In this document: piece after piece, positions 1-64,000 of the stretch
Position numbering within the stretch: the first letter of the stretch is position 1
Layout: the number at the start of each line of letters is the position of its first letter
DNA from: a virus
DNA: 64,000 bases
Direction: 5' to 3' (one strand)
IMG/VR virus record: IMGVR_UViG_3300028559_000015
Location: 1-64,000 of that record
Notes under the pieces: generated by a model
What the model was told of the DNA's origin: nothing
Databases searched by the model: none
What the model saw: only the letters and a program-made list of their open reading frames with translations
Made by a program: the position numbers and the translations under genes

Positions 1-240
1 AGGGATGAAATCTGCGGAGAGAACGCAGAGAGTAAAAACTTTCAGTGAGGAACATTGTGATTCCTCGCAAGCGGGCAAGTCCGAAATGCCGGACAACATA
101 GTCTCGCTTGTCAACAAAAGGCTAACCATTTATTATTTAAGAACATGAGAGAAGAACATTAGCCCCGGCCTCGACCGCCGCGCCCTCTACTGTTCTTTAA
201 TAATGAATGGTATACATTTATGTGAATGAGAGGATTGTGC

Positions 241-314
241 TGGGGGATAGCACAATTTGGTAGTGCGTCGGTTTTTGGTACCGAAGGTTCTAGGTTCGAG
301 CCCTAGTCCCCCAG
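241..314 (+). tRNA. tRNA-Gln(TTG), no encoded CCA
   Basis: Cloverleaf; anticodon arm TCGGT-TTTTGGT-ACCGA; acceptor TGGGGGA/TCCCCCA. Confidence 0.9.
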
Positions 315-340
315 CACAATCCTCTTATATAATATAAAAG

Positions 341-416
341 GCCGTCTTAGCTCAGTTGGTAGAGCGCCACACTAGTAATGTGGATGTCAGTGGTTCGAAT
401 CCTCTAGACGGCACCA
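341..416 (+). tRNA. tRNA-Thr(AGT)
   Basis: CCACA-CTAGTAA-TGTGG; GCCGTCT/AGACGGC-ACCA. Confidence 0.9.
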
Positions 417-428
417 TTCATTCTTCAC

Positions 429-505
429 GACCCTTTAGTTCAACCGGATAGAGCGTCAGTCTTCGAAACTGAATGTTGTAGGTTCGAGTCCTACAGGGGT
501 CGCCA
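429..505 (+). tRNA. tRNA-Arg(TCG)
   Basis: TCAGT-CTTCGAA-ACTGA; ends GCCA. Confidence 0.93.
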
Positions 506-511
506 ATTCAT

Positions 512-588
512 GCCCGCGTGGCTCAGCTGGATAGAGCATCAGATTACGAATCTGAGGGTCGGAGGTTCGAATCCTTCCGCGGGCGCCA
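512..588 (+). tRNA. tRNA-Arg(ACG)
   Basis: TCAGA-TTACGAA-TCTGA; ends GCCA. Confidence 0.95.
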
Positions 589-595
589 ATTTTAT

Positions 596-669
596 GTACG
601 CTAAGTGTTACGGTAGCACGACTGGTTCCAACCCAGTTAGCGTGGGTTCGACTCCTACAGCGTATGCCA
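596..669 (+). tRNA. tRNA-Trp(CCA)
   Basis: ACTGG-TTCCAAC-CCAGT; G73 discriminator. Confidence 0.88.
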
Positions 670-675
670 ATTCAT

Positions 676-959
676 TTCTCAATAGTGTAAAGGAAAAATC
701 CTAGTAGCTATGGTGAAAGGGTACTTGGAACATTGCTAGTAAAATCTAGAGTAATATCACACAGTAGCAAACGCAAAGGCTTAAAAAACTGTGAGCCGGG
801 GAAGAGCCGGACAGGCTTTGTGATATGAAATAGTGCTGAAAACAATGCTAAGAGTATTTGAGTAGTCATATTGAAACGATGAAGTACGTGGTAACACTCC
901 GGCATTAGCATTTGCGTTTGGAGCCGGAAATGTTGGTTCAAGCCCAACTTGAGAAGCCA
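676..959 (+). ncRNA. tRNA-Gln-like body with ~200-nt D-loop insertion and enlarged anticodon loop
   Basis: Acceptor TTCTCAA(676-682)/TTGAGAA(949-955)-GCCA; D-stem GTGT(685-688)/ACAC(894-897); T-arm GTTGG-TTCAAGC-CCAAC. Confidence 0.7.
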
Positions 960-1041
960 GAATATTATGGAGCCGTATGCACGGTAAGGGTCGATCACTT
1001 CGCTGGTGTTTAGCGTGATTGGCTGCTCCGCCCAATTTTAT

Positions 1042-1117
1042 GCTAGGTTAGTGTCAGCGGTTAGCACACGAGTTTGTGGAACTCGGTGGATTGGTTCAAA
1101 TCCAATACCTAGTACCA
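1042..1117 (+). tRNA. tRNA-His(GTG), type lacking G-1
   Basis: CGAGT-TTGTGGA-ACTCG; preceded by T; G1-U72, A73. Confidence 0.92.
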
Positions 1118-1124
1118 ATATCAT

Positions 1125-1145
1125 GCACCCTTAGCTCAGTGGTAG
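1125..1145 (+). pseudogene. Truncated tRNA 5' fragment upstream of HNH gene
   Basis: GCACCCT-TA-GCTC-AGTGGTAG is an acceptor 5' strand plus D-arm start; no 3' half follows. Confidence 0.6.
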
Positions 1146-1192
1146 TGGTGAATTAAAAATGCTATTTTTCTACCGCTGAGCTAAATACATTT

Positions 1193-1711
1193 ATGATATA
1201 CAATTGTGATAAATGTGACAAAGAGTTCGATTCTGTTCGTAAATTGAATGGGCATAAAAGTGTTCATCGAACCAAAGGCAGATACAGTGTCAGTAGAAAA
1301 AAGCCGGAAAACAATATTAATCATTCTTGCGTTCATTGCAGCAAAACTTTTCCGCACAAACATAGTTCTTACAATAAGTTTTGTTCTATGGAATGTAGTG
1401 CAAAGTACACATGGGAACAGGTTTCTATTCCTCGCATTGAGCAAGGAATGGGTGGAAATTTTAAGAGATACCTTAAAGAATCAAGAGGTGATCAATGCGA
1501 AGAATGCAGACAACCCAGCTATCATAACGGTAAACCCCTGACATTGCAGCTTGATCACATAGATGGCAACAGTGACAATGATGCATTAGAAAATCTTCGT
1601 TTGCTTTGTCCCAACTGTCATACACAGACCCCTACTCATAGTAGAAGCGGTCCCGACAAGAAAATGACAAGAAGAAATACGCATCTACGAAAATATAGAA
1701 TGGGTCTATAG
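1193..1711 (+). CDS. HNH homing endonuclease with N-terminal C2H2 zinc finger
   Basis: CDKC...HKSVH; LQLDHIDGN...NLRLLCPNCH. Confidence 0.9.
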   Translation: MIYNCDKCDKEFDSVRKLNGHKSVHRTKGRYSVSRKKPENNINHSCVHCSKTFPHKHSSYNKFCSMECSAKYTWEQVSIPRIEQGMGGNFKRYLKESRGDQCEECRQPSYHNGKPLTLQLDHIDGNSDNDALENLRLLCPNCHTQTPTHSRSGPDKKMTRRNTHLRKYRMGL

Positions 1712-1776
1712 TTCATCGGTAGAACGCTTCCTTGACATGGAAGAGGCGGTAGGTTCAACTCCTACTAGACCCACCA
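1702..1776 (+). tRNA. tRNA-Val(GAC)
   Basis: CTTCC-TTGACAT-GGAAG; ends ACCA; overlaps the HNH stop. Confidence 0.92.
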
Positions 1777-1871
1777 AATTTAAGGTGTACCAAAGTTTAT
1801 GCGGCCACATGCTAGAGCTACCTTCCGAAAGTAGTATTCAGCATAGAAAATAAGTGGCCGCGCCATATTAC

Positions 1872-1959
1872 GGAGTCGTGCTAGAGTGGCCGATTAGACT
1901 ATCTTGGAAAGGTAGCGTACCGCAAGGTACCGTGAGTTCGAATCTCACCGACTCCGCCA
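1872..1959 (+). tRNA. tRNA-Ser(GGA)
   Basis: CTATC-TTGGAAA-GGTAG; long variable arm. Confidence 0.93.
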
Positions 1960-1990
1960 AAAGATATTTTACGATGAGGTGATATTTCGG

Positions 1991-2062
1991 TTGACTTTGG
2001 GAAGAGTATCATATACATTAAGAAAATAGAGAGAGCAGCGATGTTCTCTCGTTCTTTGACAT
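1991..2062 (+). promoter_or_regulatory. sigma70 promoter plus boxB-like hairpin and boxA-like element
   Basis: TTGACT-17-TACATT; GAGAGAGCA-GCGA-TGTTCTCTC; GTTCTTTGACAT. Confidence 0.7.
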
Positions 2063-2090
2063 AGTTAGAAAATAATAAGTCTCTTATGAG

Positions 2091-2211
2091 ACTTGTTAGA
2101 TGAATGCATCAGCCCATAGTAGCTACTGGGTCGTGGACGATAGGTGTATAACACAAAAGACGGTTCAATTCCGTAAGCAGGTCGCGCCTGCGATGCATTC
2201 TTCTAACAAGT
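2091..2211 (+). ncRNA. Stem-clamped ncRNA with T-loop-like hairpin
   Basis: 20-bp closing stem 2091-2110/2192-2211; internal ACGG-TTCAATT-CCGT. Confidence 0.65.
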
Positions 2212-2221
2212 ATCGTATGAT

Positions 2222-2342
2222 CTGGTGTTCTTAGAAAGGGAGTTCCTTAGTGGCGTACTCTAACTCTGACCGGTATAAGGGGGGATAGGTCAGTATCCTA
2301 GGGAAGTGCAATTCTTCCAAACTCTCTTTCTAAGAACATCAG
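2222..2342 (+). ncRNA. Stem-clamped tRNA-like ncRNA
   Basis: 23-bp closing stem 2222-2244/2320-2342; T-arm-like GGAAG-TGCAATT-CTTCC. Confidence 0.6.
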
Positions 2343-2462
2343 GTTATTAAGTCAAGACAAAGCAGGCCCTAAAGCTCTTTGTCCCGCCCTCGCAAGCGGA
2401 TATAGAATGGTTTAGGACATTCTATGCAGGATCGTTCCCTGCCGAGGGTATATTTTTCTAAT

Positions 2463-2538
2463 GCTCCTGTAGCTCAGTTGGTAGAGCACCTGACTGAAGA
2501 TCAGGGTGTCGTCGGTTCGATTCCGTCTGGGAGCACCA
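2463..2538 (+). tRNA. tRNA-Phe(GAA)
   Basis: CCTGA-CTGAAGA-TCAGG; ACCA. Confidence 0.95.
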
Positions 2539-2692
2539 AATTTTACTCGTGTGTGTACGGTGACCCAAAAGATAGTCTCCATTCTCAAACCCAGGCTATC
2601 AAGTCCGATGTCCGTAGCAGTACTAATTTAGTTAGTATCAGTGACTTATGTTGAGATACGAGTTACGGCGAGTAAATACATTATACTACTAT

Positions 2693-2778
2693 GCGGATGT
2701 GGCGAAATTGGTAGACGCACCAGATTTAGGTTCTGGCACTCGCAAGGTGTGGGGGTTCGAGTCCCTTCATCCGCACCA
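2693..2778 (+). tRNA. tRNA-Leu(TAG)
   Basis: CCAGA-TTTAGGT-TCTGG; variable arm. Confidence 0.95.
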
Positions 2779-2788
2779 CTCTTAAAAT

Positions 2789-2874
2789 GCCCCGATGGCG
2801 GAATCGGTAGACGCGGGAGACTCAAAATCTCTTGCCCAAAAGGCGTGGGGGTTCGAGTCCCTCTCGGGGCACCA
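2789..2874 (+). tRNA. tRNA-Leu(CAA)
   Basis: GGAGA-CTCAAAA-TCTCT; variable arm. Confidence 0.95.
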
Positions 2875-2889
2875 GCTATTTCAGAATTT

Positions 2890-2966
2890 GGGCCCTTAGC
2901 TCAGTAGGTTAGAGCGTCCGACTTTTAATCGGAAGGTCCTGGGTTCGAATCCCAGAGGGCCCACCA
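2890..2966 (+). tRNA. tRNA-Lys(TTT)
   Basis: TCCGA-CTTTTAA-TCGGA. Confidence 0.95.
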
Positions 2967-2971
2967 AGTTT

Positions 2972-3066
2972 GCAACGTGGTGTAATGGTAGCACAGGAAG
3001 TCCGAGAGTCGTAATGATGGGTAGGCAGCAAGATGCCAGGATGCGGGTTCGATTCCCGACGTTGTG
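2972..3066 (+). ncRNA. tRNA-like RNA with normal D- and T-arms but no canonical anticodon arm
   Basis: GCAACGT/ACGTTGT; GTGT-AATGGTA-GCAC; CGGG-TTCGATT-CCCG; no CCA. Confidence 0.6.
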
Positions 3067-3072
3067 ATTAAG

Positions 3073-3256
3073 TTTGTAGTGGGTGTTATAGTATAAGTCA
3101 CTGCGCGGAAGCCGGCCAGCGGAAACACAGTAAAGGATGTGTCCTTGCAAGGGACTTTTGATTCTGACTTATGCAACATTAACTTACCCAACTGACCGGC
3201 GCTTCTAATTGGTCGATAATGCTGCTGATGTTGTGGTACAGCAGGCCCACTATAAA
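3073..3256 (+). ncRNA. Pseudoknotted ncRNA of unknown class
   Basis: Closing stem TTTGTAGTGGGT/GCCCACTATAAA; crossing helices ATAAGTCA/TGACTTAT and GCCGGCCAG/CTGACCGGC. Confidence 0.55.
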
Positions 3257-3282
3257 GCATAAATATTCATGGGAGGGTTCCT

Positions 3283-3660
3283 ATGAAGAAACTAGCAATA
3301 TTGTTTTTGTTCTTAGTGCTTACAGCGTGTAATCAGCCTAATAATACAGGTGCTGACAACTATCGATTTGTTGGCGCAGATTTTAATTATCGATTTGGCG
3401 CAAAACAATACGAGAACAGTAGAGTTACTGTTGATATTGTCACCTACAAATCAAGAACTGACTTACAAAAAGAAGCACGTAAATATGGCGTAACTGATCC
3501 TAATTTGGCAGCATTTACTCTTTTATTTAAAAATGATCAAGGTAAATGCACTATACACATGATGGATCCATCTATTTCATATGAGCCTGAGTTTGTAGGT
3601 CACGAGTTCCTACATTGTGTTTATGGTCAATGGCATACAGATAATAAATCTACAAGATAA
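3283..3660 (+). CDS. Lipoprotein with HExxH zinc-peptidase-like motif
   Basis: Lipobox LTAC; GHEFLHC; ATAAATA late promoter and GGAGG upstream. Confidence 0.75.
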   Translation: MKKLAILFLFLVLTACNQPNNTGADNYRFVGADFNYRFGAKQYENSRVTVDIVTYKSRTDLQKEARKYGVTDPNLAAFTLLFKNDQGKCTIHMMDPSISYEPEFVGHEFLHCVYGQWHTDNKSTR

Positions 3661-3662
3661 TT

Positions 3663-3736
3663 GCCCTGTTAGTTAAATGGTAGAACGACTGTTTCGTAAT
3701 CAGTAGATGGCAGTTCGATTCTGCCATAGGGCACCA
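3663..3736 (+). tRNA. tRNA-Thr(CGT)
   Basis: ACTGT-TTCGTAA-TCAGT. Confidence 0.9.
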
Positions 3737-3741
3737 AGTTT

Positions 3742-3835
3742 GCTCCCTTAGTTTAGCGGTAAAACACCTGGCTTATATCCAGCATCGTCTCCAGATTAGA
3801 GAGCGTCACAGGTTCGAATCCTGTAGGGAGTACCA
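3742..3835 (+). tRNA. tRNA-Ile(TAT) with long variable arm
   Basis: CTGG-CTTATAT-CCAG; ~24-nt variable region; ACCA. Confidence 0.8.
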
Positions 3836-3845
3836 AAACATTATT

Positions 3846-3931
3846 GCCCAGGTGGTGGAACGGTAGACACGCAACGTTGAGGTCGTTGTGGACGAAAGTC
3901 CGTGAAAGTTCGAGTCTTTTCTTGGGCACCA
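3846..3931 (+). tRNA. tRNA-Leu(GAG)
   Basis: CAACG-TTGAGGT-CGTTG. Confidence 0.95.
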
Positions 3932-4040
3932 AATTATCAGCCAATGCTGATAGATTATTTATAGATTTTGGTTGCACTAAGTCCAATCATAGTCTATATA
4001 ATATAAACAGTCTAAATATGATAATATATAGGAGTTAATC

Positions 4041-4601
4041 ATGGCGGTTCTAGCCTTAGACATTTCGGGTACTCCAAGAGCATGGATTACCAACGACGAC
4101 GCAATTAGCTATCATGCTAAGAACTTGGTTGTCTGGACTTTAGGAGATGTCATCGCTAAGTATCGCGGAGGCATTCAGAAGGACGGCCGACAAAGCTATC
4201 TTGAAACACCGAGCATCATTGCAGTACGTGGCACAGGATTCGATTTTCGTAAGCACAACAAAGTTGTCTTGACTAATCGTACCTTGTTTGCTCGTGATCG
4301 CAACATTTGCGGTTACTGCGGTGATCATTTTGGACACACGAGACTAAGCCGAGACCACATTGTTCCTAGATTCCATGGCGGAATCGATGAATGGACCAAC
4401 GTTGTCACTGCTTGCATCCCGTGCAACCAAAAGAAGGGGTGCAAGTCGCTCAAGCAATCCGGTATGGAACTGTTGTATGTCCCATATGAACCAAATCACT
4501 ACGAGCATTTGCTATTGCAAAACCGTCATGTTCTTGCTGATCAAATGGCATATCTAATGACAGGTGTACCGAAGCACAGTCGGCTTATTGATCTTAATTA
4601 G
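4041..4601 (+). CDS. HNH endonuclease (McrA-like family)
   Basis: LFARDRNICGYCG...DHIVP..GG..WTNVVTACIPCNQKKG. Confidence 0.9.
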   Translation: MAVLALDISGTPRAWITNDDAISYHAKNLVVWTLGDVIAKYRGGIQKDGRQSYLETPSIIAVRGTGFDFRKHNKVVLTNRTLFARDRNICGYCGDHFGHTRLSRDHIVPRFHGGIDEWTNVVTACIPCNQKKGCKSLKQSGMELLYVPYEPNHYEHLLLQNRHVLADQMAYLMTGVPKHSRLIDLN

Positions 4602-4654
4602 AAAAATAAGCCGACACTGCTCAAGAAGTTAAATAGCATAGATGAAAGTTATGT

Positions 4655-4730
4655 TCCGCGATAGCTCAGTTGGTAGAGCGTCTGACTGTTAATCAGAATG
4701 TCCCTGGTTCGAGCCCAGGTCGTGGAGCCA
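4655..4730 (+). tRNA. tRNA-Asn(GTT)
   Basis: TCTGA-CTGTTAA-TCAGA. Confidence 0.95.
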
Positions 4731-4738
4731 AAATTAAT

Positions 4739-4814
4739 GCCCCTATAGCTCATTTGGTAGAGCGCCTGCCTTGTAAGCAGGAGGCGGTGGGTTCGAAACC
4801 TGCTGGGGGCACCA
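4739..4814 (+). tRNA. tRNA-Thr(TGT)
   Basis: CCTGC-CTTGTAA-GCAGG. Confidence 0.95.
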
Positions 4815-4869
4815 ATTATAAAAGCAAGAGTTTATCAAAACTCTTGCTTTTACTTTAACGATTTTGATT

Positions 4870-4946
4870 GTCTCCTTAGCTTAGCTGGATAGAGCAACAG
4901 ACTTCTAATCTGTAGGTCGCTGGTTCGAATCCAGCAGGGGACGCCA
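4870..4946 (+). tRNA. tRNA-Arg(TCT)
   Basis: ACAGA-CTTCTAA-TCTGT. Confidence 0.95.
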
Positions 4947-4951
4947 TTTTT

Positions 4952-5036
4952 GAGCCACTCCCGCGAGGTGAGGCCTGACTCATCGACGTTTGCAAAGGCG
5001 TTGAGTTGGTGCTGGTGCGAGTCCAGCATGTGGTTG
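4952..5036 (+). ncRNA. Degenerate tRNA-like element
   Basis: AGCCAC/GTGGTT ends; T-arm-like TGCTGG-TGCGAGT-CCAGCA; long central hairpin. Confidence 0.5.
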
Positions 5037-5076
5037 CTTTTTTGAGAGATTAAGAATACGATATAAATAGATTCAT

Positions 5077-5152
5077 GGGGATATAGCTCAGTTGGTAGAG
5101 CGACGGCTTTGCAAGCCGTAGGTCCGGGGTTCGAACCCCCGTGTCTCCACCA
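5077..5152 (+). tRNA. tRNA-Ala(TGC)
   Basis: ACGGC-TTTGCAA-GCCGT; G3-U70. Confidence 0.95.
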
Positions 5153-5159
5153 AAATTAT

Positions 5160-5234
5160 CGGGGAGTAAGTCAGCGGTAGACGGCCTGGTTTGGGACCAG
5201 GAGGTCGGAGGTTCGATCCCTCTCTCCCCGACCA
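5160..5234 (+). tRNA. tRNA-Pro(TGG)
   Basis: CCTGG-TTTGGGA-CCAGG. Confidence 0.95.
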
Positions 5235-5241
5235 AAATAAG

Positions 5242-5316
5242 GCCCGGTTAGCTCAGCGGAAGAGCATCTCGTTTACACCGAGAGGGTCGGGGGTTCGAAC
5301 CCCTCACCGGGCACCA
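5242..5316 (+). tRNA. tRNA-Val(TAC)
   Basis: TCTCG-TTTACAC-CGAGA. Confidence 0.95.
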
Positions 5317-5389
5317 TTTGTAGTAAGAACTACACACATAATGTGTGTAGTTTTTGGTTTTTTGATAAATAGTTATTCACTGTTTAGCA

Positions 5390-5791
5390 GTGGGATATAA
5401 GGGGTTTTATGAGTTGCAAAAGATTAATAAACACCTCCTGGTTAAGGGTTTTATAGAAGAGGCGCCAGGGCCCGATTATGTATCAGTCTTGAATGACTGG
5501 TTTCTTAGGCTCGTTGAGGCTATCGATATGAAGGTTCTTATGAATCCTCACTGCGTATGGTGTGACGACGATGGGAATGAAGGCGTGACCGGCGTAGTGG
5601 GTATCACTACTAGTCACAGCAGCATTCACTTCTGGCCAGAATATTATATGTTTGATCTTTATTCTTGCAAGGAATTTGAGGTTGAGACCGTTGTTGAAAT
5701 GCTTAAGGAGTTCAAAACCCATAGCCTTCAATATCAAGTGATCAACCGAGATACCGGAGAAATGCTTGATAACGGTTTCCTTAACTTATAA
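5390..5791 (+). CDS. speD: S-adenosylmethionine decarboxylase-like proenzyme (start uncertain)
   Basis: GVTGVVGITTSHSSIHFWPE...DLYSCK pyruvoyl self-cleavage signature. Confidence 0.8.
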   Translation: MGYKGFYELQKINKHLLVKGFIEEAPGPDYVSVLNDWFLRLVEAIDMKVLMNPHCVWCDDDGNEGVTGVVGITTSHSSIHFWPEYYMFDLYSCKEFEVETVVEMLKEFKTHSLQYQVINRDTGEMLDNGFLNL

Positions 5792-5800
5792 ACTACCTAT

Positions 5801-5889
5801 GTAGGAATGACCGAGTGGTCGAAGGTGGCAGTCTCCAAAACTGTTGTGGCGCAAGCCCCGCGTGGGTTCGAATCCTACTTCCTATGCCA
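5801..5889 (+). tRNA. tRNA with CCA (Trp) anticodon on a Ser-like long-variable-arm body
   Basis: GCAGT-CTCCAAA-ACTGT; variable arm GGC-GCAA-GCC; G73. Confidence 0.8.
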
Positions 5890-5890
5890 A

Positions 5891-6138
5891 TTAAACTCAC
5901 TGTTCACCGAGGGGCAGCGTCAGCCCATTGACGACTTGTGGATGTCCGATAAGTCTCGTGCAACTTACACGAGGAACTGTTGGAATACAGAAACAAAGAA
6001 TCTTTGGGTACTGTGGTTGCAGCCCGAGAAAAAGCCGAGACTTTGAGGTAGAGGGAGAAGTCCCCGAGCCAAAGAGTCAGAGCAATTATCCCGCTACAGT
6101 GGTGAGTGGGGCTGTCACGCGGTGAACAGTGAGTTTAA
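5891..6138 (+). ncRNA. ~250-nt structured ncRNA with perfect 19-bp closing stem
   Basis: TTAAACTCACTGTTCACCG/CGGTGAACAGTGAGTTTAA. Confidence 0.7.
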
Positions 6139-6145
6139 AAACTTC

Positions 6146-6215
6146 TTGACATTACCACGATCATGTCGTATATTGAGAACATAGAGAGCAGCGAGCTTTC
6201 TACGTTCTTTGACAT
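6146..6215 (+). promoter_or_regulatory. sigma70 promoter plus boxB-like hairpin and boxA-like element
   Basis: TTGACA-17-TATATT; TAGAGAGC-AGCGA-GCTTTCTA; GTTCTTTGACAT. Confidence 0.7.
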
Positions 6216-6231
6216 TGTTAGAAATTCTAAT

Positions 6232-6317
6232 GCGAGTATGGCGAAATTGGTAGACGCCTCAGACTTAAAATCTGATATCTTAATGGTGTGCCGGTTCGAG
6301 TCCGGCTACTCGCACCA
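6232..6317 (+). tRNA. tRNA-Leu(TAA)
   Basis: TCAGA-CTTAAAA-TCTGA. Confidence 0.95.
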
Positions 6318-6325
6318 AACTTTAG

Positions 6326-6486
6326 ACTTGTTACGCTATCACTGCGATCTTCGGTTCGAAACGATGACAGTAGATGTGGTGTAAGGTAGCACTCCGCCCG
6401 ACGATAGGCCGATACGAGGCCGACAATAGGGGGGCGGTTCGGGTTTCGAAGTCCCGAAGCTATATTGCAGTGATAGCGTAACAAGT
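6326..6486 (+). ncRNA. Stem-clamped tRNA-like ncRNA with expanded anticodon arm
   Basis: 23-bp closing stem 6326-6348/6464-6486; D-arm GTGT-AAGGTA-GCAC; CCGCCC/GGGCGG; T-arm-like TTCGGG-TTTCGAAGT-CCCGAA. Confidence 0.7.
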
Positions 6487-6490
6487 TTAT

Positions 6491-6566
6491 GCACCCATCG
6501 TCTAGTGGTCTAGGATATCGCCCTTTCAAGGCGGGGACACGGGTTCAAATCCCGTTGGGTGTACCA
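6491..6566 (+). tRNA. tRNA-Glu(TTC)
   Basis: CGCC-CTTTCAA-GGCG. Confidence 0.93.
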
Positions 6567-6643
6567 AATAATACTCACGTTGGGTATACTGTATAAATAT
6601 ACACGGTCCAGAGATAAGGACCAAATCACAAAAGGAAAACAAA

Positions 6644-6826
6644 ATGAAGAAGATTATTGCAATTGCTAGCTTGGCTAGCGTACTTACACTTGGTGCTTGC
6701 TCTCAAGAAGCTGCTCCTGCGGTTGACGCAATCGACGCAGAAGTTGCTGAGGCTGCCGAAGGTGCAGATGAAGTAGCTGCCGAAGTTGCTCCTGCCGAAG
6801 GTGCTCCTGCCGCTGCCGCTCAGTAA
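6644..6826 (+). CDS. Small Ala/Glu-rich lipoprotein
   Basis: Lipobox LGAC; TATAAATA late promoter and AAGGA RBS. Confidence 0.75.
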   Translation: MKKIIAIASLASVLTLGACSQEAAPAVDAIDAEVAEAAEGADEVAAEVAPAEGAPAAAAQ

Positions 6827-6860
6827 TAGAAGTAAGTAAACAACCATCGAGGACATCATC

Positions 6861-7064
6861 ATGGGACAAGTTATTCACGTAGATTTCTCTACAAGAAATC
6901 ATCATCAAAATGAACTTTCTGTATATCTGGATTATCTACGAACAAGTGGCTTAGACGAAGATGATGTCCTCGACATTCAAGATGCAATTCTTGACAAGGA
7001 CCGCTACTTCGAAGCAGACGAAATCATTCAAGAGTTTGCAAACAGCTGGTTCGAACAGTCTTGA
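6861..7064 (+). CDS. Hypothetical protein
   Basis: GAGG RBS; acidic ORF. Confidence 0.6.
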   Translation: MGQVIHVDFSTRNHHQNELSVYLDYLRTSGLDEDDVLDIQDAILDKDRYFEADEIIQEFANSWFEQS

Positions 7065-7118
7065 TAAGCAGATTTCAAATCTGACTTACAAATGATAAAT
7101 ACATTTGAGGAGTTAGAT

Positions 7119-7556
7119 ATGAAACAGAAACATAAAGACAAATTTACTGATGCCGAACTTATTGCTCAATATCAAATGATGCCGACTTTAAGCAAGTTGT
7201 CTCATTACTTTGATGTTCCGGATGTTACTATTTGGAGAAGAGCAAAGAAGTTAGGATTGGAATTTAAGATAGGCGGCGCAAACGCAAAGTTTCCACTGTC
7301 TGAAATCTTAGAAGGAAAACACCCTCAATATCAAAGTAACAAGCTAAAACATAGACTTGTCAATGAGGGCGTAAAAGAAGATAAATGTGAAGTGTGTGGA
7401 ATCACAGAATGGCAAGGTGTGCCTATTACAATGCAACTTGACCACATTGACGGTAACTCACACAATCATTTATATGACAACCTAAGATTAGTCTGTCCCA
7501 ACTGTCATGCACAAACAGACACTTGGTGCGGAAAGAATAAAAAAGTTAATGGGTGA
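7119..7556 (+). CDS. HNH homing endonuclease
   Basis: CEVCG...MQLDHIDGN...NLRLVCPNCH; GATAAATA and GAGGAG upstream. Confidence 0.9.
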   Translation: MKQKHKDKFTDAELIAQYQMMPTLSKLSHYFDVPDVTIWRRAKKLGLEFKIGGANAKFPLSEILEGKHPQYQSNKLKHRLVNEGVKEDKCEVCGITEWQGVPITMQLDHIDGNSHNHLYDNLRLVCPNCHAQTDTWCGKNKKVNG

Positions 7557-7636
7557 TCGCCGAAGTTGGAGAGTCGGGACAGTCTGTAAAACTGTTGTGT
7601 AATGCTGAGTTGGTTCGAATCCATCATCACCCACCA
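7551..7636 (+). tRNA. tRNA-Tyr(GTA)
   Basis: ACAGT-CTGTAAA-ACTGT; overlaps the HNH stop. Confidence 0.92.
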
Positions 7637-7643
7637 ATATAAT

Positions 7644-7718
7644 GCGCCTGTAGCTCAGGGGAAGAGCACCGTGCTGATAACGCGGTGGTCGGAGGTTCAA
7701 ATCCTCCCGGGCGCACCA
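7644..7718 (+). tRNA. tRNA-Ile(GAT)
   Basis: CCGTG-CTGATAA-CGCGG. Confidence 0.95.
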
Positions 7719-7763
7719 ATTATAAAAAGTATACGTCAATCATAACTACATAAATATTAATAC

Positions 7764-7853
7764 GGAAGCGTGTCCGAGTGGTTTAAGGATCTTGTCTTGA
7801 AAACAAGCGAGGGTGAAAGTCCTCCGTGAGTTCGAATCTCACCGCTTCCGCCA
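7764..7853 (+). tRNA. tRNA-Ser(TGA)
   Basis: CTTGT-CTTGAAA-ACAAG; long arm. Confidence 0.95.
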
Positions 7854-7873
7854 TCATTCATTAGGAGAAAGAT

Positions 7874-8257
7874 GTGTCATACCTATTATTCTTAGACGAT
7901 GAGCGACATCCTGATGATGTTACGTGGGAAAAGTTCCCCAGAGATTTGGTTACGTTCATCTTAAAAGATTTTGATACGTTCGTGAAGCAAGTCATAACCT
8001 CAGGAATGCCTGCGTTCGTGTGCTTCGATCATGATCTATGTGATCAACACTATGAGGCTATGATAGCAGAAGCGCAAGGTCTTCCGGCAGACTATGGTCC
8101 TAAGAAGACGGGCTATGACGCTGCTAAATGGCTAGTAGATTTCTGTGAAGATAACAAGCGTAAGTTTCCCCGTTATGTGGTTCATTCTATGAATCCGGAA
8201 GGGAAAGAACGAATCATCGCATACATCGAGGATGCTAAGAATCGGCTAGATATCTAG
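7874..8257 (+). CDS. Cyclic-phosphate-processing receiver-like domain protein
   Basis: LFLDDER...FDHDL...TGYD..KWL...VHSMNPEG. Confidence 0.75.
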   Translation: MSYLLFLDDERHPDDVTWEKFPRDLVTFILKDFDTFVKQVITSGMPAFVCFDHDLCDQHYEAMIAEAQGLPADYGPKKTGYDAAKWLVDFCEDNKRKFPRYVVHSMNPEGKERIIAYIEDAKNRLDI

Positions 8258-8262
8258 AATAC

Positions 8263-8352
8263 GGAGAGTTGGCTGAGCGGTCGAAAGCGGCACCCTGCTA
8301 AGGTGTTGTACGGGCAACTGTACCGAGGGTTCGAATCCCTCACTCTCCGCCA
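8263..8352 (+). tRNA. tRNA-Ser(GCT)
   Basis: GCACC-CTGCTAA-GGTGT; long arm. Confidence 0.95.
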
Positions 8353-8578
8353 AGATTTTAAAAATAACAGTTGACATTGGTTATCCGTTTTGCTATATTG
8401 AATTATAAGCTGAGAAAACGGAGTTACAAAGACATGAATAAGCATCGTTTGGTCACTGTCAACGGCGTGATTTATCGCGGGTTTGATATTGATGGTAAAC
8501 TTTATGTTGTTATGATTCCTCTCGGCAATCATGGTGATTGCATCAGGGCTTGACAACGTTCTGTAAAATATGTATAAC

Positions 8579-8660
8579 GCACCGGTGGCAGATTGGGAAT
8601 GCGGTGGACTGCAAATCCGCTACGCAAGTGAAGTAGGTTCGATTCCTACCCGGTGCTCCA
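8579..8660 (+). tRNA. tRNA-Cys(GCA) with enlarged variable loop
   Basis: GTGGA-CTGCAAA-TCCGC; U73. Confidence 0.9.
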
Positions 8661-8774
8661 AATACTAAACATATCGGTACCGATTGAAGTCAAATATTGA
8701 GGACATAGGGCGAATCGGCTAAGAGAATGCATGTGTGACTGCCACTATACGTTTGGTAAAGACAAAGAGATTAA

Positions 8775-8850
8775 AGGCGAATAGTTCAATTGGTAGAACC
8801 TTCTGCTCATAACAGAATAGTTGTCGGTTCAAGTCCGGCTTCGCCTACCA
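8775..8850 (+). tRNA. tRNA-Met/Ile2(CAT)
   Basis: TTCTG-CTCATAA-CAGAA. Confidence 0.9.
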
Positions 8851-8871
8851 AATACTAGAAAGGAGAAGGCA

Positions 8872-9234
8872 ATGGAATGGCCAAAAGTTGATGAAATGCT
8901 CGGTCAGACCTTCTCTAAGGTTTGGTCTGATGACGAGACAGTGACGTTTGAAAATGATGAGGTGCGTTATACGCTCTATCACGCTCAGGATTGTTGCGAA
9001 AGTGTTTACGTCGAAGATATATGCGGTGACTTGGAAGACTTGGAGGGCTGGCCTATGCTAGTCTCCAGAGAAGATACGAACGTTGAAGGTCCGGTCATGG
9101 ATGACGAAAGTTATACGTGGACGTTCTACAACTTCGCAACCTTCAAGGGATTTGTGACTGTTCGATTCTACGGATCCTCGAACGGGTACTATTCAGAAGA
9201 CGTATCTTTCAAGAAAGAGCTACTTGCTAATTGA
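8872..9234 (+). CDS. Conserved phage protein (QDCCE...SNGYYSE family)
   Basis: HAQDCCESV and YGSSNGYYSE motifs; AGGAG RBS. Confidence 0.75.
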   Translation: MEWPKVDEMLGQTFSKVWSDDETVTFENDEVRYTLYHAQDCCESVYVEDICGDLEDLEGWPMLVSREDTNVEGPVMDDESYTWTFYNFATFKGFVTVRFYGSSNGYYSEDVSFKKELLAN

Positions 9235-9433
9235 CAGATTCGAATAACGAAAGAATTTAAGTGAAAGTCTATATCCTTATCAACCGCGAGATATATGGTT
9301 TATCCAGAATTATTGCTGTGTATGACAATCTTGATGAAGCTGAAAAGCATCGTAAGAACCTAAATGATAACGAAGACTTTTTCGACGATAACAACTACTC
9401 TATCGAAACACATAGTGTAGATACAAAGTTTTA

Positions 9434-9519
9434 GGGCGTATTGGACAATTGGTTGGTCCAGCAGACTCTTAATCTGCCGCAGAAATGCCTTGTGAGTTCG
9501 AACCTCACTACGCCCTCCA
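9434..9519 (+). tRNA. tRNA-Lys(CTT) with long variable arm
   Basis: GCAGA-CTCTTAA-TCTGC; extra arm GCA-GAAA-TGC; U73. Confidence 0.82.
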
Positions 9520-9708
9520 ATACAATCCCGGGCGCCCGGGTTGATGCATTTAGGTGCGGTGCGTTGTAAAATAGGCAGGTAACTGCCGAGTGTCACGAAT
9601 TTTTGAGTTGCCGATGAAGCTAGGTCGCTCCTAGACATATGGAAGTAATTACTCTTAGTAGATGTGATGTCTACCCATCGGCAAACGAAGCAATATAAGG
9701 AGGATATC

Positions 9709-9870
9709 ATGCCAGCAATGACATTAGCGAAGTCGGGCAAGCGTTATACTCATGAAGAATGGGTTAAGTTAGACGCCGAAGAACGCATACAGCTTCTTAG
9801 TATGTATGGCCCGGGTTATACAGACGAAGCGTGGAAAAAGCATTACGGTAATAGAAAGAAAAATAAATGA
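9709..9870 (+). CDS. Small hypothetical protein
   Basis: AGGAGG RBS before ATG 9709. Confidence 0.55.
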   Translation: MPAMTLAKSGKRYTHEEWVKLDAEERIQLLSMYGPGYTDEAWKKHYGNRKKNK

Positions 9871-10280
9871 AACATAAGATGTACTGTATCTTTGCTAAAG
9901 AGAGCGTTCAGAAGATGAACGGTATCCGTGGCAAAATGTGTACGCAGGCAGGACATGCTTATCTACACGCATTTTGGGATGCAACTATCCCTAATGCGAA
10001 TCATACTACGATTGCTGAACCTGATATTCTTGTTAAGAAGCAGGAACAGGCACTAGCGTATGCTCACGGTGATCATGCATATAAGATCACTCTTATCGTA
10101 GACACTGTTGATGAGTTGAAAGCATTGCAAGAAGCATACAAGAATGTCTGCGGTACTGCACTAGTGACTGATGCAGGATTCACTGTTTTCAATGAACCGA
10201 CTACGACTTGTCTTGGCATCGGTCCGATACGAGAAGATAACATCGGTGAAGATTTGAAAGCACTAAAGACGTTTACTTAA
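9867..10280 (+). CDS. pth2: Peptidyl-tRNA hydrolase type II
   Basis: GKMCTQAGHA...KITL...VTDAGFT...TTTCLGIGP. Confidence 0.88.
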   Translation: MKHKMYCIFAKESVQKMNGIRGKMCTQAGHAYLHAFWDATIPNANHTTIAEPDILVKKQEQALAYAHGDHAYKITLIVDTVDELKALQEAYKNVCGTALVTDAGFTVFNEPTTTCLGIGPIREDNIGEDLKALKTFT

Positions 10281-10281
10281 T

Positions 10282-10358
10282 GACGGGGTAGCTCAGTTGG
10301 TCAGAGCGCCAGACTCATATTCTGGATGTCGAAGGTTCAAGTCCTTCTTCCGTCACCA
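10282..10358 (+). tRNA. tRNA-Met/Ile2(CAT)
   Basis: CCAGA-CTCATAT-TCTGG. Confidence 0.9.
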
Positions 10359-10366
10359 AACTTAAT

Positions 10367-10443
10367 GGCTCGTTAGTCGAGTTGGTCAAGACGCCAGCCT
10401 GTCACGCTGGAGATCACGGGTTCGAGTCCCGTACGAGTCGCCA
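10367..10443 (+). tRNA. tRNA-Asp(GTC)
   Basis: CCAGC-CTGTCAC-GCTGG. Confidence 0.95.
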
Positions 10444-10514
10444 TTTTTAATACCCAAAACACTGTACAACAGTGATCGTTTATACTATAGTCAGTAAATA
10501 AGAAGGAAACACAC

Positions 10515-11078
10515 ATGAAGATCAATCTACGCAAGGCCAACGCTATTCAAGTAGCGATCAACGAAACTGTCAAGGGCCTTGAATTCAATGCTACGGCTAG
10601 CATTAACGAGTTCCAAGACGCTGACAAAGAGATTCTTGCTGCGTCCAGCAAGTTCAGCGGCAACCTCGCTCGCCGTCTCGCTTTGCTTGATGCCCTTTAC
10701 GAGATTCGTAAGGCGGTCGCGTCGGCAAACGATAGCGCAGGCATCGATGGTCGTCTCGCTGACGTTGCCCGACTTGAAAAGGACCTTCAGTTCTACAGCA
10801 CGTATGCAAAGGCTTCGGTCATTACCGATTCCGCTGTCATCAACGGCAAGCTAGAGAAGATTCGTAACCGCAAGGAAGATGCTTATTCTTACCGAGGCGA
10901 GACGGTCGACACTTCTATCTTTAACGAAAAGGTACTTGAAAGTTTCAAGGGTATCGTTGCTTCTACTAAGAAGCAGAAGCAGAAGCTGCAGGACGAACTC
11001 CTTGAGTTGAACGTCCGCACTGAAATTGAGTTTTCAGCGGCAACTGTTACTACGCTCACCAACGAGAAAATCCTTTAA
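10515..11078 (+). CDS. Coiled-coil protein, possibly DIP1984/septicolysin-like
   Basis: Helical heptads; C-terminal KQKLQDELLELNVRTEIEF. Confidence 0.6.
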   Translation: MKINLRKANAIQVAINETVKGLEFNATASINEFQDADKEILAASSKFSGNLARRLALLDALYEIRKAVASANDSAGIDGRLADVARLEKDLQFYSTYAKASVITDSAVINGKLEKIRNRKEDAYSYRGETVDTSIFNEKVLESFKGIVASTKKQKQKLQDELLELNVRTEIEFSAATVTTLTNEKIL

Positions 11079-11087
11079 GGGGGTATG

Positions 11088-11501
11088 ATGAAAGTCGGTC
11101 TTAGTTACAGTCGTTGTGTTAAGGATATTGTTGACGGCAAGGTCAACATCGATGATGTTTTGGTGGTAATCGCCCGAACCGACTTTGACCCTACTAACGA
11201 TAAGCAGTGGGGAGGAATTTGGGATGGCTACACCGGAGGCGGCCTGTTTAGTCATGCTGAATGGCATGGCTACCCTGACGAGCAGAAGTTCCGTGAGGTA
11301 ACTTTAGAACTCTATAACAGAGGGAAGCTGCATCAGCCACGCAAGTTTGGAGTAATGCCCAAACGTCGTCCAGAGATTTGGTTGGAAGTAGTTCTTCTTG
11401 ACTCTGAACTAGAGCGTAACCCTGCTGCTAAAAATGCATGGGAACAGTTTCAGATGATTGCTGGTCTAACCGACGTTAAGGTAGATCACAACTATCAATA
11501 A
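11088..11501 (+). CDS. Conserved hypothetical phage protein
   Basis: GLSYSRCVKDI...GKLHQPRKFG; GGGGG RBS. Confidence 0.7.
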   Translation: MKVGLSYSRCVKDIVDGKVNIDDVLVVIARTDFDPTNDKQWGGIWDGYTGGGLFSHAEWHGYPDEQKFREVTLELYNRGKLHQPRKFGVMPKRRPEIWLEVVLLDSELERNPAAKNAWEQFQMIAGLTDVKVDHNYQ

Positions 11502-11538
11502 GTTTGGTAGGTCGGCCCCCTAGTAGGGGTAAACTACC

Positions 11539-11766
11539 CGGAAGGAAAAGAGAGACGAGAGTAGGCATTTACGTTTCAGTAATGAAACATTGATCAGGCG
11601 CTTGAAACGCTCCATACTAGCATGAATCAAACTTATTTTGTTGCACATTGTGGTTTGAGTATAAGTTAGTTTTTGCAGTTTGTTTTTTGTTGATTGCTTG
11701 ATAGGTTGTTCTCTTGAGAGACACCGATGCAGATTGCACAGTCTATCACTTACTTTTTTCCTTCTG
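11539..11766 (+). ncRNA. Candidate ncRNA with 14-bp closing stem and internal TTG heptad repeats
   Basis: CGGAAGGAAAAGAG/CTTTTTTCCTTCTG; TTG at 7-nt spacing 11641-11696; T-run after the stem. Confidence 0.6.
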
Positions 11767-11798
11767 TATTTTTTTTTAAATAATAGGCAAAATAGTTC

Positions 11799-12104
11799 TT
11801 GACATTGAGGTCAAGAGCAGCTATATTAAGTAAATCAAGAAAAGCAAAAAAAGTTCTTGACATTTTATAAGGAACTATATATCTGTAGGAGGAAAGAATG
11901 GTTGCAACACAAGAAACAGATAATGCTATTAAAAAATTCTACAGAGATTTGGGATACACGGACAGAATATCTGGAAAACAGCGAAAAATAAATCTAGACG
12001 GTCTTGTAGTTAAGTGGTATAATGAGGGGTTCGATGCTTCATATCCTTTCTGGGATGCTGAAGCATCTTAAGCAGCAAAATAAGTAGTATTAGTTCTTTG
12101 AAAT
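11799..12104 (+). promoter_or_regulatory. Tandem sigma70 promoters and boxA-like element upstream of the large RNA
   Basis: TTGACA..TATATT (11799-11827); second TTGACA near 11857; TAGACG-17-TATAAT (11995-12023); GTTCTTTGAAAT (12093-12104). Confidence 0.6.
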
Positions 12105-12114
12105 TGTTGATGAC

Positions 12115-12222
12115 ATACTCATTAGATGAATACTGTTGGCGTAATGGGGAAGTGGTATCCCTCCCGTAAAGCGGTGGTCCTGGCGTTGGTTCGAATCCAA
12201 CCAGTGTTCTTCTAATGAGTAT
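12115..12222 (+). ncRNA. Stem-clamped tRNA-like ncRNA
   Basis: 21-bp stem 12115-12135/12202-12222; D-loop-like AGTGGTA; T-arm GTTGG-TTCGAAT-CCAAC. Confidence 0.65.
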
Positions 12223-12229
12223 AAGAATT

Positions 12230-13068
12230 GGGGGCATAGCCTCACTAGGGTAGCAGGGAGTAATCTCTGTCAAAGCAAGGTTTCCTATAAACTTGCGCCA
12301 GCAATGGTCCATCTATGCAAGCCTGAGTTAGAGTTGACTCGCTTAAGCGAAAGCAACTCCCGTCTGTAGAAAGGCGGTAGGCAGTAAGTCAGAGTTGAAG
12401 TCCGAAAGGATAGGAACAGAGCCAGTCGGTGAGTTCTAAGAGGGTTGGCGCCCGAACTTCAACTAGCCAAACTGACGAATGTTGAATACTAACAGGTAGT
12501 TATTGAGTCTGACCTCGCAAGGGAAGGCAAGATAGCAATACAAACGAGGAAGGGATAACCGGAATCGTGAAGTATGATTGAGTATCCCGCAAGGAGAAAG
12601 ATACTAGGTGTGTTGTATTCTGTATCTAACAAGATATGGAGCAACTGGAGCAGCACATCTTCGTAGGTTCGCAAATTGCATAATGGTAATGCAACAGTTT
12701 TATGTACTGTAGATTCTAGGTTCAACTCCTAGTTTGTAACACAAAAGCGAAAGACTGCTCCGGTATATGTTTAAAGGTGCTTAATACCACACTCGCAAGG
12801 GAATGTGGTTCAGGGATGCTCGCAAGGCGGAACTGATTGATCGGAAAGAAAGCGTAGGTTCTTAGCGGAATCGAACTGCTCGCAAGGCAGGCGAAGGATA
12901 GATGGTCGAGTAGACATATGCGACGAGTCAAACGCCAGACTCTAAAAAAGGCAGCATTGAGTGATACTAGGTGACTGTAAAAAGCTCTAGTGGATAACGG
13001 TAGAACGGTCCTCGCAAGGGATTCGGTAATGACCAAAGACACTCGCTACAAGCCCGTAATCTCAGGGT
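12230..13068 (+). ncRNA. Large ornate RNA, probably GOLLD class, with embedded tRNA-like domain (12667-12740)
   Basis: ~840 nt without a credible ORF; about six CGCAAG-capped hairpins; GGTGTGTTGTATT; terminal hairpin GCCC-GTAATCTCA-GGGT; located in a phage tRNA array. Confidence 0.75.
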
Positions 13069-13096
13069 GGATTATAAATAGACTAAATAATATTAG

Positions 13097-13206
13097 ACTA
13101 TTTTGATGAACGCATTCGCAATCAGGACGCTGATGCTCGTTGAAGTGGAGTAGGAAGTAGCTACCTATGACATGGAGAGTTGGCTGAGTGTGTTCTTCAA
13201 AATAGT
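13097..13206 (+). ncRNA. Stem-clamped ncRNA
   Basis: 21-bp stem 13097-13117/13186-13206 containing GATGAA/TTCTTC. Confidence 0.6.
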
Positions 13207-13210
13207 TTAT

Positions 13211-13289
13211 CGCGGGGTAGAGGAGTTGGGTCGTCCTCGCCGGTCTCATAAATCGGAAATCGTTGGTTCAAATCCAACTCCCGCAACCA
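13211..13289 (+). tRNA. Initiator tRNA-fMet(CAT)
   Basis: C1-A72 mismatch; CCGGT-CTCATAA-ATCGG. Confidence 0.88.
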
Positions 13290-13296
13290 ATACTAA

Positions 13297-13370
13297 GCGG
13301 CATTAGCATAGTGGTAATGCTCCAGCCTTCCAAGCTGATTAGAAGGGTTCGATTCCCTTATGCCGCTCCA
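13297..13370 (+). tRNA. tRNA-Gly(TCC)
   Basis: CAGC-CTTCCAA-GCTG; U73. Confidence 0.93.
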
Positions 13371-13386
13371 AAACAGTGCGTGAGAT

Positions 13387-13806
13387 ATGATTGATAGAAA
13401 ATGTGACGGTTGTAATAAATGCTGTCAGGGACACTTGACTGCTACTATATACGGATTTGAAATGTATCCGGGAAAACCTTGTCACTTCGCATCTAAGACA
13501 GGATGTTCTATCTATCCACTCAGACCCGCTGATCCTTGTCAAGGATTCAAGTGTGTTTGGAAATCTAACGTAGCAGTTCCTATCTCATTCAAACCTGATG
13601 AAATTGGGATGATAATGATTGATGCAGTGAAAGACGGCATTCCTTACGTAAGTATAGTGTCTGCTGGTAAAGAAATTTCACTAGAAGTCATTGATTGGGC
13701 TGTCGGGATGGTAAACTCTGGTAAGATCGAAAATATCGTTTATAAACAAAACAACGGTATTAGGATCATATCACACAATAAAGACTTCGTTGACAAGTTC
13801 ACTTGA
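13387..13806 (+). CDS. Cys-rich CxxCxxCC (YkgJ-like Fe-S/Zn) protein
   Basis: CDGCNKCC...GCSIYPLRP..PCQGFKCVW. Confidence 0.75.
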   Translation: MIDRKCDGCNKCCQGHLTATIYGFEMYPGKPCHFASKTGCSIYPLRPADPCQGFKCVWKSNVAVPISFKPDEIGMIMIDAVKDGIPYVSIVSAGKEISLEVIDWAVGMVNSGKIENIVYKQNNGIRIISHNKDFVDKFT

Positions 13807-13822
13807 TCGAGTCAACTTAAAT

Positions 13823-13897
13823 GCGGGCATAGCTCAGTGGTAGAGCGTCACCTTGCCAAGGTGAATGTCGGGGGTTCGAATCCCCCTGCCCGCTCCA
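13823..13897 (+). tRNA. tRNA-Gly(GCC)
   Basis: TCACC-TTGCCAA-GGTGA. Confidence 0.95.
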
Positions 13898-13918
13898 ATA
13901 CTTTAAGATAAATACGTT

Positions 13919-14407
13919 ATGATTTACATAGCGTATCAAGGTATCTACGATGGCACTAATTTTCAAGATGCCAACACTCCTAACCAAATTGGAAGAGCGT
14001 TCAATCACGGCTTCTCATGTATGGTTGACGTATGGAGAGTAGACGATCAAATATATTTAGGTACTGATCAACCTCTCATACCTGTCACAGCAGAGTATTT
14101 GAGAGGCAATCGTTTTTGGCTAAATGCTAGTAACGCTGACATGTACACCTGGTTGCAGAGTCAACCACCAAAACTATATCCAAACTATTTTCAGTTCTCA
14201 AATGATACTGAATCAAACACTCCAACTACTAGCGGAGGGCAAGTGATTGTTCCTGGAAACGTCCCGCTCGCTGCTAATAGCATCATGTTCATACCTGAAC
14301 GAGTGGATAGAGGATTGCTTAGTACAGTGAAATTTAAATGCTACGGTGTGATCAGTAACTATCTGTCATTCATCAAACGGATGCGCTTTGAAGGAATATG
14401 GTTTTAA
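13919..14407 (+). CDS. GDPD/PLC-like phosphodiesterase fold, catalytic His residues substituted
   Basis: IAYQG..NTP..I..A...GF..MVDVW...YLGTD versus the usual IAHRG/EIDVW/LGHD. Confidence 0.6.
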   Translation: MIYIAYQGIYDGTNFQDANTPNQIGRAFNHGFSCMVDVWRVDDQIYLGTDQPLIPVTAEYLRGNRFWLNASNADMYTWLQSQPPKLYPNYFQFSNDTESNTPTTSGGQVIVPGNVPLAANSIMFIPERVDRGLLSTVKFKCYGVISNYLSFIKRMRFEGIWF

Positions 14408-14409
14408 CT

Positions 14410-14862
14410 TCATAAATCTATCTTGCAGTATGCATTTGCATCGCTGGTTTCGGAACCTTCCCAATCAGAAGCTAGCTCAAATCCGGCAGCAAGGTATGAC
14501 TTCCAGCTTGATTTTCTAGGATAGCTCCAGCACATAGTAGCATCTTCTTTTCGTGCTTGGTCAATTGTTGCTAGCAGCAAGTCTCTTCCGAGATTCTTCC
14601 CCCTGAACTTTTCAAACACAAAAAGACCTCTTGAACGATATTGAAGGTCTTTGCACATATGTCCACTATTGACACCTGCGATCTCTCCATTGATAAAGAT
14701 GGCGAAGAACGTGGGTGGTTTTTCCATATTAAACGAATCATATCCTTCTAGGAAGCACATCGCACTGTTGGGCGTGATATCGCTTAGTCTATCAGGCCAC
14801 AGGTAAGTACTCCAGATCGGGTAGATTTCATCGAACGTGATTGCTGAGAGTTGCACTGTCAT
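14410..14862 (-). CDS. GNAT acetyltransferase
   Basis: RGLFVFEKFRGKNLGRDLL acetyl-CoA motif A; YLAAGF. Confidence 0.85.
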   Translation of the reverse strand: MTVQLSAITFDEIYPIWSTYLWPDRLSDITPNSAMCFLEGYDSFNMEKPPTFFAIFINGEIAGVNSGHMCKDLQYRSRGLFVFEKFRGKNLGRDLLLATIDQARKEDATMCWSYPRKSSWKSYLAAGFELASDWEGSETSDANAYCKIDL

Positions 14863-14937
14863 TCGAATATTTATATGGATAAAAAGGGCTTGACATTTAA
14901 ACTAAAATCACGTACTATACAAACTAAGGAGATTAAA

Positions 14938-15537
14938 ATGCCATCTGTATTCTTGACCAGTGATACTCACTTCGGTCACACCAACATCTGCAAGTTCACG
15001 AACTACGATGGTTCTCCTGTGCGTCCATGGGACGACGTTGAGGAAATGGACGAAGAAATGGTCAAGCGGTGGAACGACACTGTGGGTCCTAATGATAAGG
15101 TCTACCATCTGGGTGATGTTGTAATCAATCGCAGGTGTCTCGCTATCATGGATCGTCTCAACGGCAACAAGGTGCTGATCAGGGGCAACCACGATATCTT
15201 TAGCTTGGCTGATTACTCGAAACATTTCCGCGACATTCGCGGGTGTCATGTGATGAATGGGATGATCTTGACTCACATTCCGATCAGCAAGGATAGTCTT
15301 GCTCGTTTCGGGTGTAACATTCATGGTCATACTCATGGCAATCGTGTTCGCAAGATGCGAGGCGTTAATGTGAAGACCGGTGAAGTGCTGTACAGTGACG
15401 AGATTGATCCTGATTACTTCTCTGTGTGTGTTGAACACACTGACTTCACGCCTATTCTGTTTGAAGAAGTTATTCAACGCATCAAAGATCAGGGCGGCCA
15501 AGTAGGCTTCCGAAACGGTAACGGACCCATCATGTGA
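14938..15537 (+). CDS. Calcineurin-like metallophosphoesterase
   Basis: SDTHFGH, HLGD, GNHD, THIP, HGHTH. Confidence 0.9.
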   Translation: MPSVFLTSDTHFGHTNICKFTNYDGSPVRPWDDVEEMDEEMVKRWNDTVGPNDKVYHLGDVVINRRCLAIMDRLNGNKVLIRGNHDIFSLADYSKHFRDIRGCHVMNGMILTHIPISKDSLARFGCNIHGHTHGNRVRKMRGVNVKTGEVLYSDEIDPDYFSVCVEHTDFTPILFEEVIQRIKDQGGQVGFRNGNGPIM

Positions 15538-15546
15538 GGGTAGATT

Positions 15547-16932
15547 ATGAACGATGATGAATGGATTGCGAGAGTAACAGCCCTACTTAATAGCGGTTAT
15601 GTTTCCACTAACTGGTCTACTAACGCTGTAAGTGGGATGTCAACCAAAAACATTTATGATTCACTAATGCATGTAGAACGAGCGAAAAAAGAACGAGAGA
15701 AGAATATGTATTCATATAATAGGCAACGAGATACTAGAGACGGTGATGTTGCTCAAGCTGCACTAGAGGCGCTTGAAGCCGGCATTTCTCTTGAGGAACT
15801 GCTGAAGTCAAACAAGACTGTCAAGATTTGGTATGGTCAAATGGCCGCTGACCGCGACAAGGCTAAGATCGCCCGACAGCGTGAAGCTGAACGTCAGCGC
15901 AAGTTGGATGAAAAGAAGCGTCAGGAAGATGAACTGCGGGCTACGGTTGCAGAAAAGCTTACTCCAGAAGAACTCGCTGCATTCGGCCTAACCAAGAAAG
16001 GAGTAAAGAAGTGAGTGAAGAACAACACATCGCACCTGAAATTTACGACGAAATCCTTCGTAACACTGACACCAAGAACTATGTTAGGTTGGATGAGCGT
16101 ATTGCTCGTAAGTCCCTAGTTTCTTTGGTAAAGTCCGGTCACGCTACCTTCTTGTTCCTTGCGGACGACGAGACTCGTGAATACTGGGCAAAGCTGGCAA
16201 AGACTGCTGCTACTAGAGTTGCGAAGCGTAAGGAAGCATGGCAGAAGTACGAAATCAAGCAAGCCGCTTGGGACCGGTTGTCTGAAGCAGATCGTAAGAT
16301 TCTAAAACTTCGTAAGCCTACCGCACCTAAGTGAAAGATTCGGCTGTGTAATAGCAGCCGAATCTTACCTTTTGTGTTGCTCTTGAATCAAGAGTTAACT
16401 ATAATTTAAAGTATAAAGGAAACAGGATGAACATTAGTCAATTAGCAGAAACCAAAGTCGGTGTCTAATAACCTGAACAGCATTCTAGTCTTGACGGGAT
16501 TTCTAATTTTCGCATTTTTGCTATTGTTAGCATACCTCACGATGATGTGTTTTATTTACCTTAGTTATGGTTTCTTTTTGATATATGATTTTTTGAAAAC
16601 ACGTTTAGATAAGGACAACAATGACGAACGAGAATGAAACTGAATGGGTTCTAGTGGAGACCTTGTCGCAGTTTAAGCTTAGCTACATGGTTGAAGTACC
16701 GAAAGGCAAAGCTGAATACGCATTAGACACGGTTGCTATGGAAGAAGCCACTGAATTTAGTCAGGTGCATTTGCTACCGACCGATATCATTCTTGGATAC
16801 AAAGTAGTGTCTAAAGAAGAAGCATTGGCACTGTGTGATGAACGCAATGACTACACATCTGGATGGTCAGATGATCTTAAGATCAAGAACTTTTTTACAC
16901 CTTGGAAAGAACAGACCAATGAACCAATTTAA
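15547..16932 (+). CDS. Three hypothetical ORFs (15547-16014, 16011-16334, 16621-16932)
   Basis: Coupled ORFs with RBSs; hairpin at 16335-16366 between them. Confidence 0.6.
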
Positions 16933-17233
16933 AGATATCATGACCGAAACTGAATGGGAAAACTTTGGTCCTTGGCTAAAGGATATGCTCAAGGTTAGCC
17001 CTGCAACGATCACGTTCACTAAGAAAGACGGAACTGAACGTGTCATGCAATGCACCCTCGATGCAACTCTACTGCCACCTGCTCCTATTAACGAATCTAC
17101 CGAGCCAAAGAAAAAGAGAGCAGTCAACGACAATACGATGGCTGTCTACGATTTGGAAGCAAAGGCCTGGCGCAGCTTCACGATTCGTAGCGTGACGCAT
17201 GTTGAGTTTAAGTCTCAACGAGTCAATGGTTAA
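16919..17233 (+). CDS. WYL-like SH3 beta-barrel protein
   Basis: ITFTKKDGTERVMQCTL...VYDLEAKAWRSF. Confidence 0.8.
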   Translation: MNQFKDIMTETEWENFGPWLKDMLKVSPATITFTKKDGTERVMQCTLDATLLPPAPINESTEPKKKRAVNDNTMAVYDLEAKAWRSFTIRSVTHVEFKSQRVNG

Positions 17234-17498
17234 ATATAAGTACTTTTCTAAGGAGAAGTACTGATAAGTATATATGTCAGTTGTGAGAATTCTGACAAAA
17301 GGATCAGATTTGGGTTCGCCCTCTGAAGGTCTTAATTAACTGATATTTCAGTTGATTGTGCTTATAGAGTATGAAAAATTGCATAGCCGCAAGAAATTGC
17401 GGCTTTTCCTTTTACACATACTTTATCGGAAGTGCTACTTCAAGATTGCTAGGTACCTTGCTTAGACAATATTGCGGCGGCCCAATTAAGGAAATAAT

Positions 17499-18122
17499 AT
17501 GTGTAATTCTCAACTTTTAGATACCAAACGAATAACTGCTACATGGAAAGTTTTACTAGCAGTACTATCAATAACTTTTATATGGCAAACTACACCTACA
17601 AAAACATACGCTAATGACAACCCCGTTGTAGATCCGACTTTACAGACATCTACACTTCCTCCGGTTCTCACAAGAGAAGAAATGCTTGAGCAGCAATATG
17701 CTAATGCTAGACTCTTTTCAGTAGTAGAAACCTCGGAGACAATTCAATACACTAATGCAGACTTTCTTTGCCTAGCAAAGAACATTTACTATGAGGCGCG
17801 CGGCGAACCTGTAACGGGTAGATACGCTGTCGCTCAGGTTACACTTAACCGCGTCCGGGATTCAAGATTTGGAGGCAGCATCTGTGATGTTGTATATGCT
17901 CCGTCCCAATTCTCGTGGACAAGCAATCCCAGTCGACGCCGAACTATTCCTCAAGGACCTAGTTGGCAAGAAGCAATCTACATTACCTTAGATGTGCTAG
18001 AAAATGGCAAACGAGTCAAAGGCATGGAAGAAGCACTTTACTTTCATGCTAATTACGTTAGACCGGGTTGGAGAAACGTGCAACGATTAGGACAAATCGG
18101 GGCGCATGTCTTTTACACCTAA
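17499..18122 (+). CDS. Cell wall hydrolase (SleB/Hydrolase_2 family)
   Basis: CLAKNIYYEARGE...VAQVTLNRV...QFSW...IGAHVFY. Confidence 0.92.
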   Translation: MCNSQLLDTKRITATWKVLLAVLSITFIWQTTPTKTYANDNPVVDPTLQTSTLPPVLTREEMLEQQYANARLFSVVETSETIQYTNADFLCLAKNIYYEARGEPVTGRYAVAQVTLNRVRDSRFGGSICDVVYAPSQFSWTSNPSRRRTIPQGPSWQEAIYITLDVLENGKRVKGMEEALYFHANYVRPGWRNVQRLGQIGAHVFYT

Positions 18123-18460
18123 AACAGATAACACCATATAAAAAGGTTGACATTCCCTCGTTTCGGGTTTATAGTTTATCTATAGCTTGAAACGAGGGAT
18201 TTTCCATTATGAACCGCTTTCAGATGATCAGCAACAACGGTGGGGTTTTTAAGGAACCTACGATTGAACTGTCTACTGTAGAACTGCCGCATGTGCCTGG
18301 GTTTGACCTTGGGTATGCGTATGAGTCCTGCTTGTTCAGCCCGGGCGAATCCGAGGTTCTGGCTCGGTATCAGACTCGTAGTGAAGCGATTGCTGGTCAC
18401 GTTGAACTGGAAAAAAGTTCAAGCTGCGTTGATTCGTAAAATGAATTGAAGGAATACCTT

Positions 18461-19935
18461 ATGACTAACAAACCGGATGAACTGCAACGGGCTGTTGATT
18501 TCGTCATGAAGATGGAGGCGCAGGAAGCCCGCGCTGCTCTCACTGCCGGAGAAGGGGAAATGAGTAATATCGTATCCACTGTAGAAGACCTGTTTCGATT
18601 GCAAGTCGCTCACGGAATGGAGAAGTCCATGTCCCTGAAAGACCCCGGCGGCTGGCCTGATTACGGAGAAGTCACGCAACACATCGACCGCATGGATAAC
18701 TCCGAGTTTCTTTTTGCAATATCGATGGCTATTGAAGACCGCCTCGCCCCCGACGCAGGAGAAGAGAAATGACCAAAAAGTCTTTCTTGTTTAGGCTGTT
18801 CTGTAAACGGGACCGTTTCGCGGAAGGGGTCGCTGCTGCAACCCTTTTGATTACAACCGGCGACAAAACGCACATCCTCAAAAACTACGGGCTCAGCCGG
18901 GGCGCACCCGATCAAACGCCATTCGACGCGGGCTATCAAAAGACAATCCGAGCGTGGATTTCGGACAAAGCCACCACCCCCAATGCAGGAGAGAAGGGAT
19001 GAGCGCGGTTCTACAGTTTACCGGCATCGTAATCATCGGCGTGGTTGGTGTTGCCAGCGCAAGCGTTCTTTTGGACAGGCTGTTTAACGGCGCGACTTAC
19101 GTTCGCGATGCCAGAGAAAAAGGAAACCGCAAATGACCACCCGTCTCATCACACGCCCCAATGCAGGAGAGAAGGGATGAGCCTTTACCATGACGAGAAC
19201 CAACACCTGCTGGACGCCATCTACGATGATGCTGCGGACGCTGCGGGACACGCATGGGGACCGCTAGGTTTTCCGAAGCACCGCCCGTGCCCTCACCCTG
19301 AAGGTTCCGAAGAAGCCGAAGCTTGGTGGATTGCGTTCCAGCAGCATTACACGATGGAGAACGGAAAATGACCCAAGACCTAATCACATTCGGTTTTCGG
19401 TCATCTCACACGAAAGGCGGACAGCATACGAACGGGCCGGACTACGGTGTCGTCACAGGCGAGTGCGAGCTTAGTGGCGTTCGGATTGAACTCCAGACCC
19501 GCCCCGGCTTTGGACAGCACAAGGCCCGTGAGATGATCACGGCCCTGATCGCACTGGCCAATCAGGAGAACCGATCATGACTCAAGCCCTAATCACACGC
19601 CCTATTGAAGGAGAGAAAAGATGAGCGAAGATACCCTTCGTGTAATCGCTGCCGCTTACGAGATTGTTCCGACACTGAACGATACTCGGGCGGTTAGGAC
19701 GATCATCAGCGCACCGCCCCCGGCCCGCCATCACAATCTCTGCGGCCTTGAATATCACCTGAAGGAGCGAGGTATGATCGCCGACGAGCAGACGACACGC
19801 AACAGCGGGTTTCTTCTGTCGGACGGCACCTATGCCGATCGGAAGCGGGCCTGCGCTGTAGCTATCGCAGCGGGTCAGGTGACCGCCGACAAAATGACCG
19901 TGCAAGGCACCCTGTTCTCAGAGGATTTGTGGTGA
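18461..19935 (+). CDS. GC-rich cluster of six small ORFs (18461-18772, 18769-19002, 18999-19136, ~19178-19371, 19368-19580, 19621-19935)
   Basis: Overlapping stop/start codons with GGAGA RBSs; visibly higher GC than flanks. Confidence 0.6.
18978..19182 (+). repeat. 27-bp direct repeat (18978-19004, 19156-19182)
   Basis: CCCCAATGCAGGAGAGAAGGGATGAGC twice. Confidence 0.9.
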
Positions 19936-20020
19936 CCCTCATCACACGCCTAGCAATACGATTGACTGTGATATTGAATTGTAAAAGTTCAATCTAAATT
20001 GAGTTTTTGGTGAAAAAAGG

Positions 20021-20058
20021 TTGACTTCGGGTATTCGGTTTGCTATATTGAATCATAG
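20021..20058 (+). promoter_or_regulatory. Repeated early promoter; related copies at 8371, 20720, 22141, 22387, 49369, 62136, 62688
   Basis: TTGACTTCGGGTA-N-TGCTATATTGAATCATA with 17-bp spacer. Confidence 0.8.
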
Positions 20059-20087
20059 ACAGACACACACAAACGGAGCTGACGAAA

Positions 20088-22144
20088 ATGGCTTACATGA
20101 ATCAAGAGCGTAAAGCAATCATCGCTTCTAACTTGAAGCCTATCCTCAAGAAGTACAACATGAAGGGCACCCTTTCTGTCCGTGACCATTCTAGCATCGT
20201 GCTGACTCTCAAGTCTGGCAAGATTGATTTTGGTTCCGCTCGTGATCAGGTGAATCCTTACTGGTTCCACGAACACTACGAAGGTGTTGCTAAGGAGTTT
20301 CTCACCGAAGCGTTTGCTGCTCTCAAGAGCGCAGGATGGTATAATAATACCCGCGCGGAGATTGACTATTTTGATATTGCTTACTACGTTGATGTCAACG
20401 TTGGTAAGTGGAACAAGCCCTACGTGCTGGAGTCGTAATGCAAAAAGTAAAAGAAATCGTCTTTAATACGCTCTGCTACACGGTGTATTATAATGAACTC
20501 ATTGTGTGTAGCTTTTTTCTTATTCTTGTTTTGGCATTTGGAGTCTAACTATGTATAACTACTGGATTCTTATTCGTAACTCGAACGGGTTCCCCATGAA
20601 GGTGACTATTCAGGCATCGAACCCGTACGTTGCGATTCAACAAGCCCGCGCCCTTTATGGGTCGAATCTGATTTCGGAAGGGGCAAACCAATACTAAAGC
20701 ATTTTGGGTACCAGAGTCTTTGACTTTGGTACCCCGTTTTGTTAATATTATTAATGTGCAATTTCGCACTATGAAGGAGATACTATGACTACACAAACTT
20801 TTAAGGTTGTCGGCATCACTGTCCATAATCGAACTGCAAAGGTTCGTTTCACCGAAGACATGGTTCGTCGGGTGAAACAGTTTACGAAGGGCGGAGCTAC
20901 TCGATGTGACTTCATCGAGTTACCGAACGAGATGACCAAGATTGAGGCTCTCAAGTACATGCTTACCCGCAAGGAGTTCTCGTCACCTGATGATCAAGCT
21001 ACCATTGAAGACACGCTGTATGATAAAGAGCGTGAAGCTGGTAGAGGTGAAGTTCGGGTGAAGTCGAAGCCCTCGCTTGACGCTATCAAGTCTCGTCCGC
21101 GCAAGGATGTTACTGTTGAAGACGTACTGGGGGCAGTGAATGACTAAGGCTATCAAGATTAGTGATAAGCTGGCTAAGGTTAGCGAAACAATAAACGTTT
21201 ATTTTTATGATAACGCATATATGGTTGAAGCAAGCGGTCGTGACAAGAATGATGACTGGTGTACAGTAAAGCTTGTGTGTAAGGATCTTGATGAAGTTCA
21301 GAAGCTTCTGCAAGAAGCAGAATCTATTCCCCGCGATAGCTAACATGAAGACCCAAAGCACGTTAGCCCGACATCGATATTATGAAGGAGTGAAGCCATG
21401 AGCGCCGAGACATCATCTGACGCCCACCCCCCACAACCCGACGTTCCTGCCCTGCTCAAGCGCCTTGACGCGGTCCGGGCCACCGCCGACGTCAACGAGA
21501 TCAAGGCGGGTGACGAGGGTACCGTCGTGGCCCGGTGGGCGATGCCAACCGTGTCAGTGAGATGGGACAAGGACGGCCTGATCCGTCGTATCCACCGCAA
21601 CAGGCTCGCCCTTATTCAGACAGAGAGACTGAACAAATGATGGTGCCGCCCCAAGAGGGCCCGTCTCTACAAGATATTATAGATACGAACCATTATTATG
21701 ATGTTGGAGCTTCTATCCTTGTTTGTAAACAAGCATTGGTTGCTGCTAACGAGTTGTTCGGCGGAGACTCTCTGAAGGGTCTTCTGTACATCATGGCTGA
21801 TGGGTATGCAATCTCTGTGGGGAACAACCTTCCCCCTGAGGAACGTCGTGCTGCCCGTCTTAGGTGGAACCGCAAACGTGCAGAATCCGAGTCTGTTCGG
21901 ATAAGAGAGAAATACGATCCTGCATATTGGAAAGGAACCCCCGATGTTTGATGAAATCCCAAATAAGTATCTTCGAATCTTTGTAAGACTCGTTGTCCTC
22001 GTGGTTGGCGTGTTGCTTATCGCACTGGCAGGGTTTGTTGTACAAACACTGACCGGGTTTGATACAGGTGTCATTCGCGGCGGCGCTTATACATTACTTT
22101 GGCTTACGATCATGCCATCGTTGCGTCCTTGGTATAAAGGTTGA
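20088..22144 (+). CDS. Early hypothetical ORFs (20088-20438, 20785-21147, 21140-21343, 21398-21640, 21637-21951, 21944-22144)
   Basis: ORFs with GGAG RBSs downstream of early promoters. Confidence 0.65.
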
Positions 22145-22470
22145 CTTCGGGTACCCATTCTGCTATATTGAATCATAGATAAATACAGCAGCTACTAAAA
22201 AGGAGAAACATTTTGAACAAGCATCTTATGGTGGGAATCGGTGGCGTCAAGTGCAACTGCTGCTTCCCTGCTCCTGGTTCTAAGCACCGCAAAATGGTTA
22301 TCCGCAAGGCAAAGCGCGACGAGGCTAAGGCTGCTTGGAAGGCCGAGGTTCTCAATTAAAAATAACAGGTAGATCAAAGAAAAAGGTTGACTTCGGAAAC
22401 TAAGTTTGCTATAGTAAATTTACTAAGAGCATTTCGCTTCACTTTGATAAATAATACAAAGGATTAAGAT

Positions 22471-22800
22471 ATGAAGATTAATGAATTGCTCAACGAATCA
22501 GCACCCGATGATTGGAACGACGAAGAAGAAGTCGTGGTTGATCCTGATCAGGACAAAATCCCACACCTCGTGATGCAGTTGAAGAAAGCTGCCGATGTTA
22601 GTGGCAATCATCCCATCACTTTCAAGGATGGCACGAAGCACAAGATTCCTATGAAAGACATCATTTCGTTCATGCGTAAGTACAACGACCTGAAGCCGAT
22701 GGATCGTGAAGTAATGCAGGATGTTGCTGCTAAGAGCAACGATGACTTCTACGCTGTAATTCAGGGTTTTAATCGCTCTCCTGCCCCTCGCGGTATCTAA
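22471..22800 (+). CDS. Late protein, possible internal head protein
   Basis: GATAAATA promoter; N-terminus MKINELLNE. Confidence 0.65.
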   Translation: MKINELLNESAPDDWNDEEEVVVDPDQDKIPHLVMQLKKAADVSGNHPITFKDGTKHKIPMKDIISFMRKYNDLKPMDREVMQDVAAKSNDDFYAVIQGFNRSPAPRGI

Positions 22801-22809
22801 TTAAAACAG

Positions 22810-22837
22810 AAAGCCCTAGTAGCAATACTAGGGCTTT
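22810..22837. terminator. Bidirectional intrinsic terminator
   Basis: AAAGCCCTAGTA-GCAA-TACTAGGGCTTT. Confidence 0.75.
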
Positions 22838-22873
22838 ACCATGGGTACCAAGGTAGGCTCTTTGTTGAACTAC

Positions 22874-23071
22874 CTAATAGATTCCAGTCATACGGAATAG
22901 ATGAGCAGGATGACCCTCTTCTGGTAGGTAGAATCTTTGTTTTTGAAGTTCTTGCATCTGCTTTAAGTAACCATGCAGCGACTCTTTCAAATGACCAGTG
23001 TCACCGTCAGTCGCAAGCGGCCAATCTTCGAACCCTTCTAAATTGGGTAGGTAGTCGTGATCTTGTTGCAT
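22874..23071 (-). CDS. Hypothetical late protein
   Basis: CATAAATAG and AAGGA on the minus strand. Confidence 0.55.
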   Translation of the reverse strand: MQQDHDYLPNLEGFEDWPLATDGDTGHLKESLHGYLKQMQELQKQRFYLPEEGHPAHLFRMTGIY

Positions 23072-23219
23072 TTGTCATCCTTTATGCGAGTACTACACTC
23101 CTATTTATGTGTTTACCCATATAAGCTCAATAAAAAAAATCAGACACACATTCAGCAATAAATATTATTACCTAGCAGAGAGACTGATAGGATCTTTAAC
23201 ATAAAAGGAAATAAAAAGT

Positions 23220-23690
23220 ATGAAGAAGTTACTCGTAATCGCGGCTGTCGCAATGGCTGCCTTCACTACCCCGGCAATGGCACAAGACTTCGCCGGCCCT
23301 CGCATTGAGGTTGCTGTCGGAGCTGATGATGTGAAAAACGGCGTCGATCCAACAGACCTTGTTTATGGTGCTGCTCTTGGGTATGACATTCAGCGCGGTA
23401 AGTTTGTTTTTGGTGTTGACGCATCTGCTGCTAACATCTTTGATGACGCTGACCTCGGTGTAGGTGCCCGCGCCGGCTATGTCGTTAGCGAAAACGTTCT
23501 CGCATATACCCGCGTTGGTTATACTAATCTTGACCTCGGTCGTCGCTCCGTTGATGGTGCTACTATCGGCGGCGGGTTTGAAGTAAACGTGTCTGATTCG
23601 ATGTTCGTTAAGGCTGAATATCGTTACACTGACTTCGACGGTGGTCTTGGTCGTCATGGCGGACTCGTCGGCCTCGGCGTCCGTTTCTAA
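23220..23690 (+). CDS. Outer-membrane beta-barrel protein (Omp25/OmpA-membrane-domain-like)
   Basis: Signal peptide AMA-Q; alternating beta strands; KAEYRYTDF; C-terminal GVRF; hairpin terminator 23717-23746. Confidence 0.85.
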   Translation: MKKLLVIAAVAMAAFTTPAMAQDFAGPRIEVAVGADDVKNGVDPTDLVYGAALGYDIQRGKFVFGVDASAANIFDDADLGVGARAGYVVSENVLAYTRVGYTNLDLGRRSVDGATIGGGFEVNVSDSMFVKAEYRYTDFDGGLGRHGGLVGLGVRF

Positions 23691-23767
23691 GTATTACTGA
23701 CTAATCTAGCAACAAAGTAGCGGCGGGGAGAAATCTCCGCCGCTACCCTATTGTAGTAAATACATAC

Positions 23768-24316
23768 ATGAAAATTGGTCTTAGTCAGAAGATATTGAAT
23801 CATAATGGTACAGTACATGATGCTATTGACCATGGCTGGTATTCAATACTCACTGGGCACAGTCTTTACTTTTTACCCAACACAAGTAATCAGCAATTCG
23901 ACCACGTGGCTGACACCCTAGACTCACTGATACTTACCGGCGGCGAATCTTCTGAATTAAGACAAAGTGTGGAACTAAGTTTAGCAAACAAGATGATAGA
24001 GCGCGGTAAGCCTGTAGTAGGAATTGCTCAGGGTGCATTAGCAATAGCCGATATATTGGGTGCTACGCTAGAGCCAATAAAGAAACACGTAACAGTAAAC
24101 TATCCTATAATTTATCACGGTGAAGTTCTAGAAGTCACAGGAGATCATGCTACTGGTATTCTAAAGAACGAAGCGAGTGTTGAGGTACTATGCACAGATT
24201 ATAATGGATATACCGAAGCTTTCATAAAAGGTAATGTCGCCGGTGTCTTGTGGAATCCAGAACGGATGGTCAAGCCTTGGATTCCACCGGAGATCGCCCT
24301 CTTATTAAGAATTTAA
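23768..24316 (+). CDS. Class I glutamine amidotransferase-like protein lacking catalytic Cys/His
   Basis: LILTGG; PVVGIAQGA (usual GICRG); WNPER (usual WHPER). Confidence 0.75.
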   Translation: MKIGLSQKILNHNGTVHDAIDHGWYSILTGHSLYFLPNTSNQQFDHVADTLDSLILTGGESSELRQSVELSLANKMIERGKPVVGIAQGALAIADILGATLEPIKKHVTVNYPIIYHGEVLEVTGDHATGILKNEASVEVLCTDYNGYTEAFIKGNVAGVLWNPERMVKPWIPPEIALLLRI

Positions 24317-24329
24317 GATAAATAGCTTG

Positions 24330-25040
24330 ATGAGAGCAAGAGAATTCATATCCGAACGCAAAAAAAAGCGCAGTAAGAAAAAATCCACCCGTGGATATTT
24401 CTTTCCTGGATATGCCTACTATGGATTAGGAAGTTCTGACTCTAGCGGAGATTCAGGCGGTGACGGCGGTGGCGAGAGCGTCAACGAAGCGCCTGAGATA
24501 GAACTAGCTAGACGATTGCCTTCACTTGCTAAACACAATTATAATGCCATTGACACTTTAATGCGTAAGATTGCAAAGAAACATCGTATTACTAACGGAG
24601 CACTACATCGCTTATTTCAAAACAAGTACAACGATAGGCCTGATCATTGGATCAAAAACAAGCTTGATGAAAACGACCCGATTGTTAGTGATATCTCGGC
24701 GGAGGTAGAAAAGTTTGTTGAATGGACTGCCGAAAAACTTAATCTTAAGAAGGTTCCTAAGATAGAGTTATCAATGGACACTGAAGAAGCGCAGACCAAT
24801 CATCATACTGGCGGGCATGTTCCCGGAGAAGATAGCGTTTGGGTTTATGCGAAGAATCGTAATCTCGCGGATATTCTTAGAACAGTATTCCATGAACTAG
24901 TACATGTTCGTCAACATGAGATAGGCATGATCAAGCCCGGAGATAGTTATCCTGGGTCACCTATTGAAGCAATGGCCGATATGCTAGCCGGTAAATACAT
25001 AAAGATTTACGGTGAGAAGAATCACCACATCTTTCAATAA
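24330..25040 (+). CDS. Late protein with HExxH metallopeptidase-like domain
   Basis: DILRTVFHELVHVRQ...GSPIEAMA; N-terminus MRAREFISE. Confidence 0.75.
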   Translation: MRAREFISERKKKRSKKKSTRGYFFPGYAYYGLGSSDSSGDSGGDGGGESVNEAPEIELARRLPSLAKHNYNAIDTLMRKIAKKHRITNGALHRLFQNKYNDRPDHWIKNKLDENDPIVSDISAEVEKFVEWTAEKLNLKKVPKIELSMDTEEAQTNHHTGGHVPGEDSVWVYAKNRNLADILRTVFHELVHVRQHEIGMIKPGDSYPGSPIEAMADMLAGKYIKIYGEKNHHIFQ

Positions 25041-25104
25041 GGTTACCAATATAGTTGAATTCTCTGCGTAGTCTGCTATACTAACTAGACGATAAGGAGA
25101 ATCT

Positions 25105-25365
25105 ATGACAACTCGCATTTTTAATAATGAAGCTAAGACCAAGCTGACCCAACTGGTGAACGAGGGTATGGCTGTGATGCAAGAGATCGAGACACTAAAT
25201 GAAGGTCTCGGTGACACGATTAAGGCAATCGCTGAGGAACTTGAAATTAAGCCTAGCGTATTGAAGAAAGCAATTCGTATCGCGCATAAACAGCGCCTGA
25301 ACGAAGAAAATGAAGCCCACGACGAACTCAACACTATTTTGGAGACAGTTGGCAAGACTAACTGA
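25105..25365 (+). CDS. Small dsDNA-binding protein (T4 DsbA-like)
   Basis: Helical; DTIKAIAEELEIKPSVLKKAIRIAHK; directly upstream of the polymerase. Confidence 0.6.
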   Translation: MTTRIFNNEAKTKLTQLVNEGMAVMQEIETLNEGLGDTIKAIAEELEIKPSVLKKAIRIAHKQRLNEENEAHDELNTILETVGKTN

Positions 25366-28076
25366 TGGCATACGTTGACGCAATCTTAGAACAGAGCGCG
25401 GATAAGGTTTACGTAGTAGAGCGTACTCCCGAAGGTAAGCGGGCCTATAAGGAATATAGTACCAACTATGTTTTTTATTACTCTGACCCGAAAGGAAAGC
25501 AGCGTTCTATCTACGGAGACCCTGTATCTCGTTTCTCTACACGAAAACGTGCAGAGTTCGAGAAGGAGCGCAGAATTCACTCTAACAAGAAGTTGTTCGA
25601 GAGTGACGTTAACGTGGTCTTTAGGTGCCTGTCTGAAAACTATCTAAACGCAGAGCCTCCTAAACTTCATACTTGCTTCTTCGACATTGAAGTGGACTTT
25701 GACCCGGAACGCGGTTTCAGTCCCACAGATGACCCATTCAATGCAGTGACGGCGATCACGCTCTATCTTGACTGGCTGGATCATCTGATCACTCTTGCGA
25801 TTCCTCCGAGGCACATGACCGATGAGACTGCACAAGAGTTAGTCAAAGACTTCCCGAACACGTTCCTGTTCCGCAGCGAAATCGAAATGTTCGATACGTT
25901 CTTTGATCTTATCGAAGATGCAGACGTACTCACTGGCTGGAACTCAGAAGGGTACGACGTTCCCTATATGGTGAATCGGGTTACTCGGATGATGAGTAAG
26001 AACGACACTCGCAGGTTCTGTCTGATGGGTCAGCTTCCGAAGCCTCGTACTTATGAGCGTTTCGGTAAGGCCGAACAGACATATGACTTTGTTGGTCGTA
26101 TTCATCTTGACTACCTACAACTCTACAAGAAGTATAACTACGAATCTCGTCACAGCTATTCACTTGATGCGATCGGTGAGTATGAACTAGGTGAACGCAA
26201 GACTCAATACGAAGGATCATTGGATCAGCTATACAACAAGGACTTTAGAAAGTTCATCGAGTATAACCGTCAGGACACGATGCTTGTGTTCAAGATTCAC
26301 AATAAGCTAAAGTTTCTTGATCTTGCAAACGCCCTAGCGCATGAGAACACTGTGCTACTCCCAACGGTCATGGGGTCAGTGGCGATGATCGAAATGGCAG
26401 TAATGAACGAATCACATGCTCGTGGCTTCGTCGTTCCGGACAAGAAGCGTAAAGACTCTCACGATGAAGTCTCTCAGGCAGCGGGTGCTTACGTGGCTAC
26501 TCCGCACAAAGGCATTCACGAATGGGTAGGAGCAGTTGACATCAACTCGCTGTATCCTTCTGCTATTCGTGCATTGAACATGGCCCCTGAAACTATCGTG
26601 GGTCAGGTTAGGCAAACGCTTACTGATCAATATATGAATGATAAGAGCCTTTCGCTAGCTAAAGATAAGCGCAAAAAGAAGAACGGGGATGATGCAGAAG
26701 CTGTCACTGGTGCTATTCTTTGGGAAGGTCTGTTTGGTTCACTAGAGTATACTGCTGTGATGAACCAAGAGCGCGGGACGACGCTCACGATTGATTATGC
26801 AGACGGTCGCAGTGAAGAAAAGTCTGCTGCTGAAATCTGGAAGATGATCTTTGATAGTCATCGTCCTTGGATCCTTTCAGCTAACGGAACCATCTTCACT
26901 TACGAGAAAGAAGGAATCATTCCGGGTCTGCTGTCTCGCTGGTATACAGAACGTAAAGCTATTCAGAAGCAAGCTAAAGAAGCGTACGGTACTGATATGT
27001 ACGAGTACTACGATAAGCGTCAGCTTGTTCGTAAGATTCTGCTAAACTCTGCATACGGCGCGCTTTTGAACGAACACTGTCGATTCTACGACAAGCGCAT
27101 CGGTCAATCTGTCACGTTGTCTGGTCGCCAGATTGTCAAGCACATGATGAGTCAAATCAATGAAATCGTTGAAGGCACTTATCAGCATGACGGTAAAGCT
27201 ATCGTCTATGGCGACACTGACTCCTGCTACTTCACTGCATATCCTGCACTCAAGCCTCAGATTGAAAGGGGAGAGCTAGAGTGGAGCAAGGAACTGTGTG
27301 TCGAACTATACGACAACATCGCAGACCAAGCTAATGATAGCTTCCCGGCTTTCATGGAGAAGGCGTTTCATGCCCCGCGCAAGAACGGTGAAATCATCAA
27401 GGCTGGTCGAGAATTGATCGGTGATCGTGCGATCTTCATCACGAAGAAGCGTTATGCTATCAACATCTTCGATAAGGAAGGCAAGCGACAGGACACTAAC
27501 GGTAAGCTAGGCTCTGTCAAGGCAATGGGTCTTGATCTGAAACGTGCTGATACGCCGAAGTATGTTCAAGAATTCTTGATGCAAGTGCTTTGTATGGTCA
27601 TTCAGGAAGGTAAGAACCGCGATGATGTCGTTGACAAGATTCGTGAGTTCAAGACTTGGCTCTCTACACAAGATAGTTGGACTAAGGGAAATCCGAAGTC
27701 TGTCAACAATCTGACTAATCACACTATCAAGTTTGAGAAGACTGGTAAGTGTGCAGTTGGTCATGCTAAAGCTGCTATCAACTACAACTATCTTCGTAGG
27801 ATGAATAGTGATCAGTATAGTCAGAAGATTGTCGACGGCATGAAGGTTATCGTCTGTTCTCTCAAAGATAACATGTTCGGCTTTACTTCTGTCGCATATC
27901 CTACAGACGAACTTAGACTTCCGCAATGGTTCCTTGAACTGCCTTTCGATGATCTAGACATGGAACGAAAGCTAGTTGATGAGAAGATCGACAATCTATT
28001 GGGTGTTCTAAACTGGAATATCCGAGTAGATACTAACACTAACAGTACTGCCAGTGATCTTTTCAGTTTCGGTTAA
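25365..28076 (+). CDS. Family B DNA polymerase (T4 gp43-like)
   Basis: ExoI FDIEV; DINSLYPS; KILLNSAYG; YGDTDS; KKRYA. Confidence 0.97.
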   Translation: MAYVDAILEQSADKVYVVERTPEGKRAYKEYSTNYVFYYSDPKGKQRSIYGDPVSRFSTRKRAEFEKERRIHSNKKLFESDVNVVFRCLSENYLNAEPPKLHTCFFDIEVDFDPERGFSPTDDPFNAVTAITLYLDWLDHLITLAIPPRHMTDETAQELVKDFPNTFLFRSEIEMFDTFFDLIEDADVLTGWNSEGYDVPYMVNRVTRMMSKNDTRRFCLMGQLPKPRTYERFGKAEQTYDFVGRIHLDYLQLYKKYNYESRHSYSLDAIGEYELGERKTQYEGSLDQLYNKDFRKFIEYNRQDTMLVFKIHNKLKFLDLANALAHENTVLLPTVMGSVAMIEMAVMNESHARGFVVPDKKRKDSHDEVSQAAGAYVATPHKGIHEWVGAVDINSLYPSAIRALNMAPETIVGQVRQTLTDQYMNDKSLSLAKDKRKKKNGDDAEAVTGAILWEGLFGSLEYTAVMNQERGTTLTIDYADGRSEEKSAAEIWKMIFDSHRPWILSANGTIFTYEKEGIIPGLLSRWYTERKAIQKQAKEAYGTDMYEYYDKRQLVRKILLNSAYGALLNEHCRFYDKRIGQSVTLSGRQIVKHMMSQINEIVEGTYQHDGKAIVYGDTDSCYFTAYPALKPQIERGELEWSKELCVELYDNIADQANDSFPAFMEKAFHAPRKNGEIIKAGRELIGDRAIFITKKRYAINIFDKEGKRQDTNGKLGSVKAMGLDLKRADTPKYVQEFLMQVLCMVIQEGKNRDDVVDKIREFKTWLSTQDSWTKGNPKSVNNLTNHTIKFEKTGKCAVGHAKAAINYNYLRRMNSDQYSQKIVDGMKVIVCSLKDNMFGFTSVAYPTDELRLPQWFLELPFDDLDMERKLVDEKIDNLLGVLNWNIRVDTNTNSTASDLFSFG

Positions 28077-28157
28077 CTAGAGCATTGACAAGCGCAAAGA
28101 AATCCACTATTATACACAGTATAAAATCCTAAATATCATTAACAAAGGAAACACATA

Positions 28158-28892
28158 ATGAAAGACTACTTGCTCGACCTAGTTGAACACACTCATGCCC
28201 TCGGCATCATTGATCTTGTCAAGATCGTGGGAACCGACACAGAAACAAAATTTAGTGCATATTCGGAACAACGGGAGGCTGTGGTCACTGGTTCATTCAA
28301 GACACCGATTCCAGAGTTTGCAGGCACTTTTGGCATGCCTAACCTATCTAAGTTAAAGACTATTATTGGTTTTGCTGAATACGATGACGATGCTAAGATC
28401 AATCTCATCCGAGAGGACTCTGCGGGTGAAAAAGATGCTCCTGCTCGTATCCACTTTGAAACTGCAACGGGTGATTTCGTTAACGACTACCGCCTGATGT
28501 TCAGGTATATCGTTGAAGCTAAGGTGCAGGACGTTAAGTTCCGCGGTGCTACATGGGACGTTGAGTTTGAACCTACTGTTGTCGGAATCAACCGCTTGAA
28601 GAAGCAGGCTTCTGCTAATAGCGAAGAACTCACGTTCAACACCAAGACTGATAACGGAGACCTTAAGATTTACTTCGGTGACATTTCTACTCACTCCGGT
28701 AACTTTGTCTTCCAGCCGGGCGTTACTGGTACTCTGTCTCGTGCGTGGAACTGGCCTGTCAAGGTATTCCTCGCAATCATGGATCTTCCCGGTGACAAAA
28801 AGATTCGCATAGCAGACGCAGGTGCTATTGAAATCCTTGTAGATAGCGGTCTTGCAACTTATTGCTATCGTTTGCCCGCACAAGCGAAGTAA
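28158..28892 (+). CDS. Probable sliding clamp (gp45-like)
   Basis: 244 aa, beta-rich two-domain pattern, adjacent to the polymerase. Confidence 0.6.
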   Translation: MKDYLLDLVEHTHALGIIDLVKIVGTDTETKFSAYSEQREAVVTGSFKTPIPEFAGTFGMPNLSKLKTIIGFAEYDDDAKINLIREDSAGEKDAPARIHFETATGDFVNDYRLMFRYIVEAKVQDVKFRGATWDVEFEPTVVGINRLKKQASANSEELTFNTKTDNGDLKIYFGDISTHSGNFVFQPGVTGTLSRAWNWPVKVFLAIMDLPGDKKIRIADAGAIEILVDSGLATYCYRLPAQAK

Positions 28893-29273
28893 ATGATCAA
28901 TACAGTAAATGGATTGGGGAAGTATGTTGTGGTCGACGGCGGAATGCCCGGAACCACATATATAAATACTAGTTCAGGTTATATGAACGTCGGCGATATG
29001 CGGTTCAATCCTTCGCAGCAAAGGATTGAAGTGTATGACGGGAAACACTGGGTTACGTTAAACAGCGGTCATGCTTCGGTTAGGTTAACTTCTTATGCTG
29101 AAACGGTTATTGATTGGGCTGCCAAGAAGATGCAGGAAGATGCCGAACTTGAAGCGTTATCAAAGTCTAATGCTGCTATCGCCGACTTGGTCAAACAGAA
29201 AAAGAATCTTGACGATAAGATCAAGATGGTACAAATCTTAATTAAAGAAGAGCCGAAACTTGGAACAAATTAA
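28893..29273 (+). CDS. Hypothetical protein
   Basis: GDMRFN...IEVYDG..W motif plus coiled coil. Confidence 0.6.
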   Translation: MINTVNGLGKYVVVDGGMPGTTYINTSSGYMNVGDMRFNPSQQRIEVYDGKHWVTLNSGHASVRLTSYAETVIDWAAKKMQEDAELEALSKSNAAIADLVKQKKNLDDKIKMVQILIKEEPKLGTN

Positions 29274-30807
29274 TCTCTCAGCATCACATAACCCAGATTG
29301 GGCGTTGTTTTTGCCAGCAGTCTCGTCTTTCTTCATCGCAGGTCTTGGCAAGCAGCGTGAAGGTGAAAACTATTTTGACGCGGCGAGAATTCCTGCGGCA
29401 TTCAACGGTGATGTTGAGAAGTTAAACTTTCTAAACGAGAAGGAAGGCTTGTACACGTACAAGTGGGGACTGTACTCTGCTGGTCACGCTAATCTAGACA
29501 TCACGAAGGACGACAACAACGAATCGATCATTCGTAAGCGTGATCGCCAGAATACATTCATGTTAGGTGACTCTGGTGGATTCCAGATTCTAAAATGTCA
29601 ATGGCCTGCTGATTGGAAAGACCCCAACTGCCCTCGTGCAATGAAGAAGCGTACAGAAGTTCTTAAGTGGATGGATGAGTACATGGACTACGGCATGTGT
29701 CTTGATATTCCATCGCAGTCTTTGACAACGTATCACATCGTTGACAAGAAGACCGGCAAGTCCGCACACGGTATCAGCACTATTGAAGAAGCAATCACAG
29801 CCACACATATCAACAATGAGTATTTTGTTGCTAATCGTGATGGTCGTTGCAAGTTTCTAAACGTTCTACAAGGACGCAATCATACGCAGTCTGATGACTG
29901 GTATGAAGAAATGAAGAAGTATTGCGATACTAACATCTACGGTGACAAGGCATTCAACGGCTGGGCATTCGGTGGTCAAAACAAGATCGATGTTCACTTG
30001 ATGCTTAAACGAATCATCAACATCATTCATGACGGCTATCTTGAAGAAGGTAAGCACGACTTGATTCACTGTCTCGGCACTTCAATCATGGAGTATGCTG
30101 TAATCTTTACTGATATTCAAAAGGCAGTTCGCAAGTATCATAATCCAAACCTACAGATTACATTTGACTGTGCGTCTCCGTTCTTTGCTGCGGCAAAGGG
30201 TCTTGTTTACAATAACAACACGTTCGAACACGATAGTAAGTGGACGTATGCTATGGAGAAGACGGCCGAGGACAAGAATTATGCTACTGACACCCGTAAG
30301 TTCAGTGACGGTGTATTAGCTGATGGTATTCATATGTTGTTTACTGACAGTCCGGTAACGGAAATGATGGTGATGAAGGACCTTTGTTTCCGTGGTCCAG
30401 GCTTTATTGGTCAACACGGCAAGGAGACGAAGACTAGCTGGGATACTCTTAGCTACACTCTCATTCAGGCACATAATGTGTATCAGCACATGACTGCTGT
30501 ACAGGAAGCGAATCGTCGTTATGAGCAGGGCATCATGCCTAAGATGGTCTTTGATCGATTCGATGGTAGAACATTTGGGCAAATCGTTGATGAGATTTTC
30601 TCACTTAAGGATAGACAACAGAGCTTAGATTTGCTAGAATCACATAGTAGATTTTGGACTCAGATGAAGGCAGGGCAAGGGTTCTCTGGTAAGAAGACAG
30701 TCAATGCCCACACAATGTTTAACCAGTTATTTGAAGTCGCAGACAGCGACCCCAAAGATGAAGAAATTGAAGACAGTGACGACGCAATGGAAGGTGTGCT
30801 AGAATGA
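29260..30807 (+). CDS. dpdA: DpdA-like DNA-guanine transglycosylase (TGT fold)
   Basis: GDSGGFQ, LDIP, GWAFGG, HCLG, FDCASPF; clustered with folE/queD/queE. Confidence 0.85.
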   Translation: MEQINLSASHNPDWALFLPAVSSFFIAGLGKQREGENYFDAARIPAAFNGDVEKLNFLNEKEGLYTYKWGLYSAGHANLDITKDDNNESIIRKRDRQNTFMLGDSGGFQILKCQWPADWKDPNCPRAMKKRTEVLKWMDEYMDYGMCLDIPSQSLTTYHIVDKKTGKSAHGISTIEEAITATHINNEYFVANRDGRCKFLNVLQGRNHTQSDDWYEEMKKYCDTNIYGDKAFNGWAFGGQNKIDVHLMLKRIINIIHDGYLEEGKHDLIHCLGTSIMEYAVIFTDIQKAVRKYHNPNLQITFDCASPFFAAAKGLVYNNNTFEHDSKWTYAMEKTAEDKNYATDTRKFSDGVLADGIHMLFTDSPVTEMMVMKDLCFRGPGFIGQHGKETKTSWDTLSYTLIQAHNVYQHMTAVQEANRRYEQGIMPKMVFDRFDGRTFGQIVDEIFSLKDRQQSLDLLESHSRFWTQMKAGQGFSGKKTVNAHTMFNQLFEVADSDPKDEEIEDSDDAMEGVLE

Positions 30808-31010
30808 CAGACTATGACACAGAAATTTATCTTTTACAAAAAGAATTCGATTCTCTGACTGCTCAAGCAAATGCGGCGGAGAAGGCCGAAGAAAACTCAC
30901 TTGAGATTCACGTACAACGCGGTGCAGTTTATGAAGAACTCACGCGGCTCAATCGATTGAAGTTTGAAGAACTTCACGAAACAACAGGACATGATGACTA
31001 TGACTATTGA
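30804..31010 (+). CDS. Hypothetical protein
   Basis: Coupled ORF. Confidence 0.55.
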   Translation: MTDYDTEIYLLQKEFDSLTAQANAAEKAEENSLEIHVQRGAVYEELTRLNRLKFEELHETTGHDDYDY

Positions 31011-31470
31011 TAACGTGTCGGCAGCTAGAATTGCTGCTCAAGCAGAACATCACCGTAGAATTAAGGATCAGGCTAGACGAATGATCTGGGTAACCTTTAA
31101 GCGTGAAGGCATTCACAAGTATCCGGGAGCCGACACTGATCCAGCACTGGCAACAGGTGATGAGTTCGATGTCAGTTTTCTAGGTTTCCCTCACCGACAC
31201 ATCTTTCACTTTACGGTGGGGATTCAAGTATTTCACAACGACCGAGACATCGAGTTTATTCAGTTTAAACGCTGGCTCGAAAAGATTTTCAACGACGGAT
31301 TGATGCAGCTAGACTATCGGTCGTGTGAAATGGTTAGCGACGAGTTATATGATATGATTGCAACTCGCTATCCTAAGCGTGACATTGAGATTACCGTTTC
31401 AGAAGACGGTGAGAATGGTGCCACAATCTACTACAACATTTTTAAACCTGTACATTCAATCGCCATCTAA
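30991..31470 (+). CDS. QueD-like T-fold protein, DpdL-like (putative CDG decarboxylase)
   Basis: LGFPHRHIF (LxxxHRHxF); DRDIEFI; SCEM; VSEDGENGA. Confidence 0.7.
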   Translation: MMTMTIDNVSAARIAAQAEHHRRIKDQARRMIWVTFKREGIHKYPGADTDPALATGDEFDVSFLGFPHRHIFHFTVGIQVFHNDRDIEFIQFKRWLEKIFNDGLMQLDYRSCEMVSDELYDMIATRYPKRDIEITVSEDGENGATIYYNIFKPVHSIAI

Positions 31471-31481
31471 GGAGTTATTCA

Positions 31482-31766
31482 ATGGCAAATCTTAATAACA
31501 AGTCTAACGTCAATCAAATCTTCAACGATCTGGATCTGTATCGTGATTTCTGTAGAGAATACGGTTACAGATTCGACGAGCGAGACTTGTACAGCGGTCA
31601 GAGCTATGTCTGGCGTCAACACCAAAAGGCTCTTGCAGGTAAGACTGTAAAGGATCAGTGGGAAGTTGATCGTATCCGCTTCAAGGAACAAGCGGAGCAG
31701 AATGCCCAGCGTAAGAGTTCTGTGCCGGTCCGAGCTAAGAACCAGAGCTTCCGCAAACGGGCATAG
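31482..31766 (+). CDS. Conserved hypothetical protein
   Basis: FNDLDLYRDFCREYGYRFDERDLY; AGGAG RBS. Confidence 0.65.
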   Translation: MANLNNKSNVNQIFNDLDLYRDFCREYGYRFDERDLYSGQSYVWRQHQKALAGKTVKDQWEVDRIRFKEQAEQNAQRKSSVPVRAKNQSFRKRA

Positions 31767-31776
31767 GGAAAACAAT

Positions 31777-32967
31777 ATGCGTAGATTATACTACATGGGT
31801 TTGGAAGCATACAATGCCCGTTATACCTTACAACTAACTGAATGGAACAGGTGTGTCTTTGACCAGCGCGGTCTTGATGTTACTTACGTTCCCGGTGAAA
31901 CTCTTGATGACAGTCAAAAGATTGTTGTTGGGCAGGTACTTGACGCACACGGTCGCTCTTACTTTGCGATGAGTCAGATGATGAACCTGGTTAAGATGAT
32001 GCAACAAGGTAAGGTGACCAACGAAGATGTAATCTACTTTGAAGACATGTTCCAGCCGGGCTTTGAGAGTCTCGGGTACATCATCAATCAAGTTCCTGAT
32101 AATCTTCGTCCTCGTATCTTTGTTCGTTGTCTTGCTCAAGCAATCGATCCAGATGACTTTGTTCATGTTTGGGGCATGGGTCTTTGGATGAGTCAATATG
32201 AACAGATGGTTAACAGCATCGTTTCTATCTCGGGCGGTGCAGTTCTTGCAACTAACGAAGAAATGGTAATGCACATGAAGGTGGCGGGTTGGACTGCTCC
32301 TATCTATAATATCTCCGGGCTTGCTTTTGGTAAGAATGAAGTAATTCAACGGCTTGGAGACAAGCTTAGGAACTTTACTGATCGACGCCTTCGCGTAGTG
32401 TTCTCTGCACGTTGGGACCAAGAGAAGCAGCCTGATTTCTACATGGACCTTGTTGAAGCGTGGAGGGAACGTTTTCCTAGCAAGGACGTAGAGTTTGTTG
32501 TTTGCAGCGGGAGTTCGTTGAAGTCAAATAATGAAAGTTACATGGCTCGTACTCGCAAGATGCAAGATAGCGGCAAGCTGACTGTCTACGAAAATCTAGA
32601 CAAGCAGAAGTACTACGAAATCCTCAATGATAGTCGTGTTGTTTTCAACTGTGCGCTTCAAGACTGGGTTTCTAATACTGCAAGCGAAGCTGATGCTTTG
32701 GGATGCAATGTGCTTTACCCTGCGTATCGTAGCTTTCCCGAGACGTTTGCAAACGACCCAGAACGACTTTACATTCCGTGGTCGATTGATGACGCAGTGA
32801 ACAAGCTGGATCCATTGCTTCGTAAGGCTCATCCCAACATGGGCAAGCTCAGTGATTGGACTGACAAGACTGTTGATCGTGTGATTGACATCATTGAAGG
32901 TAAGGGGGAGCAGTGGTTGCGTATGTCAAAAGACTACCGCAAATATTCTAAGGAAGCAAAGTATTAA
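31777..32967 (+). CDS. GT-B fold glycosyltransferase
   Basis: [14 protein letters not shown]...[17 protein letters not shown]...YRSFPE. Confidence 0.8.
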
Positions 32968-34031
32968 TGCGTATTGAAAACGAGATACTGCTTGACTTTA
33001 GTGATGTGTTGATTCGCCCAAAGCGGTCAACACTTGCTAGTCGTAACGGAGTGGTGTTAGAAAGTACATATACATTCAAGTACAGCGGTACTCAATGGCG
33101 CGGCGTCCCTATCATGGCTTCTAACATGGATGGCGTAGGCACCGTTGAAATGGCAACTGCATTGCAACCACTTAACTTGTTTACTTGTTTAGTAAAAACT
33201 AACACAACGATTCCTTCTGAGCTATATGCTCATCGTTATGCAGTAAGCACTGGTACTAGCGAAAAAGATTTTGAGCGTTTGCAGTCTGTCCTGACTGAAA
33301 ACCCACAAACTAAATTCATCTGTATTGATGTTGCTAACGGCTATAGCGAACACTTTGGTGACTTTGTTGCTAAGGTTAGAAAAGAATACCCCAGTCACAC
33401 AATTATCGCGGGTAATGTTGTTACAGCAGACATGACACAGGAGTTAATTTTACGCGGAGCCGACATCGTTAAAGTGGGCATCGGCCCTGGGAGCGTTTGC
33501 ACAACTCGTATTCAGACTGGCATTGGTTACCCTCAGCTTAGCGCCATCATCGAGTGCGCTGATGCTGCTCATGGTCTTGGTGGACATATCATCTCCGACG
33601 GAGGATGTGTATGCCCAGGAGATGTTGCTAAGGCATTCGGAGCCGGCGCTGATTTCGTGATGCTAGGGGGTATGCTTGCTGGCCATGACGAAGGCGGCGG
33701 TGAAATGTTCACTCGCTGGAAACAGACTGGATATTGTGACGAAACCGGTGATCCTATTTTACGAGGCGACCGCAAAGTACAGTTCTACGGAATGAGCAGT
33801 GACACTGCTATGGACAAGCATCACGGTGGTGTAGCAGCGTATCGTAGTAGTGAAGGCCGTACAGTAGAGATTCCTTATAAAGGGCCAGTTGCAGATACTA
33901 TCAAGGATATTGTTGGTGGCTTAAGAAGTGCCTGCACTTATGTTGGTGCAAGTCATCTTACTCATCTTAGCAAATGCACGACCTTTGTTCGGGTAAATAA
34001 TCAATTTAACAATGTATTTGAAGAAAGATAA
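32967..34031 (+). CDS. guaC: GMP reductase
   Basis: [11 protein letters not shown]; [13 protein letters not shown]; FYGMSS; YRSSEG. Confidence 0.95.
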
Positions 34032-34035
34032 AAAT

Positions 34036-34467
34036 ATGCATCCTGCAATTAAAAACATTATTCCCCTGTATTATGAGTTTGAACCTAAAAGTTTCGAAGC
34101 GTTGAATGACCATGTTACATACATCATGCAAATTTGCGAAGATAATAGTCCAAAGGTCTATTTTTTAGGAGATTGGATTGATACTCTAAACCTCGACATT
34201 AAATGTAAATATAGATTACGGTACGATGAGCAGGCTCGACGAGCAACCATTTCTGTTGGCAGTGATAGTAGAACTTTAACCACTGAGCCGCGAGGCTTTG
34301 TCTTAAATATGACAGAGGTCGAAGCTGAAAAGTTTGAAAAACTGTTGTTGTTCCCGCTGCTTACCCAAGAGGGCGACACATTCACTATCACGAAGATTAA
34401 CAATTGTGAAATTTCAAGAAATCTTGAACAAGAGAAAATTGATATTTTTAATTCTTTTTTCAGTTGA
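34036..34467 (+). CDS. Hypothetical AT-rich protein
   Basis: ORF between guaC and folE. Confidence 0.5.
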   Translation: MHPAIKNIIPLYYEFEPKSFEALNDHVTYIMQICEDNSPKVYFLGDWIDTLNLDIKCKYRLRYDEQARRATISVGSDSRTLTTEPRGFVLNMTEVEAEKFEKLLLFPLLTQEGDTFTITKINNCEISRNLEQEKIDIFNSFFS

Positions 34468-34552
34468 CTAAATAACAATGTAGCACAAAGGCTACAACTT
34501 GAGAATTATTCTCCGTTGGGTATTAACGTTAGATACTTTGAAAGGAAAAACT

Positions 34553-35233
34553 ATGTCTTTTAATAAAAATAAATGTGACCCCGAATTAGGTCGTCGCGTT
34601 CACGAACATCTAGTGAATATGGGAGTTGAAACTCCCACTATCGAAAACAATCTCAGCAGAACCGACAAAATTGAGATCATTGAACGCAAGTTTAAGGATA
34701 TCATGGAAACCTTAGGGCTTGACCTGAGTGATGATAGTCTTATCGAAACTCCGAAGCGTGTTGCCAAAATGTATGTAGGTGAAATCTTTTGGGGCCTCGA
34801 CTATGAGGCATTTCCGAAGTGTACTACAGTTGACAACAAGATGAAGTATAACGAGATGGTCGTTGAACGCAACGTGAATGTGCAATCTAACTGTGAACAT
34901 CACTTTGTCATCATCGACGGTCTTGCTACTGTAGCTTATGTCCCGAATGAAAAGGTTCTTGGTCTATCAAAGATCAATCGCATCGTTGAATACTTCAGCA
35001 AGCGTCCTCAGATTCAGGAGCGTTTGACTGAACAGGTATTCCATGCACTTCGTTTTATTCTCGAAACAGAAGATGTTGCGGTCATGATTGACGCTCAACA
35101 CTATTGCGTTAAAAGCCGCGGCGTTGAGGATACCGGTTCCTCTACGGTGACAGTACGTTTGGGTGGTGGATTCAAGAACGACGCCGCAGCAAGAGCAGAG
35201 TTTCTTAGTATTGCTCGTATGGGCAAGTGCTAA
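34553..35233 (+). CDS. folE: GTP cyclohydrolase I
   Basis: ETPKRVAKM; CEHH; GLSKINRIV; PQIQERLT; HYCVKSRG. Confidence 0.96.
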   Translation: MSFNKNKCDPELGRRVHEHLVNMGVETPTIENNLSRTDKIEIIERKFKDIMETLGLDLSDDSLIETPKRVAKMYVGEIFWGLDYEAFPKCTTVDNKMKYNEMVVERNVNVQSNCEHHFVIIDGLATVAYVPNEKVLGLSKINRIVEYFSKRPQIQERLTEQVFHALRFILETEDVAVMIDAQHYCVKSRGVEDTGSSTVTVRLGGGFKNDAAARAEFLSIARMGKC

Positions 35234-35712
35234 TGATCTTCAACAAGATTAAGAAACTAAAAGAGAACGGTCGCACGATTGGCATTACCTTCTCGACCTT
35301 TGATATGCTACATGCGGGTCACATTGCAATGCTTTCAGAAGCTAAGAATCATTGTGACTACTTAATTTGCGGGTTGCAGACCGATCCTACTATTGACCGA
35401 CCAGATACAAAGAACAAGCCAGTTCAAAGTATTGTAGAGAGGCAGATTCAACTTAGTGCTTGTCGCTTTGTTGACGAGATTGTTATCTATGAAACGGAAA
35501 AAGATTTGATAGATTTACTCTTGACGTTGCCCCTAGATTGTCGTATACTAGGTGTAGAGTATGAACATAGAGACTTCACTGGTCGAGGAGAATGTCAAGA
35601 CCGAGGGATTGAACTCATATTCAATGGTAGAGACCACAGCTTTAGTAGCAGCAATTTACGAAAGCGTGTAGCAGAAGCAGAAAGAAACAAAGATGGAACA
35701 CGAGAAGTTTAA
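35233..35712 (+). CDS. Cytidylyltransferase (TagD-like)
   Basis: FDMLHAGH; GLQTD; ER..QL; FSSS. Confidence 0.88.
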   Translation: MIFNKIKKLKENGRTIGITFSTFDMLHAGHIAMLSEAKNHCDYLICGLQTDPTIDRPDTKNKPVQSIVERQIQLSACRFVDEIVIYETEKDLIDLLLTLPLDCRILGVEYEHRDFTGRGECQDRGIELIFNGRDHSFSSSNLRKRVAEAERNKDGTREV

Positions 35713-35888
35713 CCATAACAAGTTCAATAATATTAGATGGTCGTTCACTCTGCCAGTCAACACTTATCAGTTTCCCGCATATAAGAAGGAAACGGTTGAA
35801 GAAATGATTGAACGAATGGATGCAGATGACGCGGTGATTGGGGTGATGACTTCGTATCCCACTGCTGAGAAGATGCTTAACAAATTGT

Positions 35889-36107
35889 ATGGAAAAGCAT
35901 AAGTTAGACTTACATGGTGTACGGCATCAAGATGTTGATGCTCTGGTGGAGAACTTTGTTCTGACGAATCAGCAAAGTTTTCCACTCACCGTCGTTTGTG
36001 GCAATAGCGTAAAAATGACACAACTAGCTGAAACAGTACTAAATAGGATTGGGTGTAACACATTTGTACTACGTTACGGAACAATCATTGTACATGGGTT
36101 CAACTAA
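35889..36107 (+). CDS. Smr-like small domain protein
   Basis: LDLHG...VVCGNS. Confidence 0.55.
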   Translation: MEKHKLDLHGVRHQDVDALVENFVLTNQQSFPLTVVCGNSVKMTQLAETVLNRIGCNTFVLRYGTIIVHGFN

Positions 36108-36117
36108 AAATATCCGA

Positions 36118-36191
36118 ACCGGTCTCTTTGGGCATCATCCCGGTATACAAACTCTGCCGCCTGTGCTATTATTAACATAGGAGATTAAAAT
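36118..36191 (+). promoter_or_regulatory. Structured queD leader (H-type pseudoknot plus SD-sequestering hairpin)
   Basis: ACCGG/CCGGT stem; loop GGCA pairs with TGCC; CCTGTG/CATAGG hairpin overlaps AGGAG. Confidence 0.5.
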
Positions 36192-36698
36192 ATGGCAGGA
36201 CAATCAGTATCATACAAGTACACAAGTACTAAAGAGTATCACGACGCCTTTCCATGCGCTTATCGCCAATGGCGAGCCGATAGCCATTGCAATCTTATTC
36301 ACGGCTATTCGTTTTCTATGAAGTTCTACTTCGGGACTGATAGTCTCGATGTTCGTAATTGGGCTGCCGACTATGGTGGTCTTAAGGAATTGAAAGCAAT
36401 CCTCGAGGATCAGTTTGATCATACTCTCCTTGTGGCAGAAGATGATCCTGAACTTGAAACGTATATGATGCTACAGGAAAAGAAGTTGGCCAAACTAACT
36501 ATTCTTCCGAAGCTCGGATGTGAGGGTCTTGCTGACATGCTCTACAATTATGTCAACGGCGTGTATATCCCTGATATGTGGGGTCAAGCAGAATCGGAGC
36601 GTCTATGGTGCTATCGAGTAGAAGTTCGTGAGACACAGAGCAACATGGCTTTCAGAGAAGGCCGCCGAGAAGACAATGAGGACCTGCTAAATGGTTAA
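36192..36698 (+). CDS. queD: 6-carboxy-5,6,7,8-tetrahydropterin synthase
   Basis: HCNLIHGY; DYGGLK; FDHTLL; VEVRET. Confidence 0.92.
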   Translation: MAGQSVSYKYTSTKEYHDAFPCAYRQWRADSHCNLIHGYSFSMKFYFGTDSLDVRNWAADYGGLKELKAILEDQFDHTLLVAEDDPELETYMMLQEKKLAKLTILPKLGCEGLADMLYNYVNGVYIPDMWGQAESERLWCYRVEVRETQSNMAFREGRREDNEDLLNG

Positions 36699-37239
36699 CA
36701 AAGTATATTACACAGAAAAACAAATCAATAACTCGATCCATACCATCATTCGACAAATAGTCAATGACGATTGGAAGCCTGACTATGTAGTTGGCATTAC
36801 TCGCGGCGGACTAGTACCTGCGCTTAAGATCAGTCACTACCTTGATGTTCCGATGAACACTCTCAAGGTTAACCTGCACGATAACGGTGAAAGTGAGACA
36901 AATTGCTGGATGTCAGAAGACGCATTCGGTTATGTTCCCGTATCAGAACGAGCAACAGTAAAGAGTCGATGGGACACTAAGAAGCGTAAGAATATTCTTA
37001 TTGTAGATGATATCAACGACACCGGTGAAACGTTAGAATGGATCAAGAAAAGTTGGGAAAAATGTTGCTTACCCGATGAACCCGCATGGGAAACAGTCTG
37101 GGGGAACAATGTTCGCTTTGCTGTGTTAGTTAACAATGACACTAGCCCTACAGAAGTCAATTATATCGGGGAGTCTATCAATAAGACAGAGGACCCTCAG
37201 TGGTGTGTTTTTCCGTGGGAGTATTGGTGGAAACTCTAA
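36691..37239 (+). CDS. Type I phosphoribosyltransferase (Gpt-like)
   Basis: GITRGGLVPA; ILIVDDINDTGET; WCVFPWE. Confidence 0.9.
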   Translation: MVNKVYYTEKQINNSIHTIIRQIVNDDWKPDYVVGITRGGLVPALKISHYLDVPMNTLKVNLHDNGESETNCWMSEDAFGYVPVSERATVKSRWDTKKRKNILIVDDINDTGETLEWIKKSWEKCCLPDEPAWETVWGNNVRFAVLVNNDTSPTEVNYIGESINKTEDPQWCVFPWEYWWKL

Positions 37240-37628
37240 GAGACGACTTGATGGTTCAACAGCAGATAAAGACTGAATGGGAACATATGGTCGGTGTGAT
37301 CATGCTGAACCAAACAGGAAGAAAGCCTGTGAAATACGTACTGCCGAAATTCTTAAAAAAGTTTCCGAACCCAACAAGTCTCCTAAATAGCACAGTGGAG
37401 GATGTGATCGACATCATCAAGCCACTTGGTATGTATAACATCAGAGAGAAACGGTTGCGCCGTATGTCAGAGGACTACTTGACTTGGAATAAGCAAGATG
37501 CACTAGCCCTTTACGGAATCGGAAAATACGGTAATGATAGTTATGAGATTTTCTTTAAACAAAACTACAACGTAAAGCCCACTGACAAAGAATTAGTACG
37601 GTACCTAAATGATAGAAAAGATAGTTGA
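37200..37628 (+). CDS. HhH-GPD DNA glycosylase (MBD4-like; start uncertain)
   Basis: IMLNQT; PLGMYNIR; LYGIGKYGNDSY; PTDKEL. Confidence 0.85.
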   Translation: MVCFSVGVLVETLRDDLMVQQQIKTEWEHMVGVIMLNQTGRKPVKYVLPKFLKKFPNPTSLLNSTVEDVIDIIKPLGMYNIREKRLRRMSEDYLTWNKQDALALYGIGKYGNDSYEIFFKQNYNVKPTDKELVRYLNDRKDS

Positions 37629-37630
37629 CA

Positions 37631-37684
37631 ATGGCTGTAATTAAAGTAAGCGAATTATTCTATTCAATCCAAGGAGAGAAGTAA
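37631..37684 (+). pseudogene. Orphaned N-terminal fragment of queE
   Basis: MAVIKVSELFYSIQGEK-stop, duplicating the queE N-terminus. Confidence 0.85.
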
Positions 37685-37734
37685 AAAGTGAAAATGCCTT
37701 CTCCCTGCATAAATACTTGCAAGAGGAGAACATC

Positions 37735-38301
37735 ATGATTCAACAGGGAATATCACGAAATAGCCGAGAACATTCTGCTAAGAGGCACAAACGAGCAGAA
37801 TTGAAAAAAGCATTTGGCATTCACGCAGATCAATATGAAGCGATGCTGGAAGAGCAAAACCATACTTGTGCAATCTGTGGGAAATCGGACATATGCAATA
37901 GGTCCCTAGCAGTAGATCATTGTCATAAAACTAAGCGAGTAAGAGGGTTATTGTGCACCAATTGCAATATGGCTTTGGGGAAGTTTCAAGATGATGTTGA
38001 GATTGTGAAACGGGCAGTTGAATATCTAAGAAGGGAATATCAGGTTCCTCAAGTTGAAGACACAGTTGAACACATTTCGCATGATGACCGACCTAATTGG
38101 AAGATGCTTGTTACTACCCCAGCTGGAATGTTTCCGTCTATGGGACACGCAGCTAAACACTATGATGTCCACGAAACAACGATAAGAGGCTGGTGTCTTA
38201 CTGACAGCAAGAGAAAAAAGGAAGGGTTTAGTTGTGAAAAACTATATGTTTCCATGAATTATTTGAAGGAATATATCAATGAACAAAATAAAAGTATCTG
38301 A
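37735..38301 (+). CDS. Endonuclease VII-like HNH homing endonuclease with C-terminal HTH
   Basis: CAICG...LAVDHCH...VRGLLCTNCNMALG. Confidence 0.9.
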   Translation: MIQQGISRNSREHSAKRHKRAELKKAFGIHADQYEAMLEEQNHTCAICGKSDICNRSLAVDHCHKTKRVRGLLCTNCNMALGKFQDDVEIVKRAVEYLRREYQVPQVEDTVEHISHDDRPNWKMLVTTPAGMFPSMGHAAKHYDVHETTIRGWCLTDSKRKKEGFSCEKLYVSMNYLKEYINEQNKSI

Positions 38302-39121
38302 ACTTTTCTATTCAATACAAGGAGAGGGAAGATATTCCGGTGTACCAAGTATCTTCCTCAGAACATTTGGCTGTAACTTCACTTGCGGCGGATTTGGGAT
38401 GCCCAAAGGACAGATGTCAGACGAGCGGGCGAACATAAATCCAAAGGACTATTCTGAGTATGGTTCTCTGCCGCTTCTCTCCACTGGATGCGATTCATAT
38501 GCATCTTGGGATCCTCGATTTAAGCATCTGTCTCCTGTTAGAGACATTGATTCTATCGTCGATAGTATTATGAAGCTGCTACCGTTCGGAGAATGGAGAG
38601 ACGAACACCTCGTCATCACAGGAGGAGAACCTCTCTTAGGCTGGCAACGTGCCTATCCTGCGTTGCTCGGTCATCACAAGATGCAGGGCCTTAAGGAGAT
38701 TACATTTGAAACAAACGGTACACAAGAGTTGAGCGAAGAACTGTATGGGTTTTTGATCGACCGGGAAACTTCACAAAACAATCGACAGGTTACATTTAGC
38801 GTCAGTGCGAAACTAAGCTGTAGCGGTGAGTCTAGAGAACAAGCAATCTGTCCAGACATTGTTAGTAGCTACGAGAATGTTGGGTATGCATATCTCAAGT
38901 TTGTGATCGCTACTGAAGATGATGCTCAGGAAGCTCTTGAAGTAACCAAGCTATATCGTGATAGCGGGTTCGAAGGCCCCGTATATTTCATGCCGGTCGG
39001 CGGTGTCGAAAGTGTTTATCATCTTAACAACAAGAATGTCGCTGATCTTGCCATGCGTAATGGCGTTAGATATAGTGACCGGCTACATTTGCCATTGTTC
39101 GGCAACAGGTGGAGCACCTAA
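38279..39121 (+). CDS. queE: 7-carboxy-7-deazaguanine synthase (radical SAM)
   Basis: SELFYSIQGEG; GCNFTC...GCD; VITGGEPL; ETNGT; RLH. Confidence 0.93.
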   Translation: MNKIKVSELFYSIQGEGRYSGVPSIFLRTFGCNFTCGGFGMPKGQMSDERANINPKDYSEYGSLPLLSTGCDSYASWDPRFKHLSPVRDIDSIVDSIMKLLPFGEWRDEHLVITGGEPLLGWQRAYPALLGHHKMQGLKEITFETNGTQELSEELYGFLIDRETSQNNRQVTFSVSAKLSCSGESREQAICPDIVSSYENVGYAYLKFVIATEDDAQEALEVTKLYRDSGFEGPVYFMPVGGVESVYHLNNKNVADLAMRNGVRYSDRLHLPLFGNRWST

Positions 39122-39189
39122 ATAGTAATAGTTTATTACCCCTCGTATTGTATAAATAATGAAGACTATTTAATAATATGAGGGGAAAC

Positions 39190-39945
39190 ATGACAAATCC
39201 TATTAATAAAAAAACCACAGAACAGTTCATAAGCGAAGTAAATCCAGAGTTAGGTATTATGATATTAGGAGAGTATGTTAATACTGATACTAAGATCGAA
39301 TATCAATGCAAGCACGGGACCTACTATTCATTGCCCTGGCAAATGTTAAAGTTTAAGTATTGTTGTCGTAAGGGATATTACGAAAGCGGCAAAATGTGGG
39401 AAAAAAGAACTAATACCTTGCAAGAGTTGAAGGCACGGGCATCACGAGACCGTAAAAATATTGATGTTACAGAATGCTATATTGATACTTCCGGACGCTA
39501 TAAAAGACTAGCGAATATTAGATGCACTAACCATAATATATATTATAACCCCATAGCAAATAATAAAATAGGACAATGTCCAGAATGTTACAAAGAAGAT
39601 AATATGGAAAAGTTGAAGTTGGCACAAATAGCAGCTTGGTCAAGTCAGTCAACTGGTAGTTTTGTTAGTGAGAGCGAAACAAAATGGTTAGATTCATTAG
39701 AAGTTAAAGGTAGACAAGTGTGGTTAAAGGATGTACAATACAAAGTAGATGGGTATGATGCTGAAACTAACACTGTTTACTTGTACCACGGTAGATTCTG
39801 GCACGGTTGCCCAGATACATTTGATCCAGAAATGATTCATCCGGTGGTGAAGATACCAATGAAAGATTTATACGAGAAAACGATGATGTATGAAAACAAG
39901 ATTAGGAATGCGGGATATAACCTTGTGGTAGAGTGGGGAAGATGA
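39190..39945 (+). CDS. Putative homing endonuclease with C-terminal Vsr/PD-(D/E)xK-like domain
   Basis: SESETKWL; YKVDGY; HGRFWHG; GYNLVVEW. Confidence 0.75.
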   Translation: MTNPINKKTTEQFISEVNPELGIMILGEYVNTDTKIEYQCKHGTYYSLPWQMLKFKYCCRKGYYESGKMWEKRTNTLQELKARASRDRKNIDVTECYIDTSGRYKRLANIRCTNHNIYYNPIANNKIGQCPECYKEDNMEKLKLAQIAAWSSQSTGSFVSESETKWLDSLEVKGRQVWLKDVQYKVDGYDAETNTVYLYHGRFWHGCPDTFDPEMIHPVVKIPMKDLYEKTMMYENKIRNAGYNLVVEWGR

Positions 39946-41273
39946 AGCGAATCGGATTCCTAGTCAGTTCGCAGACATTAATTCCACACGGTGGTATAGG
40001 TCAGTTCGCAAAGAGTTTTTGTGAGCTAATGAACAGACAAGGGGTGCTGGTTGACATCATCACCGATAAAGCTCCGCAAGGATCAAGCAGCGACTTTCTA
40101 AATTCCATAGATGCGAATATCATCTATCCTAGTGAGCCGCTGCGTTACACTGATCACAGTGCCATTTTTATGTACGGTGATAGTTTCTGTTATGAACGAA
40201 TGGCGAACTTTCGTAACTCAATTGTCAAGGCATTAACTACTAATATTTATGATGCCTTTATTTGTAATACGTATGAGACTGTGCAAGTTGCAAGCACTAT
40301 GGGACTTGAGGATTGCATTCAAGTCATTGCTTACACTCACCTTGAGAGTCAAATCTTCAAAGACACCAAGAATCCTTTCTTAGGCAACGTCAATGAAATG
40401 ATGCGTAAGCAACTGGGTATCAACAATGTTGACATCGGAACACAAAGCAAGTTCAATCAACTACAATTTTGGGAGGAAGCTGCGTATCATCTTCCTATTC
40501 CCCTTCCGGAAAAGGGGTTGTTGCAAGAATACAACAAACCACGTGAAGGTGTTCTGTTCATCGGACGCTGGGAAGAAGGCAAAAATCCTGAACTCTATCT
40601 TGACTTGATTGAGCAGACTAGATTGCCCGCCCGTGTCATGACTAATGCTACTGGTGCTAAGAAGTTTGAAGAACGCTTGAAAAAGTTAGGTGTTGATTAC
40701 AAAATTGCGGTCAGCGTTATCGGGCAAGAGAAAGTGGACTTCATCACAAACTGCCGAGTAGCGTTCAATCCTAGCACTGTAGAAAGCTACGGTATTGCTT
40801 TCTATGAACAGACTATCCAGCTTCCTACATTTGCCCTTGAGAACCAGCGCTGGACTAACAACTTTGATAGTCACTTGTTCTTCACAACAACTAAGAAGAA
40901 TATGGCAGCGGATATTATAGCAGCATATAATAAGTACGATACCGCAGAGAAGTGGTATGCTAACGGGTATCTTGAATACTTCAAGGCGCATGAAGATCAA
41001 GTGTTCCATCATTGGAATGAGTGCTTCGGTAGCTTTACTGGTAAGCAATCTAATAGCAGTACTGCTAAGATATGCAATGAAACTACAGTAAAATACGCTG
41101 ATTTCATCGCTGCACTAAAGCGAAACATCATTTGTATAGATGATGTCAGGTCAGTACTCACAAACAGGCACAAGTTTCGTGTCATCTACACTGCTAAGGA
41201 CACTTGGCTAACTAAGGATCCTTCGTTTGAACCAGCAGAAGAACTTACTGGATTAGGATTATTTGAGTTTTAA
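39942..41273 (+). CDS. GT-B (GT4-like) glycosyltransferase
   Basis: HGGIGQF; LFIGRWEEGKNP; PSTVESYGIAFYE. Confidence 0.85.
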   Translation: MKRIGFLVSSQTLIPHGGIGQFAKSFCELMNRQGVLVDIITDKAPQGSSSDFLNSIDANIIYPSEPLRYTDHSAIFMYGDSFCYERMANFRNSIVKALTTNIYDAFICNTYETVQVASTMGLEDCIQVIAYTHLESQIFKDTKNPFLGNVNEMMRKQLGINNVDIGTQSKFNQLQFWEEAAYHLPIPLPEKGLLQEYNKPREGVLFIGRWEEGKNPELYLDLIEQTRLPARVMTNATGAKKFEERLKKLGVDYKIAVSVIGQEKVDFITNCRVAFNPSTVESYGIAFYEQTIQLPTFALENQRWTNNFDSHLFFTTTKKNMAADIIAAYNKYDTAEKWYANGYLEYFKAHEDQVFHHWNECFGSFTGKQSNSSTAKICNETTVKYADFIAALKRNIICIDDVRSVLTNRHKFRVIYTAKDTWLTKDPSFEPAEELTGLGLFEF

Positions 41274-41274
41274 T

Positions 41275-42123
41275 ATGAAAAAGATTTTGGTAACAGGCTG
41301 TTCAGGATACATCGGTTCGCACCTTTGTAAGCTGCTTGAACAGGACTATGAGGTATATGGACTAGATGTTAATAAACCTAAACATCCAGTAAAAGAATTC
41401 TTTCAGGTTGATATCAACAAGCCGTTCAAGACTGACAGAGAGTTTGACGCGGTGGTGCATCTGGCTGCGTTAGTCAACGTCAGTGAGAGTGAGGTGATTC
41501 CAATCATGTATTACATCACTAACCTTAACGGTACAATGAATGTGCTGAACAAGGTCAAGACGAAAAACTTCATCTTTGCTTCTACCGGTGCAGCAGCACT
41601 GTGTGAAAGCGCATACGGTATTAGTAAGAGAGCCGCAGAGGATGTAGTCACTGAATATTGTACGCGCCACACCTCTACTCCTTATACGATTTTTAGGTTT
41701 TATAACGTTCTTGGTTCGTCAAGTTATCCACCCACTAACCCGGATGGCTTGATGTACAAGATGATGGAATCTAGTTATACTAGAGAGTTCACGATCTTCG
41801 GTGATGACTATGACACCTCGGACGGAACGTGTGTGCGTGACTATGTTCACGTTGATGAAATCTGCGAAGCTATCAAGCTAGCAATCGAAAAGCCAGCTAA
41901 TAAGGTCGAGTGCTTAGGTCATGGTGTAGGTTACACGGTTAAAGAAATCTTTGACAAGTTCCTAGAAGTGAATGAGGAAGCGTTGTATAAAGACACCGAT
42001 GAGGCAATTCTTTGTAAAGTCGGCCCCCGTAGAAAAGGGGACATACCTCATAGCGTACTAAAAGATGTGTCCCCTTATATGAAAAATCTCTATGCTATAG
42101 AAGATTTACTCAAGCTACCCTAG
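41275..42123 (+). CDS. NAD-dependent nucleotide-sugar epimerase (GalE-like)
   Basis: TGCSGYIG; HLAA; YGISK; RFYNV; DGTCVRDYVHV. Confidence 0.92.
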   Translation: MKKILVTGCSGYIGSHLCKLLEQDYEVYGLDVNKPKHPVKEFFQVDINKPFKTDREFDAVVHLAALVNVSESEVIPIMYYITNLNGTMNVLNKVKTKNFIFASTGAAALCESAYGISKRAAEDVVTEYCTRHTSTPYTIFRFYNVLGSSSYPPTNPDGLMYKMMESSYTREFTIFGDDYDTSDGTCVRDYVHVDEICEAIKLAIEKPANKVECLGHGVGYTVKEIFDKFLEVNEEALYKDTDEAILCKVGPRRKGDIPHSVLKDVSPYMKNLYAIEDLLKLP

Positions 42124-43382
42124 TGCATCAACAGGAATGAGTTGAGAACGTCGTTGCGATTGGCAGAATCATCTCCGTCGCCCGGCTTAACGATAACGTT
42201 CCACTTGCCTACTTCCTTACTCTGAGGTGTCTTCATCATCTCATCATATGTCAATATAGATTCTGGCTGCACACTGTATTTTGCAGCAAGGCGTTGCTTA
42301 AGCGAATTGATTGCGTTTTTGTCTATGTAGAACAGCTTTCCTTTTTCATCGCGATCCAGAAGGTCTTTGAATAGAACTTCAGGAACAACTCTACTGTTCT
42401 TGGTTTTTTGGAAATCAATCTGCTTCTCTTCTCCGGGCTTCGCCCCCATCGAATAGTTGATCTTGAAGTTATTTGGTTTCGACCCTTGAGCGACTGATGC
42501 TAGTTTGGTGTAAGCATAGAAATCTACATTAGGATGCTTTTTAGCCAATGCATACGACATTGCGAGATATTGAGGAGAGAAGAAGTCGCCGGCATCATGC
42601 CAACGAATAACAAGTTTAGTTTTCTTGTCTTTCTTGTTGAACTTCTTGTCAGCCGCATCGATTTCTCTGCTCATCATGTCCATGAAGCCGTCAGGGTCGT
42701 TGTACAAGAAGTTCAGAAGCTGCGTTTGTCCTTCAGCGACATTCTTCCACTGAACATATCCGCCCTTCAGGGCGTAGCAATACGTCTGACATTCGCCTGC
42801 TCCGGGGCAAGTGTCGATTACCACGAATTTTTTATCGTCTTCGTCATACGCTAGTCCTTTAAGAGCAGGAAGACCCACGTTATAGAATACACTAGCAGTG
42901 CCATCACTGTGCTGCATCTTTTCATTCTGTTTGAGAACTTTAGATGGTCGTCTAGTTATCAAATCGCGTAGGGCATCTAGGTCGTATTTTTTACCGTCTT
43001 GGTCAACGATTGGAACTACTGAACTTCGGTGAATATAAGGCTTCTTGAACTTGTCCTGCTTAGTTTTGCCTGACACATACTTTTCAGTTCCGCGAGCAGT
43101 CTTTTTTGCTGCACCCGTCTTAGGGTCTGTGACAGGTTTACCCATGATACGATCTAGATAACCCTTCAATTCTTTTGGACTTAACTCACGCGCAGGTGCG
43201 TCAATTTTAGCTTCTTCGATTTCCTCATCTTCTTCCACGTTTTTTTCGTCAGGTGTTACTACGCCTGATGCATTGAGAAACTGATCTAACGTCATCACGT
43301 TCAATTTATCCGAAAACGGGGAAGAACCCTTGACTTCTTCCGAATTCTCTGTTATAAGATTAAGTATGTTTCTAATATCCAT
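42120..43382 (-). CDS. Gp88-like protein, late
   Basis: TCPGAGECQTYCYA; RWHDAGDFFS; FYAYTK; GATAAATAC promoter on the minus strand. Confidence 0.7.
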   Translation of the reverse strand: MDIRNILNLITENSEEVKGSSPFSDKLNVMTLDQFLNASGVVTPDEKNVEEDEEIEEAKIDAPARELSPKELKGYLDRIMGKPVTDPKTGAAKKTARGTEKYVSGKTKQDKFKKPYIHRSSVVPIVDQDGKKYDLDALRDLITRRPSKVLKQNEKMQHSDGTASVFYNVGLPALKGLAYDEDDKKFVVIDTCPGAGECQTYCYALKGGYVQWKNVAEGQTQLLNFLYNDPDGFMDMMSREIDAADKKFNKKDKKTKLVIRWHDAGDFFSPQYLAMSYALAKKHPNVDFYAYTKLASVAQGSKPNNFKINYSMGAKPGEEKQIDFQKTKNSRVVPEVLFKDLLDRDEKGKLFYIDKNAINSLKQRLAAKYSVQPESILTYDEMMKTPQSKEVGKWNVIVKPGDGDDSANRNDVLNSFLLMH

Positions 43383-43549
43383 GATAAGTCCCGCTTTATA
43401 TAGTGTATTTATCAAAAACCGGCAAGATAATAAAAATGCAATACGTTGACGACACTACATTGTTCTATATATCATGTGCATTGGTATTTGTGGCTATTTT
43501 ACTTAGTATACTCAAGCCTTTTAAAAATAACAGATAGTGGAGAACCCTC

Positions 43550-44140
43550 ATTAATATTTTTTATGTACACACTGATCCAGTCATCGCTGCACAGTCGATG
43601 GTTGATCGGCACGTAGTCAAGATGATTCTGGAGACGGCCCAGCTACTCTCTACTGCACATCGTGTTATAGATGGTGTAGAGTATGTAGGTCAGTCACAGT
43701 CTGGTCGCAAAGCAAAACGATGGCGGTTATCAGGTAATGCTGATGCTATTATGTATGCTGCTACTCATATTAATCATCCTTCAGCAGTTTGGGTTCGTGA
43801 AAACTCTGCCAACTATGCTTGGTTGTATGATCATCTTTTGGCTCTTGGTCGTGAGTACACTTATCGTTATGGTCGTACTCATCTTACAATTGATAAGCTA
43901 AAGGATATTCTCAAGGAAGCCCCTGAGCAGATCACAGAAAGCAAAGTAATGACTAAGATGCCATCTTGCATGGACAAGCAGTACATTGTTAGCTTAGACC
44001 CGGTTGTCAACTATCGTAACTACTACAATTACGGTAAGGTTAACTTACTGCGTTGGACTGAGCGCGGGCCTCCTAGCTGGATCGACGGTGAAGTTATTCA
44101 GCAGTCAGGTAAAAAGACGATATATACTATTGAAAGGTAA
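43550..44140 (+). CDS. Pyrimidine-dimer DNA glycosylase (DenV-like family), ATT start
   Basis: (I/M)NIFYVHTDP..AAQ...DRHVVKMILETAQLLSTAH; THINHPS..W. Confidence 0.85.
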   Translation: MNIFYVHTDPVIAAQSMVDRHVVKMILETAQLLSTAHRVIDGVEYVGQSQSGRKAKRWRLSGNADAIMYAATHINHPSAVWVRENSANYAWLYDHLLALGREYTYRYGRTHLTIDKLKDILKEAPEQITESKVMTKMPSCMDKQYIVSLDPVVNYRNYYNYGKVNLLRWTERGPPSWIDGEVIQQSGKKTIYTIER

Positions 44141-44144
44141 AAAT

Positions 44145-44591
44145 ATGTTTGACAAATTAAAGAAATGGTTCACTGAACCAATGTTTCCCGAAGAACAGCC
44201 GGCGGTTCCTGAACCAAAGCCCGAAGTAAAGCCTGAAGTAAAAGCACCCAGAAAGCCTAAGGTGGAACTCACAGACAAGGAAAAGGCTACTGCGGCTGGA
44301 GAACCTTACGTCGCTATTCTCAAGGTTGATTTGGATCCAAATGACATCAACAATGGTGCGTTTGATCTTGATTGGAACGACAAGTTCCTTCTCAATCTGA
44401 TTAAACAAGGTTATAAGATTCGCGCCGATGACACAGACGCTATGATCGTTGATCGATGGTTCCAAACTGTTTGCCGAAATATCGCACTTGAGGTATACGA
44501 GCAAGAACAAGCTGACCCGGATAAGCGGGAAAGTGATATGCGTGTTATTCGACAGCGTGATCTAGGCGGCGGGTATACGGAGGCAAGCTAA
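44145..44591 (+). CDS. Conserved hypothetical phage protein
   Basis: GEPYV...GAFDLDWNDKF...VDRWF. Confidence 0.7.
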   Translation: MFDKLKKWFTEPMFPEEQPAVPEPKPEVKPEVKAPRKPKVELTDKEKATAAGEPYVAILKVDLDPNDINNGAFDLDWNDKFLLNLIKQGYKIRADDTDAMIVDRWFQTVCRNIALEVYEQEQADPDKRESDMRVIRQRDLGGGYTEAS

Positions 44592-44673
44592 CCTTTTGGA
44601 TAAAAGGGCTTGACAACTGCTACTATTTTGTGTATTATATGCTTATTCATAGAGAAAATGCTAGGTAATAACC

Positions 44674-45906
44674 ATGGTCAGTAAGTCTAATAATTTCAAG
44701 TTTGCGTGGGTACCTAATAAGGAACCAATCACTGCTCGTCCCGTAAATGTTCTAGACAAGCTCCCGAACGACTACGATATTATCTCGGTAGATGTACAGG
44801 CTACGCAGTGTCTCGCTTCCCTTGAAAAGAGCATTCGGGATGAGCTAGCCAAACCTACTTACAAAAACACGAAGCCGCAGCGTTACGATCAACGACCCAA
44901 ACACCAGGAGATTGCGCTTGGTGTGTTTTTCACTGCTCGGTCATTCCAGCGTCCTGAAAACCAGCCTCATATTAGGAATATTGTTCTTAAGTGGGATTCT
45001 CGTCGTCCCGCAGCTATTCAAGTTTGCCACAATCCTGTTACAGATGAATACTACATAACCGACGGACAGCACACTGCGCTTGCGTATGCAATTCGTGCTA
45101 AGATGGGCTTGTTTCCTGATGTTAACCCTGAGGATTGGTTGAATCTCAAAGTAGATTGCATGGTAGTAGAACTTGAAGTCAACAAGGATGGTTCGGTTGA
45201 CATGAGTTTCTGTCGTGAGCATTTCATGGGTATCAACGGCGGTGACAAGTTGAAGCTAGCTGATTTTGATTTTTATCAGAATCATGTATTGGCTAAGCGT
45301 CAAGATTCACCCAACAATGAAACTCAGGACGAATATGAAATTGCTTTCAACAAGCAAGTGATTATGGAACAGAATGATGTCATTCCTGTTCACAAGAATT
45401 CTTCTGATCGCTTCAAGGCCGGTGCTCTTACTGGTGTTACTCACCTTAAGGATTTGAGCATTGAGGATGTAGAGTTCTTTAGTTCTAATCACAAGAAGTA
45501 TTGGCCTCAAGAACCCGTTGACGCTATGGAGCTTGTTCCCATGAAAACATTGCGTAAGCTGATTGTTTCTAAGATGCGTAATTCTAAGGAATTTGATTCC
45601 AAGGAATTCAAGAAGTTTATGGAAGATTTGAATGCAACAGTAAAAACTACTGCCGGTAGCTGGGAACAGCTTAAGAATTTAGCACAGACTACCTACGCAA
45701 AGTACTATCGTGAGATTATGGGTGACTTTGCTAAGTCTAAGGTTAGTGTTCCCGATGATGTGTCGCTCGTTCTTCTACTCAAGATGTATCGCGCCGCAGG
45801 TGGCAACTATAAGTGCATTCCTGATTCAGTATATACCCGATATACCGAGAACGGGGATGACCTGTTCAATCACTTGGAACCTGCTAAGAAAGAGTTGTTT
45901 AAGTGA
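44674..45906 (+). CDS. ParB/Srx-like (DGQH motif) domain protein
   Basis: FQRPEN...YYITDGQHT; own sigma70 promoter. Confidence 0.65.
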   Translation: MVSKSNNFKFAWVPNKEPITARPVNVLDKLPNDYDIISVDVQATQCLASLEKSIRDELAKPTYKNTKPQRYDQRPKHQEIALGVFFTARSFQRPENQPHIRNIVLKWDSRRPAAIQVCHNPVTDEYYITDGQHTALAYAIRAKMGLFPDVNPEDWLNLKVDCMVVELEVNKDGSVDMSFCREHFMGINGGDKLKLADFDFYQNHVLAKRQDSPNNETQDEYEIAFNKQVIMEQNDVIPVHKNSSDRFKAGALTGVTHLKDLSIEDVEFFSSNHKKYWPQEPVDAMELVPMKTLRKLIVSKMRNSKEFDSKEFKKFMEDLNATVKTTAGSWEQLKNLAQTTYAKYYREIMGDFAKSKVSVPDDVSLVLLLKMYRAAGGNYKCIPDSVYTRYTENGDDLFNHLEPAKKELFK

Positions 45907-46325
45907 TCAAGAATCTGCTATATGTTACTAAGGTGCTTGACAAGGTGAAGTTTGGGATATCAGGTGATCTTATCAATCGCTTTATAAATTACAACAAGGG
46001 AAATCAAAATTATGAAGTCCATGCGTTGTATGTTGCGGTTGAGGGTCATGCGGAACATATCCTGACATGTGAAAATTACTTGATGAGGACGTTGCACGAA
46101 TATCTAGAGAACCCCAAACAACTTGCAAAGCCTACCGAGTACGTTGATCCTAAATTTACCGATATAGATGTTGATTATGTCTCTACCCTGATCGAAAACA
46201 AGATCAAAAATCATCCTTTGCAGATTAAAAGGCTGAAAGGGGAATACGTTTCTGCTCTTAAAATCGATCCTGACATGATGGATAAAATTAAATTGTCGCC
46301 CCATAAGTACCTAGAGGACATTTAG
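45903..46325 (+). CDS. GIY-YIG-like (T5orf172-type) protein
   Basis: LYV...KFGIS...RF..Y...E. Confidence 0.5.
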   Translation: MIKNLLYVTKVLDKVKFGISGDLINRFINYNKGNQNYEVHALYVAVEGHAEHILTCENYLMRTLHEYLENPKQLAKPTEYVDPKFTDIDVDYVSTLIENKIKNHPLQIKRLKGEYVSALKIDPDMMDKIKLSPHKYLEDI

Positions 46326-46387
46326 GGCTTGACATATACTCATAAATAGCGTATTATCTATGTATATTATAAGAGTAAAGGTATCTC

Positions 46388-47392
46388 GTGAAATACGCAC
46401 TGATCGACACTGCTAACACTTTCTTCCGCGCTAGGCATGTTGCTGCTCGCAACACTGATACGTGGGAGAAGATTGGCATGGCTATGCATCTAACGCTTTC
46501 GTCTGTAAATCAGGCTGTGCGTATGTTCAACATCGACCACGTTGTGTTCTGTCTTGAAGGCCGTTCATGGCGTAAAGAATTCTACAAGCCCTACAAAGCG
46601 CATCGTGCTATCGACAACACTGCGTTGACTGAGGCTGAAATCGAAGAAAACAAGATGTTCTGGGAAACGTATGAAGCGTTCACTACGTTCCTGTCTCAGA
46701 AGACTAATTCTAGCGTGTTGCGTCATCCCAACGCAGAAGCAGATGATCTTATCGCCCGCTTTGTTGACTTGCACCCCGAAGATGAACACTATATCATTTC
46801 GTCCGACACTGACTTCGTGCAGTTGATCAGTGAGAACGTGCATCAGTACAACGGTGTCGCGGGTCAGTTGATCAAGCTAGATGGCTATTTCAATGATCGA
46901 GGTAAGCCTGTCAAGGACAAGAAGACCGGTGAGCAAAAGCTGCTAGAAGACCCTGAGTATCTTCTGTTTAAGAAGATCATTCGTGGCGATGCTACTGACA
47001 ATGTTTTCTCTGCTTATCCAGGTGTGCGTGAGAAGGGTTCTAAGAACTCTGTCGGCATCAAGGAAGCGTTTGAAGATCGCAACAAGCAAGGCTTCAATTG
47101 GAATAATCTGATGTTGCAGCGTTGGGCTGATCACAACGGAGACGAACACCGTGTCAAAGATGACTACGAACGCAACAAGACGTTGATTGATCTCCGAGCG
47201 CAACCAGCAGAAATCAAGGCTGCGGTAGACGGAGTGATCAAGGAGAACGTGCGTACAACTGTAACCCCAATGGTTGGCATTCATCTTATGAAGTTCTGCG
47301 GCAAGTATGAACTCACTAAGATTTCGGAGCAGGCTGAGACTTATTCAAAGTGGCTCAACAATCCATATAAAGGAGTTCTCAATGCCGATTGA
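46388..47392 (+). CDS. rnh: RNase H / 5'-3' exonuclease (T4 rnh-like)
   Basis: LIDTAN; SWRK..Y..YK; EADD; ISSDTDFVQL; RGDATDNV. Confidence 0.92.
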   Translation: MKYALIDTANTFFRARHVAARNTDTWEKIGMAMHLTLSSVNQAVRMFNIDHVVFCLEGRSWRKEFYKPYKAHRAIDNTALTEAEIEENKMFWETYEAFTTFLSQKTNSSVLRHPNAEADDLIARFVDLHPEDEHYIISSDTDFVQLISENVHQYNGVAGQLIKLDGYFNDRGKPVKDKKTGEQKLLEDPEYLLFKKIIRGDATDNVFSAYPGVREKGSKNSVGIKEAFEDRNKQGFNWNNLMLQRWADHNGDEHRVKDDYERNKTLIDLRAQPAEIKAAVDGVIKENVRTTVTPMVGIHLMKFCGKYELTKISEQAETYSKWLNNPYKGVLNAD

Positions 47393-49022
47393 TCCTGTCT
47401 ATCTTTGCAAAGATTGTAAGTTTAGCAAGATGGATGTGACAGATACTATTTTTACACTCGGTGGCCGAATGGGTGCTAAAGGATTCATGTACAAATGCGC
47501 TAAAACAATAAAGCTAGCGCATAGCGTACTTGACCCTGTCACAGGTCCCGAAAAGATTGAGACTAGAATGTCGTACTGCGAAATTGAGCGCAGGCACGGT
47601 GACTGTGGTCTTACTGCAAAGCACTGGGTACCTAAGCACAAGAAAGATTTATTTAAAATGTTGACAAAGGAATCATATGACTGAACTAGTCGCAAAGCCA
47701 ATCGTAAAGAACCAGTTTTGGATCGTCACTGATGGCATCAAGAAGGTTGGTAACATTGAAGTTAACAATGATGGGTACGGTGTCCGACTTAATGGAACTT
47801 TGTTACAGTTCAATAACACTGACGAGTTGAAGAAGAAGACTCATATTCGGTTTGAGCCTATCAAGTCAAACAACAAGAAAGTCTCGCTTCCCTATCCCGA
47901 ATACCCAACCACTCCTCGCACTTACAACTCACTGTTTGATGTTAAGCGGGGCTTGCATCTGTTCACTAAGACACGCAAATCTAAGTGTCAGCATGCCGCG
48001 GGTTGGTTTGTGATGGATCAGAACGGAGTTAAGGTTGTTGTTTTTTGTCCTAAATATATCTTTATCCAACGTTATCCTTACTCTGGTCCGTATAAAACAG
48101 AGGCTGAAGCGCAAGTTCAGATAAATACAAGATGATGCATATTAACCGATTCATGGATAAGATGACCGTAGCTGACTCCAAACAAAACAAAGATTTGGTG
48201 TTGCCGATGACGGATGCCCGTGGATTGCGTGATGATATCGCTAGGTTACTGTCAGACTTGTATGAATTGTCTAAGACCAAGAATCAAAACGAGGTAATAC
48301 AAGTCGAAGTTAAGGGCGGATCATTCAAGTGAGTAGAACGCAACCAAATGTACTACTAGAGTATGTAGACAAGAAGACCTACAAGTGTGACCAGATTGTT
48401 GAGGCTGCTGGCATTTGGGCCGTGTTTTACGACGGGCAATCTATCAATCTCAAGTCTTCTCATTATCTCGCAAACGATGCTGCTCCGAAGTATAAAAAGA
48501 CTAGCTTCTCCAATCCAGGACATGCTAGAAACCTTTGCCGCAAATTGAATGCACAATTCAAGACAGATAAGTTTACTGTCGTTTTCATGAACTCGGGACG
48601 CACAGTTTATCCCGATGACTTATCCTAAGACCAAACTTGAAATTGTCAAAACTATCCTGACTGAGACCAAGGATGATCCTGACTTTCCCTGGAACAATCA
48701 TGAACCTGACAAGCTGATATTTGAATGGTTTGTTACAGGTAGAAGGGGCGATGGGCTTAGACTAACTGATGTTGGTGCTACTGCTTTCATAAAAGCAAAC
48801 ATCGCTCATTACTCATTTGAACTTAATAAGCAGAGTTCTAGAAAGAACTGGGAAAGTTATGTTATGGTTCTAAACAAGAAAATGCATTGTCCCTATTACA
48901 TCGGAGCGGAAATCGACGAGAAGAAAAAGAAAAAACCCTATATCAGAGTCTACGATCACAAGATAGCTATGCTCATGACATTGTACGGCACAGTAGATGA
49001 CTATCTGGATTCAGTAAAATAA
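47382..49022 (+). CDS. Five coupled hypothetical ORFs (47382-47684, 47677-48135, 48132-48332, 48329-48628, 48615-49022)
   Basis: Overlapping stop/start codons. Confidence 0.7.
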
Positions 49023-49144
49023 TATTTGTCTTCTTAAACCAACTCAAAAAGTAATATCCGATTCGTCAGGCATTTTTTTTGGATAAAAAAGGTTGACATT
49101 GGCTTCGTATTTGTTATGATTAGTATGTAGCAAGGAGATATCAA

Positions 49145-51533
49145 ATGGCACAAGTTAATGTTAAGTTTCGTGTTCACTGCGTAGACTCAGAGCGTGGTTG
49201 GGGCCAAGACTACTGGCACGTTGATTTCGACACCCGCCCCGAAGCTGAAAAGTTTATGGCAGACACCAATGCTAAGAATACTGCTAAGTTTGCCCCTGAC
49301 TTCTACAGCCAGGCAAATAGCATCGAAATGGTCGAAGCATAAAAATCGTACCCGAGGTCATTTTTCGGTTGACTTCGGGTACCCATTTTGCTATATTGAA
49401 TCATAAGCTGAGAAAGAGGTTTTTATATGTCACTGGATGTTTATCTGACTGCTGTTCGCCCCACAGAGGTGTACAGCCGCAACATCACGCACAATCTGAA
49501 CAAGATGGCTATGGAAGCCGGCATCTACGAGGCCCTGTGGCGCCCCGAAGAAATCAATGTCACTACCGCTGAACAACTGGTTCCTCTGCTGGAAACAGGC
49601 CTGGAAACCCTGCGGGCCGATCCTGAGCGTTTTAAGGAGTTTAATGCTCCAAACGGTTGGGGCATGTACGATAACCTGATTCATTTTGTTGAAGACTATC
49701 TGGAAGCCTGCAAGGAAAACCCCGATGCTGAGGTCAACGTAAGTCGTTGATTCACGAGAGCCAAAGTAATTCACTCTTTGGTGAAAAAATCTTGACTTCT
49801 TCTTAAAATCTGTTATATTGTTTACACACTGAAACAAAGGAAATTTTTATGTTTAGCGTTATCGTTGCTTTCATTCTTGGAATGGTTGTTATGGACTTCA
49901 TGTGGGCCTACAAGATGGGAATCCCGCAGGCCATGTGGCGTCGTTGGAAAAATCGCAAGACCCGCATTTAAGGGTTGACTTCTTCGCAAAGAAGTAGTAC
50001 TTTAAGTTCATAGATTGAAGCAACGGAAGCAGCACATGGCTCGTTATCAGGCTCCCAAGATTTCTTATTCGACCGACGAAGTGTTTGCTGCTGCTTGTGC
50101 TGCACAGCGCATCAACGGTGAATATCTCAAGGACGATAAGATTCTGTATGATACTGACGGGTATGTCCTTTCGGTCGATAAGGTCGCTAACAAGAAGCTG
50201 ACTTCTCAGTTTCTTCGCGGTGACTTTGACATCAACGATGAGGACCGTGCGCTGGGACAAGAAGTGCGTCAATACTGCAACTCTCTGACGTTCAAGATCC
50301 TGCAGGGAAAGACTCTGAGTGATTTTGAGCAGACCATGCTCAAGATTGCTGACAAAGAGATTGTTGACAGCTTCTACGATATTGCTGTTGTTTCGTCTCT
50401 CCCTGCTTCGTATGAGCGTTCTAAGGCTCGGCGTGAGCAGAGCAATCGCCTCCGCGATCATCAGGGCTGTCTGAGTCAAGCAGAAGGTACCGCAGTTGAT
50501 CTTGAAATCGAAGTCGTGCGCTGCAACTATAGCAACAACTGGAACACTTATTATGTCACTGCTATTGTTGAAAATGCTGTAGTGTTTTTTGCGTTTCGTG
50601 ATCAGATTGAGATTGGTTCTAAAATCCGCGTCAAGGGTAAGATTAAATCCCACAAGGAAGATCGTACCCAACTTAGCCGCGTGAAAGTTATTTAAGGTTT
50701 ACGAGAAGCGGACAAGTCCCGAATGGCAGGTCGTATATTGGGTCTCCCTTAAGTGGGTTGTAAATTCCCTCAGTGTGCTGGCTTGTCCGCTTCTTGTATT
50801 TTCTTTTAGGGTTTATGTATGACAGATTGGACGATACCAATTCAAAGTGTAGGGCGCTCTTGCCGTCCGGGTATGGAAGTCAATATGCTTACCGCAGGAA
50901 AAGGCAAGTCTGTTTCTGTGGATATAGAATCCGATGCTTGGACCCCGATGGTATGGCGACTTCAATCTTTACTGAGCCCTCACTATGCTGAATATTTTGA
51001 CTATGATACCGGTGAGACATACTGGAAGAAGTTCACTGGGCTGCCTAAAATAGCAGACTTATATAGAGCAAACAATGTCATTCGCAAGAATGAAGACGGT
51101 TCATATGAATATGTTAAGAATCGTCAAACTGGCGATGAGCGTCGGCTGACCGAACAAGAAGTTATTTGGCTCATTTTGAAAGCAGGAGCATAAGATGCAA
51201 ATCGCAATCGCAGATACTACTGGTAATGTTTCTATTTGGTGCGAAGTCATTGGCATCAATAAGGATGGTTCTATCAATTTCAGCGTCATCAATGGTGCTT
51301 GGGATGGTAAGTACCACAACAATACCGTGTACGTAGAATATACTAAGGCAACCTATCCTGGCTTCCTTGTCTGGGTTGGTCGAGCTAAGTTTAACGAGCA
51401 AGATTACAACGATGCTATTCCCTGGATCCAAGAACAGATTAATGATCCTGATTATGTAATGACGCAGCCCACTCAGTATGTTGGTCCCGTCAGACAACGG
51501 CGAAAAGATGAGCCAGACGATATTCCTTTCTAA
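49145..51533 (+). CDS. Early hypothetical ORFs (49145-49342, 49427-49750, 50036-50695 with OB-fold-like C-terminus, 50819-51193, 51195-51533)
   Basis: Several preceded by TTGAC..TAT promoters and RBSs. Confidence 0.65.
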
Positions 51534-51737
51534 GCCCAGTTATCTTCCGATATGTCAGCCCCCCACCTTCTCAAAACACACAGATGTGTGGCGCAACTTT
51601 ATGGCATCACTTGATGTTAAAGATAAATTTGACCCACGCTTTGCTGACCAAATGAGAAAATGGAACGGTATGCTGATCAATGATGTGGTCAGGTTTGAAT
51701 CCGACAAAGATAAAATGTGGTTTATTTTGAGGTGGTC

Positions 51738-52016
51738 GTGAATTACAAATTCATCGGTTGGTGTCGTGAAGATAAGCACGATAAGGTTTGGGGCGTTATC
51801 ACCCTTCACTCAAATTCTTACGTTACCTTTTGGGGTCGACGCGGCTCAAAGCTACAAACTAAGATCAGTACGGATTCCCATGCCGTTAACCACTCGATAT
51901 ACAAAAAGAAAAGGAATGGCTACCAGAGCATTCCGCGCGATGAGATTGATCAGGTTTATCCTGAATTTCAATCCGATCTAGAGAAGACTGCCCTTTGGGC
52001 GATGCTTAAGGCTTGA
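51738..52016 (+). CDS. WGR-like domain protein
   Basis: HDKVWG...TFWGRRG...KKKRNGY. Confidence 0.65.
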   Translation: MNYKFIGWCREDKHDKVWGVITLHSNSYVTFWGRRGSKLQTKISTDSHAVNHSIYKKKRNGYQSIPRDEIDQVYPEFQSDLEKTALWAMLKA

Positions 52017-52065
52017 CTTTTATTTGTCTTCGCTGTATAGTGACTACATAAACTAAAGGAAACAC

Positions 52066-53439
52066 ATGTCTGCATCTTGGATTCAAAAGCTGGCTGAAAG
52101 CGATTCTCGCCTTCATAAAGAAGATGTTATTCTTCAAGCACTGACTGCTGCAAAGCTAGGCAATGATATCTCCTCGCGGTTTCTGCGAGGATTAAAAGTA
52201 TGCTATGACCCGTTCGTGACGTTCGGTGTAAGGAAGATTCCTGATACAGTAGGTATCACTGGTGCAGAAAATCCTGCAGACGATTTCGACCAGCTTCTCA
52301 TAGACCTTTCTGCTCGGCTCTTGACCGGGCATGATGCTCGTGATGCTATTCAGGGTCTTGCTGAACGGTTTGACAGTGATGAGTGGAATTACTTCTACGC
52401 TCCTATCCTTCGGCGTGACATGCGTTGTGGCATCAGCGCGACCACAATCAACAAGATTGTTAAGAAAACGGATTACGAAATTCCGATATTCAGTTGCCAG
52501 CTTGCTTCGAACAGCGAAGGCCGCCCTGAAATGCGCGGCACGAAACGTCTTGAACCGAAGCTGGATGGTGTTCGGGTGTTGATGATGGTGGCTGTGCAAC
52601 AAGGTATTTCCCGTCCTCCTACTACTTCGGTAGTTTGCTATAGTCGCAACGGCAAAGTGTTTGATAACTTCTCGCACATTGAAAATCAAGTCCTCAATAA
52701 CGTCGAGCGGCTGATCGCTGCTGCTGATAAAGTAGATGACATGCAGAGCGGCATTCTTAAGCAAGGATTTGTCCTTGACGGCGAAGTCGTCGGCAACACT
52801 TTCCAAGAACTGATGCGTCAGGCTCGTCGTAAAGAAAATGTCGATGCTGCTGACAGCGTGTTCCACGTATTTGATGTTCTTCCTCTTGCTGACTTTCAGC
52901 GTGGTCATTGGAATGCACCGTTGAGCAAGCGTATCGCTTTGCTTGAAGCTATGCAGCCTGCATTTGATAAGATGCCCAACGCTGAACTTCTCCCTCATCT
53001 TCAAGTTGACCTTGATACAAGTGAGGGTAAGAACCAGATTGAGCGTTACGCCAATGAAATGGTGAATGCAGGATTCGAGGGCATCATGATCAAGAATCTT
53101 GATGCACCTTATCTCTGTAAGCGTAGCACGGACTGGATGAAGTGGAAACCTACTATCACTGTTGATCTTCAAGTGATCGGTCTTGAAGAAGGTACCGGTA
53201 GAAACAAGGATCGGCTTGGTGCATTGGTCTGCAATGGTGTTGATGATGGTAAGGAGATCACTGTCAACGCTGGTTCTGGATTCAGTGACGCAGAGCGTGA
53301 CAGTCTTTGGGAAGATCGCAATCTGATCGTTGGTCGTACGGTTGAGGTTATGGCTGATGCTATCACACAGAACCAAGACGGTACATATTCGCTGCGCTTC
53401 CCGCGCTTCGTTCGATTCCGTGATGATAAAGGAGAATAA
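52066..53439 (+). CDS. lig: ATP-dependent DNA ligase
   Basis: EPKLDGVR; LDGEV; EGIMIK; WMKWK; SLRFPRF..FRDDK. Confidence 0.96.
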   Translation: MSASWIQKLAESDSRLHKEDVILQALTAAKLGNDISSRFLRGLKVCYDPFVTFGVRKIPDTVGITGAENPADDFDQLLIDLSARLLTGHDARDAIQGLAERFDSDEWNYFYAPILRRDMRCGISATTINKIVKKTDYEIPIFSCQLASNSEGRPEMRGTKRLEPKLDGVRVLMMVAVQQGISRPPTTSVVCYSRNGKVFDNFSHIENQVLNNVERLIAAADKVDDMQSGILKQGFVLDGEVVGNTFQELMRQARRKENVDAADSVFHVFDVLPLADFQRGHWNAPLSKRIALLEAMQPAFDKMPNAELLPHLQVDLDTSEGKNQIERYANEMVNAGFEGIMIKNLDAPYLCKRSTDWMKWKPTITVDLQVIGLEEGTGRNKDRLGALVCNGVDDGKEITVNAGSGFSDAERDSLWEDRNLIVGRTVEVMADAITQNQDGTYSLRFPRFVRFRDDKGE

Positions 53440-53441
53440 AA

Positions 53442-54296
53442 ATGAACATTAAAGAAAAATACAACACCCTGAGTGTTAAGACTAGAGCAGCCGTCAAGAC
53501 GGCTGCTATCATGACCGTTGCATTCGGGGCGCCGAGCCTAATTGTTGCTATGCCGCAGATTATGCTTCCTATTCTGTTTTTTAGTTTAATCGCAGGAGCT
53601 ACATATGCGATATACGCCATTGTGCTGTCTGATATGAAATATGAAGAAAAGTACAAGAAATGAACATTGAAATCATCTTTGCAGAGCCTCCCCAACGGTG
53701 CGAATGCTGCGGCATCATTGCTGAAACTCGACCATACGGGTTCAATCACGAAGAAATCTGCTTTGAGTGTGCTATTAAAGACGAGTCGCTTACAGAAATC
53801 AGAGCTAAAGAATTTTTGTTCGGATAGGGAGAATGATGTATTTAACCGTAGCTTTTATTTTGTTGGTAGTATTTGCATACTTTGCTACTTACATCGATTA
53901 CCGTTTTGAGATTTATGGTCTTGGTTGGACCTTCACTATGGGGGTTGTTGCATGTTTTTTTTGGCCATTGACTCTCGGACTTGCTATCTTCATTGGTCCG
54001 TTGATTCTAGTCATGCGTCTGGGCGCAAAGCGTAGAGGAGACAAATTCTAATGATAGAAGATGATGAGGATATGGAGAAGGTTACAGCCGAATGGTCTGC
54101 AAAGCTACTAGGGCTTCACCACACGTTTGAAGACGGTGATAGTATTGAAGTCACTCAAGTAAGACGCAGAGACACTGGTCCTTGGGTCACCTTTAATGTC
54201 AGGCAAGGTCCGGGCATCCCGAGAAAGTTGCTTATGGGTATAGACGAGTTTCTCGGGACATATGGCCACTTGTTCATCAAAGAAGAAAATAGTTAA
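53442..54296 (+). CDS. Small ORFs (53442-53663 membrane, 53660-53827 Zn-ribbon, 53833-54051 membrane, 54051-54296)
   Basis: Hydrophobic segments; CECCG...CFEC in the 55-aa ORF absent from the track. Confidence 0.6.
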
Positions 54297-54330
54297 CTTT
54301 ATCCTTAGGGGATAGTAGTATAAATAAAGC

Positions 54331-55764
54331 ATGACTTTAAATAGAAAAATATTCAGTTTTGCAACTATCACCTTATTAGTTGCTCTTTCATTGAGTGCCG
54401 TTGCGGCTTGGTACTCTATTCAGGGATTGATGGCTATCTTCGCCGCTGCCCTCATCCCTATCATGATTATGGGAGGCTCCCTAGAACTAGCTAAGATAGT
54501 CACGACTGTTTGGTTACATAGATATTGGGATAGGTGCGGTTGGGTGATGAAGCTCTACCTTATTCCCGCAGTCGTTGCTCTTGCATTGTTGACTAGCATG
54601 GGTATCTTTGGTTTCTTGTCAAAAGCACACAGTGACCAGAGCTTAGTAAGCGGAGATGCAGCAGCTAGGATTGAGTTGGTTGACGAAAAGATCCGGATTT
54701 CTCGTGAAAACATCGCCATGAACCAAAGGGCGATTGAACAAATGAACAGCCAGGTCGACCAGTTACTAGGTAGAACAGATGACGATAGAGGTGCTAATCG
54801 TGCGGTTCAAGTTCGTAGGCAACAATCCGCGGAACGTAATCGACTATTACAAGAGATAGAAGCCGAACAAGTTGAAATCGCACAGCTTAACGAAGAGGTC
54901 GCGCCTATTCGTGCAGAGATTCGTAAGATTGAGGCAGAAGTAGGTCCGATCAAATATATTGCTGCGATGATCTACGGGGATAACCCTGACACAAACCTGT
55001 TAGAACGTGCGGTACGATGGATGATTGTTCTTATCGTTCTTGTTTTTGATCCGCTGGCTCTTATGCTTATGATAGCTGCACAGAGCAGTTACAAATGGGA
55101 TGCAGAGGACGCAAAGAAAGAAAAAAATGAGATTGAATATAAGCCTGAACCTGAGTCTAAGTCAGCTAATATTGAGAAGAATGAAGATGTGCATAGTACA
55201 GAAATACTACAAGAAGAGGCTACTCAAGTCGATGACATCTTGGGAGAACCACTACCAGAAAAACCTCTTCCTGACGCAGATGAACTTGTCGATGAGTTGG
55301 CGCAGAGTGAGGCAGAACCTGCACAACATGTCGAACCCGCCGAGGAAGTAGCAATCCAAACGGAGGGCGTGACCCTTCATGAAATACAGGAAGGCTACTA
55401 CGACGTTGAGGGGAAATCTATGAGCAAGGCTGCATTGTTGGGAATGCGTCCTGAATTGTTTTCCGCGAGACCAGACAGTGAGCAAAGTAGTACTAACTTT
55501 GGAACCGAGTTTCCTAGATTTGCGAAGAAGTCTGACATATTCGTTCGTGTAGATGTTCTTCCCAACAAAGTTTTTAAATTTGATGGTTACAAGTGGATTG
55601 AGATCAACAAAGAAAACAGTGATTCGTATCTGTATGACGAAGCATACATTCGCCACCTCGTGAGTAAGATTGCATCCGGCGAATATGATGTTGATTTACT
55701 TTCAGAAAACGAGAAAGCGCAGATTGAAGAATATCTTCAACGAAATCAGTCCCAAGATAAGTAA
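54331..55764 (+). CDS. Late membrane-anchored coiled-coil protein
   Basis: N-terminal TM helices, coiled coil, EVGPIKYIA, VFDPLA; TATAAATA promoter. Confidence 0.75.
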   Translation: MTLNRKIFSFATITLLVALSLSAVAAWYSIQGLMAIFAAALIPIMIMGGSLELAKIVTTVWLHRYWDRCGWVMKLYLIPAVVALALLTSMGIFGFLSKAHSDQSLVSGDAAARIELVDEKIRISRENIAMNQRAIEQMNSQVDQLLGRTDDDRGANRAVQVRRQQSAERNRLLQEIEAEQVEIAQLNEEVAPIRAEIRKIEAEVGPIKYIAAMIYGDNPDTNLLERAVRWMIVLIVLVFDPLALMLMIAAQSSYKWDAEDAKKEKNEIEYKPEPESKSANIEKNEDVHSTEILQEEATQVDDILGEPLPEKPLPDADELVDELAQSEAEPAQHVEPAEEVAIQTEGVTLHEIQEGYYDVEGKSMSKAALLGMRPELFSARPDSEQSSTNFGTEFPRFAKKSDIFVRVDVLPNKVFKFDGYKWIEINKENSDSYLYDEAYIRHLVSKIASGEYDVDLLSENEKAQIEEYLQRNQSQDK

Positions 55765-55769
55765 TATAT

Positions 55770-56966
55770 ATGACTGACAATAAGATACAGCATTGTTCTT
55801 TCTGCGGAAACCATAAAGATCAAGTAACAAAATTAATAGTAAGTGAAGACGTTTCGATTTGCAGCGGTTGTATTTCTTTATGCACCCAACTACTGGAAGA
55901 AGAAAACAGTGAGGGGAAAAAGGAAATAGAATCTAAAAACTTCGACGCATATAGCATTAAAGAACACCTGGATCAGTTGGTCATTGGGCAAAACGACGCC
56001 AAAGAGGTGCTAGCAGTTGCAATATCAAATCATTACAAGCGAATCAATCATCCGCCCAAAGACCTTGAGATTCAGAAGGGCAACGTGTTGTTGATTGGTC
56101 CAACTGGATCAGGCAAGACGTTACTCGCTAGGGCAGTTGCAAAGTATCTTAATGTACCGTTTGTTGTAGCAGATGCAACTAGTCTTACTGAGGCAGGCTA
56201 TGTGGGAGAAGACGTAGAGAGTATGATTTCAATGCTGCTTGCTTTGGCGGACAATGATGTTAGCAAAGCAGAACGCGGAATCGTGTTTATCGACGAAATT
56301 GATAAGATCGCCCGCAAGAGCGAAAGCACTAGCATTACCCGTGATGTGAGCGGTGAAGGAGTGCAGCAAGCACTGCTAAAGTTAGTAGAAGGCACTAAGT
56401 GCAGGGTGAGTGCTGCGGGTAAGCGTAAGCACCCGCAAGGAGAATCCATCGAAGTTGACACTAAGAACATTCTATTCATCGCAGGCGGAGCATTCGTTGG
56501 ACTTGAGAACGTCATTAAGTCAAGAACTCAAGGAACCTCGATTGGGTTCGGAGCCGAGGTCAAATCTAAGAACGAAAAACCTAACATCAATCAAGTCACT
56601 CCTGATGATCTAACTCGTTTCGGAATGATTCCCGAATTCATCGGTAGATTCACCACCACAATCACGCTACAAGAATTGACTCTACCACAACTGATAGAAG
56701 TCCTGACTGATATCAAGAATAGCTTTATTAAGCAATATGCCTATCTGTTTTCGATTGATGATATCAATCTTTCATTCACTGACCAAGCTATCGAAAAAAT
56801 TGCACAGAACTGCATAGATTTAAAGACAGGTGCCCGCGGACTTCATACTGAGATTGAGCGTGTACTGATGCCACACCTCTTCCACATCAATAGGTACAAA
56901 GAGAACAATCTAACTGAATTAGTGATTGATGTAGAACATATCGATGAGCCTAAATCTATCTTTTAG
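55770..56966 (+). CDS. clpX: ATP-dependent Clp protease ATPase subunit
   Basis: C4 zinc domain; GPTGSGKT; GYVGED; IDEIDK; RKHP; IGF loop. Confidence 0.96.
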
Positions 56967-57071
56967 ACCCAAAATACTATATTTTTTTGCGTAATAGTGT
57001 ACACTAAATAATATTGTAGATGCTTTAATAGGTCTACAACAATAGTCTTGCTAACACATAGGAGATAAAAC

Positions 57072-57539
57072 ATGACTAATGCACATCTAAACCTTCGTTC
57101 CCTCGACATTCCGTCAATTCATAAATTTGCTGTAGGATTCGATAACGTCTTTGACGAACTTCTACGAATCAATGCACAGAATGCACAGCAAGCAAACGGA
57201 TCAAATTATCCCCCATACAACGTAGTAAAGCACGATGACGATCATTTCGCCATCGAACTTGCTGTGGCTGGTTTTAACATCGGGGACATCTCTATCACAG
57301 TAGAAAAGAATCTTCTCACTATAAGAGGGGAGCGTGAATACATCAGTGAAGACGCCTCGGAAATCACATATTTGCATCAGGGAATTGGTTACCGCAATTT
57401 CTCTCGTACATTTACTTTGGCAGAGCATGTCGAAGTGATAGGGGCAACCTCGGAGAACGGTATTCTCAAGATTAATCTTGAGCGTAAGGTTCCTGACGAA
57501 CAAAAGCCCAAAACAATTGCTATTTCGTACAATAAATAA
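57072..57539 (+). CDS. Small heat-shock protein (Hsp20/IbpA-like)
   Basis: NYPPYNV; IELAVAGF; FSRTFTL; ENGILKI. Confidence 0.93.
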   Translation: MTNAHLNLRSLDIPSIHKFAVGFDNVFDELLRINAQNAQQANGSNYPPYNVVKHDDDHFAIELAVAGFNIGDISITVEKNLLTIRGEREYISEDASEITYLHQGIGYRNFSRTFTLAEHVEVIGATSENGILKINLERKVPDEQKPKTIAISYNK

Positions 57540-57601
57540 TAGAAGTAACATAGTGCTTGCAGTCATTGTGACTGCAAGCACACCTTAAAGGAATCATATT
57601 A

Positions 57602-57910
57602 ATGGCAAATGCAGAACCAAAAGCTAAGATTAGACCCAACGTTGCTCTCAAGGAGCCGCCCCTATACAAGGTCATCTACATGAATGATGAACACACATCG
57701 ATGGAATTTGTGATTGAAAGTCTATGTGAATATTTCAACTACAATCCGGACACTGCTACGCAGATTACAGTAGATGTTCACGAAAAAGGTAGTGCAGTTG
57801 TTGCAGTCTTGCCTTATGAAATTGCAGAACAAAAGGGTATCGAAGTGACACTTGATGCTCGGGCCCAAGGATTTCCGCTTCAGGTCAAAGTCGAAGCAGA
57901 ATCAGACTGA
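57602..57910 (+). CDS. clpS: Clp adaptor ClpS
   Basis: PPLYKVIYMNDEHTSMEFV; VHEKG; YEIAE; FPL. Confidence 0.92.
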   Translation: MANAEPKAKIRPNVALKEPPLYKVIYMNDEHTSMEFVIESLCEYFNYNPDTATQITVDVHEKGSAVVAVLPYEIAEQKGIEVTLDARAQGFPLQVKVEAESD

Positions 57911-58603
57911 CAGCGTTATTCTCTTAGCCCAATAGGGCTGTTTATAAGGGCGGGGGTTGTTGACGTAATTTACGTTACCTAAATGAGTGTCAACAATCTT
58001 ATCATAGGTTCCAAATACCCAATGCGTTACTTTGCGTTCAGTATCAATTTTTAAAGTAGCGTGTAGGGGTATTTGGGCCTCTGTTACTTCAGGGGTTTCT
58101 TTGAAGTACAAGTCTGGATGAGGTACTGCATTAGTCACGACGATGACTTTTACGATGTCCAGATGTTTTTGAAGTTTTTCAATAGACTTATATAGATACG
58201 TTGTATCTTCTTCCCTCGATGCTGCTTCCATTAAGTTTTCTACTGTGAGATTGTCAGTGTCAGCGTTTGCCCATCCATTGGCACCAATGATAGCAATTCC
58301 GTCAATCATCACTACATGATGATGCAGTATACAAACATTAGGTATAGCAAGAGTTAAACTCATCAACTCTTCCGTCCTAGACTGAATGTCAATGGCAGTC
58401 TTATATTCGAGCGTCCCTGGAACGAAAAACACACCCTGATAACAAGTACCAAGATGTGCTAACGTTTGAAGTGTCGTTCTCAGGTCAGAACTAATGTTAC
58501 CTGATACAATACAGTACAGGCTAGCCGCCTTGTTTTCCCAATTGAAGCTGTCTTCGGGTGATAAGTTTAGATCACCGAGGACATCAAAGCCGATATCTTG
58601 CAT
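57902..58603 (-). CDS. Metallophosphoesterase-fold protein with metal ligands substituted
   Basis: GDLNL, SGNI, PGTLEY, TNAVP, WVFGTY in place of DxH/GD/GNH/H/GHxH. Confidence 0.65.
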   Translation of the reverse strand: MQDIGFDVLGDLNLSPEDSFNWENKAASLYCIVSGNISSDLRTTLQTLAHLGTCYQGVFFVPGTLEYKTAIDIQSRTEELMSLTLAIPNVCILHHHVVMIDGIAIIGANGWANADTDNLTVENLMEAASREEDTTYLYKSIEKLQKHLDIVKVIVVTNAVPHPDLYFKETPEVTEAQIPLHATLKIDTERKVTHWVFGTYDKIVDTHLGNVNYVNNPRPYKQPYWAKRITLSV

Positions 58604-58627
58604 CTTTAATTAGATTACTATGTGATC

Positions 58628-58933
58628 TTAATCTTTTGCGATCTTAATCTTAGGCTTCCTGACTGGTTTTTTAGCAGCTTCTTCCACTTCATGAATTTCC
58701 TCTGACGGAGGATCCATCAGTGAAACGTGTGCGCTTTCAACTTCCTCGATCTCATACTCCGGTGGCCAGACTTCCGGTAAAGTTTCTTTGGGCCCCCACG
58801 GCACGACTTCCGGTAAAACTTCTTGATCGATGACAGGGTATGATTCTTCGGCGCGTCTGGCGACGTATTTCTTATATGCGTGATAACCGACAAAAAGTGC
58901 TAATGCGGCTAAGAGAGCTAGTGCGATTTCCAT
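58628..58933 (-). CDS. Small membrane-anchored late protein
   Basis: N-terminal TM helix; CATAAATAC and AGGAG on the minus strand. Confidence 0.65.
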   Translation of the reverse strand: MEIALALLAALALFVGYHAYKKYVARRAEESYPVIDQEVLPEVVPWGPKETLPEVWPPEYEIEEVESAHVSLMDPPSEEIHEVEEAAKKPVRKPKIKIAKD

Positions 58934-59005
58934 ATGATTCTCCTATTAAGTATGGTATCCATAATGTATTTATGTGTCAATACTAGACGAAAGAATAAAT
59001 ACTTG

Positions 59006-60532
59006 ATGCGTGATATCATAGACAGACTGGAACTTATCAGCGAAAGCACAGGACTAGCCGGTAGAAGAACGGGTGACGTTTTTCGCAACGGCGACGGTGA
59101 TGAGATCACTTTTGACAATATCATGTTTGTCCCTGAACAGGGAGGACGGTTAGAGGATAAAGACCTAGACGATGCTATCGTTTCCGTTGACGATGCGGTA
59201 CAATGGTTGAACAATCGCACGAGTCGTACAGGAGGGTACGCTATTGCTACCTTTAATGGGCCTGATGGTCCTTTATATTTCGGTAGATACTTAGACAACA
59301 TCAAAGCCAACTTCGTGTCTAACTATGTTCCTAATCAAGTAGCAGGGTATAAGCTTGCTACGAAGACTGCATTGAAAGCTCAAGCAGGATTGACTCCTCA
59401 GGAACTTTTAACAGAAAAGACTGACCTGACAGCAAATGATATCATCAAGCAGCTTTCAGTAAGTTTGGGCGTTGACAACCCACTGTACACAGTTGCTTAC
59501 AACCTATCTATGGGAGAACCTCTTCCAATATCCTTTGCTGCTCCTCCCGGGGTTAGCTTCTCTGCATTCAGAGATTACTTTTGTGAAATTCTACAACCCA
59601 TTGCACTTCAAAGAGGTGAATATACAGTTAAGGCAGGGGATGATCCTAAAATCCTGTTAGATGGCAGCTTCGATGGTACGCTAATCTCATTTGATTTCAG
59701 CAAGACTGCTGGATTGAGTGATAGTACGATGTCCAACGAAGACGGTAAGTATGTAAAGGTTAGCAGCAAGGGAGGCACCGGCGCAACTGCTAGTACAAAG
59801 AATCTAATCAACAGTGTAGAGGAACTCTCTCACACTCCCAATGGTAAAAAGGTATTGGATGACCATATAGAAACAATAGAATTGCTCCGTGAGATTGTTG
59901 CACTAGGACAGGCAGGTGCTCCTCTTGGTTTGGGTGTTAAGTTTGATATCATTGATGACGAAGACGCTGCACAGATTCGTGACTTAAAAGATACCCCACC
60001 TGTCAAAGCAGATAAGATCGATGACCTTGGGTTGAGTGATAATCTTGTAAAGTTAGCTAAATCTAGAAAGCCTGACAACCCAGAAAGAATCAGTCTTTAT
60101 TTCCATCTAATCGCAGCAATAGCGCATAAGGTTGCGAAGGAAGTAAACGAGACTACTGAATTTAGTAAGGCAGCAGCAGACATTCTGAACAACGGGTCAT
60201 TAGTACAAGTTTATACCACAGCCAAGGCAGGCAAGGAAATCTGGACCTTAGACAAGTTCGCTACTGTTTATCCCGGAAATAGCATCAGGGGCGTCTATCT
60301 ATCAGCTTCTAAGACGTACTACAGCACGGGCATCAAGGGTAACTTCACGTTCAAGATTGATCGAGGCAAGGGAGTACCTGAAGATGATAAGCCAGGAGAG
60401 ATGCGAGCTAAGAGAATTCAGACAGATAAAGAATTCGAGAAGAAGGCCGCAGACATTGCTCTAGGCAGAGAAAAGCCCAAAGAAAGAATTCCTTCTAAAA
60501 TGGGAGATGTTGGGCGTTCATTGCGAAAGTAA
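59006..60532 (+). CDS. Late protein with PD-(D/E)xK-like nuclease motif
   Basis: YFCEIL...GLSDS...KVSSKGG; N-terminus MRDIIDRLELISE. Confidence 0.6.
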   Translation: MRDIIDRLELISESTGLAGRRTGDVFRNGDGDEITFDNIMFVPEQGGRLEDKDLDDAIVSVDDAVQWLNNRTSRTGGYAIATFNGPDGPLYFGRYLDNIKANFVSNYVPNQVAGYKLATKTALKAQAGLTPQELLTEKTDLTANDIIKQLSVSLGVDNPLYTVAYNLSMGEPLPISFAAPPGVSFSAFRDYFCEILQPIALQRGEYTVKAGDDPKILLDGSFDGTLISFDFSKTAGLSDSTMSNEDGKYVKVSSKGGTGATASTKNLINSVEELSHTPNGKKVLDDHIETIELLREIVALGQAGAPLGLGVKFDIIDDEDAAQIRDLKDTPPVKADKIDDLGLSDNLVKLAKSRKPDNPERISLYFHLIAAIAHKVAKEVNETTEFSKAAADILNNGSLVQVYTTAKAGKEIWTLDKFATVYPGNSIRGVYLSASKTYYSTGIKGNFTFKIDRGKGVPEDDKPGEMRAKRIQTDKEFEKKAADIALGREKPKERIPSKMGDVGRSLRK

Positions 60533-60603
60533 TAGGTAACCAAACCTGTTGCTTTTATCACAAAGATAGTCTATTGTTGTTATATCATTAAGAAGGATAT
60601 TAC

Positions 60604-61185
60604 ATGAGCCTAGTTCCAATCGTACTCGAACAAACTAGCCGCGGTGAACGCAGCTACGACATTTATTCACGCTTGCTTAGAGAGCGTGTCATTTTGCTTG
60701 AGGGCGAAGTGCATGACCAAATGGCTAACTTGATTGTTGCCCAACTTCTTTATCTTGAATCGGAAGATTCAGATAAGGATATTTCTCTCTACATCAACAG
60801 CCCTGGCGGCAGTGTCACTGCTGGTCTAGCGATTCTTGACACCATGGATTTCATTAAATGTGATGTATCTACTATCGCAATTGGAAGCGTTTGCTCTATG
60901 GGGTCTTTGATTGCCAGTTCCGGTGCCAAAGGGAAAAGGTTTATTCTTCCTAGGGCGAGGCACATGGTTCACTCGGTGTCCGGTGGATCCCGCGGTACAG
61001 TATGGGATGCTGAAATCCAAATGGAAGAAATGGTTCGGTTGAATAACCTTCTTACTGAGGTTTATGCTAACAACACCGGTAAAACTATTGAAGAACTTAA
61101 AGCTGCTATGGCTCGCGACAACTATATGGATGCCCATGCATCCGTTGAGTTTGGATTAGCGGATAAGATCCTTACTTCTAGGTAA
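60604..61185 (+). CDS. clpP: Clp protease proteolytic subunit
   Basis: YDIYSRLL; YINSPGG; CSMG (Ser); MVH (His); RDNY (Asp). Confidence 0.96.
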
Positions 61186-61987
61186 CGGTTCTTCCGGGAT
61201 AATACCCATCTGGACAAGTTTTCGCTCTTACTGATTTGCTACCGTCTGTGTACCAGTGGTAGCCGCTGTAATCTCTGTTCAGATGGGAATTTCCTGATCC
61301 GTTCGAGTGTCCCGATCTATAACCTTCAGGACATTCAAATGCTAACACCGAATTAATTCCGTTAGTGTACCATTTTTTTCCGATACCATGAGCCTTCCCT
61401 TTTAAAGTATCGCTTATTTTTTTATTAGTTTCTGCTGATGCCGGCAGCTTGCCCTTGACAAATCCGACCTCCTGTCCTACATTAGGTGGTAGCATTATTT
61501 CTTTGAAACCATTGTTGTAGCAAACATAGCCTTTTGTGTATCCGGATTGTTTAGGAAATGGATTAACTAATCTACCGGGAATGAACCCTTCGGGACATGA
61601 GTGTTGATGGACCTCCGTAATTCCATTATTATACCATTTCTTGTTCTTATTAGTTTGTCTTAGTTTAGCTACGCCTTCTTCGGTAACTTTGAATCTACGT
61701 TTATTTCCGGATTGCCAATGTTTATTGAGTAGTAATGGATTGTCCCAATTCTCAATGATCAGCATATTCTCCCGATCATATGCTTCATCCGGATCCGCAG
61801 TTTTAAATATTATATCACTCTCGTATTCACGGAATTCTTCCGAGCCTATGTATTCTGCGGAGGTGAAATATGTTATTCCTAGATCATCTTCCGGGTGAAT
61901 CTGTAGTTTGATGTTAGCATATCGGTATCCGATATAAAACTGTTTGGTTACCTTATGAGTAAGGCGATACACGTAAGCTAAATACAT
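61178..61987 (-). CDS. GIY-YIG (Seg-like) homing endonuclease with repeated WYxxG...PEG modules
   Basis: YVYRLTH...FYIGYR...YFTS; four WYNNG/WYTNG-like repeats. Confidence 0.85.
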
Positions 61988-62216
61988 TTGCTGATACTCC
62001 GTTTCAGTATTAGAGTAGTTGGGAATCTCACCTCCGTGAACTACACTTTTATTTATCTTTGCGGTTGCCAATCACCGTTTTGTGCGTTAGCGTATAAATA
62101 AGAGTGAGCGCAATTCACGTTTCGGTGAAAAAAGGTTGACTTCGGGTACGTTCTTTGTTAGAGTGCATCATAAGCTGAAAAACAGAAACACAAAATTCAA
62201 GGACATCAGATTTAAA

Positions 62217-63029
62217 ATGCTCTTTCAAAAAGTCTTCGTACTTCGGGTCATCTATAAGAGTGGTTATGCCATTGACTTTGAAGTCACTGAATATGAGATC
62301 AGTCCATCTATTGCCAAGTGGGTTTCTGCCAACGACGAGTTTCGTCCGATCCATCTGAACTACGATGAAGTAGCTTCTGTGTGGAAGGTTGGTCAACGTC
62401 TGCGCCTCAAGTTTTTCAAGAAATAAGGAAATATAAAATGTCAAAGAAGTATGATGAACGTCACGGAGGTCCGTATGATCGCGGGTCTGCTGATAGCTAC
62501 TACGGTCGGGGTTCTAACCCTCACTACTACAAAGGTGGTAGCTATTCCAGCGAAAAGGTTGAACAGAAGCATATGACTCCTGAGGAAATCGAAGCCTATC
62601 TTGCAGGATACGCCGGTAACGAAGCTGAAGGTAATTTTAAGGACTGGGGTTAAGTTGAATTAAATCGTACCCGAGGTCACTTTTCGGTTGACTTCGGGTA
62701 TCCGTTTTGCTACATTGAATCATAGACAGAAACAAACAAACGGAGACACGAACATGATCTACACTCTCAAGATTTATCGTTATGATCGTCGCTGCAAGAG
62801 CGGTGAACGCTTCTTTAAGACTTACGAGTATGACCGTAAGGACGATGCTTCGATGGACCGCGAAGTCAATGCTCTCCGCGGCTGTGGCTACTTCGACGAC
62901 ATGTTCCGCATCGAATACGCCCCCAAGTTCATCACTGTCAAGAACCTGATGAGCGGCAAGGATGTGCAGATTGCTGCCGATACTCCTTGGTCTTGTCGTC
63001 CGGATTCAGAATCTTATTGGTCGGCTTGA
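62217..63029 (+). CDS. Three early hypothetical ORFs (62217-62426, 62438-62653, 62754-63029)
   Basis: Downstream of repeated early promoters. Confidence 0.65.
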
Positions 63030-63625
63030 GGTCTGATCATAACAAAGGAACCATCAGGCAGATAATGTCTTTTGGTTCCTGTTTTTGATTTAGCAAGTTT
63101 TGCATTTCGTTCTGGTGTGCAAATTTTAGCCTGAACATCTGGTCTTTTTAATGCTGCCGAAATATTAGCTTTTCCAGATTCTGGCATTTTCCACCCTTCT
63201 TCTTTTTTCTTGCGTTCTCTTTGGGCAGCTAATTCTCTAAACTTTTGAATGTTCTCCGGTGATCGTTTGAATCCAGTCAATTTTCTGCTAATGCGGGCCT
63301 TCACTTCTTCTGTGTGTTGAGCGGGACCACGAAACTTTTTTCCTCCGTTATGTCTATTAATCCAATTATCGCGGGAAGCAGCGTTTAATCTTCGTAACAC
63401 CTTGTGTTCCCACAGTATGGCTTCTTGAGATGTAGAGAATATTTTTCGGACCTCAACAGTGAATGAGTCAATGCCGTATTCCGCAATCAACTGCTTGACT
63501 ATTTTTGACGATGAAAAATAAGTTTTCCATAGTGTATCTGGGTTCGCAGTTTTACCGTGCCTAATCCCGTAATAATGCTTTTGAGTGGGCTTATGGAATA
63601 GATAGTATGAAAAAGGGGTTGACAT
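63014..63625 (-). CDS. GIY-YIG (Seg-like) homing endonuclease with NUMOD3-like tail
   Basis: FSYYLFH...YYGIR...YFSSS...WEHKVL; HTEEVKARIS. Confidence 0.85.
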   Translation of the reverse strand: MSTPFSYYLFHKPTQKHYYGIRHGKTANPDTLWKTYFSSSKIVKQLIAEYGIDSFTVEVRKIFSTSQEAILWEHKVLRRLNAASRDNWINRHNGGKKFRGPAQHTEEVKARISRKLTGFKRSPENIQKFRELAAQRERKKKEEGWKMPESGKANISAALKRPDVQAKICTPERNAKLAKSKTGTKRHYLPDGSFVMIRPQADQ

Positions 63626-64000
63626 TGTTTCTTTCCTGTTGTATATTGTATTTATACAAACAAAGATGTTTTTGGAGCATGTAATCATGGATATCGAAAG
63701 AGCAAATCGTATCGTAGGCAAGATGGCTAAGGAGCGGTATCGTTCCAGCGACGAAGTTCTTGCCGAGTTCTTGCGTTATCAGAAAGATGGCGAGTGCCAG
63801 CATTTTTGGCCCGATGAAAACACGGCATGTCTCATGCTGATTAAGCGACGAGCGAGTCAGTAATGCTGCAATATATCCCTTCAAAAGTCAACATCTATAA
63901 GGAAAATAAAATGGAAACTATCGCTAAGGTTATCGGCCTCGCTGTCGTAGGAATTGTTGCTATCGTTGTTCTCGGGCTTATTCTTAGCCTGCCGGTCATG

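What the first reader, a model, noticed from the sequence alone, without database searches (positions are those of the whole stretch)
131..13206. Family of stem-clamped tRNA-like RNAs between the real tRNAs, sharing a GAUGAA/UUCUUC stem signature
Seen: several intergenic segments are each closed by a 14-23 bp near-perfect helix (131-204, 2091-2211, 2222-2342, 5891-6138, 6326-6486, 12115-12222, 13097-13206). Several hold T-arm and/or D-arm modules without a normal anticodon arm or CCA. Three stems with unrelated interiors (2091, 12115, 13097) carry the same GA-U-GAA/UUC-U-UC motif with a central U-U mismatch. Two (2091, 6326) share ACTTGTTA/TAACAAGT ends. Known: bacterial Y RNAs (YrlA) combine a long stem with a tRNA-like domain, and RNase III cuts ~20-bp stems. 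Inference: a phage system that releases modular tRNA mimics, for example decoys for anticodon nucleases or ligands for a stem-binding protein.
Basis: partly seen in the sequence, partly recalled or inferred. Interest (0 to 1): 0.82.

Follow-up and report, generated by a model that had tools for sequence, protein, structure and literature searches.

The report
Constant-stem RNA cassettes in phage tRNA islands
A giant lake-water phage and its relatives place small folded RNAs among their tRNA genes, each held in the same 20-base-pair stem with one fixed mismatch, and the RNA inside the stem is swapped between close relatives; this looks like an undescribed way of producing and exchanging small phage RNAs.

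Summary
All seven stems exist at the given coordinates and fold far better than shuffles (z -4.7 to -9.4). E2, E6 and E7 share one scaffold: a 10-bp outer helix (ACU..UUWGA / UCWAA..AGU), a U.U mismatch, then an 8-12-bp inner helix. I found 47 distinct copies in 53 of 79 loci examined, all from uncultured-phage contigs. All lie in tRNA islands, and 90 of 90 with a neighbouring tRNA share its orientation. None of 72 pattern matches in 596 Gb of prokaryote genomes forms the helix. The helix covaries (13 of 18 pairs) and shows G.U 48 against A.C 2, so it is RNA of the tRNA strand. The interiors fall into 31 unrelated clusters. They are replaced or doubled between relatives whose flanks are 90-97% identical. 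About a third carry a T-arm. One cargo family also fills the intervening sequence of a permuted tmRNA. E3, E4 and E5 are separate clamped RNAs. No Rfam family matches. YrlA/Ro60 is not supported.

Best reading: modules excised from tRNA-operon transcripts, probably by host RNase III, which release small stable RNAs. The decoy role is untested. Earlier notes of this scan describe similar cassettes, and this same scaffold, on other DNA.

The parts
125..211 (+). E1: clamped unit with 13 bp, a U.U mismatch, 7 bp and a 45-nt interior. It is a diverged variant of the scaffold: its 3' arm resembles the family arm minus one C.
   Evidence: z -5.80. A homologue at 91% identity lies in L038. Assignment to the family is by eye, not tested.
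223..331 (+). A real tRNA-Gln(UUG) (241-315) without an encoded CCA. Its acceptor stem is prolonged to a 23-25-bp clamp.
   Evidence: z -8.94. The clamp is conserved in L005, L024 and L029.
1991..2090 (+). Leader of the E2 operon: a promoter-like site (9 of 12 matches), a hairpin at 2029-2050, then GTTCTTTGACAT.
   Evidence: The same layout precedes tRNA-Leu (6146-6174, 11 of 12) and E6 (11799-11827, 11 of 12). The promoter scan as a whole was not above shuffles (34 found against a mean of 26.5).
2091..2211 (+). E2: a U.U-scaffold cassette. The cargo has a T-arm-like hairpin and a hairpin whose loop holds GUAGCUAC.
   Evidence: z -6.48. A cargo relative lies in L013. The homologous site in L005 holds two tandem cassettes.
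2217..2347 (+). E3: a separate structured RNA with a 28-bp clamp and no U.U motif.
   Evidence: z -7.72. It is present in L038. In L005 the 3' arm differs.
5891..6138 (+). E4: a 248-nt RNA with a perfect 19-bp clamp, starting 1 nt after the tRNA at 5801-5889.
   Evidence: z -6.42. It is present in L004 (99% identity) and precisely absent in L003.
6321..6491 (+). E5: a conserved RNA with a 26-bp clamp that keeps the scaffold's outer box (ACUUGUUA/UAACAAGU) but has no mismatch. A T-arm-like hairpin sits next to the 3' strand. The unit lies between tRNA-Leu and tRNA-Glu.
   Evidence: z -9.42. In one search, with 5 sequences, 15 of 51 pairs have compensatory changes, 5 of them in the clamp.
12115..12222 (+). 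E6: a U.U-scaffold cassette with tRNA-like cargo (T-arm stacked on the stem, no CCA). It is the first RNA after the leader and lies directly before GOLLD.
   Evidence: z -4.66. In L002 the interior is replaced while the outer stem is kept.
12223..13068 (+). GOLLD RNA with an embedded tRNA-like domain (12669-12740), flanked by E6 and E7.
   Evidence: Rfam RF02032, 192.4 bits, over 12605-13068. RNA-library contigs cover 12239-13056.
13094..13209 (+). E7: a U.U-scaffold cassette with non-tRNA cargo, ending 1-4 nt before tRNA-Met.
   Evidence: z -6.05. The cargo family recurs in another scaffold subtype before tRNA-Phe. L002 has two other cassettes in tandem at this site.

Best explanation
E2, E6 and E7 (and probably E1) belong to an undescribed family of RNA cassettes in the tRNA operons of a lineage of uncultured freshwater jumbo phages.

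Each cassette is transcribed with the tRNAs and with GOLLD. Its two ends pair into a constant helix: a 10-bp AU-rich outer part, a pyrimidine-pyrimidine mismatch, then an 8-12-bp inner part. This helix closes a 45-121-nt cargo that is an independently folded RNA.

I propose that the constant helix is an excision and stability signal, like the stems of rRNA intervening sequences and rRNA leader-trailer helices. A double-strand-specific endonuclease, most likely host RNase III, would cut near the mismatch. The weak outer half would then fall apart. That would free the 3' trailer of the upstream tRNA and the 5' leader of the downstream tRNA for normal trimming and RNase P cleavage. The inner helix plus cargo would remain as a small stable RNA.

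Because both arms are nearly identical in all copies, cargos can be exchanged between copies and between co-infecting phages by recombination within the arms. That would give the fast cargo turnover that is seen.

Shown: the RNA-level helix, its constancy, the modular cargo exchange, the placement between a CCA end and an RNase P site, and selection on cargo structure. Inferred: cleavage at the mismatch, the enzyme, stability of the product, and any role of the cargos, for example as decoys or sponges in phage-host conflict.
For: Helix and strand:
- In 39 distinct copies, 99.3% of 696 cells pair and 13 of 18 pairs have compensatory changes. 0 of 500 shuffles reached this, and slid controls paired at most 52%.
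- In 47 copies the stem cells are WC 789, G.U 48, A.C 2 and other 7.
- 90 of 90 instances with a neighbouring tRNA are co-oriented with it.

Specificity:
- 29 of 37 IMG/VR pattern matches are real scaffolds. 0 of 72 matches in 596 Gb of prokaryote genomes are.
- In a complete 360-kb relative there are 3 copies, all on the forward strand and all within 235-254 kb. The reversed-pattern control gave 0.

Modularity:
- There are 31 cargo clusters, and 7 of the 8 clusters with two or more members occur in more than one arm subtype.
- The E6 interior is replaced in L002. The E7 site holds two other cassettes in L002. The E2 site is doubled in L005. Flanks in these cases are 90-97% identical.
- G002 holds an array of 4-5 consecutive units.

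Cargo under selection: compensatory pairs occur inside two cargo families.

Placement:
- 23 of 49 contexts end 3-10 nt before a tRNA, of 9 identities. 5 contexts start within 5 nt of a tRNA 3' end.
- Others follow the GOLLD 3' end or a promoter leader.

Excision logic:
- The commonest cargo family, with its inner helix, also fills the intervening sequence of a permuted tmRNA (RF04321, 92.6 bits).
- That segment is absent from mature tmRNA and is removed by tRNA-processing enzymes (PMC11915505, passages read).
- rRNA intervening sequences with a 28-bp stem bearing one mismatch are excised by RNase III (PMC4990558, passages read).
Against: - No end of any cassette RNA has been mapped.
- The only RNA-library evidence for a cassette is one 151-nt contig of depth 2.
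- The phages encode no RNase III and no dsRBD. The enzyme would therefore be the host's, and the host is unknown.
- Host RNase III has too little sequence preference (my recollection) to explain 12 or more nearly invariant nucleotides per arm. That constancy could instead reflect a specific binding protein or recent spread.
- One copy has a U-A pair in place of the mismatch (L165), so the mismatch is not indispensable.
- T5 stable RNAs keep their whole end helices as annotated (5-12 bp). The clamp might likewise stay intact.
- My sequence sets were gathered with patterns and filters that demand the core motif and 7 of 8 pairs on each side. Part of the percentage paired is therefore by construction.
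Confidence: 0.5

Rival explanations
1. The stems are processing spacers or selfish intervening-sequence-like insertions. They are tolerated because they are excised or because they separate neighbouring tRNAs and GOLLD. The cargos would then be filler or decaying tRNA remnants with no role of their own.
For: - They sit in tRNA spacers and in a tmRNA intervening sequence.
- Distribution among close relatives is sporadic.
- About a third of the cargo clusters hold T-arm remnants.
- Real but CCA-less tRNAs occur as cargo: tRNA-Gln in the window and tRNA-Asn in phage Phosso.
- rRNA intervening sequences have been called selfish elements (PMC4990558, abstract and passages read).
Against: - Cargo families keep sequence and structure, with compensatory changes, across different arm subtypes, genome positions and frames.
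- A bare processing hairpin needs no 45-121-nt folded interior.
Confidence: 0.25
2. The helix is not cut. It is a permanent handle that shields both ends from exonucleases and is bound by a sequence-specific phage or host protein, which the variable cargos then use or deliver.
For: - Near-invariance of ACU, UU, GA-U-GA and their partners across 47 copies exceeds what a helix alone needs.
- RNase P at the downstream tRNA would by itself leave the full helix with a 3-10-nt tail.
- T5 stable RNAs are annotated with their complete end helices.
Against: - Where a tRNA's CCA end lies 1-3 nt before the helix (5 of 49 contexts), its 3' maturation needs a cut inside or removal of the helix.
- No dsRBD protein was found in two (near-)complete relatives.
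- No candidate partner was identified among the island ORFs.
Confidence: 0.15
3. The elements are DNA-level mobile elements, miniature transposons or homing cassettes. Their terminal inverted repeats would be recognised by a transposase or by the island's HNH endonucleases.
For: - Conserved inverted ends, presence/absence polymorphism, tandem arrays and many insertion sites.
- Three HNH endonuclease genes lie in the island.
Against: - 90 co-oriented copies against 0 opposite.
- G.U 48 against A.C 2 in the stem, and a strand-specific pyrimidine mismatch.
- No repeated flanking 5-mers that would indicate target-site duplication.
- No transposase was seen among the ORFs scanned.
- Co-orientation could partly follow from spread by homologous recombination, so it is not decisive alone.
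Confidence: 0.07
4. The elements are bacterial-type Y RNAs (YrlA-like) that tether a Ro60 protein.
For: Some members have a long stem plus a T-arm-containing, tRNA-like module (E6, E2).
Against: - The YrlA covariance model does not match any element at E<=1.
- No TROVE domain was found in the window's record or in relatives that are 100% and 92% complete.
- Most cargos are not tRNA-like.
Confidence: 0.03

Closest known systems
Intervening sequences (IVS) of bacterial 23S rRNA, excised by RNase III
   Same: Both are bordered by complementary ends that form a 20-28-bp stem with an occasional mismatch. Both sit inside stable-RNA precursors and are removed without re-ligation. Both are distributed sporadically among close relatives (PMC4990558, passages read).
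   Different: The cassettes lie between tRNAs, next to GOLLD, or in a tmRNA intervening sequence, not inside rRNA helices. One constant stem carries many unrelated structured cargos. Excision is not demonstrated.
Stable non-tRNA RNAs of phage tRNA clusters: T5 RNAI, III, IV, 1, 2, 2H, 3 and X, and T4 RNAC/RNAD
   Same: Both are small RNAs of unknown function interleaved and co-oriented with phage tRNAs and HNH genes. Some are annotated as tRNA-like, and their ends pair (T5 record NC_005859.1; T4 statement in PMC3014915, passage read).
   Different: The predicted T5 end helices are only 5-12 bp and share no common sequence. BLAST of one scaffold copy against 50,697 phage records found nothing real. 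A constant stem with exchangeable cargo is not a described feature of these RNAs.
Intervening sequence of permuted (two-piece) tmRNA genes
   Same: One cargo family, with its inner helix, occupies exactly this position in L164, L162 and related loci. That segment is closed by a helix, lies between a CCA end and an RNase P site, and is discarded on maturation (PMC11915505, passages read).
   Different: In tmRNA the closing helix is the acceptor stem and the cuts are made by tRNA-processing enzymes. The window's copies use the U.U scaffold instead.
YrlA / bacterial Y RNA (Rfam RF02553)
   Same: Both combine a long stem with, in some members, a tRNA-like module.
   Different: There is no model match, no Ro60 gene was found, the stem sequence is different, and most cargos are not tRNA-like.
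RNase III processing stems of rRNA operons and phage T7 intercistronic sites
   Same: Both are ~20-bp helices in polycistronic stable-RNA or early transcripts. Within one phage, the sites resemble each other. Promoter-plus-leader elements lie upstream. The comparison with T7 and rrn sites is recalled, not tested here.
   Different: Here the loop of the helix is a conserved folded RNA of 45-121 nt. Cleavage is not shown.

Membership tests
YrlA / Y RNA (RF02553) | Match to the family covariance model at its gathering score | tested here: not met
   The only hit is 26.6 bits (cut-off 69), at 450-564 on two real tRNAs. No hit fell on cassettes in 14 related loci at E<=1.
YrlA / Y RNA (RF02553) | A Ro60 (TROVE) partner encoded by the same genome | tested here: not met
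   No PF05731 match in G000 (26% complete), G001 (100%), G002 (92%) or G003. The host genome is unknown.
tRNA (RF00005) | Cloverleaf scored by Infernal, with a free acceptor end and CCA | tested here: not met
   E6 is called only by ARAGORN, with the anticodon at position 38. There is no RF00005 hit at E<=1. Its acceptor end is buried in a 20-bp helix with no CCA.
RNase III-excised intervening sequences | Complementary termini forming a helix of about 20 bp or more within a stable-RNA precursor | tested here: met
   The elements lie in tRNA operons, co-oriented with the tRNAs.
RNase III-excised intervening sequences | Sporadic presence among close relatives | tested here: met
   E4 is absent in L003. 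The E6 and E7 interiors are replaced or doubled in L002.
RNase III-excised intervening sequences | Excision by RNase III | not testable with these tools
   No raw RNA reads were available. The RNA-library contigs cannot show ends.
Phage tRNA-cluster stable RNAs (T5, T4) | Non-tRNA RNA gene inside the tRNA cluster, on the same strand, abutting tRNAs | tested here: met
.
Phage tRNA-cluster stable RNAs (T5, T4) | Sequence or structural homology to the T5 RNAs | tested here: not met
   BLAST of a scaffold copy against the phage collection found no real match. T5 end helices are 5-12 bp and lack the motif. T4 RNAC/RNAD were not compared.
Miniature inverted-repeat transposable element | Target-site duplication, both orientations, and a cognate transposase | tested here: not met
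   Flanking 5-mers differ on the two sides. 0 of 90 copies are in the opposite orientation. No transposase was seen among the ORFs scanned.
GOLLD RNA (RF02032), for 12605-13068 only | Match above the gathering score | tested here: met
   192.4 bits against a cut-off of 150.

The most novel reading that the evidence does not exclude
The scaffold may be a natural 'display and exchange' system for RNA. It would be a constant double-stranded handle whose two arms act both as the excision signal in the transcript and as portable homology for swapping cargo genes between phages. This would be an RNA counterpart of gene cassettes.

On this reading the phages keep a fast-changing repertoire of small structured RNAs, among them tRNA look-alikes with a locked acceptor end. 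These would titrate host tRNA-directed or RNA-sensing defence proteins, possibly working together with the GOLLD cage that they flank.
Probability: 0.2. Interest if true: 0.9.

Novelty: new variant of a known kind. Interest (0 to 1): 0.72.

Why it matters
Phage tRNA islands are usually read as codon-usage or anti-defence tRNA stores. The small 'stable RNAs' between the tRNAs of T4 and T5 have had no function assigned since they were first described.

This family gives that old problem a handle. It has a sharply defined, searchable stem, dozens of natural cargo variants, natural swap experiments between near-identical phages, and a link to GOLLD and to the discarded segment of two-piece tmRNA.

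If the stem is an excision signal, it explains how such islands are processed. It also offers a natural scaffold for expressing stable RNAs. If the cargos are decoys, it opens a class of RNA-based counter-defence.

Cultured relatives have analogous shared-arm units: Sinorhizobium phage Phosso with two, and Agrobacterium phage Atu_ph07 with one long clamp. This makes the question testable at the bench.

Tried and rejected
- **Rfam.** I ran it at gathering and at E<=1 on the window, at E<=1 on 14 related loci and at E<=0.01 on L164. No family fell on any cassette.
- **YrlA/Ro60/RtcB idea.** Rejected.
- **Phage-encoded RNase III, dsRBD and CCA-adding enzyme.** None in G000-G002. Only G003 has a CCA-adding enzyme.
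- **Coding potential.** The ATG inside the GATG motif opens frames that stop after 2-34 codons in 40 of 47 copies and run to the element's end in 7. There is no common frame. Rejected.
- **Transposon reading.** No flanking duplication was seen.
- **Cultured phages.** BLAST of one copy against 50,697 phage records gave only short chance matches.
- **Prokaryote genomes.** 72 pattern matches, 0 with the helix.
- **Island proteins.** Pfam and PHROGs gave three HNH endonucleases, AdoMet decarboxylase, a cREC receiver domain, PTH2 and unknowns, but no candidate partner.
- **RNA libraries.** Four metatranscriptome runs held only as contigs leave E1-E5 and E7 without cover, and E6 with a single depth-2 record. 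This says nothing either way, because small RNAs and variable sites assemble poorly. The RNA runs held only 6-7% of the sampled words, so I draw no habitat conclusion from them.
- **Promoter scan.** As a whole it was not above shuffles (34 found against 26.5 expected). Only the three 11-of-12 sites are worth noting.
- **E3.** The comparison had only 3 sequences, and the L005 3' arm does not pair, so there is no covariation claim for E3. E4 has no diverged relative.
- **Candidate-RNA catalogue.** A published catalogue of 8,495 candidate structured RNAs from IMG/VR (PMC10690425, passages read) may contain this motif.
- **Literature.** Searches turned up no description of a constant-stem cassette family in phage tRNA islands. 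These were word searches of an open-access library only.

Full report
**Context.** The window is the first 64 kb of an 89.9-kb IMG/VR virus record that CheckV rates 26% complete.
- Its family-B DNA polymerase is closest to those of cultured jumbo phages: 46% identity to Sinorhizobium phage Phosso and 45% to Agrobacterium phage Atu_ph07.
- Fifteen DNA runs labelled lake water, freshwater or aquatic metagenome hold at least half of the sampled words of 4001-14000.
- Bases 1-14000 are a tRNA island. ARAGORN gives 38 calls, all on the + strand. Infernal gives 37 tRNA matches and a GOLLD RNA at 12605-13068 with 192.4 bits.
- Between these lie three HNH endonuclease genes, an AdoMet decarboxylase, a cREC receiver-domain protein, a PTH2 peptidyl-tRNA hydrolase and small ORFs of unknown function.
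- Three strong promoter-like sites (11 of 12 matches) lie at 6146, 8371 and 11799. A weaker one lies at 1991. One clear terminator lies at 5324-5356.

**The observation.**
- Each element folds far better than its shuffles. The z-scores run from -4.66 to -9.42, and 0 of 200 shuffles did as well in any case.
- Long-range helices are concentrated in the island: 8 against 3 in the remaining 50 kb, and 0-1 in shuffles.
- An eighth clamp encloses the genuine tRNA-Gln (226-328).
- None of the elements matches any Rfam family, even at E<=1.

**They are not one family.** E2, E6 and E7 share a precise scaffold.
- From the 5' end it reads ACU, two covarying positions, UU, A or U, GA, an unpaired U opposite a U, then G, A, R, Y, R, C and a further 2-6 pairs.
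- E1 looks like a diverged copy. I judged this by eye.
- E5 keeps only the outer eight pairs of the scaffold and is otherwise its own conserved RNA. In five sequences down to 72% identity, 15 of 51 pairs have compensatory changes, 5 of them in the clamp.
- E3 and E4 are further separate RNAs, found only in close relatives.

**Relatives show cassette behaviour.** Protein-anchored searches fetched four loci at 65-97% nucleotide identity.
- In L002 the outer stem of E6 is kept, but the whole interior, including the inner stem, is a different sequence that again pairs.
- At the E7 site L002 carries two other cassettes in tandem, each with the same arms.
- In L005 the E2 site holds two cassettes, and an E6-site cassette has yet another cargo.
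- E4 is precisely absent in L003.

**The scaffold family is large and phage-specific.** A pattern made of the two arm cores found 37 stretches in IMG/VR.
- Several stretches held 2-3 matches, and 29 of the 37 are full scaffolds.
- The same pattern found 72 single matches in 596 Gb of prokaryote genomes, and none forms the helix.
- Two further scans added 11 loci with a scaffold out of 28 new loci.
- In all, 53 of 79 loci examined hold 94 instances and 47 distinct sequences. Some loci are pieces of one contig.
- All lie in tRNA islands.
- In a complete 360,683-bp relative, the three exact-pattern copies lie within 235-254 kb on one strand. The reversed-pattern control gave none.
- No copy was found in 50,697 cultured-phage records.

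**It is an RNA helix of the tRNA strand.**
- On an alignment of 39 distinct copies, 99.3% of 696 cells pair and 13 of 18 pairs show compensatory changes. No shuffle out of 500 reached this, and sliding one strand drops pairing to 39-52%.
- The copies had been selected for at least 7 of 8 pairs on each side of the core, so the percentage is partly by construction. The compensatory changes at the free positions are not.
- G.U pairs outnumber A.C 48 to 2.
- 90 of 90 instances with a neighbouring tRNA share its direction.
- The mismatch is U.U in 45 copies and C.U in 2.
- Among elements from loci fetched without the core pattern, it is U.U in 16, C.U in 1 and a U-A pair in 1. It is therefore nearly universal, not absolute.

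**Cargo.** Between the 19-nt arms lie 45-121 nt.
- Permissive BLAST sorts the cargos into 31 clusters. 9 of these contain a T-loop-like motif.
- 8 clusters have two or more members, and 7 of those occur in more than one arm subtype.
- Two cargo families with enough divergence show compensatory pairs in their own hairpins.
- The cargos are therefore separate, selected RNA folds that assort independently of arm subtype and of genome position. One family precedes tRNA-Thr, -Ala, -Pro and -Glu in different contigs.

**Placement.**
- 23 of 49 distinct contexts end 3-10 nt before a tRNA, of nine identities. 5 begin within 5 nt of a tRNA's 3' end.
- Others are the first RNA after a promoter and leader, as E2 and E6 are. 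Others sit between the 3' end of GOLLD and the next tRNA, as E7 does.
- RNA-library contigs from four runs of two studies cover GOLLD from 12239 to 13056 at 99% identity or more.
- One depth-2 record covers 12152-12222 and continues into the start of another scaffold arm.

**A telling second frame.** A scan for the core of the commonest cargo found 20 stretches.
- In several of them the cargo and its inner helix lie in the intervening sequence of a permuted tmRNA gene.
- This was confirmed by ARAGORN and by Rfam (RF04321, 92.6 bits; RF01849, 88 bits). The cargo appears there as a roughly 90-nt insertion between the CCA and the 5' end of the other piece (alignment).
- That segment is absent from mature tmRNA and is removed by tRNA-processing enzymes (PMC11915505, passages read).
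- So the unit that moves is 'inner helix plus cargo'. Every frame puts it between a CCA end and an RNase P site, closed by an outer helix with a discontinuity where the cuts fall.

**Mechanism proposed.** By analogy with the tmRNA case and with rRNA intervening sequences, I propose cleavage near the mismatch by host RNase III.
- rRNA intervening sequences have a 28-bp stem with a mismatch and are excised by RNase III (PMC4990558, passages read).
- Cleavage would be followed by loss of the AU-rich outer half and release of cargo with a ~10-bp stem.
- That is about the length of the end helices predicted for the annotated stable RNAs of T5 (5-12 bp).
- The phages themselves encode no RNase III, dsRBD or TROVE and show no significant RtcB match.
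- This step is inference. An uncut, protein-bound handle is a serious rival.

**Related architecture in cultured phages.**
- Phosso has two units with shared arms of a different sequence. One holds a CCA-less tRNA-Asn and one a non-tRNA cargo. Each lies between a CCA end and the next tRNA.
- Atu_ph07 has a 25-bp clamp.
- These offer laboratory systems.

**Relation to earlier notes of this scan.**
- Other notes describe stem-clamped cassettes in tRNA islands of unrelated phages. One first-reader note describes this same U.U helix on another genome.
- I used those notes as leads only. I checked the T5 lead and the GOLLD anticodon-arm note.

**Verdict.** The thing is a new variant of a known kind: stable small RNAs and excised stem-loops in stable-RNA operons. 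What distinguishes it is a constant stem with exchangeable cargo.

Noticed in passing
window 12655-12750; L002 5429-5523; L003 9425-9522; L050 2043-2138: The tRNA-like domain embedded in GOLLD is nearly identical in four relatives except for its anticodon arm, which reads UAU, UAG, CUU and CUU.
   Followed up: partly
L164 9942-10357 (also L162, L167, L170, L172): These viral contigs carry a permuted tmRNA whose intervening sequence holds a conserved ~90-nt structured RNA. It is the same RNA as the commonest scaffold cargo.
   Followed up: partly
L128 1186-1282 and 7978-8073 (Sinorhizobium phage Phosso); L127 reverse strand 4902-5049 (Agrobacterium phage Atu_ph07): Cultured jumbo phages have their own long clamps in the tRNA island. 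In Phosso two units share arm sequences. One encloses a CCA-less tRNA-Asn and the other a non-tRNA fold.
   Followed up: partly
window 2112-2130 (E2) and 13151-13166 (E7); also L008 and L013 cargos: Otherwise different cargos share a hairpin whose loop holds the self-complementary GUAGCUAC. This could allow loop-loop dimers. Not tested.
   Followed up: no
window 1118-1190 and 1193-1711; 7092-7556: HNH endonuclease ORFs abut or overlap tRNA genes. A tRNA 5' stub followed by its complement forms a hairpin just before the first HNH gene.
   Followed up: no
window 7874-8257 and 9867-10280: The island encodes a cyclic-phosphate-processing receiver domain protein (PF20274, E 5e-15) and a PTH2 peptidyl-tRNA hydrolase (E 1e-13). 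Both point to RNA-end or tRNA metabolism.
   Followed up: no
window 2971-3067: A borderline tRNA match (29.7 bits against a cut-off of 29) with a long insertion. The whole block 2966-3659 is absent in L003.
   Followed up: no
L022 5159-5328: A manA RNA (RF01745, 69.5 bits against a cut-off of 55.2) sits inside a related phage's tRNA island.
   Followed up: no
window 11840-12100 versus L002 and L003: The window has an extra ~250 nt between the promoter and E6, which the relatives lack. It holds a second promoter-like TTGACA box and a 57-codon ORF (11898-12071).
   Followed up: no
L131 reverse strand 14933-15619 (G002): An array of four to five consecutive clamped units: an E5-type unit, a unit with a C.U mismatch, and two U.U units.
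   Followed up: partly

Follow-up and report, generated by a model that had tools for sequence, protein, structure and literature searches.

A tRNA-Gln-like element with a 198-nucleotide D-loop insertion in a phage tRNA array and its possible reading as a tRNA-framed non-decoding RNA

Among the RNAs encoded in phage tRNA islands are abundant ones whose function is unknown, including the T4 stable RNAs, ROOL and GOLLD. In phage T4, species 1 and species 2 (rnaC and rnaD) are stable RNAs other than tRNAs that are encoded among the tRNA genes, co-transcribed with them and released by the tRNA-processing enzymes; the function of these two RNAs is unknown. The tRNA fold has also been engineered as a scaffold for bacterial expression, in which the frame gives an inserted RNA end processing and nuclease resistance. 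Canonical decoding tRNAs have an anticodon loop of 7 nt and a D-loop of about 7-11 nt and, to our knowledge, the D-loop is not a site of introns in bacterial or phage tRNAs.

GOLLD (RF02032) is a large phage RNA located at a tRNA island, with tRNAs in its linker and an occurrence in lakes (bioRxiv 10.1101/2024.12.08.627333). Non-canonical introns, some of them at D-loop positions, are carried by crenarchaeal tRNAs (PMC3241643). The literature searched yielded no phage or bacterial tRNA with a D-loop insertion.

The stretch analysed here (the window, 64,000 nt) comprises the first 64 kb of the 89.9-kb IMG/VR record IMGVR_UViG_3300028559_000015 (CheckV completeness 26%), and the DNA runs containing it derive from lake and freshwater metagenomes. 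Its first 14 kb form a plus-strand array of 38 tRNA genes (ARAGORN), interspersed with small ORFs and HNH endonuclease genes (e.g. 1193-1711, Pfam HNH) and including a GOLLD RNA with an embedded tRNA at 12605-13068 (Rfam, 192 bits). From a large group of huge phages, 80 loci, of a group whose complete genomes measure about 360 kb, were retrieved via an AAA-ATPase gene upstream of a relative's array. We describe an element near the start of the array that we tentatively read as a non-decoding stable RNA, framed by a tRNA and cut from the transcript of the array.

The tRNA frame and its insertion

The element is encoded within the phage tRNA array and on the same strand, starting 6 nt past tRNA-Trp (596-669); its neighbours on the plus strand end at 669 upstream and start at 1042 downstream (ARAGORN). 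No promoter or terminator was found inside 676-959. A second small element lies 3' of it at 967-1035, and a tRNA fragment is found beside its own reverse complement at 1133-1190, 170 nt downstream. One other IMG/VR contig (L003, 33 kb) carries a copy that differs by five substitutions and the loss of one base over the 284 nt (97% identity), and two metagenome contigs (L104 and L105, 3'-junction scan) are identical to the window. With these independent assemblies, and with half or more of the sampled words present in each of 14 DNA runs, the DNA of the element is real.

All four stems of the frame are perfect, the invariant core bases are present and the 3' CCA is encoded (Table 1), and this completeness speaks for a framed RNA. 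Encoded CCA and U1-A72 are bacterial-type features. The segment 683-690 is identical to the D arm of the phage's own tRNA-Gln, and AA (689-690) and TGGTA (889-893) remain of the D-loop on either side of the insertion, which enters the one D-loop part that varies in length among tRNAs, again in favour of a framed RNA. Leaving out 691-888 reproduces the D arm ATAGTGTAATGGTAACAC of the phage's own tRNA-Gln(ttg), with all 18 bases matched exactly, and the insert is therefore fixed at 198 nt; a preliminary description of this DNA had located it correctly and put its length at about 197 nt. The other parts of the anatomy given there, i.e. the stems, the D-loop insertion, the 19-nt anticodon loop and its Gln-like end, all lie where they had been placed. 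A sixth anticodon-stem pair (U898-A928) is possible. Within the anticodon loop the extra 12 nt correspond to 904-915 and a Gln-like TTG is located at 918-920; the final 7 nt (GTTTGGA) resemble the Gln loop TTTTGGT of the phage tRNA.

Table 1 Features of the element and RNA-library contigs that match it (window coordinates)
Feature	Position	Strand	Basis or remark
Acceptor, 5' strand TTCTCAA	676-682	+	7/7 Watson-Crick pairs with 949-955; sequence and script scan
U8, A9, D-stem 5' strand GTGT (685-688), A14, A15	683-690	+	U8/A9 are U683/A684
D-loop insertion, 198 nt, from positions 15/16 to 17	691-888	+	First base A, last base G
Insert core recovered as whole short RNA-library contigs	719-891	+	X16, X19
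GTACTT, pairs with AAGTAC (882-887), closes insert core	721-726	+	Read from sequence
Inverted-repeat arm, with 816-826 (ATATCACA/TGTGATAT)	754-764	+	Repeat search, 10/11
Complement of anticodon loop 907-920, 13/14	768-781	+	Repeat search; perfect 10 bp 768-777/911-920
Hairpin CCGG-GGAAGAG-CCGG	796-810	+	Sequence
ATATGA, pairs with TCATAT (866-871)	823-828	+	Folding; competes with 819-826/754-761
AATGCTAA, second loop complement (905-912), 8/8	844-851	+	Repeat search; overlaps and competes with the 768-781 pairing
Rest of D-loop (T, G18, G19, T, A21) and D-stem 3' strand ACAC (894-897)	889-897	+	
Anticodon arm, stem CCGGC (899-903)/GCCGG (923-927), 19-nt loop (904-922)	899-927	+	
Variable loop, 4 nt	928-931	+	
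T arm GTTGG-TTCAAGC-CCAAC	932-948	+	Sequence and script scan
Acceptor 3' strand TTGAGAA (949-955), discriminator G956, encoded CCA (957-959)	949-959	+	
RNA-library contig X15, 212 nt	691-902		Starts at first base of insert
RNA-library contig X16, 168 nt	719-886		
RNA-library contig X19, 174 nt	719-891		
RNA-library contig X17, 178 nt	750-919		Plus 9 unmatched letters

In its native form the element is passed over by tRNA detection: ARAGORN called no gene in 660-975, with or without the intron option, and RF00005 gave no match over 676-959 at gathering score or E<=10. Deletion of 691-888 in silico leads ARAGORN to call an 86-nt tRNA, and deletion of both 691-888 and 904-915 a 74-nt tRNA-Gln(ttg), a result that argues for a tRNA-framed RNA. 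The element departs from canonical loop sizes in both loops (anticodon loop of 19 nt, 18 nt in L003; D-loop of 7 + 198 nt), and the closest of the 415 tRNAs compared shares only the D arm with its body. A gene of the GluRS/GlnRS family was found in none of five records. Normal decoding is excluded because the anticodon loop would measure 19 nt (18 nt in L003) even with the D-loop insert removed, and the element is therefore either a non-decoding RNA on a tRNA frame or a dead gene.

The second of these readings, which we consider unlikely, holds that a tRNA-Gln paralogue underwent two events, an insertion of 198 nt and a templated (quasi-palindrome) mutation of 12 nt in the anticodon loop. The gene would still be transcribed and trimmed within the array, its RNA would be functionless, and the complementarity between insert and loop would be a mutational scar. 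What such a history leaves harder to account for is the frame itself, of which all stems and invariant core bases are intact in both phages although the body is far from other tRNAs.

Complementarity between the insert and the anticodon loop

Of the pairings proposed in the preliminary description, the exact complementarity of 768-777 to 911-920 was returned by the repeat search within a longer match of 13 of 14 positions, and the competing pairing of 844-851 with 905-912 in full; the internal helix GTACTT/AAGTAC and the inverted repeat were found as well. When the insert was dinucleotide-shuffled, 26 of 5000 sequences formed a perfect helix of at least 10 bp with the loop; with the loop shuffled instead, 73 of 5000 did so. 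The insert-loop duplex of -17.4 kcal/mol (shuffles, -12.2 +/- 1.9) was matched by 16 of 1000 shuffled inserts. Since the loop is rich in U and the insert in A, the pairing is unusual without being overwhelming; being rarer than chance, it counts in favour of a framed RNA. The second, overlapping pairing lowers the likelihood that the two complementarities are there together by chance. It also bears on the dead-gene reading, since the loop extension complements two separate segments of the insert and one templated event is insufficient as an explanation. On the other side, the inverted repeat may itself be a mutational scar (cf. 1133-1190), which would speak against a framed RNA.

Folding does not set the element apart. 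Its energy is not exceptional relative to shuffles (z -1.56 for 676-959 and z -1.27 for the insert), an ordinary value that weighs against a framed RNA and agrees with a dead gene. In the cloverleaf, the pairing 768-781/907-920 crosses the D stem and would therefore form a loop-loop pseudoknot, which nearest-neighbour folding cannot score. The unconstrained fold (-72.1 kcal/mol) contains this long helix (probability about 0.87) together with 795-801/897-903 and breaks both the D and the anticodon stems, a prediction that would likewise tell against a framed RNA; the enforced cloverleaf, computed without the long helix, reaches -68.4 kcal/mol. The helix 795-801/897-903 (GCCGGGG with CTCCGGC) is an alternative to the hairpin at 796-810, with a probability of 0.79-0.87 in the unconstrained ensemble.

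A more specific form of the framed RNA, which we regard as quite unlikely, is a natural tRNA scaffold in which a 198-nt domain borne at the elbow grips its own enlarged anticodon loop through the 13-bp helix, with self-assembly as a possibility. In cis the helix could be a pseudoknot across the D stem; equally, it could form in trans and give head-to-tail dimers or rings. If it assembled in trans, the element could in principle be counted, by analogy, as a small relative of ROOL and GOLLD, which self-assemble.

The two overlapping and mutually exclusive loop complementarities, and alternative folds lying within about 4 kcal/mol of each other, could also be the parts of a switchable tRNA, in which pairing of 768-781 would hide the UUG and pairing of 844-851 would free it, so that decoding or charging would be regulated. 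Such a switch is highly improbable, the least probable of the readings considered here. Whichever pairing forms, the anticodon lies within a 19-nt loop attached to a long helix, a misfit to the ribosomal decoding site by established tRNA geometry; the one-base deletion in L003 cuts the 844-851 pairing to 7 bp; covariation is not available, and no ligand or sensor suggests itself.

Intron models and RNA-library contigs

Self-processing had been proposed for the element, and group I and group II intron models had been named as a check. A search with 4227 Rfam families over 676-959 returned no match at E<=10, and thus no intron family. The same search found a group I intron in a 250-nt anticodon-loop insert of a tRNA-Leu(UAA) of the phage group (L049; Intron_gpI, 49.3 bits, E 1.2e-11); its sensitivity is therefore not the problem, and 691-888 is not a group I intron by that measure. 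Nor does the insert follow the group I exon rule, as the 5' exon ends with A690 and not with U; the terminal G888 is present and alone means little. A bulge-helix-bulge cannot be drawn at the insert borders, where GGAA (692-695) is unable to pair with GGTA (890-893). RtcB (PF01139) and the tRNA splicing endonuclease (PF01974) were found in none of four records (three of them complete relatives), a search of phage genes only. The RNA contigs of X15, X16, X17 and X19 list no joint of 690 to 889, although tRNA-size RNAs are not expected in such libraries. The proposal of self-processing is thus left unsupported, and the missing intron or ribozyme signature is in keeping with a framed RNA.

Other RNA classes and coding potential were considered and set aside. 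A tmRNA-like reading (767-784 reads GCA AAC GCA AAG GCT TAA) is disfavoured by C3-G70 in place of G3-U70, by the lack of an ARAGORN or Rfam call and by the variant G767T of X19, which alters the first codon. A YrlA or Y-RNA-like RNA (RF02553) was not matched over 676-959 at E<=10. The minus-strand ORF at 708-998 (96 aa) is not coding because the one-base deletion at 905 in L003 would shift its frame. The motif ACGATGAAG, common to the insert and the L049 intron, has 31 one-mismatch matches in the window against 17.7 expected, and its sharing is treated as chance; the two do not have an architecture in common.

Six metatranscriptome runs each contain 13-19% of the words sampled from 590-1120. 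Contigs were examined in four of them, from four studies (X15, X16, X17 and X19; the other two are X18 and X20), and all four contain the insert, which favours a framed RNA. Each yielded one short contig lying wholly on the element, and none of these extends upstream of 691 (Table 1). The X17 contig bridges the 3' border of the insert and reaches 31 letters beyond the junction, so the insert and the 3' part of the tRNA were on one molecule there. Position 719 is the shared start of the contigs X16 and X19, which come from different studies and have no loose ends there; this hints weakly at an RNA end. In a fifth contig (X19, 345 nt), Trp and His are linked through 106 letters of other sequence; this contig represents a relative that lacks the element. 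The evidence consists of contigs, from which ends, strand and level are unreadable, and not of reads, and DNA may occur in RNA libraries; contig cover is absent at 676-690, 929-1037 (the small neighbour included) and 1124-1250 (the start of the HNH gene), an absence that carries no weight. RNA preparations from several lakes contain the insert, which is, at least sometimes, joined to the 3' part of the tRNA. That these libraries hold the insert, of all this stretch, is unfavourable to a dead gene; on the other hand, tRNA-like ends may be enough for a functionless transcript to survive.

The same contigs are compatible with an intron of a new kind, excised from the D-loop by self-splicing or by an unidentified enzyme with joining of the exons, in which case the contigs would represent the intron and some precursor. 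The X15 contig has its first base exactly at 691, where the insert is inferred to start, the two contigs starting at 719 end at 886 and 891, near the 3' end of the insert, the insert terminates in G, and group I introns are present in tRNAs of the phage group (L049). We nevertheless judge this reading very unlikely. Rfam remained blank at E<=10 while the L049 control was found, the 5' exon ends in A and no bulge-helix-bulge can be drawn, RtcB and splicing endonuclease genes were not found in the four records, and the contigs list no spliced joint, with X17 spanning the 3' junction; moreover, the product would retain a 19-nt anticodon loop, and a pattern scan of IMG/VR found no insert-free allele of the element's tRNA. 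The RNA contigs fit an unspliced RNA better than an efficiently removed intron.

Distribution, origin and comparison with described systems

Beyond L003 and the two identical metagenome contigs, searches for homologues yielded no genuine second member of a family. BLAST of 79 related huge-phage records (50 + 29 loci) gave no match at E<=0.001 (best, 34 nt, E 0.0035), and a distant blastn search of GenBank phages with 600-1200 of the window matched only the flanking Trp and His tRNAs. Pattern scans of IMG/VR gave L003 and chance matches (L002, L107 and L108); the one further match of a metagenome scan (L106) falls by chance inside a coding region, and a genome-contig scan gave a single chance 20-mer (L109). 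With nhmmer, only L001, L003 and L004 matched among 83 loci, and for a covariance model of 719-891 the best foreign match in 36 sources (717 kb) scored 16.8 bits (E 0.64). The homology search suggested at the outset has thus produced one relative, in which the two halves of the tRNA occur together, and no homologue further away, the 79 huge-phage records included. That only two genomic versions exist, 97% identical, with the element in 0/79 related records, speaks against a framed RNA.

In relatives that share the gene order Gln, Thr, Arg, Arg, Trp, His, Val, Ser, tRNA-His comes within 7-8 nt of tRNA-Trp (e.g. L014, L018, L011 and L065). As Trp directly precedes His there, 676-959 and 967-1035 represent an extra block in one lineage. 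The arrays of the window and of L003 are mosaic, with identities of 77% over 269-594, 97% over 590-1044, 99% over 1032-1145 and 84% over 1957-2457. Several features of this setting favour a dead gene: the element is restricted to two near-identical phages and absent from the 79 related records, relatives have nothing between Trp and His, the arrays are rearranged mosaics whose segments range from 77 to 99% identity, HNH genes are present in some arrays and missing from others, an inverted duplicate of a tRNA fragment is found 170 nt further downstream, and no homologue of the insert was found among GenBank phages, IMG/VR, metagenomes or genome contigs or with the covariance model. Against it, the insert differs from that of L003 at only 4 of 198 sites, whereas other non-tRNA segments of the arrays are 83.6-95.8% identical; recent recombination could also explain this, and for the high identity of the block recent exchange is as plausible a cause as constraint.

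The substitutions themselves point in more than one direction. G720A affects an unpaired position, C724T keeps a pair (G-U) with G884 and also occurs in the X15 and X16 contigs, and A828G keeps a G-U pair with U866 and is found in all four RNA contigs; two of the four substitutions in the insert are hence predicted to be pair-keeping transitions, which may favour a framed RNA. The fourth, G739A, breaks the inner pair of a predicted 4-bp hairpin and counts the other way. Outside the insert, L003 has A930T in the variable loop and lacks one T of 905/906, with a pairing of 7 bp for 844-851 and a loop of 18 nt. The RNA contigs add C762T and G767T, the latter of which would extend the long helix by a U-G pair, and the loose end of X17 suggests a possible variant at 920-923 that would weaken the clamp. 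As the sole relative is 97% identical and both loop helices are invariant, there is no covariation for or against either of them.

A scan with a script for interrupted tRNAs, requiring a perfect 7-bp acceptor, a T arm and CCA, was applied to the window and the loci (L001 and L003 excluded). It found the 676-959 element, the L049 tRNA-Leu intron and an element shared by L007, L008 and L021, and the remaining rows were chance-paired neighbouring tRNAs; no second D-loop insert appeared in the window or the loci. The element of L007, L008 and L021 is a covarying tRNA-like RNA of 186 nt with a variable-arm domain of about 100 nt, and the phage group also has long variable arms in tRNAs for Ile, Trp, Cys and Lys. 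With GOLLD and its embedded tRNA alongside this 186-nt RNA, enlarged tRNA-framed RNAs are therefore a theme of the group, a context that favours the framed reading.

In the framed-RNA reading, the element would derive from a phage gene of the tRNA-Gln(UUG) type that has lost decoding, and it would be transcribed as part of the phage tRNA array. The enzymes of the neighbouring tRNAs would release it, with cleavage by RNase P at 676 and trimming of the 3' end at the encoded CCA, and the product would persist as an RNA of about 284 nt whose tRNA core (acceptor, D stem, T arm, G18/G19 and U8-A14) serves as the frame. The 198-nt domain would exit from the length-variable part of the D-loop, at the outer corner of the L-shape, where the fold need not break, and 768-781 would clamp the enlarged anticodon loop through a 13-bp loop-loop helix, hiding the UUG triplet. 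We infer the processing of the tRNA ends, the retention of the tRNA fold and the formation of the clamp, as well as a selected function as opposed to a tolerated by-product. A new tRNA-scaffolded ncRNA had already been suggested in the preliminary description; the anatomy, the missing signature of any known intron or ribozyme, the presence of the insert in RNA libraries and the one RNA contig that continues into the 3' part of the tRNA now stand behind it as observations.

If this reading is true, the tRNA fold itself serves phages as a framework for RNA functions of other kinds, and gene finders miss such tRNA-framed genes. The element offers a compact test object of 284 nt with support from lake RNA libraries, and it raises the questions of whether bacterial-type tRNAs tolerate or exploit large D-loop domains, and of charging and assembly. 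Should it be only a dead gene, it would serve as a caution that mosaic tRNA arrays can give rise to perfect remnants of a cloverleaf and to long complementarities.

Among the described systems, the element resembles T4 species 1 and 2 as an RNA gene among phage tRNAs, with a processing that would be similar. Unlike these RNAs, it keeps a full cloverleaf and carries a D-loop domain, and the sequences are unrelated. In GOLLD the tRNA is a passenger within a conserved RNA of 400-800 nt, whereas here the tRNA is the frame and the RNA emerges from its D-loop; Rfam gave no GOLLD match over 676-959. The group I intron of tRNA-Leu(UAA) in L049 (15920-16172) is likewise an insertion of about 200 nt in the same phage group that ends in G. 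Group I introns, however, lie in the anticodon loop, follow a U and match RF00028, whereas the present insert lies in the D-loop, follows an A and matches nothing. Crenarchaeal introns share with it an insertion outside the anticodon loop; they are short, have a bulge-helix-bulge and depend on the archaeal endonuclease, in contrast to an element without that motif, in a bacterial-type tRNA and with no endonuclease gene found in the records searched. The insert of the engineered tRNA scaffold replaces the anticodon stem-loop, whereas the present element is natural and uses the D-loop. A member of neither, and with no sequence family to which it could belong, the element would be closest in its mode of working to the stable RNAs encoded in the T4 tRNA cluster and to GOLLD with the tRNAs linked to it.

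Neighbourhood of the interrupted tRNA-Gln-type gene

The tRNA-Gln-type gene with the D-loop insertion (window 676-959) is adjoined on its 3' side by an RNA-like element of 69 nt, which occurs only in places where this gene is also present. The element comprises an acceptor-like stem of 5 bp (GGAGC/GCTCC), a small hairpin (CCGT-ATGC-ACGG) and a long hairpin (ATCAC..GTGAT) with a loop of 7 nt. It lacks a T arm and its 3' end reads GCCCA. Four changes separate it from its counterpart in L003, a closely related contig of 33 kb. Two of these, G to A at 1002 and C to T at 1014, could be compensatory, replacing a G-C pair by an A-U pair; in the different fold favoured by RNAalifold, the same changes only convert G-C to G-U.

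Further downstream lie a tRNA 5' part (TTAGCTCAGTGGTAG) and, beyond a spacer of 25 nt, a nearly perfect reverse complement of it (CTACCGCTGAGCTAA). The resulting hairpin is the product of an inverted duplication of a tRNA fragment and lies just upstream of an HNH gene, which L003 lacks at the corresponding place. Upstream of its tRNA array, L003 encodes a PP-loop protein (294 aa) matching QueC with 27.6 bits (cut-off 22). The contig of the window begins at the tRNA array, hence the counterpart of this region is absent from it.

Positions of RNA and protein-coding features in the window and in related contigs and loci
Feature	Source	Position
RNA-like element	window	967-1035
tRNA fragment with inverted duplicate	window	1133-1190
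HNH gene	window	1193-1711
Enlarged tRNA-like RNA	window	2971-3067
tRNA-Ile(TAT), long variable arm	window	3742-3835
tRNA-Trp(CCA), long variable arm	window	5801-5889
tRNA-Cys(GCA), long variable arm	window	8579-8660
tRNA-Lys(CTT), long variable arm	window	9434-9519
GOLLD RNA	window	12605-13068
tRNA-Ile(TAT)-like sequence	window	12669-12740
QueC-matching gene	L003	1732-2616
tRNA-like RNA, 185-186 nt	L007	9349-9534
	L008	10176-10361
	L021	17559-17743
CTA tRNA	L013	474-548
	L021	4157-4231
	L030	8121-8196
	L031	981-1056
	L065	8120-8194
	L076	18050-18126
	L080	8765-8839
tRNA-Leu(UAA) with group I intron	L049	15946-16241

Other enlarged or interrupted tRNA-like RNAs

A weak tRNA match in the window (97 nt; 29.7 bits, gathering score 29) is a further enlarged tRNA-like RNA, with normal D and T arms and about 45 extra nt at the place of the anticodon and variable arms. 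The array also contains a GOLLD RNA (192 bits), within which a tRNA-Ile(TAT)-like sequence is located. Three related phage loci share a tRNA-like RNA in which the acceptor stem is perfectly paired, the T arm and CCA are present and the anticodon loop has 9 nt (AAAGTAAGG); a domain of about 100 nt replaces its variable arm. Sequence changes between L007 and L021 preserve pairing in the hairpins of this domain (GGAGTAAAATCC vs GGGGTAACACCC). In another relative, L049, the anticodon loop of tRNA-Leu(UAA) is split by a group I intron of about 210-250 nt, which matches RF00028 with 49.3 bits (E 1.2e-11), narrowly missing the gathering score of 50; ARAGORN made no call for this interrupted tRNA.

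Unusual anticodons and variable arms

Several relatives carry, near the AAA-ATPase gene, an amber-suppressor-type tRNA with the anticodon CTA, labelled 'Pyl' by ARAGORN; none was seen in the window, L003 or L004. These tRNAs are a possible sign that some phages of this group recode TAG. Four tRNAs called in the window, of 82-94 nt, possess long variable arms, and the long-armed tRNA-Ile(TAT) form also occurs in the relatives L008, L031, L032, L047 and L065. In bacteria, long variable arms are normally restricted to tRNAs for Leu, Ser and Tyr.

What the first reader, a model, noticed from the sequence alone, without database searches (positions are those of the whole stretch)
10515..11766. Coiled-coil protein operon ending in a clamped ncRNA with TTG heptad repeats
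Seen: after a 187-aa coiled-coil gene and a 137-aa gene, a 228-nt segment is closed by a 14-bp stem and followed by a T-run. Inside are short hairpins (GTTTCA-GTAA-TGAAAC, CTCT-TG-AGAG) and a U-rich tract with TTG at exact 7-nt spacing: 11641, 11648, 11655, then 11673, 11680, 11687, 11694. TTGCACA recurs at 11734. Known: ring proteins such as TRAP read periodic RNA triplets. The C-terminal LxELNxxTEI resembles DIP1984-like proteins (from recall, unverified). Inference: an undescribed ribonucleoprotein in which an oligomeric coiled-coil binds one heptad per subunit.
Basis: partly seen in the sequence, partly recalled or inferred. Interest (0 to 1): 0.78.

Follow-up and report, generated by a model that had tools for sequence, protein, structure and literature searches.

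The report
Phage heptad-UUG RNA with partner protein
The "empty" 270 bases behind these two genes encode a real folded RNA that shows UUG triplets every 7 bases and always travels with one small helical protein gene in large tRNA-rich phages, so it is probably an undescribed RNA-protein pair whose job is unknown.

Summary
Window 11499-11769 (+) is a conserved structured RNA. Its core, 11539-11766, is 228 nt and is closed by a 14-bp stem. Covariation supports the fold. This is the only run of 4 or more TTG at 7-nt spacing in the 64 kb, and it is rare in shuffles. Across relatives the UG stays fixed and the spacers vary.

The RNA lies next to the ORF1 gene in all 57 viral loci fetched: upstream in 18, downstream in 39. 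It also does so in three cultured phages and in three GTDB genome loci. Each of 5 whole records holds one copy. ORF2 is dispensable.

No Rfam, Pfam or NCBIfam family fits, and the DIP1984 resemblance was not reproduced.

Best reading: an uncatalogued RNA-protein pair in which ORF1 protomers read the phased UUG units, as HutP and TRAP read phased triplets. Its function is unknown. Earlier notes show the scan already found this pair on other DNA.

The parts
10515..11078 (+). ORF1: 187 aa, 20.7 kDa, no proline, helical-looking protein. It is the conserved partner gene of the RNA.
   Evidence: ORF. phrog_25230 (unknown function), E 2.9e-8. 1552 homologues. 1911 representatives of 50%-identity clusters at E <= 0.001. 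Invariant in the 28-row alignment: M1, L5, R6, K7, L57, N72, L81, N166. Composition.
11085..11501 (+). ORF2: 138 aa, a widespread phage protein of unknown function. It is an accessory insert, not part of the conserved pair.
   Evidence: No Pfam, PHROG or NCBIfam family. 3435 homologues. Next to ORF1 only in the window, L001, L003 and L004. L002 keeps only its 3' remnant.
11499..11769 (+). Full structured RNA as matched by the covariance model. It begins at the ORF2 stop codon.
   Evidence: R1 match at 302 bits. RNAalifold on 8 sequences: 56 pairs, 17 with compensatory changes. No Rfam match at E <= 10.
11506..11538 (+). 5' hairpin P0, ahead of the closing stem.
   Evidence: Helix 1: all 4 pairs change on both sides, 93.8% of cells paired.
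11539..11552 (+). P1 closing stem, 5' strand. It pairs with 11753-11766.
   Evidence: 14 bp. All 14 pairs show changes on both sides, 96.3% of cells paired. Recovered by an independent MAFFT alignment.
11753..11766 (+). P1 closing stem, 3' strand.
11557..11566 (+). P2, 5' strand. It pairs with 11741-11751.
   Evidence: 9 pairs, 5 with changes on both sides.
11741..11751 (+). P2, 3' strand.
11573..11588 (+).
   Evidence: Present in the window. Other sequences that still pair sit at the same place in L004, L005 and L006.
11596..11612 (+). P3 hairpin with the loop CUUGAAA. The same loop is seen in the second RNA subtype.
   Evidence: (helix 4).
11617..11669 (+). P4/P5 domain. The P5 loop carries phased TTG at 11641 and 11648; the TTG at 11655 lies in the 3' strand of the stem.
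   Evidence: Helices 5 and 6 have compensatory changes in 4 of 5 and 6 of 6 pairs. The TG columns carry high information.
11673..11700 (+). Single-stranded heptad array: TTG at 11673, 11680, 11687 and 11694 (another at 11698 is out of phase).
   Evidence: Unpaired in the independent consensus fold. UG is invariant and the spacers vary.
11704..11725 (+).
   Evidence: Helices 9 and 10. Absent in 16 of the 22 aligned rows, where the pairs read gap; in the L008-L017 group the array there runs on for 6 units.
11734..11740 (+). Last TTG unit (TTGCACA), just before the 3' strand of P2.
   Evidence: The TTG is conserved in the alignments.
11769..11777 (+). Run of nine T after P1. It may be a termination tract in this clade only.
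   Evidence: Present in the window and L001-L003, absent in L004-L007.
11799..11827 (+). Promoter-like site of the next transcription unit. It marks the end of this one.
   Evidence: TTGACA, 17 nt, TATATT: 11 of 12 matches. This is a consensus match only.

Best explanation
Window 11499-11769 encodes a stable structured non-coding RNA of about 270 nt with a 228-nt core. It belongs to an uncatalogued family.

**Anatomy.** A long closing helix (P1 and P2) holds together a hairpin with a CUUGAAA loop, a hairpin whose loop shows two or three UUG units 7 nt apart, and a single-stranded track of four to six more UUG units at the same 7-nt step.

**Proposed mechanism.** The RNA works together with the product of the neighbouring gene ORF1, a 21-kDa proline-free helical protein. 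Several ORF1 protomers would bind side by side on the track, one per UUG unit. The result would be a particle of defined size, in the way HutP and TRAP read phased triplets.

**Shown.** The RNA fold, the conserved phase, and the tight genetic linkage with ORF1.

**Inferred.** Binding, stoichiometry, and any role in the phage's tRNA and translation programme.
For: **Fold**
- 56 pairs, 17 with compensatory changes, in 8 sequences.
- On 22 sequences: 90.4% of cells paired, 41 of 56 pairs changed on both sides, covariation score 0.547 against 0.114 or less when partners are slid, and 0 of 500 shuffles as high. That alignment was fitted to the model.
- An independent MAFFT alignment gives 24 of 28 pairs with compensatory changes.
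- The second subtype gives 21 of 44.
- G-U pairs are frequent in the stems. This fits an RNA read from the + strand and not double-stranded DNA.

**Phase**
- The UG columns are near 2 bits while the spacers are near 0 (alignment).

**Linkage**
- R1 hits 29 of 57 ORF1 loci, all on the ORF1 strand.
- R2 finds a copy in L024 cut off by the contig end.
- L029 and the 26 distant loci carry a second subtype right after ORF1.
- Phased-TG counts are positive in 37 of 60 loci (strict) and 42 of 60 (one miss allowed). The union misses only L034, L056 and L061. Background is 17 and 47 runs in 822 kb.
- The RNA is upstream of ORF1 in 18 loci and downstream in 39, while other neighbours change.
- There is exactly one copy, next to ORF1, in 5 of 5 whole records of 90-333 kb.
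- Cultured phages CcrPW, vB_BpoS-Kabachok and Vibrio phage 2.275.O have the gene (profile E 9e-25, 1e-22, 3e-17). Each has an unannotated 273-311-nt gap with phased TTG behind it. R2 hits CcrPW at E 0.009.
- Three GTDB loci, two of them in complete Arenicellales chromosomes, have R2 hits right after the gene (E 2e-19, 3e-6, 3e-6).

**Precedent**
- HutP reads three XAG motifs separated by four spacer nucleotides on each face of a hexamer (PMC2425495, passages read).
Against: - No binding, oligomer or structure evidence exists.
- ORF1 is not basic overall: pI 7.8, family median 6.5. No known RNA-binding domain was found.
- Related phages share gene order anyway, so part of the adjacency is inheritance.
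- In some members the phase is loose. L061 has one 8-nt step, L191 has UCG units, and the Arenicellales copies have roughly 12-nt steps.
- Expression is not shown. Only contigs from RNA libraries covered parts of the stretch.
- A pure 5 x TTG pattern is not specific for the pair. Only 2 of 80 pattern-only loci carry ORF1.
Confidence: 0.5

Rival explanations
1. Cis-acting autoregulatory element. ORF1 binds the phased UUG units in its own transcript, as leader or trailer, to control its own translation or stability. TRAP, HutP and ribosomal-protein leaders work this way. On this reading there is no free-standing particle.
For: RNA and ORF1 are on the same strand and close together. In L008-L017 the RNA ends about 24 nt before the ATG. 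TRAP and HutP are regulators of this kind.
Against: The RNA lies upstream in 18 loci and downstream in 39, so no fixed relation to the ribosome-binding site exists. Other genes can lie between them: ORF2, an omega-like gene, or a small ORF. The size and the multi-helix fold exceed what such leaders usually need.
Confidence: 0.15
2. The RNA acts alone or with a host factor. It could be an RNA-only assembly like its neighbour GOLLD. Or the U/G-rich track could sponge or recruit a host single-strand RNA binder or nuclease. ORF1 would be co-expressed but would not be the ligand of the track.
For: GOLLD lies 840 nt downstream in the same tRNA cluster. RNA-only multimers of GOLLD and ROOL are reported (bioRxiv 10.1101/2024.12.08.627333; search listing and abstract start only). 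ORF1 has no recognisable RNA-binding domain.
Against: Adjacency with ORF1 survives rearrangement and a change of neighbours, and extends to bacterial chromosomes without tRNA arrays. The RNA subtypes follow the ORF1 clades.
Confidence: 0.2
3. Antagonist pair. The RNA titrates or neutralises ORF1, like a type III antitoxin or a CsrB-like sponge. ORF1 would be the active, possibly harmful, factor.
For: A tight two-gene linkage, and repeats that could soak up several protomers.
Against: No toxin-like or defence family was found. PADLOC gave three unrelated weak hits for three homologues. The repeat unit is 7 nt inside a folded RNA, not tandem units of about 36 nt. The setting is lytic jumbo phages.
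Confidence: 0.1
4. Not an RNA: a DNA-level element (iterons, origin or packaging site), or a chance feature of a U-rich spacer.
For: Short repeats near a gene can be DNA binding sites.
Against: Compensatory changes are strand-specific and include many G-U pairs. The 7-bp period does not match the DNA helical repeat.
Confidence: 0.03

Closest known systems
HutP with the hut terminator RNA of Bacillus subtilis (PMC2425495)
   Same: Triplets are repeated at a 7-nt step (three XAG with four spacer nucleotides). They come in two groups and are read by the subunits of an oligomer. Only the triplet is specified and the spacers are free.
   Different: HutP is a histidine-activated antiterminator acting on a short leader upstream of its operon. 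Here the RNA is a 230-270-nt multi-helix fold on either side of the gene, the triplet is UUG, and ORF1 shows no HutP family match at E <= 1. No binding is shown.
TRAP with the trp leader (recalled; mentioned in the abstract listed)
   Same: A ring of identical subunits reads phased triplets in single-stranded RNA.
   Different: TRAP has 11 triplets with 2-3-nt spacers (recalled), a beta-sheet protein and a cis-regulatory role. No TRAP family match was found.
GOLLD RNA (Rfam RF02032), present at window 12605-13068
   Same: A large orphan structured RNA of phages, found in tRNA clusters of lake phages.
   Different: It is a different RNA. The finding's region has no Rfam match at E <= 10. GOLLD has no dedicated partner gene that I know of (recalled).
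Y RNA with Ro60 (PMC4201824; search listing only)
   Same: The 5' and 3' ends of the RNA form a long closing stem, and the RNA gene sits next to its protein partner's gene.
   Different: No Y RNA family match. ORF1 is a 187-aa helical protein, not a Ro60 ring. No tRNA-like module was detected in this RNA.
RAGATH-27 (Rfam RF03100), named in earlier scan notes for a sister class of heptad-repeat phage RNAs
   Same: According to those notes, it is a helical-protein gene plus a heptad-repeat RNA in phage tRNA clusters.
   Different: RF03100 does not match this genome, T5 or CcrPW at E <= 1. The single hit, in Vibrio phage 2.275.O (E 0.84), is far from the locus. The ORF1 profile does not hit T5. 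Any kinship is untested here.

Membership tests
Any Rfam 15 family | Covariance-model match at or near the gathering score | tested here: not met
   Nothing in 10444-12127 at gathering scores. No match inside 11499-11769 at E <= 10.
RAGATH-27 (RF03100) | Match to the 86-position model | tested here: not met
   0 matches at E <= 1 in the window's own 89.9-kb record.
phrog_25230 (unknown function) | Profile match over the whole protein | tested here: met
   E 2.9e-8, residues 1-174 on profile positions 1-179 of 192.
DIP1984-like / Pfam PF20935 (DUF6847) | Profile match above the curated cut-off | tested here: not met
   - ORF1 itself shows no PF20935 at E <= 1.
- No match in the own record at E <= 10.
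- 1 of 17 family proteins (L034) reached E 0.003, 18 bits, under the 27-bit cut-off.
- NCBIfam listed no DIP1984-type family for 9 family proteins.
- The ESM Atlas gave one cluster at 0.92 in which 19% of members carry PF20935. This is a lead only.
- That PF20935 corresponds to DIP1984 is my recollection, not a tool result.
HutP/TRAP-type phased-triplet readers | Triplets at a constant short period with free spacers in single-stranded RNA | tested here: met
HutP/TRAP-type phased-triplet readers | Protein homologous to HutP or TRAP | tested here: not met
   No such Pfam family at E <= 1 for the 17 family proteins scanned.
HutP/TRAP-type phased-triplet readers | RNA is a leader that overlaps a terminator or ribosome-binding site of the regulated genes | tested here: not met
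   The RNA lies downstream of ORF1 in 39 of 57 loci and upstream in 18.
HutP/TRAP-type phased-triplet readers | Oligomeric protein binds the repeats | not testable with these tools
Type III toxin-antitoxin (ToxIN-like) | Tandem direct repeats of an RNA unit of some tens of nt, ahead of an endoribonuclease toxin gene | tested here: not met
   The unit is 7 nt and sits inside a folded RNA. PADLOC gave no consistent hit. The features of ToxIN are recalled.
Y RNA / Ro60 | Ro60 (TROVE) gene next to an RNA with a closing stem and a tRNA-like module | tested here: not met
   A closing stem is present. No Y RNA match. ARAGORN finds no tRNA-like unit in 11499-11769. ORF1 is 187 aa with no TROVE match.

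The most novel reading that the evidence does not exclude
A new class of ribonucleoprotein particle found in large tRNA-rich phages and a few bacteria. A folded RNA scaffold carries a ruler of UUG heptads. The ruler sets how many copies of a dedicated helical protein assemble, about six to eight. The particle then acts in trans on the host's tRNA, translation or RNA-decay machinery during infection.
Probability: 0.3. Interest if true: 0.85.

Novelty: categorically new. Interest (0 to 1): 0.78.

Why it matters
Orphan structured RNAs of this size are rare, and few come with an obvious dedicated protein partner.

- **Scale.** The protein family has 1911 representatives of 50%-identity clusters. 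It occurs in lake, marine and sewage phages and in two bacterial chromosomes.
- **What is missing.** Neither partner has a name or a function.
- **Testability.** The conserved phased UUG track gives a sharp hypothesis: one protomer per 7 nt. Cultured systems exist, namely Caulobacter phage CcrPW on strain CB15, Brevundimonas phages and a Vibrio phage.
- **Possible reach.** The answer could explain part of what jumbo-phage tRNA clusters do beyond supplying tRNAs.

**Caveats on novelty**
- Earlier notes of this scan describe the same pair on other DNA.
- A 2023 catalogue of 8495 unnamed candidate RNAs from IMG/VR (PMC10690425, passages read) may list it.
- My paper searches turned up no description.

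Tried and rejected
- **Window's own sequences against cultured phages.** blastn of 10450-11900 and tblastn of ORF1 against the phage collection gave no match. Cultured relatives were reached only with the more distant homologues L016 and L034.
- **Solved structures.** ORF1 alone and profile A4 gave only chance-level helical hits, E 0.06 or worse.
- **Homologues of L034 ORF1.** The search gave 3 near-identical proteins and no Pfam label, so it built no bridge to DUF6847.
- **PADLOC.** Three unrelated weak hits, taken as noise.
- **RF03100 and T5.** No match.
- **Pattern-only scan.** Only L143 and L090 carry an ORF1 homologue. Only L143 among the 80 hits R2 at E <= 0.01 under default filters, and L090 reached only E 0.016 with filters off. 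The bare pattern is not diagnostic, and the sample allows no frequency estimate.
- **Phased TG run upstream of ORF1 in L044.** It lies inside a 152-aa ORF and is taken as chance. I did not check the similar upstream runs that the looser count flagged in L039-L043 and L048-L053.
- **Sequencing runs.** The DNA holders listed are mostly lake-water metagenomes. Four runs from RNA or presumed-RNA libraries gave contigs over parts of the stretch: 10471-10886, 10904-11098, 11364-11496, 11646-11768 and 11357-11832. Contigs show no ends, strand or level, so I draw no conclusion on expression from them.
- **Families elsewhere in the record.** PF04308 and PF01192 are not in the window's 89.9-kb record, which is estimated 26% complete, so this says nothing.
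- **Helices 7 and 8.** These would pair part of the TTG track with the region before P2. They vary on one side only, with 78-83% of cells paired. I treat the track as unpaired, as.
- **Not done.** I built no joint model of the two RNA subtypes and made no pseudoknot search.
Full report
**Setting.** The window is the first 64 kb of an 89.9-kb IMG/VR virus record that CheckV rates 26% complete, so it is a fragment of a jumbo phage. It carries 38 tRNA genes between 241 and 13897. A GOLLD RNA (RF02032, 192 bits) lies at 12605-13068. Most of the public runs listed as holding the DNA are lake-water metagenomes. The finding lies inside the tRNA cluster: tRNA-Met, tRNA-Asp, ORF1 (10515-11078, 187 aa), ORF2 (11085-11501, 138 aa), then 270 nt without a credible ORF, then a strong promoter-like site at 11799-11827.

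**Checking the observation.**
- The MFE fold of 11500-11785 closes the segment with 11539-11552 paired to 11753-11766. That is 14 bp with two G-U pairs. The energy is -78 kcal/mol, z = -2.96.
- The enclosed core is 228 nt, and nine T follow.
- TTG starts at 11641, 11648 and 11655, at 11673, 11680, 11687 and 11694, and at 11734.
- This is the only run of four or more TTG at period 7 in the whole window on either strand.
- Dinucleotide-preserving shuffles produced such a run in 11 of 20000 (core) and 45 of 20000 (U-rich tract only). None of them also had a second run of three.

**It is a conserved structured RNA.**
- ORF1 has 1552 homologues in the large protein collection, and 57 viral loci were fetched.
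- blastn found the non-coding stretch in the closest loci.
- An 8-sequence alignment gave a consensus fold of 56 pairs, 17 of them with compensatory changes.
- A covariance model built from it (R1) matched the window and 29 of the 57 loci, always on the ORF1 strand.
- On the 22 distinct matches, 90.4% of cells pair and 41 of 56 pairs change on both sides. The covariation score is 0.547, against 0.114 or less when partners are slid by 1-3 columns, and 0 of 500 shuffles reach it. All 14 pairs of the closing stem covary.
- That alignment is fitted to the model, so I repeated the analysis on a plain MAFFT alignment of the 21 cores. P1, P2 and the two inner helices came back, with 24 of 28 pairs compensated.
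- Core length is held at 207-241 nt.
- G-U pairs are common in the stems, which points to an RNA read from the + strand.
- Rfam 15 has nothing here, even at E <= 10.

**The heptads are a conserved feature.** In the alignments the UG of each unit is invariant or nearly so, and the four spacer positions are close to random.
- The window's clade has two or three units in the P5 loop, four in the track, a clade-specific hairpin, and one last unit.
- The L008-L017 clade lacks that hairpin and shows six units in a row.
- The track is unpaired in the independent consensus.

**A second subtype behind distant ORF1 homologues.** Loci L032-L057 have ORF1 identity of 26-30% and did not match R1. A broader model (R2) gave only weak hits just downstream of ORF1 there, plus a copy in L024 cut off by the contig end. 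Reading the 330 nt after ORF1 in 20 of those loci showed a clearly related element. It has outer closing stems, a hairpin with the same CUUGAAA loop, a 16-bp hairpin whose loop holds two UUG 7 nt apart, and a track of five UUUG or UUAG units that ends at the closing stem. RNAalifold on 16 of them gave 44 pairs, 21 compensated.

**Linkage with ORF1.**
- Simple counts of phased TG on the ORF1 strand, within -600/+900 nt of the gene, are positive in 37 of 60 loci (four or more exact) and 42 of 60 (five units, one miss allowed). The 60 are the 57 viral loci plus 3 cultured phages.
- Together the two counts miss only L034, L056 and L061. There I saw looser repeats by eye.
- Background is 17 and 47 runs in 822 kb.
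- The RNA is upstream of ORF1 in 18 of the 57 viral loci and downstream in 39.
- Other neighbours change. ORF2 is adjacent only in the window, L001, L003 and L004, and L002 keeps just its 3' end. By the clustering, one clade has an 81-aa gene between RNA and ORF1 in 6 loci. The L018 copy matches RNA polymerase omega (PF01192, E 8e-10). A PF04308 RNase H-like gene often flanks the RNA; only the L014 copy was scanned (E 2e-15).
- 29 of the 30 loci tabulated have tRNA genes within 3.2 kb.
- In five whole records of 90-333 kb, R2 finds exactly one copy each, the one beside ORF1.

**Beyond metagenomes.**
- tblastn with distant homologues reached Caulobacter phage CcrPW (under two accessions), three Brevundimonas phages and Vibrio phage 2.275.O.
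- The family profile confirms these genes at E 9e-25, 1e-22 and 3e-17.
- Each gene is followed by an unannotated gap of 273-311 nt with closing-stem sequences and phased TTG or UG. R2 hits the CcrPW gap at E 0.009.
- A pattern-limited scan of GTDB genomes found three loci: one binned phage-like contig full of tRNAs, and two complete Arenicellales chromosomes. All three have R2 hits directly after the gene, at E 2e-19, 3e-6 and 3e-6.
- The chromosomal copies sit among ordinary genes (ADP-ribosylglycohydrolase, sortase). They are not in a tRNA array, and their repeats are less regular.

**The protein.**
- ORF1 is 20.7 kDa and has no Pro, Cys or Trp. Its pI is 7.8, and the family median is 6.5.
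- Conserved features include the N-terminal LRK and a lysine- or arginine-rich stretch near residue 152.
- It matches phrog_25230, of unknown function, and no Pfam, NCBIfam or PADLOC family.
- The hits that do appear are weak and to assorted helical families. The Vibrio phage record calls its homologue 'coil containing protein'.
- The family has 1911 cluster representatives at E <= 0.001, all 184-217 aa among the 150 listed.
- I could not reproduce the DIP1984 resemblance. One of 17 family proteins touched PF20935 below its cut-off, and the ESM Atlas gave a weak lead.

**Interpretation.** Invariant short motifs at a fixed step, with free spacers, in a single-stranded stretch held out by a covarying scaffold, are what a row of identical binding sites looks like. 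HutP is the closest precedent for the 7-nt step. The ligand best supported by the genetics is ORF1. Adjacency survives inversion of gene order, insertion and loss of other genes, divergence to 26% identity, and transfer to a bacterial chromosome.

I therefore favour a free-standing RNA-protein particle (confidence 0.5). The rivals are a cis-autoregulatory element (0.15), an RNA that works alone or with a host factor (0.2), an antagonist pair (0.1), and a DNA element or chance (0.03). What the particle does is open. The company it keeps (tRNAs, peptidyl-tRNA hydrolase PF01981 at 9867-10280, GOLLD, omega-like and RNase H-like genes in relatives) suggests RNA or translation biology, but this is inference.

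**Relation to earlier notes of this scan.**
- Notes on other genomes describe the same pair (e1-6105424, e1-5984361, e1-5978178, e1-6007087). They point to Caulobacter and Brevundimonas phages and to HutP/TRAP as the analogy. I checked those leads here and they hold.
- Other notes tie a sister class to RAGATH-27 and phage T5. For this family, neither RF03100 nor the ORF1 profile gives a match in T5 or in this genome.

**Verdict.** The RNA and protein families are uncatalogued, and the element is widespread and testable in culture.

Noticed in passing
window 12605-13068: GOLLD RNA (RF02032, 192 bits, full model) lies 840 nt downstream of the finding. ARAGORN and Rfam both call a tRNA-Ile(UAU)-like unit at 12669-12740 inside it.
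   Followed up: no
window 9867-10280: A 137-aa peptidyl-tRNA hydrolase PTH2 homologue (PF01981, E 1e-13) lies two tRNAs upstream of ORF1. It is conserved at this place in L001-L007.
   Followed up: partly
L018 3769-4002 (same cluster in L019, L022, L023, L025, L026): An 81-aa gene lies between the RNA and ORF1 in one clade. The L018 copy, scanned as 78 residues, matches RNA polymerase omega/Rpb6 (PF01192, E 8e-10, above the cut-off). So this is a phage-encoded omega-like protein inside the module.
   Followed up: partly
L014 3199-3681 (same cluster next to the RNA in L008-L010, L013, L016, L017; one gene away in L027, L028): A 160-aa PF04308 RNase H-like protein (E 2e-15) repeatedly flanks the RNA. 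It is a possible processing or partner enzyme. Only the L014 copy was scanned.
   Followed up: partly
L192 and L193 (Arenicellales bacterium nBUS_45 and nBUS_48 chromosomes): The ORF1 homologue plus RNA (R2 E 3e-6) sits in two complete bacterial chromosomes. It lies between an ADP-ribosylglycohydrolase and a sortase gene, with no tRNA array. I did not decide whether this is a prophage remnant or a cellular copy.
   Followed up: partly
window 11690-11716: Four TTG also lie at an 8-nt step (11690, 11698, 11706, 11714), overlapping the end of the heptad track and the inserted hairpin. Conservation was not examined.
   Followed up: no
window 11795-11880: Two near-identical promoter-like segments (AGTTCTTGACATT...) follow the RNA within 60 nt. 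The first scores 11 of 12. The same GTTCTTGACAT motif follows the RNA in L001, L002, L003, L005 and L006.
   Followed up: no
window 11499-11510 and the same place in relatives: The RNA starts with a conserved AGTTTKG that abuts or overlaps the stop codon of whatever gene lies upstream. In L018 it follows a TATAAT box directly. This could mark a transcription start or a processing site.
   Followed up: no
L044 3937-3965: A perfect TTGACA, 17 nt, TATAAT promoter-like site sits directly upstream of ORF1 in a subtype-2 locus. It suggests that ORF1 plus RNA form their own transcription unit there.
   Followed up: no
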